Source of the DNA: an uncultured Dehalococcoidaceae bacterium | Lineage (GTDB): Bacteria; Chloroflexota; Dehalococcoidia; Dehalococcoidales; RBG-16-60-22 | Direction: 5' to 3' | NCBI GenBank assembly: GCA_964467135.1 | Contig: CAYXOZ010000005.1 | Span: 1 to 25,204 of the forward strand | Length of the DNA stretch: 25,204 nucleotides | Part shown: in pieces, positions 1 through 25,204 of the stretch | Layout of the letters: each line of letters opens with the position of its first letter | Position numbering within the stretch: position 1 is the first letter of the stretch | Notes under the pieces: generated by a model | What the model was told of the DNA's origin: nothing | Seen by the model: only the letters and a program-made list of their open reading frames with translations | Databases searched by the model: none | Translations under genes and position numbers: made by a program

Positions 1-192
1 CACCTCTACTGCTCGGACATCATCGAGACGGTGATACTGGGACGCCGGTTGAACCCGGGAGAAAGCGAAGCCGCCATGGTCACTTTCTCCAAAGAGAAGG
101 GATTTGAGAAATGCGGGCTGCCGCCGGGTCTGGGCTGCCGCCTCGCCGCAGAGTTCATGATAGACAGCATGCAGCCAAAAAAACCGGGATAG
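1..192 (+). CDS. 3' end of a gene truncated by the window start; tentatively a C_GCAxxG_C_C-type redox protein
   Basis: Frame 1 is open from base 1 to TAG at 190-192 (HLYCSDIIETVILGRRLNPGESEAAMVTFSKEKGFEKCGLPPGLGCRLAAEFMIDSMQPKKPG*), ending 11 nt before the dsrM-like ATG. The 'xxCxDI...C...AAE' spacing recalls the C-terminal half of C_GCAxxG_C_C proteins, but the family call is weak. Confidence 0.5.
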   Translation, partial: HLYCSDIIETVILGRRLNPGESEAAMVTFSKEKGFEKCGLPPGLGCRLAAEFMIDSMQPKKPG

Positions 193-203
193 AAAAATAA
201 TAT

Positions 204-1118
204 ATGTCGGGAATTTTCTGGCATATTTTCACTTTCAGCGCGATATTTGTTTTTCTGGTAATTCTATTTTATCGCCTTCTGGCTATCGTCAGGCAACCGG
301 TCCATTTACGATGGGAACTGGCGCCGATACCGCATGAAAAGGGGAAGGGAAAATACGGTGGTTCCTACCTAGAAGAATACGAATGGTGGCGGAAACCGAG
401 AAAACATTCACGCATCGCTCCTATATTATATATGCTCCAGGAGATATTTCTGATGAGGGGCATATGGAAAAATAATCGGGGTCTATGGCCCTTTTCGTCA
501 TTACTTCATGGCGGGATTTACCTTTTCATCGTAACGCTTGTACTGGATATAGTTAACGCTGTGTTTATTATTACCGGCGTCCCGACCCAAATCCTCAATG
601 TGTTTCAAAATATTGCCTCGGTTTTGGCCCTGGCGGGGTATCTGGCGGGCGGCCTGGGGGCGACATCACTTATCCTGAAACGCCGGCTGGACAGCAACTA
701 CAGGGCGTTCACCACACGCGCGATGTATTTCAGGCTCGCGTTCCTGGGGGCGATATTTATCAGCGGCATCTGGGCATGGGCCGCCAGTGCAGCCTTTGCC
801 TCCGAAACTAGCCAGTTCATAAAAAATCTCATAACGCTTGAGAGCGGTATCTCGGCGGGCGTGCCTCTGACAACACACATTATCATATCACTGCTATTTA
901 TCGTCTATCTGCCGTTCACAGACATGCTCCACTTTATGGCTAAATATTTCACCTATCACGCGGTACGCTGGAACGATAATCCGCTGGATGAAAAGATGAA
1001 TAAGAAACTCGAGAGACTGATTAACAAACCGGTAGGCTGGTCGGCGCCGCATGCGGGGCCGGGTAAAAGCTGGGCGGAGATTGCCTCCGGGAAAAAAGAC
1101 AATGCCGAAAAAGCTTAA
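204..1118 (+). CDS. dsrM: DsrM-like / NarI-family membrane b-type cytochrome subunit
   Basis: 304 aa with about 5-6 hydrophobic helices. His102 (LLHGGIY) and the His225/His243 pair spaced 18 residues apart match NarI H187/H205. Lies directly upstream of, and overlaps, the dsrK-like gene. Confidence 0.75.
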   Translation: MSGIFWHIFTFSAIFVFLVILFYRLLAIVRQPVHLRWELAPIPHEKGKGKYGGSYLEEYEWWRKPRKHSRIAPILYMLQEIFLMRGIWKNNRGLWPFSSLLHGGIYLFIVTLVLDIVNAVFIITGVPTQILNVFQNIASVLALAGYLAGGLGATSLILKRRLDSNYRAFTTRAMYFRLAFLGAIFISGIWAWAASAAFASETSQFIKNLITLESGISAGVPLTTHIIISLLFIVYLPFTDMLHFMAKYFTYHAVRWNDNPLDEKMNKKLERLINKPVGWSAPHAGPGKSWAEIASGKKDNAEKA

Positions 1119-2700
1119 ACTTACCGATATATCAAAAAACGGAGAAGACCAGCTCAGCGGGGTCGACCTCCAGGAGCTGATGCCGCTGCCGCCGCCTTAC
1201 GATAAAAGCGAGGAGTTCCCCCCGGTGAAGCCTCTCACTGACGACCAGCGGGAGAGGCTGGAAAGCAATCTCGATGGCTTCTCGGCGCTGGCTTTGCCCC
1301 GCCCCAAAAACCGCGAGGAGGAACAGAAATATATCGGGCAGTTCATCTCCGGGTTGAAAAAGCTCCTCAGCAAAGAGTCCAACTGGACGTTCTTACAGCC
1401 CCTTCTCCTTTCCCTGGACTACTGCGCGCGCTGCCAGACCTGCAACGAAGCCTGCCATGTCTACACGGCCAGCGGCCAGAACGACCTCTACCGTCCCACC
1501 TACCGTTCCGAGATATTCCGTCGGCTGGTCAATAAATACGTCAAACACCAGGGCTCCAGGTTCGACGGGAATGACATCGAGCTCAACTGGACGACTGTCG
1601 CCCGACTTTACGAGCTCGCCTACCGCTGCAACCTGTGCCGCCGCTGCGCGCAGGCATGTCCCATGAGCGTGGATAACGCGCTTATCACCCGCGAGATACG
1701 CAAGCTTTTCAGCCAGGAGCTCGGCTGGGCGCCCCGGGAGCTCCACGAAAAGGGCACGGTCTTGCAGCTGGAGGTGGGCTCCCCTACCGGCCTGAGGCCG
1801 GATGTCGTTAAAGACAATATGGCGTTCCTGGACGAGGATTTCAGCGAAGCCACGGGTAGGAAAATAAAGACGCCCTGGGACAAAAAAGGCGCCGACGTCC
1901 TCATCATCCACTCCGCCGGGGACATCCTCTCTTTCCCGGAGAGCGTGGTGGCTTTCGGGATATTATGTAATGCCGCTGGCATCGACTGGACGCTGTCGTC
2001 GGAAGCGCCCGGCTATGACGGCGTCAACTACGGCCTGTTCTACGACGATATCCAGCTCGCCCGGATTGCCACCCGGCACGCGCAAATCGCCCGCAAGCTC
2101 GGGGTGAAAAAGATAGTCATGGGAGAATGCGGGCACGAGCATAAAGCCCTGATGACCGTCGCCGACCGGCTGCTCATGGGCGACCTCAATATACCGCGGG
2201 AAAGCGCCATGACCTTCCTGGAGGACATCGTTTTTCGCGGTAAAATAAAGTTCGACCCGTCGAAAAACGCTTTCCCCGTAACGCTCCACGACCCCTGCAA
2301 CATCGTCAGGAACCTGGGAATAGTCGAACCGCAACGTAAGGTCCTGCGTTATCTCTGCCCAAAGTTCCGGGAGATGGAGCCTCACGGAGTGGACAACTAC
2401 TGCTGCGGGGGCGGGGGCGGCCTCAGCGTGATGAACAACGTTAACTTTACCGACTGGAAGGTAAACGTCGCCGGGAGGATGAAATTTAAGCAGGTACTGG
2501 AAGCCTTCGCCGATGCGCCCGGGCCGGAGGTAAAAAAATATATCTGCGCCCCCTGCCTCAACTGCAAGCTGCAGTTCCGTGACATCCTCGAGCACTACGG
2601 GGCAAAAGAAAGGTCCGGCATCATCGTCGGCGGACTGGCCGAGCTCATCGTTAACGCGATGGTGGATATTAAAAAGCCTTTCATCAACCTGGCAGATTAA
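1102..2700 (+). CDS. dsrK: DsrK-like Fe-S oxidoreductase (HdrD/CCG family)
   Basis: Two CxxCxxCxxxC motifs (CARCQTCNEAC 1423-1455; CNLCRRCAQACP from 1627), plus GECGH, HDPCN, YCCGGGGG and CAPCLNCKLQF of the CCG domain. ATG 1102 (MPKKLKL, 17-nt overlap with the dsrM end) is preferred over the ORF-track start at 1051. Confidence 0.85.
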   Translation: MPKKLKLTDISKNGEDQLSGVDLQELMPLPPPYDKSEEFPPVKPLTDDQRERLESNLDGFSALALPRPKNREEEQKYIGQFISGLKKLLSKESNWTFLQPLLLSLDYCARCQTCNEACHVYTASGQNDLYRPTYRSEIFRRLVNKYVKHQGSRFDGNDIELNWTTVARLYELAYRCNLCRRCAQACPMSVDNALITREIRKLFSQELGWAPRELHEKGTVLQLEVGSPTGLRPDVVKDNMAFLDEDFSEATGRKIKTPWDKKGADVLIIHSAGDILSFPESVVAFGILCNAAGIDWTLSSEAPGYDGVNYGLFYDDIQLARIATRHAQIARKLGVKKIVMGECGHEHKALMTVADRLLMGDLNIPRESAMTFLEDIVFRGKIKFDPSKNAFPVTLHDPCNIVRNLGIVEPQRKVLRYLCPKFREMEPHGVDNYCCGGGGGLSVMNNVNFTDWKVNVAGRMKFKQVLEAFADAPGPEVKKYICAPCLNCKLQFRDILEHYGAKERSGIIVGGLAELIVNAMVDIKKPFINLAD

Positions 2701-2747
2701 TGTATACTGGGGGAGCTAAAGTATTACAATCAGGAAGGGTGAAGCCA

Positions 2748-3065
2748 ATGGCAAAAATGGAACTGGCCGGCAACACGTATGAAGTAGACGAGCATGGCTT
2801 TCTACAGGAGACCGCTAAATGGACCGAGGCAATCGCCCGGGCCTACGCCGTTAAAGAAAACGTCAACGAGCTCACGCCGGACCATTGGACGGCTATCAAT
2901 TACCTGAGGACTTACTACCTCCAGAATGGCATCTGCCCGATGATACGCCGGCTCGTTAAGGAGACCGGCTTTTCCCTGAAAAAACTTTACGACCTCTTCC
3001 CCAACGGGCCGGCCCAGTCCGCCTGTAAATGGGCGGGCGTACCCAAGCCGACAGGCTGCGTGTAG
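2748..3065 (+). CDS. dsrC: DsrC (TusE/DsrC/DsvC family) sulfur-carrier protein with both C-terminal cysteines
   Basis: 105 aa from ATG 2748 (purine-rich GGAAGGGTGA upstream). Motifs VDEHGFL, W..A, HW..INYLR.YY and LFP.GPA..AC..AG.PKPTGCV; Cys93-X10-Cys104. Confidence 0.9.
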   Translation: MAKMELAGNTYEVDEHGFLQETAKWTEAIARAYAVKENVNELTPDHWTAINYLRTYYLQNGICPMIRRLVKETGFSLKKLYDLFPNGPAQSACKWAGVPKPTGCV

Positions 3066-3083
3066 ATTATCACACGGTTTCTT

Positions 3084-3623
3084 TTATCTCCCGATACCTT
3101 CGGGCTTGCCGAGATACTTCGGCATGTTGCTGTAACCCTCGCTCATGGCATCATCGTGCCAGAAAGACCAGTCGAGTTTGGCACGGTGCTCTTTGGTGAG
3201 CAGCTGCGGATAGAACTTTTCCGTGTGCTTGAGTCCCTGGTTAATCTCGATGAATATCCAGGGCCGGACGGTCTTTTGCGGGTTCCAGGGGCCATGGATA
3301 AAGTTCGGCGGGATAAAGACGACCGTGCTTTCCGTGATGACATGCTTTTCCAGCTCCGGTCCCATGCACAGCTCCACCTCCGCCCCGAGGTCGTCGGGAC
3401 GGGCGGGGTCGGTGCCGATATGTATCAGTAACTCAGCTTCAGAGTGGATATGCGGCGGGTGCCCTATTTTCATGCGGGGCTCGGCGTGGGGGAGTACCCA
3501 GTGAATGAAATAGAAATTACTCCCGGCGATAGTTTTGCTGTCCATACGCTGCAGGATGGGGCCCATGATAAAGGGATAAGGCGGCGGATTGTTCTTCAGG
3601 AAATATCTATCATACTTTGCCAC
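3084..3623 (-). CDS. Cupin-like hypothetical protein
   Basis: 179 aa, GTG start with AAGGAGG upstream. Two cupin-type metal motifs, PHIHSEAE and IPPNFIHGP. Confidence 0.7.
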   Translation of the reverse strand: MAKYDRYFLKNNPPPYPFIMGPILQRMDSKTIAGSNFYFIHWVLPHAEPRMKIGHPPHIHSEAELLIHIGTDPARPDDLGAEVELCMGPELEKHVITESTVVFIPPNFIHGPWNPQKTVRPWIFIEINQGLKHTEKFYPQLLTKEHRAKLDWSFWHDDAMSEGYSNMPKYLGKPEGIGR

Positions 3624-3659
3624 TCCAGTGCCCTCCTTGACCGATGTTAATACGGGAAC

Positions 3660-3665
3660 ATTATA
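3660..3665 (-). promoter_or_regulatory. Putative sigma70 -10 element (TATAAT) for the cupin gene
   Basis: Perfect TATAAT on the minus strand about 20 nt upstream of the AAGGAGG RBS; no convincing -35. Confidence 0.4.
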
Positions 3666-3690
3666 CTACAGGCTATCCCGGAGAATCACG

Positions 3691-3720
3691 TTGACAGGGC
3701 CAGGCGGCGATAGTCATAAT
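3691..3720 (+). promoter_or_regulatory. Putative sigma70 promoter for the MBL-fold gene
   Basis: TTGACA (3691-3696), 18 nt, CATAAT (3715-3720); ATG at 3730. Confidence 0.55.
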
Positions 3721-3729
3721 TGAGTAAAT

Positions 3730-4368
3730 ATGGAAGACAAAATCATTATTAAAAGGCTGGTAGTGGGCTCGCTTTCCGCCAACTGCTACGTCGTCGGTAT
3801 GGCTGGCCAAGGCATGGTCATCGACCCCGGCGGCAACGCCGGAGAAATCCAACGGGCGATTGCCGGGTCCGGCCTGGATATTAAAATCATCGCGCTGACC
3901 CACGGGCACTCCGACCATATTGCGGCGCTGCGGGATATACAGGACCAGACCGGGGCGGAAGTGGCCATTCATACGGAAGACGCCGACTTCCTCGAAACCA
4001 GCTCCCAGTTCGGCATTTCCTACCGGACGCCACACCCGCCGGACCGGCTGCTCCACGAGGGGGACGTTATCGATATCGGCAATATGAGCTTTACGGTAAT
4101 ACACACCCCGGGGCATACACCCGGCAGCATCTGCCTGCTCAGCGGCGATAAAGTCTTCACCGGGGATACGCTCTTCTACCGGGGCATCGGCACCACCCTG
4201 ATGCCGGGGAGTAGCCGCTCCCAGCTAATCAATAGCATCCAGACCAGGCTGATGGCGCTGCCCGACGACACTATCATTTACCCCGGCCACGGCCGCGAGA
4301 CGACCATCGGCGCGGAGCGCCGTGACAATCCCTATGTCACCGGCAAAGCCGGTCGCGGCTACTGGTAG
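3730..4368 (+). CDS. MBL-fold metallo-hydrolase (glyoxalase II-like)
   Basis: Motifs THGHSDH, HTPGHT, GDTLF and YPGHG; 212 aa. Confidence 0.92.
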   Translation: MEDKIIIKRLVVGSLSANCYVVGMAGQGMVIDPGGNAGEIQRAIAGSGLDIKIIALTHGHSDHIAALRDIQDQTGAEVAIHTEDADFLETSSQFGISYRTPHPPDRLLHEGDVIDIGNMSFTVIHTPGHTPGSICLLSGDKVFTGDTLFYRGIGTTLMPGSSRSQLINSIQTRLMALPDDTIIYPGHGRETTIGAERRDNPYVTGKAGRGYW

Positions 4369-4419
4369 ATTTCATAACCCTTTCACTGTTCCCCCGGCTA
4401 TTTCCCCCCGCTTATCTAA

Positions 4420-4485
4420 CTGTGACTATCTTGTAACAGGCGTGCGACTTTTTGTGATTTGGATGTAACCGGGCGGAGTTAAAGT
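4420..4485 (+). promoter_or_regulatory. Promoter module 1: two 7-4-7 direct-repeat boxes plus -10
   Basis: CTGTGAC-TATC-TTGTAAC (4420-4437), TTGTGAT-TTGG-ATGTAAC (4452-4469), 10 nt, TAAAGT (4480-4485). The same geometry recurs at 16085-16150. Confidence 0.65.
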
Positions 4486-4595
4486 ATTGCCAGTTATTTC
4501 GTCAATTTGGTAAACCGTGTGAACAACGTAAGCAGCTTTAAAAACGCTGACGGTGTCTAACCGGCCCGGCATACCGGTTTCAAAGGAGGCGCAAC

Positions 4596-4814
4596 TTGCG
4601 AACAACCTTAGAAAAAACTTACCCGGAATATCTCACCACCGGTGTCGTGGCCAGGCACTGCGGCGTCAGTAAAGTGACCGTCCTGCGGTGGATTGAAAGG
4701 GGGAACCTGACGGCTTTCCGACTGCCCGGAGGGCAGAACCGGATACACCGGGACGACTTCTTCGCTTTCGCCGTCAGACACAGTATACCCATCAAGAAAA
4801 ACGATGACCAGTAA
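4596..4814 (+). CDS. Stand-alone excisionase/BldC-like (HTH_17, MerR-type) DNA-binding protein
   Basis: TTG start 6 nt after GGAGG; LTTGVVARHCGVSKVTVLRWIERGNLTAFRLPGGQNRI is a typical Xis/BldC-like winged HTH; 72 aa. Confidence 0.85.
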   Translation: MRTTLEKTYPEYLTTGVVARHCGVSKVTVLRWIERGNLTAFRLPGGQNRIHRDDFFAFAVRHSIPIKKNDDQ

Positions 4815-4904
4815 TAATCTGCCATACAGAGGGCCTCATCCGCCCCGGTTTCCCCAACAACCATAACCTGGCCTGTTAACCCTTTTAGTAGGAGGTACAC
4901 GCTC

Positions 4905-7900
4905 ATGTCCAGGTTCGAAAAGTCAACCATGTCACTCATCTTCCGCTATCTCCGCATCCTGATTGCCGCCGTCTTTCTCATCGGCTTTTTGCCCGCGCCG
5001 GCGCTGGCCGAGGGCACGCCGCCGGCAAATATCACCGACCTCGCGGCCGGCAGCCCCACGCACAACAGTATCGCCCTCAACTGGACGGCCCCCACCGATG
5101 ACGGACTGGCCACCCAGTATGAAATCCGGTACGCGACCACCGTTATCGGCAACGAAAACGCCTGGAACAGCGCCCAACCGGCGCAGAACGTTCCGCCGCC
5201 GCATACCGCCGGCACTCCGGAGAGCTTCGTTGTACCCAACCTCAGCGCCAATACCACCTATTTCTTCGCCGTCAAGACCCGGGACGATGAGGACCTTCTT
5301 TCCGGCCTGTCCAACTCCCCCTCCGCGACCACTTTATTATCGCCGACTTTCAGCATCACTCACAGCCAGAACCGCTATTCATTCATGCTCGCGGCGGGAG
5401 CCAATATTACCGAGACCTTCAACGTAACGTCATTGAATAATTTCACTGGGACCATCAACCTGGGTTTCGGCGGACCGCCGGAAATAGCCAATAACTCCTC
5501 GGTCACGCCCAACCAGGTCACCCTGTCACCCGGTCAAACGCAGGCAGTCGCCCTGAACATACGCGCCGGCGCCATGGCGCCTTCAGGTTCTTACCAGTGC
5601 GGACTCAACGGCAATGCCCCGGGCCAGCAGAAAAGCGCCTTTTTCACGGTCATCATCGGCGTGCCCGGGCAGCCGCTTTTATCAGCATCGCCGCCGGTGG
5701 TCGGTCCCGGAGGCCAGAGCAATATCTTCGCCGCGCAGTTCCCCGGCGCCGCTGACATCACCCTCAAATGGGACTCCGGCCCGAACGCCGGGCAGACCAT
5801 CACTTCGGGACAGACAACCGCGGAAGGGACCTGGAATACTTTATTGAGTATTCCGCCTCAGGTGCCCGGGGGAATCTTTATCCTGAAAGCGATTTCCGGC
5901 CAAGCCTCCGCCACCTGCCAGATAACGATTACCTCTGGCGCCGGCCCCGATTACCTTCTTTCCGCCTCCCCCCAGTTCGTTTCCATCACGCCCGGCCACT
6001 CCGCCAACGTCACTATTTACGTCCAATCTATTAGCGGCTTCAACAGCACCGTAACGCTTAATGCGGGCACCGCCCCCGGTGTGACCAGGAGTTTCTCGCC
6101 CACTAGCGTCACGCCCGCCAGCGGTGACACAGCATCCGCTATCCTGACCATCTCTGTAGCGGACTGGGCTTCCCCCAGCATGTACCAGTTGAACATCGAA
6201 GGGACCTGCGCCAGCCCGCCCATAAATAAGTTTACCAATATCAACCTGGACATCCAGCCGCAGGCGAACTGGGGCCCGGGTATCTCGCTATCGCAGTCCT
6301 ACGCCCGGGCCGGCGACATGATTACCGTCTCCGGCGCCAATTTCCCGCCGGCTACCCAGGGACAGGTGGTAACGATAAAAGAGGTATTTTCCAACACCAC
6401 GCTGCCGACCAACCCCGCCAGTATCACCGTCAACGGCGGCAGCTTTACCGGGACTTTCACCATCCCGTCCGGGATACCTTCCGGCAACTACCGCATTAAA
6501 GCCATCGTTCAGAGCACCGGCGACTTCGCCGAGAGGGACTTCCAGATTCTGGGGACCAGCGAGACCTTCACCCTGGGGGTATCACCGCAGTCGATGAGCG
6601 TGATGACGGAGCAGGACCACAACACGGCCATCGTTTCGGTGAATATCTTTTCCGTGGGCGGCAGCAGCGCTACCGTCAACCTGGCGCTGGAAGGCGTGCC
6701 GGGCTGGCTCACGTACCGGTTCGGCGCCCTGGCGGACAATACCCCGGCTACTGACGCCAATGCTGTATCCGTGCCCGCTGGCGGGTCAACCTCCGTTGAC
6801 CTTCAGCTTACCGCCAGCTTAACAGCGCCGACCGGCTCCTATCCGGTCACGATCAAAGGCTGGATAACGGCCAGCCCGGAACAGCGCGTCTCGTTACAGC
6901 TCATGATACAGCCGCCGTCCGGATTCGGTATGGCGGAGTTCACCCTCAGTCCCACCTTCGGGGAGAGCGGCCGGACGGTCACTTTCTCTGGCTCCGGCTT
7001 CACCGACTGCACGCCGAATGAAGTCAGGGCTCTTAATTTCGGCGGCATCGATATACTCGCCACCCAGAGCCTCCCCACCATCACCGTGCCTGCCTCCGGG
7101 GAGTCCGCGGGCAGGTTCTCCGGCACTTTCCGCGTGCCGGCGGCGCTAGCGCCGGGCACGTATCCGGTAGACATCAGAGTGGGCGATTCGCCCAGTAAAT
7201 TCATCGGCAAATCCTTCACGATAACCGGAGGCAGCGATACCTTCGTGCTACAGGCATCGCCGAGCTTCCTCTTTGTGCCTCAGGGCGGCCATATCACCAC
7301 CATGATACAGGTACAGGCCACCGGCTCCACGTCACCCACGGTTGCCCTGTCGCTGGAGGGATACCCGGCCAACGATATCGGCAGTCTCCTCAATCCCAAC
7401 AGCGTTACCGCGCCGCCAGGCGGCGTTGCCACCTCCGAGCTGACTCTGACCGCGCAGCCCTGGTTGCCGGCGGGCCATTACACGATTACCGTTAAGGGTA
7501 TCAGCGGCGCCGAGGTGCACCGTATCCCGCTGGAAATGGACGTGGCGCCGCCGGCCGGCATGAATATGGCTTCGATTTATCTCAGCCCGACGTCCGGGTA
7601 CGCTAGCACCTGGGTCACCATCAGCGGCAGCGGTTTCCAGGCGAACTCGAGCGTTACCCACCTCTATCTCGGACCGCCGACTGTCGACAACGACTGGGCG
7701 GGGCGCCTGCCGCCTATTGTGACCAACGAATCGGGGGCGTTTACCGCCGTTTTACAGATTCCATCAGTTCTGCCATCCGGCATGTACATGATTGAAGCGG
7801 TGACGGGCAACCCGCCCAACGACCGGAGGGCATCCGCCCAGTTTACCGTCTTCGGCAACGGGGCAAGTTTTAGCTTTAACCTATCTCCTAATATGATACA

Positions 7901-10900
7901 GGCACCGCCCGGTGCAACAGTAACGACATCCGTTAACGTGCAGTCGGTGGGGGCGTCCTCGTCCAACGTGACCCTCCGCGTCGAAGGCCCCCCGATAATC
8001 GAATGGCGTTTTGACGGCGGGGAGTGGGGAGCGCCTAAAACCGTCTCCCCGCCCATCGGCGCTTCCCTGGTATCCTCGCTGGAAATCCGGCCCAAGCCGG
8101 TGGCTCCCATGGGGCACTACTCGCTCGCGGTCAAAGCCGCCGCTGGCCAGCAAACAGAGATGCGTAACCTCGAGCTGGACATTGGCGCTTCCGCCGGATT
8201 TGACATGCCGATATTCTCGCTTAATCCCAATTCAGGTACGGCGGGCACTAACGTGTCCTTCAGCGGCTCGAACTTCCCGCCGGAAGCTAATATCACGGGA
8301 CTAACCTTCGGTGGGGCTAACATCACCCTCGGGCAAACGATTACCACCTCGGCGCAGCGCGCCTTTTCTGGCTCCTTCACCGTTCCCGCTACGCTGGGCG
8401 GTCAAGCCATCTCCCCGGGAACGTATGGCGTCAGGGTATACGTAGGCCAGGTTCAGGCGGAGACGCAGTTCTACGTTTACGGCGCCGATGATACCTTTAT
8501 GCTATCCTTATCTCCCAGTTATTTACAGGGCAGTCCCGGCATCCAGGTGCGTACATCCGGCCTGCTTAAAGCTTTAGCCGGCGCCGCCCCGACCGTTAAG
8601 ATGACGGTCAAGGGTCTGCCGCCTGGCGTGGAAACCGCCTGGAACGAAATCGTTCAACCCGTCTTTACCCTCGCCACACCGCCGGGAGGACAGAACAACT
8701 TCCAGCTGGGGCTGGTATTGCCCAACATGATACCGATGGGCATGTACCCGGCCGTCCTCGAAGGCTGGGTGGATACTAATGCGAACAACGTCTGGGACGC
8801 TAACGAAAAAATCAGTCGCGTCAATCTTGAGCTTTCGATTATGCCGCCCCAGGGCTATAACATGGGCATGCTTTCGCTCAATCCCAGCTTCGGCAGGGTG
8901 GGCGATACCATCACCTTCAGCGGCTCCGGGTTCGCCCGGAACACCGCGATTACCAGTTTGACCTTCGCCGGTAATAACATACTCATGGCGGATATCACTA
9001 CCTCCGATGACGACTCCGGCTCGTTCTCCGGGGTCTTCACCGTGCCCACCATGGGACCCGGCCGTTATCCGGTCGACGTCGTGGTAGGCGACCGCCGGGG
9101 CGGCTTTGAGTTCCAGATAGTCTCCGGCGACCAGAAGTTCAGCGTCAACGCCTCGCCGGGCTGGCTGGCGCGGCCGGCGGGAAATACCGGCAACGTCAAT
9201 ATCCAGGTAAGGTCTCTCGTCGCCACTCCGCCCAGTCCCTCCGTGGTCCTGCGGATAGAAGGACTGCCGATGGGTGTCACGCCGAGCTTCACTACCGCCA
9301 ACGTGACCCCGCCCGTCGGCGCGATGGAAAGTCGTGACCTTCAACTGACGATATCGAGCGGCTGCCCGATGGGCAACTATCCGATATCCGTCCGCGCCTA
9401 TAACGCCGCCAATCCCTCCGAGGAAATCTGGACGAACTTTACCCTCGAGGTAACGCCCTCCGCCGGTTTCATGGATATGGGCATGGCGATGGTCACCATA
9501 TCGCCCACTTTCGGTTCTGCCGGCGACCAGATAACGGTCAGCGGCTACGGCTTCCCCAAGAGCCAGAGCCTGACCTCCATACGACTCGGCCCGCAGAACA
9601 TCACCCCCGGCGTGGCTACTACCACCGATGACACCGGCGCTTTTTCCGCGGTAATTACCGTGCCATCCCTGCCTTCCGGGATGCACCCGCTGGAAGTCAA
9701 CGTACAGAACACCATCAGGAATCTGCCTTTCAATATCATGGGAGCGAGCGACACGTTCTCGCTGGAAGTCAGCCCCAACTGGCTGCAGCCTATACCTGCC
9801 GGCGACCCCAACGGACGCCAGATTGCCATCAGCGTTAACGCGCTACCCGGCAAGACGACCGCCGTCACTCTGAGGACGGAAGGGCTCTTCGCGGCTTACG
9901 GCACCATCACCGAGGTCTGGAACCCGACCTCGAAGTCGGTCAGCATTACCGATACGGGCGGCGCCGCCACGGCTACTCTGATACTAATCGCCTCGGAAAA
10001 CCTGCCGCCCGGCCCCTACCCCTTTAATATCGTGGCTATCGACGGCAGCAATAACCGGCGCGATTTCCATATGGAGTTCATGGTAGGCCCGCCGGCCGGC
10101 TTCATGAACAACGACTGGATGCAGCAGCAGGGCGTCTTCTTCCCGGAGATATTCCTATCACCCAAGAGCGGGTCGGTCGGCACGCAGGTGACGTTCACCG
10201 GCACTAACCTGCCCGCGGGCGCCAGCATTACCGCTATTAACTTCGCCGGTAACACGGTGCCGCTCCCCGCCGGCGGCCTCACGGCGGATGACACCGGCAG
10301 CCTTTCCGGCTCGTTCATCGTCAGCGAGGCCTGGAACCTGCCCGCCGGCGGCATGTACTGGGTGGACTTCCGACTGCAAAAGGACACCTGGTGGCAGAAC
10401 ATCGGCAAGGACTTTAACCTGATGCGGGCGGACGCCGCCTTCAGCCTGGAAGCCACGCCCAACTTTATACCGCCGATACAACCGGGGGGCAACGGGCAGA
10501 CAAAAATCAACGTTAAAGCCCTCGGCTATAACAGCGCCAACGTCTCGCTGGCGGTCATGGAGAGCCTGAACGGGTGGGGTATCCCGGGCGGGGTGCAGTT
10601 ACACTGGAACGCCGTCGACGGACCCGCCACGACCATCGCTAACGTCCCGGGCGGCGGCCAGACGGCGAAAGACTTTTACCTGGTCGCTTCCAACCCCGGC
10701 CATTACATGATAAACATCGTGGGCTGGATTGACAGCAACGCCAACCAGCTCCTCGAAAAGAACATACCTTCGGAAGCGCAATCCGAGTTCGGCATACCTT
10801 TGAACTTCGACGTCGCGCCGCCCGAGGGATTCCAGAACTGGAACATGGACACGATGATGGACCAGATGGACATGTCCAGTGACGATAAATACCTCTTTTA

Positions 10901-13900
10901 TTTCCCGGAGATTGTCCTGAACCCCGGTATGGGGCAGGCGGACACTAAAGTGAATATCAATGCCTCTGACTTCCCCGCTAACGCCGTGGTAACAAGCCTC
11001 CGCTTCGCCGGAACTAATCTACCCGTTCCCGCCGGCACCGCCGCGGACAGCAACGGGGACTTTTCGCTTGTCTTTAACGTCCCCAAGACCATGTGGAGCG
11101 CCAATATCACCGCCGGCTGGTACGACGTCGAGTTGGCGGCCGCCAAAGCCGGCGAGCCGGAAGTGCGCATCAGGAAGCCCTTCCAGGTGACCGATGCCAA
11201 CGTCGCCTTCACCCTCTGGGCCGAGCCCAACTGGCTGCCGCCGATTCCTCCCGGCGGCAGCGGCTCGGCGCTCATCCGCGTGAAGTCAATGGGCGTGGCC
11301 GCCAACGTAACGCTCTCGATGGATAAAATCCCGCCGGGTGTCACCACTACCTTCTCCGACGCGACGCTTGAGCTTAGCCCGGGCGGCTCGGAGAGCGCGA
11401 CCCTTACCCTGTCCCCGACGAACATCCCGCCGGGGCATTACGGCGCGGAAATCCGGGGCGCCGCTACCATCGGCGGGACCCCCAAGACCTTCTATACGCA
11501 TATCGAGTTCGAGGTGCAGCCGTCCACGATGTTTAAAGACACCGACTGGATGCAGCAGCAGGGTATCTGGTTCCCGGAAATAACCCTTAACCCCACCGCG
11601 GGACCGGTCAAGACCAAGGTAACGGTAAAAGCCACCGACTTCCCCGCCGGCGCTAACATCACCAACCTGCGTTTCGCCGGCAGGGAGCTCCCCATACCGG
11701 TTGGCACCGCCGCCAATAACGACGGCGACGCCGACCTTATCTTCAACGTGCCCGACGGCTACGGGGTCGGCCAGTACATGGTCGAAGTGGTCGCCACATC
11801 CGGCGCGCAGCCGGTGTTCATCGCCAAGCCCTTCTTCATCGAGGATGCCAACGTCACCTTCAAGCTCAACGTCGTGCCGGGCTTCATCGCCGGCGTGACG
11901 CAGGGCAGCTCGGGCAATACGACCATCTTTATTGAGTCGACCGGCCAGGCCCTGACCGTGCAGCTATACGTGGACGGGCTGCCGCCGGGCGTTATCGGAC
12001 TGTTTGAAAGCCAGAGCGTCAACGTGCCGCCGGGCGGCTCGAGCAACACCCGGCTGACCATCACCACCCGCGCTTCGACCGGTCCGGGCATGTACCCCCT
12101 GACCATACGGGGCGTCAGCGGCAGCTCTACCAGGACAGTACCTTTCGGCTTCGGCGTCATGCCGCCGGCCAGCTTCAACATGCCCAAGTTCACCCTCGAC
12201 CCCGACTACGCCCCCGCCGGCTACGACAATAAACAGTACAAGATAGCCTTCTCCGGGACCGGGTTCCCGGCCAGCCAGAGCGTCAGCAGTATCACCTTCG
12301 GCGCGCAGTCGGTTGCTATTCCGGCTAACCTGGCTACCGACGCCAACGGCAATTTCAGCGGCGTCTTCCAGATGCCCATCGGTCTGACCCCCGGCACCTA
12401 CGACGTCCGCATCGCCGTCGCCGACGGCCACGGAGGTTTTATCTATGACGCGCGGCCGTTCTCCATCAGGGGCTCTCAATCTAAATTCATGCTCAAAGCA
12501 TCGCCGCCTTACCTGCCGCCGGTGCTCCAGGGCGGACAGGGCACGACCATGATCACCGCCCAGTCCGTGGGCACTGTCGCGGCTAACGTTACCCTCTCCG
12601 TCGATGGTTTAGCGCCGGGTATCACGGCTGTCTTTACGCCGGGCAGCACTGTGACCGTTACCCCCGGCACCTCCAGCAGCGCCACGCTGACTCTTAACGT
12701 CAGCGCCAGCACGCCGCCCGGTCCTTATCCCCTGAGCATACGCGGCATCAGCGGCAGTGAAATGATAGTGATACCGCTCGGCTTCAGCGTCATGTCCAAT
12801 ATCGGCGGCGGAGGCGGTTACGCCTCCATTACCATCAATCCGCCTCAGGCCAGGCCCGGCGAGCATATCGGCGTATCCGGCGCCGGCTTTACCAGCGGCG
12901 CCACTATCACCCTGACGGCGGCGCCACCCGGCGCGGCCACCCCGATTAACATCACACCCGGGACGATACAGGTACTGAGCGACGGCACCTGGGCCACGGA
13001 AATCACCGTGCCTCCGGCCGCGCAGGTACCGCCCGGCTCTTATATCATTAAAGCCAGCGACGGCACCCTTGCCGCCAGGTGCCCGTTCAACATCGTCCCG
13101 GCCACCGGCGCCGACTTCTTCCTTACCGTCTCGCCGCAGTCCATCCAGGTGGTCAGGGGCCAGAACGCTAACACCACCATCAAGTTGACCTCCAAGAACG
13201 GGTTCAACCAGGTTATCCAGTTCAGCGTTGGTTTCCTGGCTCCCGGCGTCACCGCTACTTTCCGGGACGCCGCCGGTAATATCATCGGCCAGTACCAGGG
13301 CTCCCCGGGCGGCGTTCGGCAGACCATCGCGCCGGTAGCCCTGACCCCGGTGCCCGGTGAAGAACTGGTGGTCATCACCAACATCGCCGTGGATATAGCG
13401 ACACCGTTAGGTCCTTACGATATTCCGCTCGAGGTCAAGACCAGCACTATCGCCCGGGCAGTGCCGTTAGGTCTCATGGTAGTTTCCACCGGCGCCAACT
13501 TGAACCTATCGCCTTCAAGCGGGCCGGCGGACACCAATATCAGTCTCTCCGGTTCGGGCTTTACCGCCGGTGAGACCATCACCGCAAAATTCGCCGGCAA
13601 TAATATCACCACGGTGCCCGGCACCGTCACAGCGGGGCAGGACGGCACCTTTACCGCCGTTATCAGCGCTCCGGCGATGAACCCCGGTATCTACGCGGTC
13701 AGAGTCACCGGAGGCACCAGCGGCATCGTTATCGATAGACCGTTTAGTCTACAGCCATCCGCGGTTGATTCTTTCATCCTCTATACCAATCCGATGAAAG
13801 TCGATATCCCCAGGGGCGGCTCCGGCACGGCTATCATCAAGATTGAGCCGCTGGGCGGCTTACAGTCCTCGGTCGTCCTCAGCGTCACCGGGCTCAACGC

Positions 13901-15920
13901 CGTCAGCGGCGCCACCTCCACCATCCTGCCGGCGTCAACGATAACACCGAGTATCGCCACGCCGACCACCGCCACGCTGACCATCAACGTCCCGGCGGGC
14001 GCCACGGCGGGGAGATACCCGCTGACCGTCACTGCCACCAATGGCGCCATCACCCAGACGCGGAGCATCACCCTTAATATAGTGCCCCCGGCTAATACGC
14101 CTGATTTCGCTATCAGCCTTGCCCCCAATACCATCCCTATCAATCCAAGTTCGAGCGCCAACACCACGGTAACGGTAACCGCCTTTAACGGCTTCAGCGG
14201 CACCGTCGCCCTGGCCGTGGCCATGGCCGATGCGAGCGCCTTGCCGGCCAGCATCACCTATACCGCGGGGTCGGTAACGGCTTCCGCCAACACCGGTCTG
14301 GGCAAACAGACGGTCGTCTTTAATGCGAACGCCAGCGCCCTGCCGGGCACCTGGACATTCAGGATAACCGGCACCAGCGGCGCCCTGACCCACAGCACGG
14401 ACGTCATGGTCATCTCGACACCCTCCGGGACAACGGTGACCACCTACGCCTCGCCGCTCCTCGACCCGAGCACCGTTACCTCGAGCACGCCGATTGATAT
14501 GACGGCCCCCTGGGGCGACGTCATCACCATCAACGGCATCATCAACGACGGCGGCGAAGCTGGTACCATTACCCCGTCTAACATCGATGTGCTGCCGGAT
14601 ACCCTGGCCGATCTTCCGGAAGGCGCCACCGACATGCTGGGCAGGGTAACCAATATCGATTCCAGCGTTCCCGTCGACGGGGTGGACTGGGACATCGGCT
14701 TCCCGTTTGACCCCGCCGACCTTGAGGCCGCCGGCCTCGCGGAAGAAAACCTGAAGGTAGCCTACCTCGACCCCGATACGGGGGAGTGGACGGAGGTGAC
14801 CACCACCGTCGATACCGACGCTAATATGGCCTACGCCTCGCCGGAGCACTTCAGCTCCTGGACGCTGCTCGCCACGACCAACCCGCCCCCGTCCCGGGTC
14901 GTTAATACCGGCGGTGGCGGCGGAGGCGGCGGCGCGACCGGCGTCACCTCGGTGTCTACCTCCGTCACCGGCAGCGGCAAGTTCGTCGTCGAGGTCACGG
15001 CGGAGTCAGCCGACGGCAAAGTGGAGATAACCATACCGAAAGACACTGTCGGCAAGAACAGCGTGGGCCAACGCTTGAGCTTCATCTCCATCAAACCGCA
15101 GGCCAATGCCCCCGCTCCTCCCGCCGATGCCAAAATCATCGGACTCGTTTACGATATCGGCCCCGGCGGCTCTACCTTCAACCCGGCCATATACGTCAAG
15201 TTCGACTATCAGGAATCGTCTCTACCCGCCGGTATAGTCGAGGAGGACCTGGTGATAGCCACCTTCCAGGACGGAAAATGGGTTAACCTTGCGGGCGGTG
15301 TCGTCGACAAGGCGAAAAATACGATTACCGCACCGGTGAACCATTTCTCGTCATTCACCGTCATGGCGCCGACGGCCGTAGCCCGTTTCAGCATCACCGG
15401 CCTTAAAGTAGCGCCGTCCGTGAGCTCTCCCAACGACCCTGTTACCGTCATCGCCACCGTTGCCAATACCGGTGAGCTCTCCGGCGACTACGAGGTCATC
15501 CTGACCATAAACGAGAGCGTGGCAGTTACGGAAAAAATCACGCTGGCCGCCCATACCAGCCAGGATGTCGATTTTACCATCGCCCCGAATAAAGTCGGGA
15601 CCTATGCCATCGATGTCAACGGCATGACCGCCACGCTGACCGTCAGGGAAGAAACAGCCGGCGCGGACGAGGTGCCGTCCGCCGGGGGTGAAACACCCGG
15701 AGAAATGGCGCCTGCCCCGGCTGAGGAGCCGTCCGCCGCAGAAACATTGCCTCCCGGAGTACAAGAGGAACCCCAGGCAACGACGGTGCCCGCTCTCTCG
15801 GAGCCGGAAACCGGTGAGTTCCCGATGTTCATGATATGGATTATCATCGGCATCATCGCCTTGAGTGCCGGTATCGGCATATCCGTCCGGCGGATACGCT
15901 CCAGCAGCAAGAATTCCTGA
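4905..15920 (+). CDS. Giant (3671 aa) secreted, C-terminally membrane-anchored multi-Ig-domain surface protein (putative adhesin)
   Basis: AGGAGGT RBS; signal peptide ending PALA|EG; N-terminal FN3-like domain; about 28 repeated beta-sandwich units; two HFS-ending domains; a CARDB-like domain; a Pro/Glu/Ala/Thr-rich stalk; a hydrophobic helix (about 15822-15887) followed by RRIR. Confidence 0.9.
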   Translation: MSRFEKSTMSLIFRYLRILIAAVFLIGFLPAPALAEGTPPANITDLAAGSPTHNSIALNWTAPTDDGLATQYEIRYATTVIGNENAWNSAQPAQNVPPPHTAGTPESFVVPNLSANTTYFFAVKTRDDEDLLSGLSNSPSATTLLSPTFSITHSQNRYSFMLAAGANITETFNVTSLNNFTGTINLGFGGPPEIANNSSVTPNQVTLSPGQTQAVALNIRAGAMAPSGSYQCGLNGNAPGQQKSAFFTVIIGVPGQPLLSASPPVVGPGGQSNIFAAQFPGAADITLKWDSGPNAGQTITSGQTTAEGTWNTLLSIPPQVPGGIFILKAISGQASATCQITITSGAGPDYLLSASPQFVSITPGHSANVTIYVQSISGFNSTVTLNAGTAPGVTRSFSPTSVTPASGDTASAILTISVADWASPSMYQLNIEGTCASPPINKFTNINLDIQPQANWGPGISLSQSYARAGDMITVSGANFPPATQGQVVTIKEVFSNTTLPTNPASITVNGGSFTGTFTIPSGIPSGNYRIKAIVQSTGDFAERDFQILGTSETFTLGVSPQSMSVMTEQDHNTAIVSVNIFSVGGSSATVNLALEGVPGWLTYRFGALADNTPATDANAVSVPAGGSTSVDLQLTASLTAPTGSYPVTIKGWITASPEQRVSLQLMIQPPSGFGMAEFTLSPTFGESGRTVTFSGSGFTDCTPNEVRALNFGGIDILATQSLPTITVPASGESAGRFSGTFRVPAALAPGTYPVDIRVGDSPSKFIGKSFTITGGSDTFVLQASPSFLFVPQGGHITTMIQVQATGSTSPTVALSLEGYPANDIGSLLNPNSVTAPPGGVATSELTLTAQPWLPAGHYTITVKGISGAEVHRIPLEMDVAPPAGMNMASIYLSPTSGYASTWVTISGSGFQANSSVTHLYLGPPTVDNDWAGRLPPIVTNESGAFTAVLQIPSVLPSGMYMIEAVTGNPPNDRRASAQFTVFGNGASFSFNLSPNMIQAPPGATVTTSVNVQSVGASSSNVTLRVEGPPIIEWRFDGGEWGAPKTVSPPIGASLVSSLEIRPKPVAPMGHYSLAVKAAAGQQTEMRNLELDIGASAGFDMPIFSLNPNSGTAGTNVSFSGSNFPPEANITGLTFGGANITLGQTITTSAQRAFSGSFTVPATLGGQAISPGTYGVRVYVGQVQAETQFYVYGADDTFMLSLSPSYLQGSPGIQVRTSGLLKALAGAAPTVKMTVKGLPPGVETAWNEIVQPVFTLATPPGGQNNFQLGLVLPNMIPMGMYPAVLEGWVDTNANNVWDANEKISRVNLELSIMPPQGYNMGMLSLNPSFGRVGDTITFSGSGFARNTAITSLTFAGNNILMADITTSDDDSGSFSGVFTVPTMGPGRYPVDVVVGDRRGGFEFQIVSGDQKFSVNASPGWLARPAGNTGNVNIQVRSLVATPPSPSVVLRIEGLPMGVTPSFTTANVTPPVGAMESRDLQLTISSGCPMGNYPISVRAYNAANPSEEIWTNFTLEVTPSAGFMDMGMAMVTISPTFGSAGDQITVSGYGFPKSQSLTSIRLGPQNITPGVATTTDDTGAFSAVITVPSLPSGMHPLEVNVQNTIRNLPFNIMGASDTFSLEVSPNWLQPIPAGDPNGRQIAISVNALPGKTTAVTLRTEGLFAAYGTITEVWNPTSKSVSITDTGGAATATLILIASENLPPGPYPFNIVAIDGSNNRRDFHMEFMVGPPAGFMNNDWMQQQGVFFPEIFLSPKSGSVGTQVTFTGTNLPAGASITAINFAGNTVPLPAGGLTADDTGSLSGSFIVSEAWNLPAGGMYWVDFRLQKDTWWQNIGKDFNLMRADAAFSLEATPNFIPPIQPGGNGQTKINVKALGYNSANVSLAVMESLNGWGIPGGVQLHWNAVDGPATTIANVPGGGQTAKDFYLVASNPGHYMINIVGWIDSNANQLLEKNIPSEAQSEFGIPLNFDVAPPEGFQNWNMDTMMDQMDMSSDDKYLFYFPEIVLNPGMGQADTKVNINASDFPANAVVTSLRFAGTNLPVPAGTAADSNGDFSLVFNVPKTMWSANITAGWYDVELAAAKAGEPEVRIRKPFQVTDANVAFTLWAEPNWLPPIPPGGSGSALIRVKSMGVAANVTLSMDKIPPGVTTTFSDATLELSPGGSESATLTLSPTNIPPGHYGAEIRGAATIGGTPKTFYTHIEFEVQPSTMFKDTDWMQQQGIWFPEITLNPTAGPVKTKVTVKATDFPAGANITNLRFAGRELPIPVGTAANNDGDADLIFNVPDGYGVGQYMVEVVATSGAQPVFIAKPFFIEDANVTFKLNVVPGFIAGVTQGSSGNTTIFIESTGQALTVQLYVDGLPPGVIGLFESQSVNVPPGGSSNTRLTITTRASTGPGMYPLTIRGVSGSSTRTVPFGFGVMPPASFNMPKFTLDPDYAPAGYDNKQYKIAFSGTGFPASQSVSSITFGAQSVAIPANLATDANGNFSGVFQMPIGLTPGTYDVRIAVADGHGGFIYDARPFSIRGSQSKFMLKASPPYLPPVLQGGQGTTMITAQSVGTVAANVTLSVDGLAPGITAVFTPGSTVTVTPGTSSSATLTLNVSASTPPGPYPLSIRGISGSEMIVIPLGFSVMSNIGGGGGYASITINPPQARPGEHIGVSGAGFTSGATITLTAAPPGAATPINITPGTIQVLSDGTWATEITVPPAAQVPPGSYIIKASDGTLAARCPFNIVPATGADFFLTVSPQSIQVVRGQNANTTIKLTSKNGFNQVIQFSVGFLAPGVTATFRDAAGNIIGQYQGSPGGVRQTIAPVALTPVPGEELVVITNIAVDIATPLGPYDIPLEVKTSTIARAVPLGLMVVSTGANLNLSPSSGPADTNISLSGSGFTAGETITAKFAGNNITTVPGTVTAGQDGTFTAVISAPAMNPGIYAVRVTGGTSGIVIDRPFSLQPSAVDSFILYTNPMKVDIPRGGSGTAIIKIEPLGGLQSSVVLSVTGLNAVSGATSTILPASTITPSIATPTTATLTINVPAGATAGRYPLTVTATNGAITQTRSITLNIVPPANTPDFAISLAPNTIPINPSSSANTTVTVTAFNGFSGTVALAVAMADASALPASITYTAGSVTASANTGLGKQTVVFNANASALPGTWTFRITGTSGALTHSTDVMVISTPSGTTVTTYASPLLDPSTVTSSTPIDMTAPWGDVITINGIINDGGEAGTITPSNIDVLPDTLADLPEGATDMLGRVTNIDSSVPVDGVDWDIGFPFDPADLEAAGLAEENLKVAYLDPDTGEWTEVTTTVDTDANMAYASPEHFSSWTLLATTNPPPSRVVNTGGGGGGGGATGVTSVSTSVTGSGKFVVEVTAESADGKVEITIPKDTVGKNSVGQRLSFISIKPQANAPAPPADAKIIGLVYDIGPGGSTFNPAIYVKFDYQESSLPAGIVEEDLVIATFQDGKWVNLAGGVVDKAKNTITAPVNHFSSFTVMAPTAVARFSITGLKVAPSVSSPNDPVTVIATVANTGELSGDYEVILTINESVAVTEKITLAAHTSQDVDFTIAPNKVGTYAIDVNGMTATLTVREETAGADEVPSAGGETPGEMAPAPAEEPSAAETLPPGVQEEPQATTVPALSEPETGEFPMFMIWIIIGIIALSAGIGISVRRIRSSSKNS
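5346..14420 (+). repeat. Intragenic protein-level tandem array: (A-B)x13 followed by A-A
   Basis: A units read F.L..sP.....G......v.s......V.L.v.GlPpGv...L.l.......G.Yp..v.g. B units read i.LsP..G..G..vt.sGsgF......l.F.G......td..G.Fsg.f.vP....G.Y.v.v. Counted by eye; boundaries approximate. Confidence 0.75.
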
Positions 15921-15938
15921 AACCTCCTCTTTTTCCAG

Positions 15939-15986
15939 ACAGGCTTCCCCCTCTCTCCAAAATCGGGGGAGGGGAAGCCTGTTTTC
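15939..15986 (+). terminator. Rho-independent terminator after the giant gene
   Basis: ACAGGCTTCCCC...GGGGAAGCCTGT is a 12-bp perfect stem, extendable with G-U pairs, followed by a T run, 18 nt after the stop. Confidence 0.75.
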
Positions 15987-16084
15987 GGGGAGTCACCGAA
16001 GCCTCACACCGTCCACCCTGGCACTCACATTATTGCGCGCCTCCCGCCCTTGAACCGCCGGATAATATCAAGCGCTGAAATCGG

Positions 16085-16150
16085 TTGTGATATTCCTGTT
16101 AGGTTCTGCCAGCAGCCTGTGACAATATCGTGAGGCGATTTTTATATACT
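16085..16150 (+). promoter_or_regulatory. Promoter module 2: two 7-4-7 direct-repeat boxes plus -10
   Basis: TTGTGAT-ATTC-CTGTTAG (16085-16102), CTGTGAC-AATA-TCGTGAG (16117-16134), 10 nt, TATACT (16145-16150). Offsets (+32, +60) are identical to module 1. Confidence 0.65.
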
Positions 16151-16239
16151 TCAAACGTAGCAAACACCGCTAGCACCAGATATAACAATTCTTATTATTT
16201 ACTCACTGGCAGCCCGGTAACGCCGGTATGGAGGTAAGC

Positions 16240-16467
16240 TTGCCTAAAGCGCAGGAACAGTGGACCCCGGAGTTCATCTCCGTGGGCTTTATCGCCAAAC
16301 GCTGCGGCGTCAGCAATACCACCGTATTGCGCTGGATTAATACCCGCCAACTGCCGGCTTTTAAGCTTCCCGGCGGCCATTTCCGTATAGAGAGGACCGA
16401 ATTTTCCCGGTTCCTGGATAGACATCACATGCCGGTACGGGCCACGCGACTGGAAAAAACTCCGTAG
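16240..16467 (+). CDS. Second stand-alone excisionase/BldC-like HTH protein (paralogue of 4596-4814)
   Basis: ISVGFIAKRCGVSNTTVLRWINTRQLPAFKLPGGHFRI...FSRFLDRHHMP. TTG 16240 is preferred because GGAGG (16230-16234) lies 5 nt upstream; the in-frame ATG at 16228 lacks an RBS. Confidence 0.85.
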   Translation: MPKAQEQWTPEFISVGFIAKRCGVSNTTVLRWINTRQLPAFKLPGGHFRIERTEFSRFLDRHHMPVRATRLEKTP

Positions 16468-16580
16468 TGATTCTGAGACGATTAATATGCATATAGCCGA
16501 CAAAAACGGGCAAAAGGGATTAACACTATGTAACGGAACGGTCCGTGTTACTCAGGAATAAACACTACGGGAGGTAAGAA

Positions 16581-16967
16581 ATGCCAAAAGACATGGCCCA
16601 TAAAATACGTCGATTCCTCAGGAAAATCGACCGTAATGGCAAGGGTTTTACCCTGGTGGAACTGCTTATCGTCGTGGCTATCCTGGGCGTCCTGGCGGCG
16701 GTCGTCCTGCCTAACGTCACCGGTCTCGCCGGCGAAGGGCAGGAGGAAGCCGCCAAGGCCGAGCTGGTGACCGTGCAGACAGCCATGGACACGATGATGG
16801 CGAAAAGCCACATCACCTCGGTCACCGCCACCACCACCACTGACGATATGTCGGCTTTTCCGACAGGACGGCCGTTATATCCGGATTACCTGAGGACTGA
16901 CACCACCAAGGGCACTTATTCCTGTACCATCACCGGTCTGGTTACCCAGGTATCTAAAGGCTATTAG
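16581..16967 (+). CDS. Type IV pilin (PilA-like prepilin)
   Basis: GGAGGT RBS; basic 22-aa leader; class III cleavage site KG|FTLVELLIVVAILGVLAAVVLP with Glu at +5. Confidence 0.92.
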   Translation: MPKDMAHKIRRFLRKIDRNGKGFTLVELLIVVAILGVLAAVVLPNVTGLAGEGQEEAAKAELVTVQTAMDTMMAKSHITSVTATTTTDDMSAFPTGRPLYPDYLRTDTTKGTYSCTITGLVTQVSKGY

Positions 16968-17057
16968 TCGCCAGGATCAGCCGCCCGGATTGTACCCTTC
17001 CTTCGCGGGCGTAATTAACCGCGTTATCCCTGACGCGCAGGTATCAGGAGAAGAGAT

Positions 17058-19883
17058 ATGACCATCGGAGTAACCCGTTTTCGGCGGTGGGGATATAATA
17101 TCCCCCGGACTGCTTCAGCCATTGTGCGTTTCATATTCGAGCCCTCATCCGGTGTGGATCCGATGCAGCGGCGACGTGTCCGCATGCTCTCGATTTTCCT
17201 GCTGATAATGACCGTCAACACGATAGTAAGCATGCTGGTCCTGAAAAATGTCGGCGGCGACCCGTGGATAGTCCTGCAGGGTACCTCTCTGGCCCTTTTC
17301 CTGGGTTATCTGGTCAGCCGCACCAGGTACTACCAGGCGGCGCTGGTGGTGGCTATCACCATACCCGCCCTCCCTCCGCTGGCTATCGCCCTTTTCAAAC
17401 CTCCCGAAGTGAACCTTTCGGTGGAACTGATGTGGCTGGCCCTGCCGTTGATGGTCGCCGCCCTGATGCTGACGGCGAGAGGAACCATCATCGTCGCTAT
17501 CGGTTATGCGTCCTTTACCGCGGCGCTCAAGGTGTTCGGCTTGATGGAAATGAAAGACCTGGCGCCTGTGATAGGCTACCTCATTATCGTTACCTTTTTC
17601 GTGATTGTCATCTCCATCATCCGTAAAAGAGACCGGGTGGAAATAGAGAACCAGGTTATTGAGTTGCAGCGCGTCGAGAAGCTGCTGAGTGAGAACAACG
17701 AACAATTGGACACGATACTGAATTCCATCCCCTGTGGCATCATCGTTGTTGACGAAGAAGCACACGTTATCCAGGACGTCAACAACTACGCGAGCCGCAT
17801 CATCGGTCTGCGCCCGGAGGAGATTATCGGGAAAGAGTGTCACCGGTTCATCTGCCCCACCCAGCGGGGGAAATGCCCCATCACCGACCTGGGCTCGCAA
17901 ACCGATAACTCGGAGCGGGTACTCATTGATACCAGCGGTAAGTCCATACCCATCCTGAAAAATATTGTGCGGGTGACGATGGGCGGGCGGCGGTACCTGC
18001 TGGAGACTTTTGTTGACATCACCGAACGCAAGCGTATCGAAGCGGCGCTGAGAGAATCGGAGGAGCAGTTCTCCAAAGCCTTTCACGCCAGCCCCGACTC
18101 TATCTCGATTTCCCGATTAAGCGACGGCGTCTTTATCGAAGTAAACGAGAGTTATACCCGCACCTTCGGCTATACCCGCGAAGAGCTGGTCGGTCACAAT
18201 GCCGACGATTTGAATCTGTGGGCCAATCCGGAACAGCGGGAAAGCATGCTCCGGAAGATACGCGAACGTGTCATCATGAATAATGAAGAAATCCAGACAC
18301 GTACCAAAGCGGGTGAAATCCGCACCCAGCTGATATCCAGCGAATACGTCTCTATCGGGGGTGAACCCTGCCTTCTCGTGGTCAGCACCGACATTTCCGA
18401 GCGCAAGAGTATGGAAGAGTCCCTGGCCAACGAAGCTATACGCCGCCGTATCCTGATCGAGCAGTCGCGCGACGGCATCGTTATCCTCGACCAGGACGGC
18501 ACGGTCTTCGAAGCCAATCGCCGGTTCGCGGAAATGCTGGGTTATTCTTCGGAAGAAATCCTCAAGCTCAATGTCTGGGACTGGGAATTCCTTTATCCGC
18601 CGGAACAGGTAAAGGAAATGTTAAGGACCGTCGGCGAGGCCGGCGACCATTTTAAGACGACTCACCGGCGCAAAGACGGCACGACCCTCGATGTTGAAAT
18701 AAGCACCAACGGAGCGATGTTCTCGGGACAAAAGCTTATTTTTTGCGTCTGCCGGGACATATCCGAGCGCAACCGCATGGAGAAAGCCCTGAGGGAGTCT
18801 GAGGAAAAATTCTCCAAAGCTTTTTACAATATCCCGGAGGCTATCTCCATTTCCAGGTTGAGCGACGGAACCTTCGTAGAGGTGAACGATACCTACACGC
18901 GCGTCACCGGCTACACGCGAGATAAAGCAATAGGTCGCTCTTCGGAGGAGTTAAAACTCTGGGTAAACGCTGACCAGCGTAACGAGGTGATACGCCGGAT
19001 ACAGGCAGGGGGACGTGTCGAGAATGAAGAGTTCCAGCTCGTGGTGAAATCGGGGGAAAAACGGACCATACTGCTATCCGCCGATATCATCAACATCAAC
19101 GGCGAACCCTGCCTGTTAATTATCGGCAACGACATCAGCGAACGTAAGCGCGCCGAAGAAAAACTGAAAGAAGCGCTGGCTAACCTGGAACGCTCCAGCG
19201 GCCAGCTCGCGGCGACGAACAAAGAGCTGGAGGCCTTCAGCTATTCCGTGTCTCATGACCTCAGGTCGCCGTTAAGGAGCATCGACGGTTTCAGCCAGGC
19301 GCTCATCGAAGATTATAAAGACACACTCGATGAAAAAGGCCAGGACTACCTCCAGCGCCTCCGCAGCGCCAGCCAGAAAATGGGCGAGCTCATCGACGGC
19401 ATATTGAAACTCTCGCGCCTTACCCGGAGCGAAATACACCATGAGCCGATTGACCTGAGCGCGCTGGCCCGGGAGATTGCCGGCAGGCTCCAGGAAGCGC
19501 AACCGGAACGCCGGGCGGAATTCGTCATCCATAACGATTTGACCGCCACCGGAGACCCCCAGTTGATGAGAGTGCTGCTGGAAAACCTGCTGGGTAATGC
19601 CTGGAAATTTACCGGTAAAAAGCCGACCGCGAAGATAGAATTCGGGGTAGAAAACCAGAACGGCCGGCAGTCCTATTTCATTAGAGACAATGGCGCCGGG
19701 TTCGACATGACCTATGTGGATAAGCTTTTTGGCGCTTTCCAGCGCCTCCATGAGGTGACGGAGTTCCCCGGTACGGGTATCGGCCTGGCCACGGTGAAGC
19801 GGATTATCCACCGCCACGGCGGTACTATCTGGGCCGAGGGACAACCGGGGGAAGGCGCTACGTTTCACTTCACCATTAATTAA
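17058..19883 (+). CDS. Membrane-bound PAS (x4) sensor histidine kinase
   Basis: N-terminal multi-TM region; four PAS/PAC units; H-box FSYSVSHDLRSPLRSIDGF; HATPase boxes NLLGNAWKF, DNGAGFD and GTGIGLA; AGGAG RBS. Confidence 0.92.
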   Translation: MTIGVTRFRRWGYNIPRTASAIVRFIFEPSSGVDPMQRRRVRMLSIFLLIMTVNTIVSMLVLKNVGGDPWIVLQGTSLALFLGYLVSRTRYYQAALVVAITIPALPPLAIALFKPPEVNLSVELMWLALPLMVAALMLTARGTIIVAIGYASFTAALKVFGLMEMKDLAPVIGYLIIVTFFVIVISIIRKRDRVEIENQVIELQRVEKLLSENNEQLDTILNSIPCGIIVVDEEAHVIQDVNNYASRIIGLRPEEIIGKECHRFICPTQRGKCPITDLGSQTDNSERVLIDTSGKSIPILKNIVRVTMGGRRYLLETFVDITERKRIEAALRESEEQFSKAFHASPDSISISRLSDGVFIEVNESYTRTFGYTREELVGHNADDLNLWANPEQRESMLRKIRERVIMNNEEIQTRTKAGEIRTQLISSEYVSIGGEPCLLVVSTDISERKSMEESLANEAIRRRILIEQSRDGIVILDQDGTVFEANRRFAEMLGYSSEEILKLNVWDWEFLYPPEQVKEMLRTVGEAGDHFKTTHRRKDGTTLDVEISTNGAMFSGQKLIFCVCRDISERNRMEKALRESEEKFSKAFYNIPEAISISRLSDGTFVEVNDTYTRVTGYTRDKAIGRSSEELKLWVNADQRNEVIRRIQAGGRVENEEFQLVVKSGEKRTILLSADIININGEPCLLIIGNDISERKRAEEKLKEALANLERSSGQLAATNKELEAFSYSVSHDLRSPLRSIDGFSQALIEDYKDTLDEKGQDYLQRLRSASQKMGELIDGILKLSRLTRSEIHHEPIDLSALAREIAGRLQEAQPERRAEFVIHNDLTATGDPQLMRVLLENLLGNAWKFTGKKPTAKIEFGVENQNGRQSYFIRDNGAGFDMTYVDKLFGAFQRLHEVTEFPGTGIGLATVKRIIHRHGGTIWAEGQPGEGATFHFTIN

Positions 19884-19895
19884 AGGAGCACGACG

Positions 19896-20345
19896 ATGAT
19901 AGGAAGAGACGAAGTAATTCTGCTGGTGGAAGATAACCCGGATGACGTTGAGCTTACCATGAGGGCGTTCCAGAAAAATAACATCGCCAACGAGGTAGTC
20001 GTGGCCCGCGACGGGGTGGAAGCCCTGGACTATCTCTTCTGCCAGGGAGCTCACGTAAACCGGGATATCACTAAAACCCCGAGGCTTGTGCTCCTCGACT
20101 TAAAATTGCCGAAACTCGACGGCCTCCAGGTGCTGGAGCGCCTCCGCGCCGATGACCGCACCAAGCTCGTTCCCGTCGTTATCCTGACATCTTCGAGGGA
20201 GGAACAGGACCTCATCAGCGGCTACCGCTCCGGGGCAAACAGCTATGTGCGTAAACCGGTGGACTTTAATCAGTTTCTCAACGCCGTCCGCCAGATAGGA
20301 CTCTACTGGCTATTGATAAATGAATCGCCGGCTCAGCAATACTAA
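19896..20345 (+). CDS. Single-domain response regulator (Rcp1-like)
   Basis: ILLVEDNPDD, LLDLKLPKLDG, ILTSS and NSYVRKPVDF...YWL; no output domain; AGGAG RBS. Confidence 0.92.
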   Translation: MIGRDEVILLVEDNPDDVELTMRAFQKNNIANEVVVARDGVEALDYLFCQGAHVNRDITKTPRLVLLDLKLPKLDGLQVLERLRADDRTKLVPVVILTSSREEQDLISGYRSGANSYVRKPVDFNQFLNAVRQIGLYWLLINESPAQQY

Positions 20346-20393
20346 GGATGAAAAATACTCGCCTGCCTTCAATACTAGCTCATGGGCTGAATA

Positions 20394-23300
20394 ATGGAAA
20401 ACGGGAATATTAAAGTTTTACTGATTGAAGACAACCCCGATGATACCGAGCTGCTCCTGAGAAAGCTGGGGAAGTCGGTGAACGGCCAGCTGGCAGTTAC
20501 CACCGTGAAAACCCTGCACGACGCGCTGGAATATATCAGGGAGAACAAACCGGATATCATCTTAAGCGACCTCGGACTGCCGGACAGTCACGGCCTCGAT
20601 ACCGTCACCAAAATAATGTGCGAAGAGCCGCAGATACCCCTGGTAGTGCTCAGCGGGTTCGATGATGAGGCTACCGCCATTAAAGCCGTACAGTCCGGCG
20701 CGCAGGACTACCTGGTAAAGGGGCAGCTGGAGGGCCGGCAGATAGAACGCGTCCTCTTCTACGCCATCGAGCGGGCCCGGTTACAATCGGAGCTGGAGCA
20801 ACATACCCAGGAAATAACCAAAATCCAGTCCAATCTATTGAAAATCCTGGGGAAAAACGCTGATGCCATCATCGTCGTCGGCGAGAAGGGGCGGATACTG
20901 TTTGCCAATCCGGCCGCCGAGTCCCTTCTGGACCAGAAGAAAAAAGACCTGATTAACGAATCATTTAGTTTCCCGCTGAACAAAGGCAAAAAGTCGGAAA
21001 TAATCATCAAGCATCGCGGCAGGAATGATACTGTCGCCGAGATGAACGTAGTTGAAATCAACTGGGAAGGCAAGCCCGCCTATCTGGCATCCCTGCGTGA
21101 TATCACCGAGCGCAAGCAGATGGAAGAGGCCGTGAGAGAATCGGAAGCCAAATTCTCCAAGGCGTTCCATTCCAGCGCCAACCTGTTCGCCATCAATAAG
21201 CTCGAAGACGGTAATTTCATCGAAGTGAATGAAAGCTTCACCCGAATAACGGGCTATTCCCGTAAAGAGGCTATCGGCCATAATGCCACCGACCTCAATC
21301 TCTGGGCTGACGAAGAAGAGCAGGCCAGAATCGTTAAAAAGACCAGAGAAAACGAGATACTGCGTAACGAACAAATCAAAATCCGCCACAAGTCAGGCGA
21401 GATACGCAACGGGCTTTTTTCCAGCGAGCAGATTACCGTCGGCGGTGAACCCTGCTTTATTCACACTATTACCGATATCACCGAGCTCAAGCGGGCTGAG
21501 GAACAGCTGCGCGTATCGGAAGACAAGTTTTCCAAAGCTTTCCGCCACAGCCCGGAAGGGATAGTCATCTCCCGCGTAGAGGACGGCACGATACTGGAAG
21601 CCAACGATACCTTTTTACGACTCACCGGCTATACCCATGAAGAAGTCATCGGGAAGAAATCCATCGAGCTGGGACTCTGGGCAAATCCGGAAGAACGCGG
21701 GGAAATACTTAAAATACTAAAAGACGAAGGGACGGTGAACAACCGGGAATGCCAGTTCCGCATGAGGTCCGGCGAAATCCGCACCTGGCTTTTTTCCGCT
21801 GAGATCATCAATATCAACAACAATCCCTACATGCTTTCCGTGACCACCGATATTACCGAGCGTAAAAAGGTCGAGGAAAAGCTGCGCTATTCGGATACCG
21901 CCCTGAACTCCATCCATGAAGGCGTCTTCGCCACGGATAATCAATTTATCATTTCCCGGTGGAACGAGATTTGCGAACAGATGTTTGGCACTAAAGCCTC
22001 CGAGGCTATCGGGAAACTCGTGGGCGATGTCATTGTGATGGTCGAAGACTACCCGAAGCAAAACGAAAAGCGCTTCGCCCTCCTCATGACCAAAGGGTTC
22101 AACCAGGAGGAGCAGATTTACCGGACCCCAAAGGGTAATATCTGGGTCGACGTGCACGCCCAGGCGATAGAGGAAAACGGCAAGCGCTTCGGCTGGGTAA
22201 CCCTGGTAACGGACATTACCCCCCGCAAGAGGGCGGAAGAGGAACTGCGCTTCTCCCACGCCGCCTTCCGGTCCATCCATGAAAGTGTCATCGCCACGGA
22301 CACGAAATACGTCATCACCCACTGGAACGATATCAGCGAACAGATGTACGGGACTAAAGCCGCCGAGGCCATCGGCAAGAAGCTGATGGACGTTATCGAG
22401 ATTGAGGAAAATTTGCCTGGTGAAAACGAGCGGCGGTTACAAAGACTGGAGTCCGACGGCTACTACCGTGAAGAGCAGCTGCACCGCACCAGATACGGTG
22501 AGGTATGGGTCGATGTCAGCGTGCAGGCGATAGAAGAAAACGGGAAACGTTACGGCTGGATAGTGTTAGCCTCGGCGATATCCCAGCGTAAACTGGCTGA
22601 GGAGGCGCTCAAACGGAGCGAGGAAAAATACCGGGAGCTTATCAACACCTCCACCGACGGTATCGTCTCCACCGATGCCGGGATGAGGGTCATCATCTGG
22701 AACCAGGGAGCGGAAAAAATATTCGGGTATAAAGAAAAGGAAATGCTGGGGCAATCCTTATTGAAAATTATCCCGGAGAGGGAGCATACAAGAACGAAAA
22801 AAGAGCAACACAGTATAAAAAATACCATAACGGAGAAAACAAACCGCATCATCGAGGGTATCGGCCTGAGAAAGGATGGGAAAGAGATACCGATTGAGCT
22901 TTCGCTATCGGCCAGAGAAAATGAGGGCACTTTCATCGCTACCGCCATCATCAGAGATGTCACCGAACGCAAAGAAGCCGAGGAAAAGCTGCGGAAAATC
23001 GACCAGATGAAACAAGAGTTCCTCTCCAATATCTCTCACGAGCTGCGCACACCGCTCCAGTCCATCGGCGGCTTTACCAAGTTGATACTAACCGGCCAGG
23101 TCCCCGACCCCACCGTCCAGCAGGAGTTCCTGCAAATTATCGACCGCGAGACTTCACACATCGGCAATCTCATCAATAACCTGCTGGACATGTCCCGGCT
23201 GGAATCCGGCCGTTTCCAGGTGAATAAGAGGCTCATACCGTTACGGCAGACCATCATCGATTCCGTCAAAACTTTTTACAGCATCGCCCGGGACAAAAAC

Positions 23301-23768
23301 ATCTCCCTCAAAGAGGAAATTCCCCGGGAGCTCCCGGAAATGGAAGTGGACAGTGAACGCCTGCGGCAGGTAATTATTAATTTGCTGAGCAACGCCATTA
23401 AATTCAGCGAACCCGGCGGCAGCGTTCTTGTCCGGGCGGAAAAACGCGAAGGAGAATTACTTTTCCAGGTTTCCGACCACGGTATGGGCATATCCCCGGA
23501 AGACCAGAAGCGCCTCTTCGAGAGGTTCTTCAGGGCGGAAGACAAAGCGGCGCAGGGCGGTACCGGACTGGGACTATATATCACCAAGCAGATTATCGAG
23601 GCGCACGGCGGGCGCATCTGGGTAGAAAGCAAAGTTAACGAAGGCAGCACCTTCAGTTTTAATCTGCCTTTTAACGGCAGAGGAGGCACCGGACATGACG
23701 AAAAAAATACTGGTCATCGAAGACGACCCGGCCATATCAAGACTGGTGGACTATTCCCTCAGGCATGA
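20394..23768 (+). CDS. Cytoplasmic hybrid kinase: REC - PAS(x6) - HisKA - HATPase
   Basis: N-terminal REC (LLIEDNPDD, LSDLGLPDS, YLVKG); six PAS/PAC units; ISHELRTPL, NLLSNAIKF, DHGMGI and GTGLGLYI; no TM segment. Confidence 0.92.
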   Translation: MENGNIKVLLIEDNPDDTELLLRKLGKSVNGQLAVTTVKTLHDALEYIRENKPDIILSDLGLPDSHGLDTVTKIMCEEPQIPLVVLSGFDDEATAIKAVQSGAQDYLVKGQLEGRQIERVLFYAIERARLQSELEQHTQEITKIQSNLLKILGKNADAIIVVGEKGRILFANPAAESLLDQKKKDLINESFSFPLNKGKKSEIIIKHRGRNDTVAEMNVVEINWEGKPAYLASLRDITERKQMEEAVRESEAKFSKAFHSSANLFAINKLEDGNFIEVNESFTRITGYSRKEAIGHNATDLNLWADEEEQARIVKKTRENEILRNEQIKIRHKSGEIRNGLFSSEQITVGGEPCFIHTITDITELKRAEEQLRVSEDKFSKAFRHSPEGIVISRVEDGTILEANDTFLRLTGYTHEEVIGKKSIELGLWANPEERGEILKILKDEGTVNNRECQFRMRSGEIRTWLFSAEIININNNPYMLSVTTDITERKKVEEKLRYSDTALNSIHEGVFATDNQFIISRWNEICEQMFGTKASEAIGKLVGDVIVMVEDYPKQNEKRFALLMTKGFNQEEQIYRTPKGNIWVDVHAQAIEENGKRFGWVTLVTDITPRKRAEEELRFSHAAFRSIHESVIATDTKYVITHWNDISEQMYGTKAAEAIGKKLMDVIEIEENLPGENERRLQRLESDGYYREEQLHRTRYGEVWVDVSVQAIEENGKRYGWIVLASAISQRKLAEEALKRSEEKYRELINTSTDGIVSTDAGMRVIIWNQGAEKIFGYKEKEMLGQSLLKIIPEREHTRTKKEQHSIKNTITEKTNRIIEGIGLRKDGKEIPIELSLSARENEGTFIATAIIRDVTERKEAEEKLRKIDQMKQEFLSNISHELRTPLQSIGGFTKLILTGQVPDPTVQQEFLQIIDRETSHIGNLINNLLDMSRLESGRFQVNKRLIPLRQTIIDSVKTFYSIARDKNISLKEEIPRELPEMEVDSERLRQVIINLLSNAIKFSEPGGSVLVRAEKREGELLFQVSDHGMGISPEDQKRLFERFFRAEDKAAQGGTGLGLYITKQIIEAHGGRIWVESKVNEGSTFSFNLPFNGRGGTGHDEKNTGHRRRPGHIKTGGLFPQA
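21882..22607 (+). repeat. Tandem PAS-domain duplication (363-nt period) within the hybrid kinase
   Basis: LRYSDTALNSIHE...QAIEENGKRFGW (from 21882) versus LRFSHAAFRSIHE...QAIEENGKRYGW (from 22245). Confidence 0.8.
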
Positions 23769-24096
23769 AGGCTATGAAGTTATTACCGCCGCCAACGGAC
23801 TGGAAGGCATCAGAAAAGCCCGCCTTGAAGCCCCCGACGTGGTCATTCTGGATGTCATGCTGCCGGGCATGGACGGCTTCGAAATCTGTCACCGCCTGCG
23901 GTCCGAGCCGGACACGGCCCAACTGCGGATATTGATGTTTTCCGCCAAAGCCCAGGAGATAGATAAAAATACCGGGCTGAAAGTGGGGGCGGATGACTAT
24001 TTACCCAAACCGGCCGCCCCGGCGGAAATCGTGAGTCGGGTGGAAAAGCTGCTGGCAAAGAAGAAAAGCCACCGTGCCGCCGAGGAGAAGGTGTGA
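23695..24096 (+). CDS. Single-domain response regulator
   Basis: AGGAGG RBS; ILVIEDD, ILDVMLPGMDG, FSAK and DYLPKP; 133 aa with no output domain. Confidence 0.92.
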   Translation: MTKKILVIEDDPAISRLVDYSLRHEGYEVITAANGLEGIRKARLEAPDVVILDVMLPGMDGFEICHRLRSEPDTAQLRILMFSAKAQEIDKNTGLKVGADDYLPKPAAPAEIVSRVEKLLAKKKSHRAAEEKV

Positions 24097-25204
24097 CGAA
24101 CGATAATGACAGACCTCCCGCCGCCGCCAGAACTGCTAAAAAAAACCTCGGTGAGTTGCTCGTCGAAGAGGCGCTCATCACACCGGCGCAGCTGGAAAAC
24201 GCCCTGGCGCTGCAGAAACAAAAAGGGGGCACGCTGAGCGATGCCCTTTTAAGCCAGGGGGCCATTAAAGCCGAGCAGCTCGCCGTCATGCTCAGCATCA
24301 AGCTGAACCTGCCGCTTATCGACCTCAAGAGACACGTGATACAGCCCCGGGCCTTACGCCTCATCCCCGAGGAGATGGCGCGGAAACACACCCTTATTCC
24401 CATGGACATCGTCAACGACTCTCTGATGGTGGTCATGGCCGACCCGGAAGACGTCCGCACCATCGAGGATATCAAAGCCCAGGCTAAAATGAGGGTCGAG
24501 GTGGCTCTGGGTGTCCCTTCGGACATCGAACGCGCGATTAATATCAACTATAGGTCGAGCGGCGCCATCGAAAAACAGGTCAGTCAGTTTGCCCCGGCCG
24601 ATGCGGCAAAGACCGACGAGACCCCGGCAGTGACCGCCAGTACGCCCATCACGGAGACCCTCAATCTGCTGATTACCCAGGCGATTAAAGACCGGGCCTC
24701 GGACGTCCATATCGAACCGCAGGAGGATAGACTGCGTATCCGCTACCGGATTGACGGCATCCTCCACGACATGTTCGCCTTTCCGCTCAGCGTCCACGCG
24801 CCGCTGGTGTCACGCGTGAAAATCCTCGCCGAGATGGACATCTCCGAGCAGAGACGACCCCAGGACGGGCAATTTTCCCTGAGGGTCGGCAACAACGAGG
24901 TAGATATCCGCACCGCCACCATGGAAACGCCCTACGGGGAGAGGGTCACTTTAAGGATTCTGGACAAGTCCCTGGCGCTCTTCACTCTCTCCGAGCTCGG
25001 TTTCCAGCCCGACGCCCTGATAAAATACCAGGCCATGCTGAAGCGACCCCATGGCATGATACTGGCCGGCGGACCTACCGGCTCCGGCAAGACGACCACC
25101 CTCTACGCCTCCATCAATGAGCTCGACCGGAACGAGCGTAATATCATGACCATCGAGGACCCCATCGAGTACAGCTTCATGGATATCAACCAGAGCCAGG
25201 TAAA
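24093..25204 (+). CDS. pilB: PilB/GspE/PulE-family assembly ATPase, truncated by the window end
   Basis: Absent from the ORF track. GTG at 24093 overlaps the upstream TGA (GTGA) with GAGGAG 5 nt upstream, and the frame stays open to the end. MshEN-like N-terminus (NLGELLVEEALIT..QL..AL..Q), ASDVHIEP, RYRIDG, EMDISEQRRPQDG, Walker A GPTGSGKT (25071-25094) and TIEDPIEY. Confidence 0.93.
   Translation, partial: MTNDNDRPPAAARTAKKNLGELLVEEALITPAQLENALALQKQKGGTLSDALLSQGAIKAEQLAVMLSIKLNLPLIDLKRHVIQPRALRLIPEEMARKHTLIPMDIVNDSLMVVMADPEDVRTIEDIKAQAKMRVEVALGVPSDIERAININYRSSGAIEKQVSQFAPADAAKTDETPAVTASTPITETLNLLITQAIKDRASDVHIEPQEDRLRIRYRIDGILHDMFAFPLSVHAPLVSRVKILAEMDISEQRRPQDGQFSLRVGNNEVDIRTATMETPYGERVTLRILDKSLALFTLSELGFQPDALIKYQAMLKRPHGMILAGGPTGSGKTTTLYASINELDRNERNIMTIEDPIEYSFMDINQSQV

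Follow-up and report, generated by a model that had tools for sequence, protein, structure and literature searches.

The locus examined here, a window of 25,204 nt analysed over its whole length from an uncultured Dehalococcoidales bacterium (Chloroflexota), raises the question of how the genes of a giant secreted protein and of a type IV pilus are wired to two related small regulators and the same type of promoter. Two transcription units that begin alike lie one after the other at 4.4-25.2 kb, their starts being 11,665 bp apart; in each, a four-hexamer double box is followed by a -10 hexamer, a leader of 83-104 nt, a strong Shine-Dalgarno (SD) sequence and a TTG-started HTH_17 gene encoding 72-75 aa. 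In unit 1 this gene (HTH1) precedes that of a secreted protein of 3671 aa, which has Ig repeats and is anchored in the membrane at its C-terminus, and the unit ends with a hairpin; in unit 2 the second gene (HTH2) precedes a start-stop mini-ORF and the genes for a prepilin, a PAS kinase, a REC protein, a REC-PAS-kinase, another REC protein and PilB. The wiring of HTH_17 mini-regulators and a shared promoter to the giant protein and the pilus operon is real and conserved and, as it appears, undescribed; the machine itself is of a known kind.

Double box 1 (4421-4469, + strand) consists of TGTGACtatctTGTAAC, 15 nt and TGTGATttggaTGTAAC, and double box 2 (16086-16134, + strand) of TGTGATattccTGTTAG, 15 nt and TGTGACaatatCGTGAG, with direct hexamers at 0, +11, +32 and +43 in both. 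The four hexamers of each promoter (TGTGAY/TGTRAN) share one orientation and one helix face and end 10 bp 5' of the -10, in the normal place of a -35. The pattern TGTGAY-N5-YGTNAS, scanned on both strands, has four matches in the 25 kb, only at 4421, 4453, 16086 and 16118 and all on the + strand, against a mean of 0.03 in shuffled sequences; it is a post hoc fit, and support that is independent of this fitting comes from the 32-nt spacing, the same in each pair, and from the fact that relatives conserve the pairs. The layout of double box 1 is also found upstream of HTH1 orthologues in relatives, and 37 distinct HTH2 promoter sequences retain double box 2. Ten nucleotides 3' of the last hexamer are located the -10-like TAAAGT of promoter 1 (4480-4485, + strand), which most HTH1 promoters share at the same distance, and the -10 hexamer TATACT of promoter 2 (16145-16150, + strand), followed by the conserved leader CAAACGTAGCAAACACCGCTAGCACC; the -10/leader consensus of the 37 sequences is ATATACTtCAAA.gTA.CAA.CAC.GCtA.CacC. 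A -35 match at proper spacing is absent from both promoters, and for this reason neither was called by a simple sigma-70 consensus scanner.

HTH1 (4596-4814, + strand; 72 aa; SD AGGAGG at 4584-4589) and HTH2 (16240-16467, + strand; 75 aa; SD GGAGG at 16230-16234) both start with TTG, as do 18 of 25 HTH1 and 38 of 45 HTH2 orthologues at the aligned position, and are of the small stand-alone type with HTH_17 as sole domain (Pfam E 1.3e-10 and 1.2e-10, respectively). They are paralogues with 31 of 67 residues identical (46%, E 7e-23); this identity, the restriction of the boxes to the two promoters and their 32-nt spacing in both bear out the observation of the sequence-only reading that the module occurs twice, and the two copies are homologous. 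That reading had also called the HTH proteins Xis/BldC-like, and the AF2 model (pLDDT 82, elements E-H-H-E-H) agrees with it: the best PDB matches are BldC-DNA complexes, 6ama_B (TM 0.85, rmsd 1.2 Å) and 6amk_B (TM 0.91), with rmsd values of 0.9-1.2 Å, and the predicted fold is BldC/Xis-like. With the NCBIfam BldC model NF033787, HTH1 and HTH2 score 33.6 and 23.3 bits, both far under the cut-off of 77, so that the proteins are BldC-like in fold and lie outside the curated BldC family; the domain model TIGR01764 ('excisionase family DNA-binding', cut-off 28.8) is passed with 38.3 and 40.0 bits.

BldC of Streptomyces binds cooperatively, in a head-to-tail manner, to two or four direct repeats, the repeat being a contiguous 9-bp AATTXXXX(C) unit (PMC5859096). 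HTH1 and HTH2 resemble it (PDB 6AMA, 6AMK) as stand-alone winged HTH proteins of ~70 aa, small MerR-like and without coiled coil or effector domain; they keep the GGH-R wing motif and the base-reading Arg (Arg30 of BldC, ...TVTRW..., aligned with their invariant R31-W32), and 2+2 direct repeats, putatively bound by HTH_17, are located at their own promoters. In contrast to BldC, the two proteins, ~25% identical to it, are encoded by the first cistrons of pilus and adhesin operons, and the repeats are TGTGAY hexamers with an 11-bp period, arranged in two pairs 32 bp apart at a fixed 10 bp before the -10. A third HTH_17 paralogue (L056/L057) is found in a non-pilus context with the double box kept and Glu replacing the base-reading Arg, and the HTH part of a fused HTH_17-REC protein of 187 aa is 47% identical, such fusions being known in other phyla. 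The paralogues probably arose via duplication of gene and promoter together; therefore, the co-occurrence of box and gene does not amount to three independent observations.

The giant gene (4905-15920, + strand) begins 90 nt past HTH1; the HTH1-giant gap is 55-90 nt, and a terminator search there found none. Its product, proposed from the sequence to be a surface protein headed by the first module, proves to carry the corresponding signals: a signal peptide with predicted cleavage after ALA35 and an N-terminal fn3 domain, followed by many Ig-like/TIG/MG2/CARDB-like repeats and a Pro/Glu-rich stalk, and, at the C-terminus, a TM helix (~residues 3641-3661) and the basic tail RRIRSSSKNS. From this architecture the protein is a putative adhesin. 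LapA, SiiE and Bap-type proteins are giant repetitive Ig-like adhesins, and the likeness consists in a signal peptide followed by several thousand residues of beta-sandwich domains in tandem (fn3, TIG, MG2, CARDB-like); the differences are the anchor, a C-terminal TM helix with basic tail rather than T1SS retention, LPXTG or an outer-membrane anchor, and the mini-regulator that heads the gene. Unit 1 ends with a terminator-like hairpin (15939-15987, + strand) with a 12-bp perfect stem (ACAGGCTTCCCC / GGGGAAGCCTGT), a 20-nt loop and TTTTC, which was not called by a consensus terminator scanner because its loop exceeds 8 nt; a similar hairpin is also found 3' of the giant-gene remnant in one relative (L007).

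Unit 2 shows the order pilin - HK - REC - REC/HK - REC - PilB that had been read for the second module, with gaps of +12, +48, -74 and -4 nt from the first kinase on. The mini-ORF in the HTH2-pilin spacer (16516-16533, + strand) has an SD-like GGGA and an ATG (16528-16530) followed directly by TAA (16531-16533); of the 36 orthologous spacers, 22 contain SD, ATG, at most five codons and a stop, and shuffled sequences give 3.2 +/- 1.8. In L007, L008, L009 and L012 the HTH2-pilin gap is only 24-62 nt, with no terminator there; like the short HTH1-giant gap, this speaks for co-transcription of the regulator gene with the gene that follows it. The major prepilin (16581-16967, + strand; 128 aa) has a long basic leader, ...NGKG/FTLVELLIVVAILGVLAAVVLPN, with Gly-1, Phe+1 and Glu+5; the class III signal peptide motif G/F-x-x-x-E is present as KG/FTLVE, and the protein matches Pfam N_methyl (1.7e-9) and TIGR02532 (31.5 bits, cut-off 16.3). 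The following genes, all on the + strand, encode a membrane sensor kinase of 941 aa (17058-19883; ~5-6 TM at residues 41-190, four PAS, HisKA, HATPase_c), a first REC-only response regulator of 149 aa (19896-20345; 70-86% identity in relatives), a soluble hybrid kinase of 1124 aa (20394-23768; REC - PAS x ~6 - HisKA - HATPase_c) and a second REC-only response regulator of 133 aa (23695-24096), whose 74-nt overlap with the end of the kinase gene is also present in relatives. A profile search of the window ORFs found no output domain on the three REC domains of the operon. The last gene, for a PilB-type extension ATPase (24093-25204, + strand; T2SSE 6e-62, partial), has a GTG start that overlaps the stop of the preceding REC gene (GTGA) and continues beyond the window, which holds the N-terminal 370 aa. 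Full-length PilB orthologues have 568-569 aa, and the genes 3' of them encode PilC, minor pilins and a PilO/GspM-like protein; in particular, PilC (T2SSF/GspF) is directly 3' of PilB in L003, L029 and L035, and in L029 PilC is followed by two pilin-like proteins, a 344-aa protein with bactofilin-like repeats and a GspM/PilO-like protein. Of the downstream pil genes whose inspection had been proposed, those for PilC and a PilO/GspM-like protein are seen in relatives, but no PilD or PilT occurs within 4 kb 3' of PilC in L029; a PilT-like ATPase belongs to a second cluster in L062.

Over a synteny sample of 45 Dehalococcoidales species loci, conservation extends to the boxes and the distance between them, to the -10 and to the TTG start. 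The linkage proposed for relatives holds for the order HTH1-giant-HTH2-pilin, which recurs in other species, and above all for HTH2-pilin, the pilin gene adjoining HTH2 in 41/45 loci, but a giant-gene match precedes HTH2 in only 13/45, one of which (L007) retains a deletion remnant only. HTH1 is directly beside HTH2 in 24/45 loci, and 5 further loci are without HTH1. In relatives, this place is taken by giant orthologues of 3720-4345 aa, and HTH1 followed by the giant gene is seen directly in L060-L063. The position of the HTH pair is fixed, after an MBL-fold gene and before the pilin, with or without the giant gene. The conserved unit is the tandem HTH1-HTH2 ahead of the pilin operon, and the giant gene is optional.

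Since both modules have the same operator/promoter architecture, kept over dozens of species, common control of the two units is plausible. On such sequence evidence, it is on balance probable that the two units are co-regulated from -35-less, activator-dependent promoters and that the HTH_17 proteins are the box-binding activator. The lack of a -35 would make the promoters dependent on a box-binding activator, most likely the HTH_17 proteins themselves, arranged head-to-tail on the direct repeats like BldC and Xis proteins; by binding their own boxes they would exert positive auto- and cross-regulation, and the pilus and adhesin units would be turned on together. The regulator, as first cistron with a conserved weak TTG start, would be scarce relative to the structural proteins of the same mRNA, and the giant adhesin would be an optional cargo of unit 1. 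The sub-cut-off BldC scores and the lack of the giant gene in most relatives are points against this reading.

The main rival to HTH_17 as box binder is an OmpR/WalR-type regulator: an unlinked winged-helix protein of the OmpR/PhoB/WalR family, perhaps fed by the operon kinases, would activate both promoters from the -35 position, and the HTH_17 proteins would be the first genes of two regulon members, acting on other targets, a combination that appears rather unlikely. Here, as in Pho boxes, 10 bp separate the end of the last hexamer from the -10, and a pair with an 11-bp period in this place is the classic OmpR/PhoB layout. The direct hexamer pairs with a 5-nt spacer have the format of the WalR/VicR consensus of this family, TGTWAH-N5-TGTWAH (PMC4168254), and several second hexamers (TGTAAC, TGTAAT) fit TGTWAH (PMC4168254); in contrast, the first hexamers, TGTGAY, have G instead of W at position 4, and the fixed 32-bp distance between the two pairs is a further difference from PhoB/WalR-type promoters. 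The composite element before diverse genes in two classes of Chloroflexota and the presence in the operon of two kinases and three REC proteins with no DNA-binding output also favour such a regulator. The third paralogue, whose boxes are kept despite the loss of the base-reading Arg, speaks for it as well and, like the difference between the 9-bp repeat of BldC and the 11-bp TGTGAY repeat, against binding by HTH_17. However, no OmpR-family gene is linked to any box site examined: Trans_reg_C is absent from the window and from the gene lists returned for related contigs, and Response_reg/Trans_reg_C from the 25 most frequent families among 61 downstream and 52 divergent metagenome neighbours, which counts against this family because autoregulated OmpR-type operons would be expected among the neighbours of the boxes. 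The sole regulator family consistently linked to them is HTH_17, and the double box accompanies even the third HTH_17 paralogue outside a pilus setting, a point in favour of HTH_17 as binder.

The metagenome scan for the double box and -10, run independently of the HTH genes, found the element ahead of numerous unrelated genes, of which one cluster at least is from Ktedonobacteria; the genes that it precedes encode Usp, FtsH, 2-oxoacid dehydrogenase E2, PhaC, a sulfatase, small zinc-ribbon proteins and others. HTH_17 is the commonest downstream family (10/61), and no HTH_17 gene follows the sampled soil-type metagenome sites. A promoter placed before so many unrelated genes could be bound by a different, global factor, and adhesin and pili may both belong to a larger regulon instead of forming a dedicated switch. 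Of the single circuit that was suggested to co-induce them, the shared conserved promoter architecture stands, but the boxes are not private to the two units and the giant gene is optional. It is even conceivable, though doubtful, that both are mere members of a large global regulon (e.g., stress or growth phase) and that the giant gene was inserted as an accessory and is functionally unrelated to the pilus: the gene is missing in most species and deleted in L007, and the GC content of its region (0.59-0.64) is above that of the flanks (0.53-0.56), although a Gly/Ala/Pro/Thr-rich protein composition can explain the latter. In the 873 kb of related loci around the HTH genes, however, all 59 matches of the double box (59/59 on the + strand) are located at most 320 nt upstream of a gene of the HTH1/HTH2 HTH_17 family, with the -10 fixed at 10 nt, and no other gene is preceded by it; the giant-gene matches that lie between both HTH genes, remnant included, and the HTH1-giant pair of L062, which adjoins a second PilB-PilC-PilT-like cluster, also argue for a tie. 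The match of both HTH proteins to TIGR01764 and the variable presence of the giant gene between two homologous modules could suggest that the HTH_17 genes encode excisionases (recombination directionality factors) and that the repeated modules flank a mobile island with the giant gene on it. This is highly improbable and was disfavoured: neither the window nor the gene lists returned for related contigs contain an integrase or recombinase, the chromosomal position of the HTH pair is constant and synteny is fixed across the 45 species, the boxes show promoter geometry with a conserved -10, and the deletion in L007 falls within the giant gene rather than between the modules.

The phosphorelay of unit 2 would act by protein-protein contact, since its outputs are REC only. 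A possible target is the HTH proteins, given the fused HTH_17-REC proteins of other phyla; the other may be PilB, in view of the translational coupling of its gene to the last REC gene and of the c-di-GMP-binding motif at its N-terminus. PilS-PilR controls pilA in Pseudomonas, Myxococcus and Geobacter, and here too the major pilin gene has a two-component system as its neighbour, which presumably governs the production of pili. In contrast to PilS-PilR, a BldC-like mini-regulator is the operon head, a multi-step relay (HK, REC, REC-HK, REC) lacks a DNA-binding output, and there is no NtrC-type sigma-54 activator or sigma-54 promoter. In fact, a domain search found no NtrC-type regulator and no Che protein among the ORFs of the 25-kb window, in accordance with the earlier statement that it contains neither PilR nor Chp proteins, and the sigma-54 pattern TGGCAC-N5-TTGCW gives chance-level matches, none of them in 16468-16580.

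As in MshE/PilB-type ATPases, the N-terminal part of PilB is formed by an MshEN domain (Pfam MshEN) in which c-di-GMP binding is predicted: it exceeds the cut-off of the curated MshE-related c-di-GMP-binding motif model NF053729 (53.7 bits, cut-off 38), with the match at residues 16-65 when the ORF is taken from 24102. The coupling of pilB to the gene of a REC-only protein is a difference from MshE. Another is that the first MshEN motif of PilB departs from the consensus at two positions, where Asn replaces Arg and Ala replaces Gly.

The gene map of the window was obtained from an ORF listing together with Pfam and NCBIfam scans, and all features lie on the + strand unless otherwise marked. 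Unit 1 consists of HTH1 (4596-4814), a TTG-started HTH_17 protein of 72 aa, and a giant ORF of 3671 aa (4905-15920); a perfect 12-bp hairpin followed by a T run, recognized in the sequence at 15939-15982, separates it from unit 2. The latter is headed by HTH2 (16240-16467), a TTG-started HTH_17 protein of 75 aa, followed by a prepilin (KG|FTLVE; 16581-16967), a kinase with about 5-6 TM segments and four PAS domains (17058-19883), a REC-only protein (19896-20345), a soluble REC-PAS-kinase (20394-23768), another REC-only protein (23695-24096), and a PilB-type ATPase (24093 to the window end), whose GTG start overlaps the REC stop (GTGA). No terminator is present in the short gaps from each HTH gene to the next gene. 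The region 5' of the two units (204-4368) encodes a NarI/DsrM-like membrane protein, a DsrK/HdrD-like Fe-S protein, and DsrC (204-3065), a 179-aa ORF without a family match on the - strand (3084-3623), and an MBL-fold hydrolase (3730-4368). The second ORF of the DsrM-like/DsrK-like/DsrC set overlaps the first by 68 nt and the gene order of the region is kept in the related loci L003 and L007-L009; no functional tie of the 204-4368 genes to the pilus locus is evident.

The sequence-only reading had described twin promoter-HTH modules at the head of the two units, and these proved to be real: HTH1 and HTH2 are paralogous (31/67 identical residues, E 7e-23) and their upstream regions share the same box-pair layout. 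The box pattern TGTGAY-N5-YGTNAS, which was fitted to its own four sites, matches the window at 4421, 4453, 16086, and 16118 only, all on the + strand, against 0.03 matches in shuffled sequence; with one mismatch allowed, 3 extra sites appear, all within coding regions and near chance. The spacing is 32 nt in both pairs and the last hexamer ends 10 nt 5' of a -10-like hexamer, TAAAGT (4480-4485) in the HTH1 promoter and TATACT (16145-16150) in the HTH2 promoter. Since each box is composed of two direct hexamers 11 bp apart, four hexamers start at 0, +11, +32, and +43, phased on one helix face in the place of the -35 element, of which no match at proper spacing is found in either promoter. The two units have in common a -35-less promoter, a phased four-hexamer site, a regulator as the first cistron, and a weak start codon. 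A consensus scanner for sigma-70 promoters and terminators called no + strand promoter in either module, and the hairpin 3' of the giant gene, with its long loop, escaped it; this silence, which says little alone, is compatible with an activator-dependent promoter that lacks a -35. Aligned globally, the two upstream regions were uninformative and the boxes were needed as an anchor.

Rfam gave no match at gathering score over the whole window, and a riboswitch check (including c-di-GMP elements) gave nothing with E <= 1 in 4360-4960 or 15900-17100, ranges that correspond to the two leaders and the HTH2-pilin spacer. The HTH1 leaders of the window (4486-4560) and of loci L003-L031 carry, 3' of the -10 TAAAGT, conserved hexamers repeated every 10 nt (GTTAAC-N4-GTTAAC-N4-GTGAAC-AAC-GTAAG), which are degenerate in the window and may belong to a second operator or to an RNA element. 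In the HTH2 leader another block, CAAACGTAGCAAACACCGCTAGCACC (16151-16176), is conserved instead.

HTH1 and HTH2 pass the excisionase-type DNA-binding domain model and are far under the NCBI BldC cut-off; profile searches of PDB sequences retrieved RacA, a CarH-like protein, mycobacteriophage Pukovnik Xis, and BldC. The AlphaFold2 model of HTH2 (mean pLDDT 82) best matches BldC-DNA complexes (6ama_B, TM 0.85, rmsd 1.2 A; 6amk_B, TM 0.91, rmsd 0.9 A). The recognition helix contains an invariant Arg-Trp, aligned with the TRW of BldC, where the Arg recognizes a guanine (PMC5859096). BldC occupies direct repeats of 9 bp, two or four of them, in a head-to-tail manner (PMC5859096), a precedent for the reading of direct repeats by a monomeric HTH of such fold. 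A role as excisionase is unlikely due to the lack of a recombinase nearby, and the interpretation of the locus as a mobile island was rejected on the same ground and for its fixed synteny.

A scan with the HTH alignment, in which one genome per species was retained, yielded 53 loci, nearly all from Dehalococcoidales MAGs, on which the window proteins were placed with tblastn; the counts refer to 45 species loci. HTH2 has 144 close homologues, all of about 75 aa, the best named one belonging to "Chloroflexi bacterium RBG_13_57_8". The pilin gene lies directly 3' of HTH2 in 41/45 species loci, with a gap of only 24-62 nt in L007, L008, L009, and L012, and the kinase, REC, REC-kinase, REC, and PilB are conserved across the operon. 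The upstream neighbour of HTH2 is HTH1 in 24/45 loci, a giant-gene match in 13/45 (in L007 only a remnant), and the MBL gene, without HTH1, in 5/45. Of the linkage proposed earlier between the adhesin and pilin units, the HTH2-pilin part is conserved, and the giant gene precedes HTH2 in a minority of relatives.

A search of both strands of the window and of 873 kb of related loci gave 59 double boxes, all of them on the + strand and not more than 320 nt upstream of a gene from this HTH_17 family. The boxes are a conserved cis-element: the hexamers, the 32-nt spacing, and the position of the -10 are fixed and the spacers are variable. The consensus of the HTH2 promoter is cTTGTGAtaTTtcTGTgA-N14-TGTGA-N5-tTGTGA-N10-ATATACT, followed by the conserved leader, and the aligned start codon is TTG in 38/45 HTH2 and 18/25 HTH1 genes, nearly always with a Shine-Dalgarno (SD) sequence. 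A third, more distant HTH_17 paralogue (L056, 3663-3832; L057, 9689-9857), of 81 aa and with a TTG start, is found in a non-pilus context: two double boxes in tandem lie upstream, a 105-aa protein without known function is encoded next, a TPP enzyme is nearby, and no pilus genes follow. This paralogue has a Glu where the base-reading Arg stands in HTH1 and HTH2.

Metagenome contigs were also scanned with the double-box pattern alone, independently of any HTH gene, the resulting site numbers being a sample and not a census. Double boxes were found before unrelated genes in loci L064-L143, such as L097 (457-504, - strand), L110, L143, L068, L082, and L103; among the matches listed (80 loci), this HTH_17 family is 3' of only 12 of 87. 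A few matches are TG-rich tandem repeats and were treated as noise; in 48 of the 62 others, among those listed, TAnnnT is located exactly 10 nt after the last hexamer, with the consensus TAtaCT, and judged by this motif architecture the sites are the same composite promoter as that of HTH1 and HTH2. Among the matches listed, HTH_17 is the commonest family in the 61 downstream ORFs (10); also represented are 2-oxoacid dehydrogenase E2 (3), small zinc-ribbon proteins (3), sortase-type pilins (2), and, once each, Usp, FtsH, PhaC, and sulfatase; no response-regulator family is present among the 25 most frequent downstream families of these matches. A regulator gene adjoining the boxes was also sought, and no regulator family is enriched in the divergent neighbours of the matches listed. 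A cluster from soil, whose E2 protein is 86% identical to that of a named MAG, comes from Ktedonobacteraceae, and the promoter class consequently spans at least two Chloroflexota classes. The double box with a TAnaCT -10 looks like a widespread Chloroflexota promoter class, of which a limited literature search, aimed at other subjects, gave no description. In L098 (3337-3384) and L100 (1994-2041), on contigs of 46-49% GC, a double box with TATAAT precedes, by 70-80 nt, genes for sortase-type pilins, secreted proteins of at least 700 aa with SpaA and Gram-positive pilin backbone domains.

In the pilin operon, the REC-only proteins are devoid of an output domain. The 3' end of the hybrid-kinase gene is shared over 74 nt with the last REC ORF; this overlap, kept in relatives, and the GTG start of PilB on the REC stop suggest translational coupling. 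The N-terminus of PilB matches the c-di-GMP-binding MshEN motif above cut-off; in relatives, PilC, two pilin-like proteins, a 344-aa protein with bactofilin-like repeats, and a PilO/GspM-like protein are encoded 3' of PilB. The HTH2-pilin spacer contains a mini-ORF (16516-16533) with a strong SD and, in the window, an ATG-TAA start-stop; in relatives (L001-L050) it consists of SD, ATG, 0-5 codons, and stop (MM*, MMK*, MA*, MGQI*, and others). It is present in 22/36 spacers versus 3.2 +/- 1.8 in shuffles, the rest of the spacer being unconserved, and may control the pilin as a start-stop element, through translation or Rho.

As regards the mechanism, a box-binding activator would switch both units on together. 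The HTH_17 proteins themselves are favored as this activator, since theirs is the one regulator family associated with the boxes, both through the three paralogue groups and in the HTH-independent scan (among the matches listed), and they have the right fold; the target of the relay, reached through protein contact, would be either the HTH proteins or PilB. The main rival is the binding of the boxes by an unlinked OmpR/WalR-type regulator: such regulators use hexamers of this format at this distance from the -10, TGTAAC fits the WalR hexamer TGTWAH (PMC4168254), and the broad gene set behind the motif suits a global regulator. The third paralogue, which keeps its boxes despite the replacement of the base-reading Arg, also speaks for an unlinked regulator.

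A 187-aa HTH_17-REC fusion, encoded in Vulcanimicrobiota/Synergistia MAGs (L053, 9968-10531; also L052, L054, and L055), has an HTH part 47% identical to HTH2; its C-terminal domain is REC-like, the acidic pocket being degenerate, and its gene is not preceded by a double box. This domain fusion is a hint of an HTH-REC partnership. DigR of Myxococcus was considered as an analogue and discarded, as it has a C-terminal HTH_Xre domain and a palindromic site (PMC3509222). With the HTH_17 proteins as activators, a comprehensive scheme can be tentatively drawn, although as a whole it is rather unlikely: the four-hexamer plus TAnaCT promoters would form a Chloroflexota-wide activator-dependent class read by autoregulating BldC-fold regulators of about 70 aa, the Dehalococcoidales paralogue pair would be a bistable on-switch co-inducing type IV pili and, where present, the giant anchored adhesin, and the REC-only relay would control the switch by direct REC-HTH contact. 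If so, the system would be a split HTH_17-REC fusion, with the output domain of a response regulator encoded as a separate gene.

The machine itself is ordinary, namely a type IV pilus system of a cell without outer membrane and a giant Ig-repeat surface protein. The novelty is in the wiring: the BldC-fold mini-regulators as first cistrons in both units, the conserved four-hexamer promoter, the start-stop mini-ORF 5' of the pilin gene, and, instead of PilS-PilR, a relay of several steps whose outputs are REC-only. In agreement with the sequence-only reading, which saw no PilS/PilR in the window, there is neither a sigma-54 activator nor a sigma-54 promoter there; matches to the latter at the pilin gene are only at chance level. 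Among the papers retrieved on type IV pili and pilins in Dehalococcoidia and Dehalococcoides, no title or abstract describes such an arrangement.

Dehalococcoidales, which lack a conventional cell wall, are abundant in the subsurface and difficult to grow and, to our knowledge, their attachment to minerals, partners, and particles is essentially unknown. The locus offers as handles a pilus operon that is conserved, a giant putative adhesin of 3,600-4,350 aa that is optional, a defined candidate operator of 49 bp, and two candidate regulators small enough for purification and direct testing. Binding of the boxes by the HTH_17 proteins would carry head-to-tail regulation of the BldC type past actinomycete development to surface appendages in another phylum; a promoter class common to Dehalococcoidia and Ktedonobacteria could serve regulon prediction from metagenomes, and the start-stop mini-ORF and the TTG-started regulators may be testable cases of expression-level setting within one mRNA.

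The giant protein has a signal peptide and an N-terminal fn3 domain, weak matches along its length to TIG, MG2, CARDB, and NPCBM_assoc, a Pro/Glu-rich stalk, one C-terminal TM helix, and a basic tail. Where its gene is present, HTH1 lies 55-90 nt upstream, as seen directly in L060 (4345 aa), L061, L062, and L063 (4223 aa). Among the closest relatives of the window the gene is present in L001 and absent in L006, L008, and L009, a mixed distribution which indicates that it is often gained or lost. In L007 a remnant between HTH1 and HTH2 (9478-9750), made up of the signal peptide and the fn3 start and 47% identical to residues 5-75 of the giant protein, is joined to the terminator hairpin; this fusion is a recent internal deletion of about 11 kb. 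The giant region (5001-16000) has a GC content of 0.59-0.64 versus 0.53-0.56 in the flanks and a strongly negative GC skew; these features are probably due to the Thr/Gly/Ala/Ser/Pro-rich protein composition, horizontal origin being the alternative. In another species (L062, 1-10225), the HTH1-giant unit directly follows a second pilus-like cluster encoding PilB, PilC, four proteins without family match, a 365-aa PilT-like ATPase, and a 1085-aa protein.

Follow-up and report, generated by a model that had tools for sequence, protein, structure and literature searches.

A conserved two-box module upstream of HTH genes in Dehalococcoidales, a probable activator-dependent promoter with counterparts elsewhere in Chloroflexota

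The sites of several OmpR-family response regulators are built from short direct repeats. The WalR site has the consensus TGTWAH-N5-TGTWAH and is called very similar to the PhoB consensus by its authors, the E. coli pho box reading CTGTCAT-N4-CTGTCAY (PMC4168254). MtrA recognises GTnACC-n5-GTnACn in Streptomyces and GTCACA(gcg) repeats in mycobacteria, and an MtrA site at -34 has been tied to activation (PMC13189361). RpaB sites are paired TTACA octamers, known as HLR1, whose effect depends on their position (PMC6525291). Repeats of a different period are used by BldC of Streptomyces, which binds arrays of two to four direct 9-bp repeats in a head-to-tail manner. CarH-type MerR domains bind 11-bp direct repeats.

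The locus considered here carries two direct-repeat modules of comparable design. The window, that is, the whole stretch of 25,204 nucleotides that was analysed, comes from an uncultured Dehalococcoidaceae bacterium. Both modules lie on its + strand, each separated by a leader of about 80-110 nt from a gene for a small helix-turn-helix protein: HTH1 (4596-4814, + strand) follows module 1 and HTH2 (16228-16467, + strand) follows module 2. Module 1 is made up of a distal box CTGTGAC-TATC-TTGTAAC at 4420-4437 (half-sites TGTGAC at 4421-4426 and TGTAAC at 4432-4437), a proximal box TTGTGAT-TTGG-ATGTAAC at 4452-4469 (half-sites at 4453-4458 and 4464-4469), which stands in the place of a -35 element, and a -10 hexamer TAAAGT at 4480-4485, of the family consensus TA[A/T]A[G/C]T. 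The corresponding parts of module 2 are a distal box TTGTGAT-ATTC-CTGTTAG at 16085-16102, a proximal box CTGTGAC-AATA-TCGTGAG at 16117-16134 and a -10 hexamer TATACT at 16145-16150. The spacers are common to both modules, with 14 nt between the boxes and 10 nt from the proximal box to the -10. Each module contains four direct half-sites, TGTGAY, TGTNA, TGTGAY and TGTNA, at offsets 0, +11, +32 and +43, followed by the -10 at +59. The geometry given in an earlier note on this DNA, with boxes at 0 and +32 and the -10 at +60 when counted from the start of the first 7-mer, can be read directly and is the same in both modules. The pattern TGTGAY-N6-GTDA, which the same note held to be common to the four boxes, matches the + strand of the window at exactly those four places, with 0.19 matches expected; this count is post hoc, the pattern having been derived from the four boxes themselves. 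Global alignment gave no useful result for the two upstream regions, which had to be compared with the boxes as anchors. No -35/-10 pair was found on the gene (+) strand in a sigma-70 scan of both upstream regions, a result consistent with an activator-dependent promoter. From the position of the -10 hexamers, transcription is predicted to start near 4491-4493 for module 1 and near 16156-16158 for module 2.

Conservation of the modules was followed in 59 genomic loci (418 kb) collected by homology to the HTH1 protein alone. By position weight matrix (PWM), the module is kept in Dehalococcoidales upstream of 53 of the 58 HTH1 orthologues and of 23 of the 25 HTH2 orthologues; in both HTH2 exceptions, the HTH2 gene is placed directly behind HTH1. 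There are 58 occurrences of the box pair with its 32-bp spacing, two in the window and 56 in the 418 kb of loci. In those loci it never lies on the strand opposite to the genes, and it takes one of two positions, about 195 bp before HTH1 or about 150 bp before HTH2. Among 74 unique orthologous modules, the successive half-sites read TGTGAY, TGT[G/A/T]A, TGTGAY and TGT[G/T/A]A and the -10 reads TA[A/T]A[G/C]T, these elements alone being kept while spacers and flanks are free to vary. The half-site offsets 0, +11, +32 and +43 hold in both window modules and in the 74 orthologous ones, half-site position 4 is G in 71-73 of the 74, G2, T3 and A5 of the half-sites are invariant, and no conserved -35 was found in the orthologous modules. 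The motif is also highly specific: with the 75-column PWM the two window sites reach 48.2 and 49.9 bits and the rest of the window stays below 0 bits, against a maximum of 2.4 bits in 2.1 Mb of shuffled sequence. As far as sequence can tell, the modules are conserved elements and not chance resemblances. Two of the outcomes that the earlier note had named as refuting, a motif not conserved upstream of orthologues and PWM matches at background frequency, were looked for and not found. No module precedes the divergent HTH homologues (L048-L053), whose upstream sequences are of another kind.

Genes that do not encode HTH proteins are also found behind Dehalococcoidales modules, one type specifying an 80-aa protein and the other a secreted protein of 176 aa. 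The conserved secreted protein, of about 176 aa in the family, carries the motif GDLFYIDAT and the 80-aa protein the motif MILxWND...FQRHLEDM. These putatively module-driven genes (L182 8912-9445, L185 5896-6426, L127 and L057) usually lie directly after the regulator gene discussed below, and no Pfam family is recorded for either protein in the contig annotation.

The distribution of the module extends well beyond the HTH genes. When metagenome contigs were scanned for the box pair, at least 120 loci were obtained; the scan pattern was derived from the window, so that the half-site logos and the regulon sample obtained in this way are biased. Among the matches listed, 12 of 134 precede an HTH1 or HTH2 homologue. 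Removal of simple tandem repeats leaves 111 matches, and the sequence TAnnnT is found exactly at +59 in 86 of these non-repetitive matches, as against nine at most for any other offset (among the matches listed). The PhoB/OmpR-type layout that the earlier note had recognised in the window, with direct repeats of 11-bp period and a proximal 7-4-7 box ending 10 bp before the -10, is supported: no -35 is conserved in the 74 orthologous modules, and the distance from box to -10 is fixed in these and in 86 of the 111 metagenome matches listed. A -10 that is phase-locked to the proximal box, together with the lack of a conserved -35, points to activation from the -35 position and not to repression. 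Among the matches listed, the genes behind the modules include several encoding universal stress proteins (Usp), as well as genes for DoxX, Hsp20, CBS, Transgly_assoc, OsmC and DJ-1/PfpI proteins, dehydrogenases and small zinc-ribbon proteins. Also among the matches listed, those Usp homologues that bear an organism name are labelled Ktedonobacteraceae, and Ktedonobacteria-like contigs often carry several modules each. A control scan of viral contigs gave 16 matches, all of them iteron-like GTGAC arrays and none (0/16) with a -10 at +59; in these contigs (L189-L203) the GTGAC repeats are spaced about 10-11 bp apart and are unrelated to the promoter module. Judged by the genes that follow it, the architecture is a promoter class present in two Chloroflexota classes before unrelated genes and is not HTH-specific; the idea of an HTH-only element was rejected after the metagenome scan. 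Searches of the literature found no described Chloroflexota motif or regulon of such a kind. The double-box instance, its spread in Chloroflexota and the candidate regulator appear to be undescribed in the literature searched, the kind of element itself being well known.

The earlier note had remarked that no OmpR-type regulator is encoded in the window, and a search there for an OmpR-type DNA-binding domain likewise found none. Elsewhere, the OmpR-family genes near modules form one orthogroup, with 50-65% identity between its Ktedonobacteria-like and Dehalococcoidales members, compared to about 35% for one OmpR gene of the sample that does not belong with them. In seven loci (L163, L095, L083, L079, L116, L011 and L057), the regulator gene has a module 50-180 bp past its stop codon, and in L065 a degenerate one follows. 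Motif ascertainment was removed by regulator-only look-ups, in which places were found from the regulator protein alone: the module is present 100-180 bp past the stop in five of the six distinct places with enough downstream DNA (L180/181, L182/183, L185, L187 and L188) and absent downstream of the regulator gene in the sixth (L184). Among the 59 HTH-selected loci, the regulator gene is within 4 kb of HTH1 in six, and in L054/L055 it lies directly upstream of the module and HTH. On Ktedonobacteria-like contigs, a string of ADH, kinase and regulator genes is itself preceded by a module, an arrangement that suggests auto-regulation of the candidate regulator in these bacteria. With genomic adjacency as the basis, the modules are most likely switched on by a response regulator of WalR/MtrA/RpaB-like type.

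In Dehalococcoidales, the regulator gene is the last of a pilus cluster whose order is PilB, PilC, minor pilins, PilMN, PilT, PAS kinase and regulator. In L184, PilB is encoded about 7.4 kb before the regulator gene, and the part of PilB present in the window shares 83% identity with that PilB. By synteny only, the regulator gene of this genome should be located about 7-8 kb beyond the 3' end of the window. As for the regulator itself, it is a 232-aa protein in L011 and is encoded at 8001-8699 in L181. The Dehalococcoidales protein scores highest with the NCBIfam model of RpaB (236 bits, equivalog cut-off 330), the MtrA model giving 223-229 bits (cut-off 300) and the YycF model 213-235 bits (cut-off 340), and the best matches by sequence among solved structures are RegX3 and MtrA. 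By these profile scores the orthogroup is closest to RpaB/MtrA/WalR but is not a member of those equivalogs. Since it scores below every NCBIfam equivalog cut-off, specificity is not transferable to it from WalR, MtrA or RpaB. In a Dehalococcoidia relative (L185 2881-4587), the gene just upstream of the regulator encodes a histidine kinase with an N-terminal HTH_17-like segment followed by PAS/GAF/HisKA domains. In a Dehalococcoides network paper, expression links join a DNA-binding response regulator to a twitching-motility gene, and an excisionase-family protein to a response regulator.

HTH1 is a 72-aa stand-alone MerR-like winged helix (Pfam HTH_17) with a TTG start and a ribosome-binding site AAGGAGG at 4583-4589. 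HTH2 is its paralogue (48% identity, Pfam HTH_17). The true start of HTH2 is probably the in-frame TTG at 16240, giving 75 aa, since GGAGG (16230-16234) lies 5 nt upstream of it and the resulting protein matches the N-termini of homologues (MP...); the listed ATG start at 16228 overlaps this GGAGG. Sequence matches to the HTH1 profile are found in the DNA-binding domains of a LitR/CarH-like protein, of RacA and of BldC. In the AlphaFold model (pLDDT 84.7), HTH1 is a stand-alone winged helix without a coiled coil or effector domain, and its best PDB matches are the BldC structures 6amk and 6ama (target-normalised TM-score 0.8-0.9, about 35% identity). The NCBIfam HTH_BldC model gives HTH1 33.6 bits against a cut-off of 77 and does not match HTH2. 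Some HTH1 homologues of 70-77 aa (P0010, P0011, P0023, P0057 and P0087) bear the JGI name "two-component system response regulator VicR", apparently an annotation artefact, as these proteins have neither a receiver nor a Trans_reg_C domain.

The leader of module 1 contains a repeat system of its own. Just downstream of the -10, four direct GTNAA repeats (4501-4532, + strand, with GT at 4501, 4510, 4519 and 4528) follow each other with a period of exactly 9 bp. Arrays of at least three GTNAA repeats at 9 bp occur 29 times in 2.35 Mb, where 0.2 are expected, and all lie in module 1 leaders. By analogy, this array is a candidate operator for the BldC-like HTH1. The conserved leader of module 2, CAAAnnTAnCAAnCACnGCtAnCacC (16152-16178, + strand), is unlike that of module 1, and may likewise have a 9-bp period. 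No conserved leader was found for Ktedonobacteria-type modules among the matches listed. It is possible, at somewhat less than even odds, that each HTH protein feeds back on its own leader, the upstream boxes common to both modules being the sites of the response regulator. No relevant match was obtained when the whole window was searched against Rfam, and RNAalifold found no conserved RNA structure in the module 1 leader (-0.5 kcal/mol, 0 compensatory pairs); a structured RNA leader or riboswitch was rejected on these results.

Genes for cell-surface proteins follow the two HTH genes. A giant surface protein of 3671 aa is encoded at 4905-15920 (+ strand), 90 bp after HTH1, and has a signal peptide, numerous Ig-like repeats (with fn3, TIG, MG2 and CARDB matches), a Gly-rich linker and a C-terminal membrane anchor. 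Its gene is probably co-transcribed with HTH1 from module 1. In some relatives, 4602-aa versions of this protein begin 70-90 bp after HTH1; in others the giant protein is missing and HTH2 comes directly after HTH1. The gene that follows HTH2 in relatives is always that of the type IV pilin, which in the window lies at 16581-16967 (+ strand) and has an N_methyl motif. The interval from HTH2 to the pilin gene contains the imperfect inverted repeat GTAACGGAACGGTCCGTGTTAC (16530-16551), a possible stem-loop of the pilin 5' region. The order after HTH2 continues from the pilin with two histidine kinases, two receiver-only proteins and the start of PilB, the assembly ATPase, whose 5' part (24090-25204, + strand, start approximate) runs off the window. 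The two kinases are large and PAS-rich (941 and 1124 aa, in the interval 17058-24096); they have near-repeated PAS modules in common, the second has an N-terminal receiver, and the 1124-aa ORF shares its last 74 nt with a 133-aa receiver ORF. Upstream of the modules, at 204-3065, are genes for DsrM-like (Nitrate_red_gam), DsrK-like (Fer4/CCG) and DsrC proteins, followed by a 179-aa ORF without a Pfam match and an MBL-fold hydrolase, a block that is syntenic in the closest relatives.

The reading that we prefer, with a probability of about 0.65, takes together the architecture of the module, its conservation and specificity, and the genomic association of the regulator with it: the module would be an activator-dependent promoter with a -10 alone, bound by the OmpR/PhoB-family regulator of this Chloroflexota-wide orthogroup. 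Each module would thus be a sigma-70-type promoter, and two OmpR/PhoB-family dimers would bind its two tandem boxes head-to-tail, with TGTGAY as the strong half-site of each box and TGTNA, 11 bp downstream, as the weaker one. With boxes 32 bp apart, the four half-sites would all face the same side of the helix. The proximal dimer, at about -39 to -23 and so in the place of the -35, would recruit RNA polymerase as PhoB does, and the distal dimer, at about -71 to -55, would contribute cooperativity. In Dehalococcoidales, we infer that binding of the regulator, whose gene ends the type IV pilus cluster and comes after that of a PAS histidine kinase, would activate transcription of HTH1 and the giant surface protein from module 1 and of HTH2 and the pilin from module 2. 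The BldC-like HTH proteins would then be products of the module promoters and not binders of the boxes; HTH1 may instead bind the 9-bp-period GTNAA array in its own leader.

The earlier note had left the choice between a remote activator and the HTH protein itself. The second possibility, that the boxes are bound by the HTH_17 (BldC-like) proteins encoded downstream and that the modules are auto-regulatory sites, would explain why Dehalococcoidales modules are mainly found before the two HTH paralogues, and it agrees with the BldC-like fold of HTH1, with the head-to-tail binding of direct repeats by BldC and with the match of CarH-type MerR domains to the HTH1 profile. However, on Ktedonobacteria-like contigs the module precedes about 70 unrelated genes, and tblastn found no HTH_17 homologue in these contigs (both among the matches listed); even in Dehalococcoidales some modules precede the non-HTH genes for the 80-aa and the secreted 176-aa proteins. 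Moreover, the repeat unit of BldC is 9 bp and not 11 bp, a separate 9-bp array being present in the leader; the half-site agrees with OmpR-family consensus sites; and the recognition helices of HTH1 (SKVTV) and HTH2 (SNTTV) differ, whereas the boxes are identical. We consider binding of the boxes by the downstream-encoded proteins quite improbable. An HTH_17 protein encoded elsewhere may be conceived of as the binder, as both BldC-like and CarH-like MerR domains bind direct repeats. Of the two possibilities in the earlier note, it is the remote activator that is favoured, because the same module occurs before many genes with no HTH_17 gene nearby and because one OmpR-family orthogroup is repeatedly encoded next to modules.

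An activator of this orthogroup has in turn to be weighed against another direct-repeat binder (an OmpR paralogue, a SARP-like or a winged-helix protein) and against the idea that the boxes are mainly repressor sites occluding the promoter. The candidate binder is identified by gene neighbourhood, Chloroflexota have many OmpR paralogues (L138 and L047, for example), and RpaB-type regulators repress or activate depending on position (PMC6525291). Yet the adjacency is found in one orthogroup only, non-orthologous OmpR genes in the sample being without it, and a -10 phase-locked to the proximal box with no conserved -35 indicates activation rather than occlusion; such a different binder or repressive role seems unlikely. 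There is far less room for the view that the likeness of the two modules is a by-product of the HTH1/HTH2 duplication, a chance effect or an RNA element. HTH1 and HTH2 are indeed paralogues, so that their upstream regions share ancestry, but at 48% protein identity the upstream DNA keeps the half-sites and -10 only, with different spacers and flanks, and the module also stands before unrelated genes. An RNA element finds no Rfam match and no conserved structure in the leader, and the boxes lie upstream of the predicted transcription start. These explanations are largely refuted, and we give them next to no weight.

Transcriptional regulation in Dehalococcoidia and Ktedonobacteria is nearly unexplored, and the organisms are mostly uncultured. 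A highly specific motif with essentially no background, together with a named candidate regulator, would make a regulon readable from genomes and metagenomes. This regulon would tie the type IV pilus to the giant surface protein and, in soil relatives, would take in dozens of stress genes. The results also suggest a Chloroflexota counterpart to the master envelope regulators WalR, MtrA and RpaB. A wider reading, which we regard as speculative and rather doubtful, is that of an undescribed Chloroflexota two-component system, sister to WalRK/MtrAB/RpaB, with a rigid double-box promoter, class-specific regulons and a two-tier BldC-like circuit. Under such a reading, the system would control a large general-stress regulon in Ktedonobacteria and the cell surface (giant surface protein, type IV pilin and secreted protein) in Dehalococcoidales. 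In the latter, the regulator would turn on two BldC-like mini-regulators, each the first gene of a surface-protein transcript, and each of these might feed back on its own leader via the 9-bp repeat arrays.

Among known systems, the module resembles OmpR-family sites and is identical to none of them. The pho-box likeness proposed in the earlier note stands for the layout and is weaker for the sequence, the half-sites TGTGAY/TGTNA being closer to those of WalR and MtrA than to TGTCA. As in the E. coli pho box, a 7-4-7 direct repeat ends 10 bp before the -10 and replaces the -35, and tandem boxes would accommodate head-to-tail dimers, which are predicted here. In contrast, the half-site is TGTGA where the pho box has TGTCA, the boxes are 32 bp apart and not 22 bp, and the candidate regulator is closer to RpaB/MtrA/WalR than to PhoB. 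No link of the module to phosphate was found among the downstream genes listed, which are HTH, surface, pilin and stress genes. An E. coli-type Pho regulon was accordingly rejected on the G at position 4 and on these targets. A CRP/FNR site (TGTGA-N6-TCACA) was also rejected: the partner half-site is a direct TGTNA and no TCACA is conserved.

For the leader, the closest parallel is BldC. HTH1 is modelled as a small stand-alone MerR-like winged helix with BldC as its best structural match, and the four repeats of the HTH1 leader keep a period of exactly 9 bp. Unlike the BldC repeat AATT-N4-C, the leader repeat is GTNAA-N4, and HTH1 stays below the BldC cut-off in NCBIfam. For the boxes, RpaB provides the top NCBIfam model for the regulator, although the score is under the cut-off of that model. 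HLR1 is a direct-repeat pair whose reverse complement contains TGTAA; it differs in its period of 10 bp (8+2) and in an activating position centred near -51.

MtrA of Actinobacteria offers a further comparison. Box 1 of the window, GTGACt-n5-GTAACa, agrees with the Streptomyces consensus wherever the latter is conserved, TGTGAC and GTCACA are reverse complements of each other, and MtrA and RegX3 are the best solved-structure matches to the regulator. MtrA sites are, however, usually single pairs and loosely conserved, and the regulator belongs to another phylum and falls short of the MtrA cut-off. The module also differs from the boxes of WalR (YycF/VicR) of Firmicutes: position 4 of the strong half-site is G here (TGTGAY) and A or T in WalR, two boxes are set at a fixed 32-bp offset with a phase-locked -10, and the regulator is below the YycF cut-off. 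Set against TGTWAH-N5-TGTWAH, the window sites agree in spacing, TGTAAC and TGTTAG fit or nearly fit, and TGTGAY breaks the W at position 4. In both systems, nevertheless, hexamer direct repeats with a 5-bp gap (11-bp period) and a TGTnA core are associated with an OmpR-family regulator, the candidate here scoring high on the YycF model, and cell-surface genes are the likely targets here, as they are for WalR.

Follow-up and report, generated by a model that had tools for sequence, protein, structure and literature searches.

A giant surface protein of an uncultured Dehalococcoidaceae bacterium, built of two alternating Ig-like domains above a candidate self-cleaving membrane anchor

Anoxic sediments and aquifers are rich in Dehalococcoidales, among them the organohalide respirers employed in bioremediation, yet little is known of how these wall-less cells hold particles or partners. 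The window analysed here, a stretch of 25,204 nucleotides from an uncultured member of the Dehalococcoidaceae, contains on its forward strand a single open reading frame at positions 4905-15920 (3671 codons plus stop, taken from the ORF list and its translation), whose product has the appearance of a very large surface protein. The locus raises the question of what kind of surface protein this is, how it is attached to the cell and whether it belongs to any family described so far.

All its features lie on the forward strand. The protein starts with a Sec-type signal peptide (aa 1-35, positions 4905-5009), recognised by a hydrophobicity scan and putatively cleaved between PAPALA and EG; the relative P0002 has the same N-terminus. 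An FN3 domain follows at the distal, N-terminal end (aa 36-149, positions 5010-5351), matched by Pfam fn3 at aa 44-128 with 34.3 bits (cut-off 25). The bulk of the chain is made of 13 super-repeats of two domains, A (NEW3/CARDB-like) and B (IPT/TIG), which span aa 150-2965 (positions 5352-13799), and of two terminal A-type domains (aa 2966-3170, positions 13800-14414) located with separately built A and B HMMs. Next come two domains with a conserved H-F-S motif, here called HFS domains. The first (aa 3171-3330, positions 14415-14894), identified by Foldseek and by the motif, carries H-F-S at aa 3315-3317 (nt 14847-14855); after a Gly8 hinge (positions 14910-14933), the second (aa 3344-3490, positions 14934-15374), identified by its model, Pfam ZU5 and the motif, carries it at aa 3480-3482 (nt 15342-15350). 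A CARDB domain (aa 3491-3580, positions 15375-15644; model pLDDT 84-93) is matched by Pfam at aa 3500-3571; against a cut-off of 22.7, the score is 20.9 bits if the full chain is scanned and 24.7 bits for this piece by itself. The chain ends with an acidic Pro/Ala/Glu-rich stalk (aa 3581-3636, positions 15645-15812), evident from the sequence and modelled with pLDDT below 50, and with a transmembrane helix (aa 3639-3662) followed by the basic cytoplasmic tail RRIRSSSKNS (positions 15819-15917 for helix and tail). Hydrophobic segments are only two in the scan, aa 8-37, corresponding to the signal peptide, and the C-terminal helix; a C-terminal hydrophobic helix followed by R/K-rich residues is found in all family members. 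The total is 32 domains (FN3, 28 A and B domains, two HFS domains and CARDB); Pfam, HMMs and hydrophobicity hence recover the order that a preliminary description of this DNA had proposed by eye, with about 32 domains, and the rod is estimated to exceed 100 nm. The protein contains only 6 Cys, for which reason a role in electron transfer or haem binding was rejected.

The alternation of the two domain types is strict and far beyond chance. All-against-all BLAST of the 28 segments gives a clean checkerboard, with mean scores of 31 bits for A-A, 41 for B-B and 11 for A-B pairs. The two types are very distant kin (hhalign probability 92%, 8% identity across 62 columns), and profile iteration without restraint fuses them; profiles built separately for A and B were used in its place, and parse the protein as ABABABABABABABABABABABABABAA with all domains at E <= 6e-19. 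The strict alternation noticed in the preliminary description is therefore borne out by both approaches. The assignment of B to the IPT/TIG type is solid at the level of profile matches: Pfam TIG (PF01833) scores 65.1 bits over the whole protein in 5 stretches (cut-off 20.9) and, at E <= 0.01, recognises 7 of the 13 B copies (best 1.4e-7) and none of the A copies. For A, the NEW3/COG1470-type call made by eye holds in part: NPCBM_assoc/NEW3 (PF10633) exceeds its cut-off (29.7 versus 24.4 bits), yet in one clear stretch only; at E <= 0.01, just 3 of the 15 A copies are recognised and B copies not at all. Membership in NEW3 is thus weakly indicated, and the A units are best termed NEW3/CARDB-like.

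The AlphaFold model of an A-B-A-B segment (aa 788-1206; pLDDT 90.1, pTM 0.76) contains four separate sandwiches of 7-8 strands. Since these are discrete and complete, the idea that a single fold is split between A and B was rejected, and the two remain distinct domains, as first described. The pTM, high for four domains, is suggestive of fixed A-B junctions in the modelled protein, and the A-B pair can be regarded as the unit of structure and of duplication. An alternative explanation for alternation, namely avoidance of misfolding, is weak because domains of the same type are already only 16-36% identical to each other; alternation is better read as the mark of a fixed A-B structural unit.

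The protein belongs to a family with 17 relatives, full-length except for one partial sequence of 2820 aa, that range from 2,820 to 4,603 aa and have 52-83% identity. Alternation is strict in all 17, with 9-16 AB units, and the terminal pair of A domains is present in nearly all family members; one relative with 10 AB units is 30% identical and has an archaeal-type gene context. In the tree of units, same positions from different species cluster with 100/100 support, with long stems and short tips, and every AB unit has a positional orthologue. No direct DNA repeats of at least 40 nt and no tandem array are present in the giant gene. Together, positional orthology and lack of DNA-level repeats indicate that the array is old and stable, and a rapidly evolving or concertedly evolving repeat was rejected on the same grounds. 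Identity to orthologues is uniform along the rod (52-94%), which, with the lack of such DNA repeats, argues for purifying selection on the whole rod; the first HFS domain reaches 71-90%, while the stalk is the least conserved segment (32-46%). Outside the orthologue family, about 22 of the 147 best-scoring representatives alternate and the rest are homo-arrays of A or of B only; among the arrays compared, alternation is a minority design, in agreement with the initial impression that it is unusual next to homo-repeats. As a naturally occurring super-repeat in which two domains strictly alternate and each of 13 units persists as an orthologue of its own, the rod is useful for the study of rigid junctions between different domains.

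Neither Pfam and NCBIfam nor the sequences and folds of the PDB gave a match over the full length. PDB fold matches correspond to generic multi-Ig arrays (TM 0.2-0.28), such as ciliary central-pair chains and complement/macroglobulin chains of the C3/A2M type. Neither a characterised S-layer or adhesin family nor an SLH domain was matched in Pfam, NCBIfam or PDB sequences; nor was any adhesive, lectin or catalytic domain found with Pfam and NCBIfam, which fits the absence of a catalytic domain or tip lectin noted at the outset. In the same databases the distal end has only FN3 and no recognised ligand-binding tip; in the longer relatives this end consists of CarboxypepD_reg plus FN3. The domain DUF7498 (PF24328), for which precomputed tables list all relatives (faintly where so marked), was dropped because the local model matches nothing in the genome.

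Rather than a new type of system, the protein represents an uncharacterised variation on fibrillar surface proteins already known. Like the fibrillar adhesins (bioRxiv 10.1101/2020.12.07.414375; PMC9210967), it has a tandem Ig-like stalk, a C-terminal anchor and a distal N-terminus; its 28 Ig-like domains and C-terminal TM helix correspond to the stalk and anchor by which that class is defined, whereas of the at least one recognised adhesive domain also asked for, none was detected with Pfam and NCBIfam. Moreover, the stalks of fibrillar adhesins repeat one domain family and not two in alternation, and among fibrillar-adhesin-like proteins without a known anchor a TM helix serves as anchor in only about 10% (Monzon, Lafita & Bateman; PMC9210967). 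The giant homo-repeat adhesins, namely SiiE, Bap, RTX adhesins of the LapA/MpIBP type and the 51-domain adhesin of Mobiluncus (PMC10619420), are similar in size class, all-beta Ig-like rod and surface location; however, their rods repeat one type of domain, in many cases encoded by near-identical DNA repeats, and they depend on T1SS/RTX or sortase, whereas RTX repeats, an LPXTG system and DNA-level repeats are all missing here. The highly identical tandem DNA repeats of periscope proteins likewise have no counterpart in the giant gene. SasG/Aap of staphylococci are alike in their strict A-B alternation, in the elongated surface rod and in the pair as repeating unit, but their folds, G5 and E, are unrelated to the complete sandwiches found here. 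Each of these two is a flat sheet of three strands, and E requires an adjacent G5 in order to fold. SasG repeats are also near-identical, in contrast with copies that share 16-36% identity and have positional orthologues, and SasG is sortase-anchored with a lectin tip, while the giant protein is TM-anchored with no lectin found.

The two HFS domains bear on the mode of attachment. Their best Foldseek matches are the ankyrin ZU5-ZU5-UPA structures 4d8o (E 9e-10) and 3ud1 (E 3e-7), followed by UNC5b; the single ZU5 chains 3f59 and 3kbu give TMt 0.54-0.60, and 3g5b gives E 2.7e-4. Pfam ZU5 matches 5 of 15 copies of the domain, at best with E 1.8e-4 and under the curated level, while a PDB profile search with the HFS domain returned only a chance match (SGT1, E 0.68). 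The first domain is modelled with moderate confidence (pLDDT 56-82) and the second with pLDDT 82-94; according to the Foldseek matches, the fold is a beta-sandwich of the ZU5/GAIN_B type. In the model, H-F-S occupies the turn between the last two strands (DSSP). Across the 15 aligned copies, with a mean column identity of only 53%, H and F never vary and the third position is always S or T; for the first domain, 8 orthologues, among them that with archaeal-type context, share H, F, S and W without exception, and at 23 loci, other phyla included, most copies retain H-[FL]-[ST].

These domains resemble the wider ZU5/GPS/Nup98 superfamily as described by Zhang et al. (2012, PMC3482391), and their closest analogues are the microbial GAIN_B-like autoproteolytic (MAIN) domains, with B. 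subtilis YfkN as prototype, in which cleavage between F and S of HFS has been demonstrated experimentally and which occur in proteins composed of signal peptide, adhesion domains, MAIN domain and anchor (Brogan & Rudner, bioRxiv 10.64898/2026.05.12.724683). The likeness extends to motif, fold and layout: signal peptide, adhesion-type domains, HFS beta-sandwich and surface anchor come in the same order, H-F-S falls in a turn that leads into the last strand, and the fold of the domain matches ZU5. By analogy, the HFS domains are probably self-cleaving modules. The giant protein differs in having two tandem HFS copies, in being anchored by a plain TM helix behind CARDB and an acidic stalk rather than by sortase, SLH or cell-wall-binding domains, in belonging to a wall-less member of the Chloroflexota, a phylum unmentioned in the text of the MAIN preprint, and in that its cleavage is a prediction. 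The competing view, that these are structural ZU5-like modules which never cleave, so that the rod is permanently anchored and H-F-S is kept for folding, is possible but the less likely of the two: the best structural matches, ankyrin and UNC5B ZU5, are indeed not autoproteolytic, the Pfam ZU5 matches are weak and His is lost in a few relatives (GGFS, TQFA, SSFS), but the retention of H, F and S/T in every aligned copy of an otherwise diverged domain, the persistence of H-[FL]-[ST] in other phyla as well, and a motif, position and protein layout that are those of cleaved MAIN domains all speak against it.

The segment from the glycine hinge to the C-terminus (polyGly, ZU5-like domain, CARDB, stalk, TM) behaves as an anchor cassette; it is present in 206 of 301 genomes of Dehalococcoidales, with closed genomes among those that have matches, and two further proteins of the same genome carry it, with a polyGly run before their ZU5-like domain. 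Neither this generic cassette nor the self-cleaving reading of the HFS domains figured in the preliminary description. Judging from gene content, the host bacterium appears to be without peptidoglycan; neither a PBP transpeptidase nor a sortase (PF04203) was found in the 82%-complete genome. Anchoring by sortase through the PETG sequence before the helix was rejected, as this motif is limited to the three closest proteins (P0001-P0003; P0009 has APDTG) and the genome lacks a detectable sortase. The widespread cassette would extend the GAIN-like (MAIN) self-cleaving domains to membrane-anchored proteins and to a phylum devoid of peptidoglycan. A bolder proposal, which we advance only tentatively, is that polyGly, a ZU5/GAIN-like domain with H-F/L-S/T, CARDB, acidic stalk and TM form a general, force-sensitive break-away display system that replaces sortase and SLH anchoring in wall-less Dehalococcoidales. 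Its clients would then be as diverse as the 32-domain rod, a cohesin scaffold and a membrane-tethered double-HTH transcription factor, which could relay a pull on its ectodomain to the cytoplasm, as adhesion GPCRs or Notch do, and the giant rod, induced together with pili, would act as the mechanical probe of the cell.

As for the genetic setting, a small DNA-binding gene of HTH_17 type (HTH1, an ORF at positions 4596-4814, forward strand) lies 90 nt upstream of the giant gene and is probably the first gene of its transcription unit; an HTH_17 gene is found directly upstream in 5 of 6 fetched Chloroflexota loci, none being called in L001. Downstream lies a second HTH gene and, beyond it, a conserved neighbour that encodes a type IV pilin (N_methyl; positions 16581-16967, forward strand); the order MBL, HTH, giant gene, HTH, pilin, PAS kinases, pilB recurs across loci. 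Co-regulation of the giant gene with pili is suggested by this gene order. No RNA run with the gene turned up in an expression check. The giant gene is patchy within the family and cleanly missing in 4 congeneric genomes (completeness 85-96%; two consist of 4-8 contigs), where the conserved flanks are intact and, in one, a frameshifted relic persists; clean absence and relic indicate that it is dispensable.

The reading that we favour, with moderate confidence, is that of a fibrillar rod of adhesin-like type, accessory and exported by Sec, which is anchored as a type I membrane protein and has a base that force can release. In an uncultured wetland or sediment member of the Dehalococcoidales, apparently devoid of peptidoglycan, the ectodomain would form a long and probably stiff rod with FN3 at its distal end, followed by the 13 A-B super-repeats and the two extra A domains. 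In the basal pair of ZU5/GAIN_B-like domains, an N-O acyl shift, as demonstrated for bacterial MAIN domains, would most likely bring about self-cleavage at F|S of the H-F-S motif, after which the rod would be held solely by beta-strand complementation to the stub made of CARDB, stalk and TM; tension could then pull the rod from the stub, and this break-away anchor would allow the fibre to be shed. Induction would probably coincide with that of pili and serve to attach the cell to particles or other cells. With this family, a concrete candidate is at hand for an attachment fibre that is long and contains its own point of release.

The same rod might serve as a passive spacer or protective brush without a specific ligand, whose length keeps phages, predators or surfaces off a fragile wall-less membrane or sets the distance between cells. 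Such a role, which we consider unlikely, agrees with the lack of a recognised adhesive or lectin domain, the variation in unit number among species, the rigid junctions predicted by the model and the even conservation, with a tip neither variable nor specially conserved. However, the long-term positional orthology of each unit suggests more than filler, the identical DNA repeats used for rapid length switching of the periscope type are missing, the conserved pilin/regulator locus fits attachment behaviour, and a break-away base would be of most use to a tip that binds something. Improbable to a higher degree is that the protein is the TM-anchored lattice subunit of an S-layer, or main envelope canopy, of a wall-less cell: the apparent lack of peptidoglycan synthesis, a stalk and C-terminal TM that resemble the anchoring of archaeal stalked S-layer proteins, the uniformly conserved rod and the relatives in Nitrososphaerota and Thermoproteota, one of them adjoining glycosyltransferase genes, are outweighed by the loss of the gene from congeners, its patchy presence, the lack of any S-layer family or SLH match in the databases named above, a 32-domain monomer atypical of lattice subunits, and N-x-S/T sequons that are not enriched (41 versus 36.5 +/- 5.6 in shuffles), on which ground the glycoprotein reading was rejected as well.

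Arrays of the same two domain families, A-only, B-only or AB, occur in uncultured Chloroflexota, Nitrososphaerota and Thermoproteota; all are uncharacterised and most of them shorter (750-2750 aa), and those that alternate strictly make up the approximately 22 representative clusters mentioned above. In databases they are named CARDB-, cohesin-, SdrD B-like or nidogen-like domain-containing proteins.

The giant gene is a single open reading frame (4905-15920, + strand) encoding 3671 aa. In a hydropathy scan the product shows only two hydrophobic segments: an N-terminal signal peptide, which ends in PAPALA before EG, and a C-terminal helix (aa 3639-3662) with RRIRSSSKNS behind it. The topology is accordingly type I, some 3,600 residues forming the ectodomain, and the giant surface protein with signal peptide and C-terminal TM proposed in the preliminary description is indeed present. 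Pfam matches are fn3 (aa 44-128), IPT/TIG (65 bits), NPCBM_assoc/NEW3 (29.7 bits), MG2 and CARDB (aa 3500-3571; 24.7 bits versus a cut-off of 22.7 when the region is scanned alone); an NCBIfam scan gave no meaningful match. The protein is most likely an accessory rod of the fibrillar, adhesin-like sort, whose base would cleave itself and come loose under force, and the known kinds to which it belongs are the fibrillar adhesins and the surface proteins bearing ZU5 or MAIN (microbial GAIN_B-like autoproteolytic) domains.

Self-comparison revealed a period of ~210-220 aa. When the protein was cut into 28 segments and these were compared all against all, the scores formed a checkerboard (mean 31 bits for A-A, 41 for B-B and 11 for A-B, A being a NEW3/CARDB-like Ig-like domain and B an IPT/TIG domain), and separate HMMs made from 15 A and 13 B copies parsed the protein as (AB)x13, then AA. 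The two types are told apart cleanly by Pfam: NPCBM_assoc matches 3 of the 15 A copies and none of the 13 B copies, TIG 7 of the 13 B copies and none of the 15 A copies. The strict alternation and, of the two assignments formerly made by eye, the TIG-like one are thus firmly borne out, the NEW3-like one weakly. Aligned with hhalign, A and B reach a probability of 92% with 8% identity across 62 columns; they are very distant relatives, which is why unrestrained profile iteration merged them. An AlphaFold model of A7-B8-A9-B10 (aa 788-1206; input of 49 paralogous and orthologous A-B-A-B windows; pLDDT 90.1, pTM 0.76) contains four separate sandwiches of 7-8 strands each; therefore A and B are not halves of one fold, a possibility that the preliminary description had raised against itself. 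The high pTM for four domains suggests that the junctions between them may be fixed. A fold search with this model matched generic multi-Ig arrays only, and a profile search of PDB sequences gave no match better than E 4e-4. In units 8-10 (window 10090-11580, aa about 1730-2225), inserts rich in Met, Trp, Gln and Asp, e.g. NWNMDTMMDQMDMSSDDKYLFYFPEI, stand at the step from A to B; it is these units that are further duplicated in longer relatives such as the protein P0004.

Metagenomes yielded 17 relatives of 52-83% identity and 2,820-4,603 aa, one of them partial, and the window DNA itself is present in metagenomes from wetlands and freshwater sediment. When GTDB species genomes were scanned, orthologues turned up in uncultured Dehalococcoidales, "Dehalococcoidaceae" and Chloroflexi RBG_16_60_22 and RBG_16_56_11. 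Strict alternation is kept in every relative, with 9-16 AB units and a terminal AA in nearly all; a 30%-identical relative of 3,033 aa, whose neighbours are archaeal-type coenzyme A genes, also alternates strictly over 10 units. In a maximum-likelihood tree of 65 AB units, each unit of the giant protein groups with the same-position units of other species (support 100/100; stem lengths 0.5-1.3, tip lengths 0.1-0.3). For the end units this pairing extends even to the protein with archaeal-type neighbours, and where proteins differ in unit number, either units near 9-10 were duplicated locally or the first unit was lost. Same-type domains within the protein are only 16-36% identical, its gene contains no DNA repeat of at least 40 nt, and the rod matches its orthologues evenly along its length, identity being lowest in the stalk, TM helix and signal peptide. 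Positional orthology, diverged domains, lack of DNA repeats and uniform identity together show an array that is old and stable, under purifying selection over its whole length. Homogenised repeats are a feature of many adhesins, whereas here the copies have diverged; for the same reason alternation is weakly explained as a guard against misfolding of similar neighbours, and a structural super-repeat made of the A-B pair is the better reading.

The orthologous array is split into 2-3 consecutive open frames of 1,400-3,100 aa in three genomes (contigs G210:C1, G062:C27 and G171:C15); frameshifting, faulty assembly or decay of the copies may account for this. In the locus L005, a separate 98-aa CarboxypepD_reg ORF (3577-3873) lies just 5' of the giant gene; since this domain is fused at the N-terminus in other relatives, the start may be miscalled, the frame shifted or the tip split.

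An A-B-A-B profile matched 30,318 representative proteins at E <= 1e-3. Among the best 150, from which three members of the orthologue family were set aside, about 22 of 147 alternate strictly and the remainder are A-only or B-only homo-arrays, in keeping with the earlier remark that alternation is unusual next to homo-repeats. The named alternating proteins come from Chloroflexota/Dehalococcoidales and Nitrososphaerota/Thermoproteota and carry generic, automatic names; thus the design is an uncharacterised minority architecture, common to wall-less Chloroflexota and archaea.

Near its base the protein carries two ZU5/GAIN-like domains, HFS1 and HFS2, each with an H-F-S motif. A model of aa 3171-3600 (pLDDT 76 overall, 82-94 in the second HFS domain and CARDB) has its best PDB fold matches in the ankyrin ZU5-ZU5-UPA (4d8o, E 9e-10), ZU5A-ZU5B (3ud1), single ZU5 domains (TMt 0.54-0.60) and UNC5b; Pfam ZU5 matches weakly in 5 of 15 HFS-domain copies. 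Eight orthologues, among them the one with archaeal-type neighbours, all share the H, F, S and W of HFS1. The 15 aligned HFS-domain copies never vary at H and F, although mean column identity is just 53%, and exceptions to H-[FL]-[ST] are few in 23 loci, some of which belong to other phyla. ZU5, GPS and Nup98 have been assigned to one autoproteolytic superfamily, and ZU5 domains have been noted on bacterial surface proteins (Zhang et al. 2012, PMC3482391). Bacterial MAIN domains have been shown to cut HFS after its F, with the fragments remaining associated; proteins that bear them usually run from a signal peptide through adhesion or enzyme domains and the MAIN domain to an anchor (Brogan & Rudner 2026, bioRxiv 10.64898/2026.05.12.724683), a layout that the giant protein matches. 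By analogy, its HFS domains would, with fair probability, cleave themselves; a partial alternative, that the ZU5 domains of the base are structural and non-cleaving, is less likely.

A C-terminal profile matched in 206 of 301 genomes of the order (E <= 1e-20), mostly as the second ZU5-like domain plus CARDB only, in ORFs of 300-2,000 aa and often several per genome. The whole anchor cassette (polyGly, ZU5-like domain, CARDB, Pro-rich stalk where the sequence is complete, TM, basic tail) also ends two other proteins of the window's genome. One contains cohesin, polyGly, a ZU5-like domain (HLS) and CARDB, read up to a masked C-terminal end (run of X; L037, G000:C4:2500-6800, ORF 1959-3911); directly 5' of it is a secreted cohesin, He_PIG, dockerin protein (ORF 933-1952), and in this Dehalococcoidales genome the two may form a minimal pair for cohesin-dockerin display, anchored through the cassette. 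The other has 738 aa from its predicted start (L036, G000:C2:23500-28200, ORF 1604-3820) and has, in order, two XRE-type HTH domains in the cytoplasm, one TM helix, an ectodomain containing a stretch rich in Tyr and Gly, Gly8, a ZU5-like domain (motif HFT), CARDB, a Pro/Thr stalk and another TM helix; it resembles a transcription factor tethered to the membrane, with a GAIN/ZU5-like, probably self-cleaving module on its outer side. Sortase anchoring through PETG before the helix of the giant protein was rejected, since PETG is not conserved and no sortase was found in the window's genome (82% complete). A PBP transpeptidase was not found there either, and a plain membrane anchor thus fits a cell without peptidoglycan. 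Tentatively, the cassette could be a lineage-wide break-away display system, possibly for mechanosensing.

Gene order in the window is dsrM-like, dsrK-like, dsrC, MBL hydrolase, HTH1, giant gene, HTH2, pilin, PAS kinase, REC, REC-PAS kinase, REC and pilB, HTH1 being a small HTH gene and HTH2 a second HTH gene. Of six other Chloroflexota loci, five have HTH1 called upstream, five have HTH2 and pilin called on the downstream side, and all six continue with PAS kinases; the rod is probably deployed together with type IV pili. The AB array is wholly absent from four congeneric genomes. In two of these (L038 and L039) the flanks align at 73-82% nucleotide identity and HTH1 almost adjoins HTH2, the 11-kb gene missing exactly between them: the aligned blocks are just 27 bp apart in L038, and in L039 (G261:C6) 160 nt of signal peptide and FN3 start survive between them as a frameshifted relic (3949-4109, versus window 4957-5104), with a GC-rich hairpin after it. 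The clean gap between conserved flanks and the relic show that the gene was lost by deletion in congeners and is dispensable, which argues for an accessory function. A passive spacer or brush is an improbable reading of the protein; an S-layer subunit is more improbable still, because a dispensable gene does not suit a core role. Upstream of the locus, within the dsrM-like, dsrK-like, dsrC cassette (window 204-3065), a single TAG or TGA stands in frame at a conserved match in the dsrK-like gene of congeners and could be selenocysteine, another recoded codon or a sequencing error.

Follow-up and report, generated by a model that had tools for sequence, protein, structure and literature searches.

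Two homologous HFS-ending domains in a giant Dehalococcoidia-like surface protein as probable self-cleaving joints

A giant surface protein of 3671 amino acids carries, in its C-terminal region, two homologous domains that each close with the triplet His-Phe-Ser (HFS). Both are likely prokaryotic representatives of the ZU5/GPS superfamily and correspond to the domains lately termed MAIN (Microbial Autoproteolysis INducing, GAIN-like; Brogan & Rudner, bioRxiv May 2026, 10.64898/2026.05.12.724683). Taken jointly with this assignment, and with the same good confidence, the best explanation of the sequence data is that the chain would cleave itself at both sites, that the fragments would be retained non-covalently, and that the rod carried above them would be sheddable.

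The window, i.e. the whole stretch of DNA that was analysed, comprises 25,204 nucleotides. The host is a wetland Dehalococcoidia-like bacterium. The features of the gene are given below; slashes within sequences mark predicted cleavage points.

4905 to 15920, plus strand: open reading frame of the giant surface protein, 3671 amino acids (ORF translation, Pfam search)
4905 to 5009, plus strand: predicted signal peptide, residues 1–35, ending ...PAPALA/EG (by eye from the sequence)
14454 to 14894, plus strand: domain 1, residues ~3184–3330, divergent ZU5/MAIN-like, with the end EHF/SSWTLLA (profile and BLASTP homology)
14847 to 14855, plus strand: HFS site 1, His3315-Phe3316-Ser3317, predicted scissile bond Phe3316–Ser3317 (translation; orthologue conservation)
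14910 to 14933, plus strand: Gly8 run between the domains, residues 3336–3343 (translation)
14934 to 15389, plus strand: domain 2, residues 3344–3495, canonical family member, with the end NHF/SSFTVMA (family profile)
15342 to 15350, plus strand: HFS site 2, His3480-Phe3481-Ser3482, predicted scissile bond Phe3481–Ser3482 (translation; family motif)
15402 to 15617, plus strand: CARDB-like Ig-fold domain, residues 3500–3571 (Pfam, score below cut-off)
15618 to 15824, plus strand: acidic, Pro-rich linker of ~69 residues, 3572–3640 (sequence)
15825 to 15917, plus strand: C-terminal transmembrane (TM) helix, residues 3641–3661, and basic tail RRIRSSSKNS (sequence)

From the N-terminus, the protein runs through a signal-peptide-like segment, FN3, many Ig-like/TIG repeats, the two HFS domains, the CARDB-like domain and the linker to the TM helix; Pfam searches return fn3, six stretches of TIG, NPCBM_assoc, MG2 and others. 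The CARDB-like domain scores slightly under the Pfam cut-off (20.9–21.3 versus 22.7 bits), and relatives carry the CARDB annotation. A comparable C-terminal tail is found by a crude pattern in 126 of 190 family proteins, and inspection of the C-terminus reveals no sortase-type signal. The sequence-only reading of this DNA had placed the two domains just above the membrane anchor; this is somewhat loose, as Ser3482 and the TM helix are 159 residues apart, with the CARDB-like domain and the linker between them.

Translation of 4905–15917 yields exactly two HFS triplets, at residues 3315–3317 and 3480–3482, against ~0.09 expected from the composition of a protein with 22 His in total. Site 1 lies in the context SPEHFSSWTLLA (codons gag cac ttc agc tcc tgg), site 2 in PVNHFSSFTVMA. 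The earlier reading had located both sites correctly and the Gly8 separator to the nucleotide, and the similarity it had perceived between two domains ending in HFS proves to be homology. Each domain is ~150 residues long with HFS as its closing element; domain 1 starts right behind the Ig-like repeats, domain 2 right behind the Gly8 run, and the number of Cys in residues 3184–3495, counted over both domains, is zero. BLASTP aligns the two with 18/49 identities (E=2e-6). Domain 1 is recovered at E=1.1e-16 over residues 3263–3329, the core for which homology is secure, by a family profile that did not include it, and hhalign matches domain-1-type to domain-2-type orthologues (n=14 each) over 99 columns with a probability of 96% (E=3.8e-9). 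These comparisons establish the homology of the pair. At its N-terminal ~45 residues, domain 1 has no detectable similarity to domain 2.

The domain family is prokaryotic and comprises 4050 cluster representatives (E≤1e-3). The source bacterium's own 1.73-Mb genome encodes seven copies, with the motifs HFS (two), HFT (three), HLT and HLS; so many in a genome of 1.7 Mb suggest that the organism's surface makes major use of sheddable anchoring. Across the family copies examined, the motif occurs only as H-[F/L]-[S/T/C], with rare losses. Counts were made on the best-scoring relatives only (150 of the 4050, plus 38), and therefore overstate conservation across the family: His is present in 156, Phe/Leu in 160 and Thr/Ser/Cys in 159 of 162 aligned copies, and the full motif, with His and Ser/Thr/Cys together, in 217 of the 226 scorable copies among 232 from 190 proteins. 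Other copies have Ser/Thr/Cys without His (seven), neither (three), His only (one) or a gap (six). Loss of His is frequently accompanied by loss of Ser/Thr, as with RFG in P0184, P0187 and P0205. This looks like the pattern expected of a nucleophile. The same motif is seen with SLH, dockerin, TM and N-terminal placements, and runs of at least five Gly stand within 30 residues upstream of 85 of 201 family domains.

The link to ZU5 is transitive; domains 1 and 2 by themselves match no Pfam family, even at E≤10. The N-terminal two thirds of the family profile lead to Pfam ZU5 and to solved ZU5 domains, the last third to GPS, the motif at which adhesion GPCRs are cleaved. PF00791 is matched by seven of the 26 members of alignment A1 at E≤10 (best E=8.4e-6); two relatives exceed its cut-off of 21 bits, L025 with 26.4 bits and L002, a paralogue 57% identical to domain 2, with 24.7 bits, and a further one (P0173) has a precomputed ZU5 annotation. 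In a PDB search, profile positions 10–92 of A1 match the ZU5 structures of ZO-1 (2kxs/2kxr, E=0.0019–0.0024), and ankyrin-1 ZU5 is matched at E=0.2. The motif stands C-terminal to this stretch, at positions 137–139 of 153, much as HF/S follows the ZU5 core in PIDD (PMC3210808). The chain of ZO-1, the solved structure that the family profile matches best, ends in ...DHF, which aligns opposite the family's ...HF in a second stretch that is not significant alone; unlike the family, ZO-1 has neither a Ser nor a strand after DHF, and it is not known to self-cleave. In ZO-1 ZU5, the missing strand is supplied by a partner peptide. Many eukaryotic ZU5 domains, among them those of ankyrin, UNC5 and ZO-1, are not known to self-cleave.

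For a profile of the C-terminal 63 residues, the best PDB matches are marginal and fall on the GPS cleavage motif, with E=0.03 for ADGRF1 and E=0.08 for ADGRB2; in these alignments the conserved Trp and H-L-T/S-x-F stand opposite W...HFSxF. The GAIN/GPS regions of adhesion GPCRs (e.g. ADGRF1, ADGRB2, latrophilin) thus share with the family the signature W...H-(L/F)-(T/S)-x-F...(L/M), which closes a beta domain in juxtamembrane position, and with the giant protein the order ectodomain, domain, membrane. The aligned GPCRs have a C-x-C before the His, whereas the domains studied here lack Cys, and the helical GAIN-A subdomain and the 7TM receptor are likewise absent. Pfam GAIN or GPS find no match in the giant protein at E≤1. 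A tethered-agonist signal is unlikely, as the chain continues with no more than one TM helix and a tail of 10 residues. Not all motif-bearing GAIN domains self-cleave.

Thus, the likeness to ZU5/PIDD and to GAIN/GPS drawn by the earlier reading is supported, while that to Nup98 is confined to the motif: the Nup98 autoproteolytic domain (Pfam Nucleoporin2) matches neither the protein at E≤1 nor the 26 A1 members at E≤10, and HFS alone is common to them. PGF-pre-PGF (NCBIfam TIGR04213) was also rejected, with 15.5–16.8 bits (E=0.013 and 0.005) versus a cut-off of 28; the similarity is limited to the C-terminal 46 residues of domain 2, and within A1 only four of the 26 sequences give a match at E≤1. 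ZU5, GPS and Nup98 have been united as one superfamily, and bacterial autopeptidases of this ZU5 superfamily were predicted in 2012 to act in the processing of large proteins at the cell surface (Zhang, de Souza, Anantharaman, Iyer, Aravind 2012, PMC3482391); the domains of the giant protein probably belong to the same superfamily, and the role predicted for them is the same. In P0179 the family profile also finds a copy adjoining an SpvB domain, and in P0185 and P0186 copies at the N-terminus, which are placements described for toxin and surface autopeptidases (PMC3482391). Polymorphic toxins usually carry the domain on the N-terminal side of their RHS repeats (PMC3482391); in the giant protein it is C-terminal, doubled and membrane-proximal.

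A close parallel is provided by MAIN domains, a family gathered by PSI-BLAST from Bacillus subtilis YfkN, which together with the Streptococcus agalactiae IgA-Fc receptor serves as an example (10.64898/2026.05.12.724683). According to this preprint, cleavage occurs at HF/S (Edman sequencing) and is abolished by S-to-A substitution, the fragments co-purify, and nearly all Bacillota-type domains assayed cleave. The proteins comprise a signal peptide, adhesion or enzyme domains, MAIN and an anchor, mostly sortase or SLH. MAIN domains are defined by a GAIN-B-like beta sandwich that is cut in the turn between its last two strands; for the family studied here, the sequence-level support for such a fold is the marginal alignment of the C-terminal profile to the GPS regions of ADGRF1 and ADGRB2. 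The giant protein has this architecture, with a hydrophobic leader, FN3 and TIG/Ig-like repeats, two domains and a TM anchor. Common to both are an H-x-S/T motif in which x is hydrophobic (HFS, identical to that of YfkN), a C-terminal position in a large secreted adhesion-type protein before the surface anchor, and a proposed role in non-covalent retention and release. The Chloroflexota-derived A1 profile matches 16 of 16 SLH proteins from Paenibacillus, Cohnella and Clostridium, with E-values of 1e-18 to 0.03 when scaled to 1.8e9 sequences; their family domain lies ~180 residues from the C-terminus and has HFT in 12 of 16, and SLH-anchored Paenibacillaceae enzymes found by the family profile bear HFTKFAVFA. 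Such SLH-anchored Bacillota enzymes are among the protein types covered in the preprint. A Bacillus subtilis control genome gave no match to the ZU5 model. The domains of the giant protein match the MAIN type in these sequence features, a likeness that runs indirectly, through the SLH proteins matched by the A1 profile, rather than through direct alignment with an assayed MAIN domain. There are also differences: the domains stand in tandem, a word that does not occur in the main text of the preprint; the anchor is a TM helix reached via a CARDB-like domain and a linker, instead of a sortase, SLH or cell-wall-binding anchor; and the host belongs to the Chloroflexota, with the string 'Chloroflex' likewise absent from that main text (supplementary tables aside).

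A cis-autoproteolytic reading of HF/S in both domains, which the earlier reading had proposed along with non-covalent retention and a possible force- or signal-dependent release, is thus supported by homology. Each domain is predicted to be a beta-rich module of ~150 residues, in which the conserved His would activate the Ser behind a buried Phe. The Phe–Ser bond, in a turn before the last beta-strand, would then be cut through an N-to-O acyl shift followed by hydrolysis. Cuts at Phe3316–Ser3317 and Phe3481–Ser3482 would give three chains: a rod of ~339 kDa (residues 36–3316), a middle piece of 16.8 kDa (3317–3481) and a membrane stub of 19.6 kDa (3482–3671). The pieces are proposed to stay attached because the N-terminal strand of each following piece (SSWTLLA, SSFTVMA) would remain in the sandwich of the preceding one. 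The long rod is thus probably held by two non-covalent joints, and a pull on it could break one of these serial joints and shed the ectodomain.

Alternatively, both domains may be non-cleaving ZU5-like beta-sandwich spacers that lift the rod off the membrane, with HFS in a structural role (buried Phe, His and Ser hydrogen-bonded in the turn). The best PDB matches, ankyrin and ZO-1 ZU5, are indeed domains not known to self-cleave, and copies without the motif exist (L009, L027, L029, L030, P0184, P0187, P0206) that presumably still fold. A structural third position should, however, also admit Ala, Gly and Asn, and the near-exclusive use of Ser/Thr/Cys there, the joint retention of His and Ser/Thr, and the cleavage of nearly all homologous Bacillota-type domains assayed (10.64898/2026.05.12.724683) make such spacers unlikely. 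Somewhat less probable still is a single break point, a sub-case within the favoured explanation, in which domain 2 alone is active and domain 1 has diverged into incompetence. The family profile covers no more than the C-terminal ~100 residues of domain 1, which also lacks the near-invariant Phe82 position of A1; yet HFSSWTL is unchanged in 14 of 14 domain-1-type orthologues, which points to selection on the motif itself.

It is hard to credit that HFS and the Gly run are instead recognized by another enzyme, a protease or transpeptidase that sorts or processes the protein in a sortase-, rhombosortase- or archaeosortase-like manner. The recurrent Gly runs upstream of the domain would fit, as would the weak similarity, below cut-off, to TIGR04213, which precedes an archaeosortase signal. 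The motif, however, lies within a folded domain, 159–330 residues from the TM helix and not adjoining it; its varied placements argue for independence of any one sorting system, and the C-terminus has no sortase-type signal.

For serial self-cleavage, the preferred reading, PIDD offers a precedent. It is cut at HF/S after each of two ZU5 domains (PMC3210808); in PIDD1, two serial ZU5-type domains with sites at Ser446 and Ser588 yield three fragments (PMC3210808), the arrangement proposed for the giant protein. PIDD acts in signalling in the eukaryotic cytosol and has UPA and death domains, whereas the giant protein is extracellular and prokaryotic and has neither; and while the PIDD domains are ZU5, the giant protein's own domains miss the ZU5 model that some of their relatives pass.

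The two domains probably add a further example to a kind of self-cleaving domain described only recently. Less ordinary are the doubling of the predicted joint, the TM helix as direct anchor and a paralogue fused to an HTH. Microbial GAIN/ZU5-like self-cleaving domains would be extended to a new phylum (Chloroflexota/Dehalococcoidia, in wetlands and freshwater sediments), with the addition of a PIDD-like tandem and of a direct single-TM anchor, the topology nearest to adhesion GPCRs. If both joints are real, they provide a test case for how two serial beta-strand joints set the shedding force of a 339-kDa rod. A wider reading is doubtful as a whole: that Gly run, ZU5/MAIN-like domain, CARDB, Pro-rich linker and TM helix form a breakable anchor in general use among the surface proteins of Dehalococcoidia, that the doubled domain, with its two serial non-covalent joints, acts as a mechanical fuse in two stages and the 16.8-kDa piece as a free adaptor, and that joint separation in the XRE-HTH paralogue is read inside the cell by Notch/RsgI-like logic. 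If true, such paralogues would give microbial GAIN-like domains a signalling role, of which the preprint reports finding none (10.64898/2026.05.12.724683).

The paralogues form a conserved class, in which the domain is flanked by TM helices: one follows a cytoplasmic XRE-HTH regulator at the N-terminus, the other stands at the C-terminus. There is also value for annotation, as the relatives encountered are entered only as 'CARDB domain-containing' or hypothetical.

Exactly two HFS triplets occur in the 3671-residue translation of the giant open reading frame (ORF). The positions that the sequence-only reading had assigned to both triplets, and to the Gly8 run between them, all match the translation and the codons. 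Its claim that the triplets end two similar domains is borne out as homology by BLASTP, by a family profile and by hhalign. BLASTP of domain 1 against domain 2 gave 18 identities in 49 positions (E=2e-6); a family profile from which domain 1 had been left out recovered it at residues 3263-3329 (E=1.1e-16), and hhalign matched 14 domain-1-type to 14 domain-2-type orthologues over 99 columns (probability 96%, E=3.8e-9). Domain 1 has no detectable similarity to domain 2 over its first ~45 residues. Only 22 histidines are present in the whole protein, and HFS is expected from composition ~0.09 times. Because the domain stretches are homologous and ~0.09 triplets are expected against two found, at homologous positions, the observation is confirmed as non-chance, and a chance origin of HFS is ruled out.

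Features of the giant protein (all on the + strand, from N- to C-terminus)
4905-15920: giant ORF, 3671 aa (window translation)
Protein start: N-terminal hydrophobic leader ending ALA/EG (cut ALA|EG; by eye)
Between leader and domain 1: FN3 and many TIG/NPCBM_assoc/Ig-like repeats (Pfam)
Residues ~3184-3330: domain 1, then a short Pro-rich stretch and the Gly8 run
14847-14855, residues 3315-3317: HFS site 1, context SPEHFSSWTLLA
14910-14933, residues 3336-3343: Gly8 run (translation)
Residues 3344-3495: domain 2, directly after the Gly8 run
15342-15350, residues 3480-3482: HFS site 2, context PVNHFSSFTVMA
Residues 3500-3571: CARDB-like domain (Pfam 20.9-21.3 bits, slightly below the 22.7-bit cut-off)
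Between CARDB-like domain and TM helix: acidic/Pro linker, 69 residues (sequence)
Residues 3641-3661: TM helix, then the tail RRIRSSSKNS

Among 1.84 billion proteins, a search with domain 2 returned 4050 cluster representatives at E<=1e-3 and 1736 at E<=1e-10, the nearest named relatives being 'CARDB domain-containing proteins' of Chloroflexota/Dehalococcoidales MAGs. The single-domain locus search found two related loci, both in uncultured Dehalococcoidaceae MAGs. In a phylum sample, 29 of 401 genomes contained a match, concentrated in the order and class of the window. The window's own genome (1.73 Mb, 82% complete) carries seven copies, with the motifs HFS (two), HFT (three), HLT and HLS; most have a Gly run before the domain, and CARDB, a Pro/Thr linker and a TM helix after it.

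The most telling feature of the family is the motif. In counts that cover the best 150 of the 4050 representatives plus 38 further matches, and are thus biased to close relatives, 162 aligned copies have His in 156, Phe or Leu in 160 and Thr, Ser or Cys in 159 (110, 47 and 2); a second set, 232 copies from 190 proteins, combines His with Ser/Thr/Cys in 217 cases, with seven Ser/Thr/Cys copies that lack His, one copy with His alone, three with neither and six gapped. The domain tails of the phylum sample keep H-[F/L]-[S/T] in 24 of 30 cases (five degenerate, one truncated); the partial matches L032, L034 and L035 were not among the tails processed. The alignment of 26 family members (A1; profile of 153 positions) leaves out L009, L011, L021, L027, L029 and L030 of the 30 tails as degenerate, near-duplicate or truncated. 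The motif is lost in L009, L027, L029 and L030, and in P0184, P0187, P0205 and P0206 from the database-wide set; in such copies, His and Ser/Thr are often gone together (e.g. RFG or KLG). S-F-S stands in place of H-F-S in L022 (1480-1947) and in the third copy of P0173 (1306-1442); CARD8 and NLRP1 cleave at this variant, SF/S.

Tandem pairs number 39 among the 190 family proteins; in 22 of them the linker contains a Gly run. Of 201 family domains, 85 are closely preceded by a Gly run (5 to 15); the length is 8 in the window and 8, 11 and 15 in own-genome paralogues (L003, L004 and L005 are among the carriers). Many unrelated wetland-contig pieces pile up at the GGC-rich Gly stretch 14910-14933. 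These runs may serve as a hinge or reflect length variation through slippage.

Neither window domain matches a Pfam family, even at E<=10, and a comparison of the whole protein with Pfam and NCBIfam leaves both uncovered except for a sub-threshold PGF-pre-PGF match. The proposed kinship with ZU5 and GAIN-type domains is nevertheless backed by homology, as relatives reach the ZU5 model PF00791 and family profiles match ZO-1 ZU5 and GPS, the cleavage motif of adhesion GPCR GAIN domains. PF00791 is matched by 7 of the 26 A1 members (best E=8.4e-6); L025 (26.4 bits) and the own-genome paralogue L002 (24.7 bits; 57% identity to domain 2) both lie above its 21-bit cut-off. The best PDB match of the A1 profile is ZO-1 ZU5 (E=0.0019 and 0.0024, profile positions 10-92), followed by ankyrin ZU5 (E=0.2). 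A profile of the last 63 residues (A2) matches best ADGRF1 (E=0.03-0.045) and ADGRB2 (E=0.08), with the family Trp and H-F-S-x-F opposite W...H-L-T/S-x-F of the GPS; this putative correspondence is statistically marginal, with an exact register. The window domains lack both the cysteines of the GPS and the GAIN-A subdomain of adhesion GPCRs and are therefore not GAIN domains in the strict sense. The C-terminal end of TIGR04213 (PGF-pre-PGF) weakly matches window 15228-15365 (domain 2 query residues 99-144 of 152; E=0.005-0.013), a similarity common to 4 of the 26 family members, and the archaeal PGF-pre-PGF domain, found before PGF-CTERM anchors, may share the superfamily. The ZO-1 ZU5 chain (PDB 2kxr_A / 2kxs_A) ends in ...DHF opposite the family ...HF and looks as if it stopped exactly where the family would cut; the sub-alignment alone is not significant. 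Searched directly against PDB sequences, the C-terminal 500 aa of the protein matched nothing but Gly-linker artefacts (E>=0.34).

Domains of this kind are already known: a prediction of 2012 was followed by experimental demonstration in 2026. ZU5, GPS and the Nup98 domain were joined as one 'ZU5 superfamily' by Zhang et al. 2012 (PMC3482391). PIDD has two ZU5 domains and cuts itself right behind each, at HF/S (Ser446, Ser588); the Phe is a buried structural anchor (D'Osualdo et al. 2011; PMC3210808). Microbial GAIN-like domains, termed MAIN (Microbial Autoproteolysis INducing), are autoproteolytic (Brogan & Rudner, bioRxiv May 2026; 10.64898/2026.05.12.724683). For the Bacillus subtilis example YfkN of that preprint, Edman sequencing places the cut within HFS, at the Phe-Ser bond; cleavage is lost in S1346A and regained with S-to-T, and the fragments co-purify. 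MAIN proteins are usually ordered as signal peptide, adhesion/enzymatic domains, MAIN and surface anchor, and force-dependent release is proposed. The window protein agrees point for point save in anchor type and doubling, and its tandem HFS arrangement is PIDD-like. For MAIN, GAIN-like, prokaryotic ZU5 and bacterial GAIN domains, this preprint was the only literature found; 'tandem' and 'Chloroflex' each have zero occurrences in its main text, and its supplementary lists of ~15,000 MAIN proteins and their architectures could already include Chloroflexota, TM-anchored or tandem forms. Less ordinary are the tandem PIDD-like arrangement, the direct TM anchor in Chloroflexota and a conserved HTH-fused paralogue class.

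Database-wide profile matches include the SLH-anchored P0173 (precomputed Pfam includes ZU5) and P0182, and the dockerin protein P0188. N-terminal copies occur in P0185 and P0186 (46-191 of ~1300 aa) and in P0179, where the copy (79-228) is followed by an SpvB domain (239-292); this placement is that of the ZU5 autopeptidases of TcdB/TcaC-type polymorphic toxins, described in 2012 (PMC3482391). P0182 and P0201 have as relatives SLH proteins of Paenibacillus/Cohnella/Clostridium, which carry lyases, glycosidases and phosphoesterases. The Chloroflexota-derived profile recognises 16 of 16 P0182 relatives (P0192-P0207), with E values of 1e-18 to 0.03 after scaling to a database of 1.8e9 sequences. 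Their domain is ~180 residues away from the C-terminus, and 12 of the 16 bear HFT, typically HFTKFAVFA. Region searches from two Bacillota-type copies (17 matches; 120 of 140 listed) contained SLH proteins of Paenibacillaceae and, among the matches listed, no YfkN-named protein, and the PF00791 model has no match in the Bacillus subtilis control genome. The putative equivalence with MAIN as defined in the preprint rests on motif, architecture and the Bacillota SLH relatives.

Self-cleavage, as the sequence-only reading proposed, is supported by this homology: at least one of the two HFS sites is probably self-cleaved, and cleavage at both is slightly favoured. Each domain would fold as a ZU5/GAIN-B-like sandwich in which the Ser after the buried Phe is activated by the His, and hydrolysis, following an N-O acyl shift, would break the F|S bond. 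The strand with which the downstream piece then begins (SSWTLLA or SSFTVMA) would remain in the sheet of the preceding piece, so that the rod would hang on two serial non-covalent joints that tension can open. The computed chains would be of 338.8, 16.8 and 19.6 kDa, with SSWTLLATTNPPPSR and SSFTVMAPTAVAR as predicted neo-N-terminal semi-tryptic peptides and ...NTITAPVNHF as neo-C-terminus. Since the cytoplasmic tail has only 10 residues, shedding is more plausible than signalling for the giant protein.

Activity at a single site only is a sub-case of self-cleavage. Motif-less copies seem not to cleave, much as some GAIN/ZU5 domains stay uncut. It is unlikely that the window domains are a non-cleaving structural ZU5-like spacer; the third motif position, which among the best-scoring relatives is almost always Ser, Thr or Cys, behaves like a nucleophile rather than a packing residue. 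That HFS is a site for a trans-acting protease or for sorting is highly improbable.

The HTH-fused class is exemplified by a 744-aa paralogue from the own genome (L004:202-2433; G000 contig C2, about 25085-27316). Behind two N-terminal XRE-type HTH domains (HTH_31, 110.9 bits; HTH_3, 98.7 bits) it has a TM helix and an ectodomain; a Gly8 run then leads to the HFT-bearing family domain, and the CARDB-like region after it is joined to a second TM helix by a Pro/Thr linker. HTH and family domain occur together in 11 of 207 proteins examined, with a C-terminal hydrophobic tail in at least 8 of the 11. In this conserved class, the domain is predicted to lie between a cytoplasmic XRE-HTH with TM helix and the second TM helix. 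With a domain of the self-cleaving type linking its two membrane anchors, such a DNA-binding protein may serve in signalling.

None of the genes next to the giant ORF is an obvious partner of the HFS domains.

Neighbouring genes in the window
204-3065, upstream: DsrM-like (Nitrate_red_gam), DsrK-like (Fer4/CCG), dsrC
Within 16581-25202, downstream: prepilin (N_methyl), two multi-PAS histidine kinases, receiver domains
Within 16581-25202, downstream, running off the window end: PilB-like T2SSE ATPase

Antisense ORFs over the HFS region (13935-14849, 14831-15139 and 15351-15764, minus strand) lack a Pfam match and are treated as frame shadows. Promoter and terminator scans at gene ends gave nothing above shuffles, and no RNA run is listed among the sequencing runs containing the stretch. 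Parts of it occur in wetland and freshwater-sediment metagenome contigs (8 runs, 5 studies, word share at least 0.24), with near-identical pieces in contigs from two of four such runs. Among the 40 of 108 contig differences listed, none falls at 14847-14855 or 15342-15350; site 2 is thinly covered, and this is not taken as evidence. Variation in related strains represented by wetland and sediment contigs includes a 3-base insertion in the linker (GCC behind 15748; run X7), and within domain 2 a 72-base block (15185-15258) is replaced by diverged sequence of the same length in one contig (run X3).

Follow-up and report, generated by a model that had tools for sequence, protein, structure and literature searches.

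A conserved two-unit promoter module upstream of a small HTH gene and a type IV pilin gene in an uncultured Dehalococcoidaceae bacterium, with an OmpR/PhoB-family regulator as candidate binder

What drives transcription of a small HTH gene (HTH2) and the type IV pilin gene behind it in an uncultured Dehalococcoidaceae bacterium, and which protein acts on the DNA in front of them? The locus lies in a stretch of 25,204 nucleotides, here called the window, which makes up all of contig C5 in a MAG of 1.73 Mb and 267 contigs. A first-pass annotation of this DNA had described two boxes and a -10 element as the second copy of an architecture found at 4420/4452/4480. On re-reading the sequence the coordinates and offsets given for this copy, module 2, proved exact, i.e. 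TTGTGAT begins at 16085, CTGTGAC at 16117 (an offset of 32 bp), and TATACT occupies 16145-16150 (+60 from 16085). It is indeed a second copy, as the sister module 1 has identical offsets (CTGTGAC at 4420, TTGTGAT at 4452, TAAAGT at 4480). As an element, the box holds in its position and spacing, but not in its extent: each box is followed 11 bp downstream by another direct half-site, so that the real unit is a direct repeat of 17 bp, of which the box is one half. The elements are:

16086-16102, plus strand: unit a (distal), TGTGATATTCCTGTTAG, 17 bp, at about -71 to -55 from the predicted start
16103-16117, plus strand: inter-unit spacer, 15 bp, fixed in length and variable in sequence
16118-16134, plus strand: unit b (proximal), TGTGACAATATCGTGAG, at about -39 to -23, sitting in the -35 place
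16145-16150, plus strand: -10 hexamer TATACT, 10 bp 3' of unit b
4421-4485, plus strand: module 1 (sister copy), with unit a at 4421-4437, unit b at 4453-4469 and the -10 TAAAGT at 4480-4485

Each unit is composed of two direct half-sites, TGTGAY-N5-TGTRA, 11 bp apart, which places the four half-sites of a module at 0, 11, 32 and 43. In module 2 these are TGTGAT (16086-16091) and TGTTA (16097-16101) in unit a, and TGTGAC (16118-16123) and CGTGA (16129-16133) in unit b; the units of module 1 read TGTGACTATCTTGTAAC and TGTGATTTGGATGTAAC. Some familiar operator types can be set aside on this basis. CRP/FNR or Rex sites (TGTGA-N6-TCACA) do not fit, as the partner half-site is a direct TGTRA and not TCACA, both in the four units of the window and in the matrix of 83 modules described below, and a LexA-like inverted repeat was dismissed alongside them, the half-sites being direct. 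LytTR-type sites, which are 9-bp repeats about 21 bp apart, do not match the 11-bp pairs.

The similarity of the two copies might be a chance resemblance, or module 2 might be a functionless remnant of the duplication that gave HTH1 and HTH2. In favour of such a reading, the two downstream genes are paralogs, and the 7-mer YTGTGAY, taken alone, shows no enrichment in the window (10 observed vs 6.8 expected). The significance of the boxes, however, rests in their arrangement and not in the 7-mer: TGTGAYN6GTNA, a pattern devised after the sites had been seen, matches exactly the four units in the window, with 0.23 matches expected. When both window modules are aligned with their flanks, the correspondence is limited to the boxes, and the spacers and flanks differ to the point that they do not align, which argues against a recent duplication. 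Moreover, the geometry, with units at 0 and +32 and the -10 at +59, recurs at least seven times in the MAG. Copies outside the window are:

C1:26795: module copy with the -10 TAAACT
C64:6551: module copy with the -10 TATGAT
C98:585: module copy with the -10 TAGACT
C160:1598/1566, minus strand: module copy with the -10 TACAAT
C94:2889: module copy with the -10 TAGGCT and a weak unit b

For a wider survey we used a strict module pattern, TGTGAY-N26-TGTGAY-N21-TANNNT, with the reversed pattern as control. The strict pattern has 5 matches in the source genome and 85 in 23 of 61 relatives, against 0 for the control in the 61 genomes; in a sample of 401 Chloroflexota genomes the control has 4 matches in total. 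The pattern is conservative, as it misses the copies on C160 and C94 and the HTH2 module of one relative (G006). In 83 of the 85 matches we evaluated the positions that the pattern does not select. The second half-site of unit a (positions 12-16) reads T in 79, G in 83, T in 67, G in 47 or A in 20, and A in 77 of 83 modules, that of unit b (positions 44-48) T in 61, G in 66, T in 78, G in 53 or A in 23, and A in 76. Likewise, the -10, TAnAnT across the 83 modules, has A at its unselected fourth position in 65 of them. The spacer of unit a is T-rich in this set, and in the inter-unit spacer the information content is near 0 (positions 22-29). The distance from unit b to the -10 is 10 bp in module 2; in all strict modules it is 10 bp by construction of the pattern.

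The same picture emerges from orthologous loci. At 15/15 HTH2 loci examined, from several genera, the module is kept and the spacers are variable, the four conserved blocks being the two units, the -10 and the stretch that immediately follows it. Unit a is kept as TGTGATATTYCTGTWA in the 15 orthologous promoters, the -10 is TATACT in 13 and TAAACT in two, and the inter-unit spacer has no conserved columns in the alignment except a short yTT run adjoining unit a. A strict module also stands upstream of 43/59 HTH1 orthologs, most others having near-matches. In the sample of 401 genomes the source genome has strict modules, and the others that do belong mostly to two distant families (f63 and f67), whose genomes measure 4-7 Mb. 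The earlier suggestion that selection acts on a protein-binding geometry is borne out by the constancy of 0/+32/+59 alongside diverged spacers in the 15 HTH2 loci, at the HTH1 orthologs and in the 85 strict matches. Since the module is kept across genera and classes and upstream of unrelated genes, with informative unselected positions and no control matches among the relatives, chance or a remnant is extremely improbable. Judged from the sequence data, module 2 is almost certainly a real cis-regulatory promoter.

A second class of modules, with the same 0/+32/+59 geometry but half-sites of another sequence, TGTCAY and TGTAAY, exists in this lineage, and one of its copies starts 47 bp after another OmpR-type regulator gene. 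This suggests that a regulator followed by its target promoter is a general layout in the lineage.

Module 2 lies in the following gene context:

15939-15985, plus strand: intrinsic terminator, a hairpin with a U tract, after the gene for a 3671-aa surface protein (stop at 15920)
16240-16467, plus strand: HTH2 gene, 75 aa, HTH_17 (MerR/Xis/BldC-like winged helix; Pfam HTH_17, E = 1.3e-10)
16581-16967, plus strand: type IV pilin gene, 128 aa, with an N-terminal methylation motif (Pfam N_methyl, E = 1.7e-9)
24093-25204, plus strand: 5' part of pilB, inside which the window ends (Pfam T2SSE, profile positions 5-192)

The fold of 15925-15995 has -37.5 kcal/mol (z = -3.66; 0/200 shuffles as good), and a GC hairpin with T runs of a similar kind precedes the module in orthologs. 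Owing to this strong terminator hairpin just upstream, module 2 constitutes a separate transcription start region, which, together with the conserved geometry and a -35 at chance level (see below), sustains the promoter role proposed in the first-pass annotation. The HTH2 gene starts with TTG at 16240, 5 nt after GGAGG (16230-16234), and the orthologs also have TTG after GGAGG. HTH2 is 48% identical to HTH1, which is encoded at 4596-4814 downstream of module 1, followed by the surface protein (4905-15920), and among solved structures its resemblance to RacA (E = 0.02) and BldC (E = 0.4-0.8) is weak. The pilin gene is located 3' of HTH2 in 13/15 orthologous loci, with a gap of 6-116 bp and no conserved promoter in between. 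As the pilin gene follows HTH2 without a promoter of its own, the two are probably co-transcribed from module 2. In a wetland metatranscriptome a 151-nt contig covers 16536-16686 with one mismatch; this single data set contains only pilin-coding fragments, mostly from relatives, and no 5' end of the module 2 transcript. Given the usual distance of about 7 nt to the -10, the start is predicted at about 16155-16158, so that the position near 16157 expected earlier is reasonable. The predicted 5' UTR structure is unremarkable (z = +0.72), and a search of the whole window against Rfam returned no RNA family, riboswitches in the 5' UTR of module 2 included.

How could RNA polymerase use this promoter? 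A -10, TATACT, is present, but a TTGACA-like -35 16-18 bp upstream is absent. Over the 83 modules the -35 window has on average 1.5/6 matches to TTGACA at a 17-bp spacer, i.e. chance level, and is at chance also at 16-19 bp, from which we conclude that the promoter probably depends on a bound protein. Neither window module has the TG of an extended -10, and a consensus scan calls no plus-strand sigma-70 promoter in either module region, consistent with the missing -35. Because the -35 window is at chance and no promoter is called, a bound activator is the simplest route by which the promoter could fire. Alternatively, the protein at the units may repress, with unit b occluding the contact region of polymerase and the promoter firing on its departure. 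Unit b, at about -39 to -23, occupies a region in which a bound protein can hinder polymerase, and regulators of the RpaB type do act as repressors from sites that overlap the core promoter. On the other hand, 0/83 modules have a recognisable -35, and with no extended -10 in the window modules either, the unoccupied promoter would be weak; furthermore, the constant 10 bp to the -10 and the constant phasing of the upstream unit are typical of activators, if Pho-box promoters are taken as a guide. Repression is accordingly quite unlikely in our view.

The organization of the sites is that of targets of OmpR/PhoB-type regulators. The direct half-sites are 11 bp apart from centre to centre in 4/4 window units and in the 83 modules, within the 10-11 bp expected of such targets, the spacer in unit a is T-rich, another unit lies upstream in phase, a site stands in the -35 place at a fixed short distance to the -10 without a usable -35, and a Trans_reg_C regulator is present and associated with the sites by gene cluster, profiles and adjoining modules. 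Hence it is likely that the units are bound by a member of this family. The boxes had been annotated as a protein-binding geometry under selection, and this is supported; as binder, a response regulator of the OmpR/PhoB type is the most likely choice, ahead of the HTH protein encoded downstream.

One close parallel is the Pho box. In E. coli (pstS, phoA) it comprises 18 bp, with two direct 7-bp CTGTCAY repeats, an AT-rich 4-bp spacer and an 11-bp period, and it lies 10 bp upstream of the -10. In Pho-box promoters, which are activator-dependent, the site replaces the -35 and further boxes lie upstream in phase. The module resembles this in that a unit, YTGTGAY-N4-YTGTRAS, ends 10 bp before TAnAnT; it differs in base 5 of the half-site (G instead of C), in the position of the second unit (32 bp upstream instead of 22 bp) and in its targets, where an adhesin, a pilus and small DNA-binding proteins take the place of phosphate genes. 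HLR1, the target of cyanobacterial RpaB, consists of two direct (G/T)TTACA repeats (TGTAA on the opposite strand), and its position relative to the core promoter sets the outcome; here the half-site is TGTGA and not TGTAA, and the period, the two-unit geometry and the regulon differ. The recognition helix of MtrA is of the TRLVNVH type.

WalR (YycF/VicR) of Firmicutes binds TGTWAH-N5-TGTWAH, and the PhoB repeat has been quoted as CTGTCAC (PMC4168254). The module shares with the WalR site direct hexamers with a 5-bp spacer and a TGT-A core, and several second half-sites (TGTAAC, TGTTAG) even fit the consensus exactly. Position 4, however, is G, outside W, in every first half-site (a requirement of the pattern, but also true of the four window sites) and in 47-53 of 83 second half-sites, and the targets include no cell-wall hydrolase regulon. 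MtrA of Actinobacteria binds a 9-nt direct repeat with 2-nt spacing, c-G-T/A-n-A-C/T-c (PMC6265350). The direct-repeat format is shared, and the module's TGTGAC fits the core G-T-n-A-C, whereas the fixed two-unit geometry is not a described feature of MtrA.

The genome encodes 11 Trans_reg_C proteins, one of which stands out:

C39 854-1549, minus strand: candidate response regulator, 232 aa, about 18.6 kb downstream of HTH2, adjoining a MEDS-GAF-PAS histidine kinase

The pilin gene is followed in the window by genes for two PAS kinases and two receiver-only proteins and then by pilB, which runs off the window end. The 3' end of the window has an exact 55-nt overlap with the reverse complement of C39, whose first ORF continues pilB (T2SSE profile positions 176-370), i.e. 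pilB is split between the contigs. After pilB come pilC, minor pilins, a PilM-like gene, the 975-aa MEDS-GAF-PAS histidine kinase, the 232-aa OmpR-type regulator, a gene for an 83-aa protein and another receiver protein; a relative, G006, has the same gene order on a single contig. The regulator gene starts about 9.6 kb past the window end, at the far end of this pilus cluster.

The NCBIfam scores of this regulator mark it as a generic family member and are below all cut-offs (RpaB 231/330, MtrA 219/300, YycF 212/340 and PhoB 206/296 bits), with RpaB as top match, followed by MtrA and YycF. The best PDB matches are RegX3, the DNA-binding response regulator 6lgq, MtrA (2gwr, E = 1e-44) and KdpE. 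As the protein stays below every named equivalog cut-off, a DNA specificity cannot be transferred to it from a characterised protein. The likeness to MtrA or RpaB at the level of the protein, both being among its best matches and MtrA being of the same OmpR family, is offset by the cut-offs; nor is the regulator a PhoB equivalog, and its recognition helix, HLLQVNIARLR, contrasts with the RTVDVH type of the paralogs nearest MtrA/WalR. A G at position 4 of the half-site and regulator scores short of every cut-off place the module outside the WalR, MtrA, RpaB and PhoB regulons. Membership of the WalR regulon was rejected on position 4 and the YycF score, that of the MtrA regulon on the MtrA score and the helix, although the DNA core GTnAC would be compatible.

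Three of the 11 Trans_reg_C candidates were profiled across the 61 relatives, counting genomes with at least one strict module as module-positive and using Fisher tests. At ≥74% identity the C39 type occurs in 17/23 module-positive and 0/38 module-negative genomes, i.e. all 17 carry modules; at ≥57% identity it occurs in 20/23 and 5/38 (p = 1e-8, uncorrected for relatedness). In the sample of 401 genomes the closest homologs (49-57% identity) concentrate in families f63 and f67, as the modules do, and homologs and modules overlap in 12 genomes vs 1.7 expected. Genomic linkage points in the same direction. Synteny of the C39-type regulator with the HTH/pilus cluster extends to at least eight genomes: it lies in the same cluster in the source genome (by the 55-nt contig overlap), G004, G006, G007, G011, G018 and G019, and G014 and G025 have the order module-HTH1-kinase-regulator within about 3 kb. 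A module follows the regulator stop codon on the same strand at no more than about 150 bp in five relatives (G016, G020, G025, G027, G055) and in four genomes of other classes (G088, G232, G338, G346), making nine genomes; in the source genus the copy at that position is degenerate. A recognition helix, H-[LM]-L-Q-V-N-[IV]-x-R-L-R, is common to the C39 clade across classes at about 52% overall identity and differs from all 9 paralogs in the genome. The correlation has exceptions: G002 has 4 modules and no regulator ortholog detected (in a MAG 84% complete), for G037, with 2 modules, the search at E <= 1e-50 gave no homolog, and five relatives (about 60% identity) as well as 18 genomes of the phylum sample have homologs without strict modules. 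The co-occurrence is also confounded by shared ancestry, and in close relatives the HTH subfamily tracks the modules nearly as well.

It is conceivable that a different OmpR/PhoB-family regulator binds the boxes, as the genome offers 11 Trans_reg_C proteins. The leading one is on C205, an MtrA/WalR-like protein of housekeeping type, which, per residue, outscores the others on the MtrA and YycF models (its 172-aa fragment reaches 202 and 196 bits); the MtrA consensus GTnAC also fits TGTGAC. Yet C205-type orthologs track the modules poorly, with 18/23 module-positive vs 17/38 module-negative relatives (p = 0.016), a set that takes in many other families of the order with zero modules, and this type was discarded as binder. 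The C67 type was likewise discarded: only 6/61 relatives (4/23 vs 2/38) have it, and the rest of the genus lacks it although all its members carry modules. Neither C205 nor C67 is chromosomally linked to modules, and both have recognition helices of the RTVDVH type, unlike the clade that tracks the module. Another family member as binder is for these reasons unlikely.

The HTH_17 proteins themselves (HTH1/2/3) might bind the boxes head to tail and auto- or cross-regulate their own operons, or, as a variant, might supply the DNA-binding half of a split regulator, the orphan receiver proteins being its other part. A module immediately precedes each of the three genes of the paralog subfamily, the four other HTH_17 genes of the genome have none, and the subfamily occurs in 18/23 module-positive vs 2/38 module-negative relatives. 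BldC-family proteins bind direct repeats as head-to-tail multimers (PMC5859096), and HTH2 is weakly similar to RacA and BldC; like BldC of Streptomyces, the downstream genes encode MerR-like winged-helix proteins of about 70 aa without an effector domain. The boxes, however, are not BldC-type operators: BldC sites are contiguous 9-bp AATTNNNN(C) repeats (PMC5859096), while the boxes show a gapped 11-bp period and lack an AATT core, and 11-bp pairs with a 21-bp step suit dimers better than an unbroken filament. HTH2 itself is only marginally similar to BldC, and the regulon includes genes with no HTH gene nearby (zinc-ribbon, GH3/HD). Modules also occur in five genomes that lack the subfamily, i.e. 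G020 (94% complete) and G021, which have only unrelated HTH_17 types (<=28 bits against a subfamily profile to which true members score 100-120 bits), and G232, G314 and G426 of family f67, which give no profile match. As all five have a regulator homolog, we rate binding by the HTH proteins as improbable.

Taken together, it is somewhat more probable than its alternatives combined that the C39-type regulator specifically binds the units and acts as an activator. From the sequence we infer the following mechanism. Module 2 would be an activator-dependent promoter of the HTH2-pilin unit with a -10 of sigma-70 type, in which two 17-bp sites replace the -35. [quoted passage not shown] The recurrent gene classes 3' of strict modules in the family are HTH_17 proteins of the HTH1, HTH2 and HTH3 types, two kinds of small zinc-ribbon protein and an operon of a GH3-family protein and a 7TM-GAF-HD protein. 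In this model the C39 regulator would also switch on module 1 with HTH1 and the giant surface protein, the third HTH_17 paralog (HTH3, the downstream genes of which are cut off by the contig end), the two zinc-ribbon proteins and the GH3/7TM-GAF-HD operon.

One further element of the promoter is the block following the -10:

16152-16174, plus strand: conserved block CAAACGTAGCAAACACCGCTAGC, directly after the -10

It holds a 9-bp-phased direct repeat, CAAAC-N4-CAAnC, is kept in 15/15 HTH2 orthologs with variable flanks, and is unique in the genome even if up to 5 mismatches are allowed. A possible 4-bp RNA hairpin in the block was rejected, as substitutions in orthologs break it without compensation. 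The spacing of the repeat, with its 9-bp period, is BldC-like, and candidate roles of the block are an operator for the HTH2 protein or a signal in the initial transcript. One may further think of a two-tier switch for surface structures, in which the kinase/regulator pair turns on three BldC/RacA-like mini-HTH leader genes, and these act in cis on their own units through elements just after the -10, the exact 0/+32/+59 frame seeming to serve as a 'grammar' common to at least two paralogous regulators of the lineage with different half-sites. The units led in this way may be the 11-kb adhesin gene, the pilus operon and the unit of the HTH3 paralog, and the CAAAC repeats at 16152-16174 may be an example of such a cis element; the elements might be feedback operators of the mini-HTHs or loading sites for an AlpA/Q-like factor that takes polymerase through very long genes. 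This extended scheme is speculative and, as a whole, doubtful.

Returning to control by the C39-type regulator, the module represents regulation in the style of the Pho box, MtrA and WalR in a new lineage and no new principle. Dehalococcoidales of wetlands and sediments are almost all uncultured, the control of their gene expression is hardly known, and we found no literature on a pilus regulator or promoter from Dehalococcoidia. The analysis provides a testable regulon with a promoter format, a candidate kinase/regulator pair and a list of targets, i.e. the type IV pilin, the 3671-aa surface protein, three mini-HTHs, two zinc-ribbon proteins and the GH3/7TM-GAF-HD operon, and the strict pattern can be used for the annotation of promoters and regulons in MAGs of the family and of the two distant Chloroflexota families. 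Most likely, pilus and adhesin operons and a set of mini DNA-binding proteins in uncultured Chloroflexota are governed by an uncharacterised clade of the OmpR family, which would act through a fixed promoter frame for two dimers, and the proposed regulon would link surface attachment and pili to one signalling input, the MEDS-GAF-PAS kinase.

Module 2, in which two 17-bp direct-repeat units are followed by a -10 element, lies between two further features, one of which may bear on how the downstream gene HTH2, encoding a small HTH_17 protein, is controlled.

Features flanking module 2 in the window
15939-15985: strong terminator hairpin with U tract, 3' of the gene for a 3671-aa surface protein
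16152-16174: block CAAACGTAGCAAACACCGCTAGC, directly 3' of the -10 element

The hairpin folds with -37.5 kcal/mol (z = -3.7) and was not picked up by a simple terminator scan. The block is kept in 15 HTH2 orthologs, contains a CAAAC repeat phased by 9 bp and occurs only once in the own genome, i.e. the MAG to which the window belongs. A hairpin can be drawn in the block, without covariation support among the 15 orthologs. The block is a candidate operator for HTH2 or, alternatively, a candidate signal in the initial transcript.

HTH2 and its paralogs HTH1 and HTH3, each with a module upstream, start with TTG a few bases past a GGAGG (at 4596 for HTH1, 16240 for HTH2 and C64:6693 for HTH3), and most of their orthologs are likewise TTG-initiated a few bases 3' of GGAGG. 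The 5' UTR of HTH1 (about 4486-4536) carries a conserved block of its own, ...TTCGTyAA...GTTAACCGCGTGAACAACGTAA, found in about 50 orthologs that come from many MAGs. On visual inspection, the HTH3 module seems to diverge from putative genes for a ModE-like regulator and a molybdate/tungstate-type ABC transporter (C64:3211-6435, minus strand).

As to the pilin gene downstream of HTH2, a 151-nt contig from a wetland metatranscriptome spans its 5' region (16536-16686) with one mismatch, which weakly supports in situ expression of the gene in this strain or in one nearly identical to it. The last 55 nt of the window (25150-25204) exactly match the beginning of C39rc, the reverse complement of contig C39, and pilB is split between the two; thus, the pilus cluster runs on for about 11 kb, with pilC, minor pilins, a PilM-like gene, a MEDS-GAF-PAS kinase, an OmpR-type regulator, an 83-aa gene and a receiver protein on C39rc.

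The own genome also holds a second promoter class, TGTCAYAGTTTTGTAAY-N15-TTTATRACTTTTCCAC-N10-TAGAAT, with an identical frame (0/+32/+59) and different half-sites.

Copies of the second promoter class in the own genome
C7:596, minus strand
C7:698
C8:4863
C8:8103
C8:10313
C25:10637
C45:9996, minus strand
C97:1993
C172:2491

Among their targets are a universal-stress protein, a flavodoxin-like protein and small Cys-rich proteins, and the copy at C8:4863 starts 47 bp past the stop of another OmpR-type regulator gene (C8:3935-4816).

Modules occur in other genomes as well. In G037, a 1.0-Mb genome from a different family within the order, two modules that are nearly identical sit upstream of an 86-aa MerR-like small HTH (MPVEIDGKVYYRT...), and no homolog of the C39-type regulator was detected there at E <= 1e-50. 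In large-genome Chloroflexota of two distant families (f63, f67) the order is kinase, regulator, module (L139 in G346, L140 in G232, L142 in G088), with UspA-like genes (MFERILVPLDGS...) near and downstream of the module, following it directly in G088 and separated from it by a different ORF in G346 and G232. From this order and these neighbors it follows that the regulator-module pair is old and that its targets differ.
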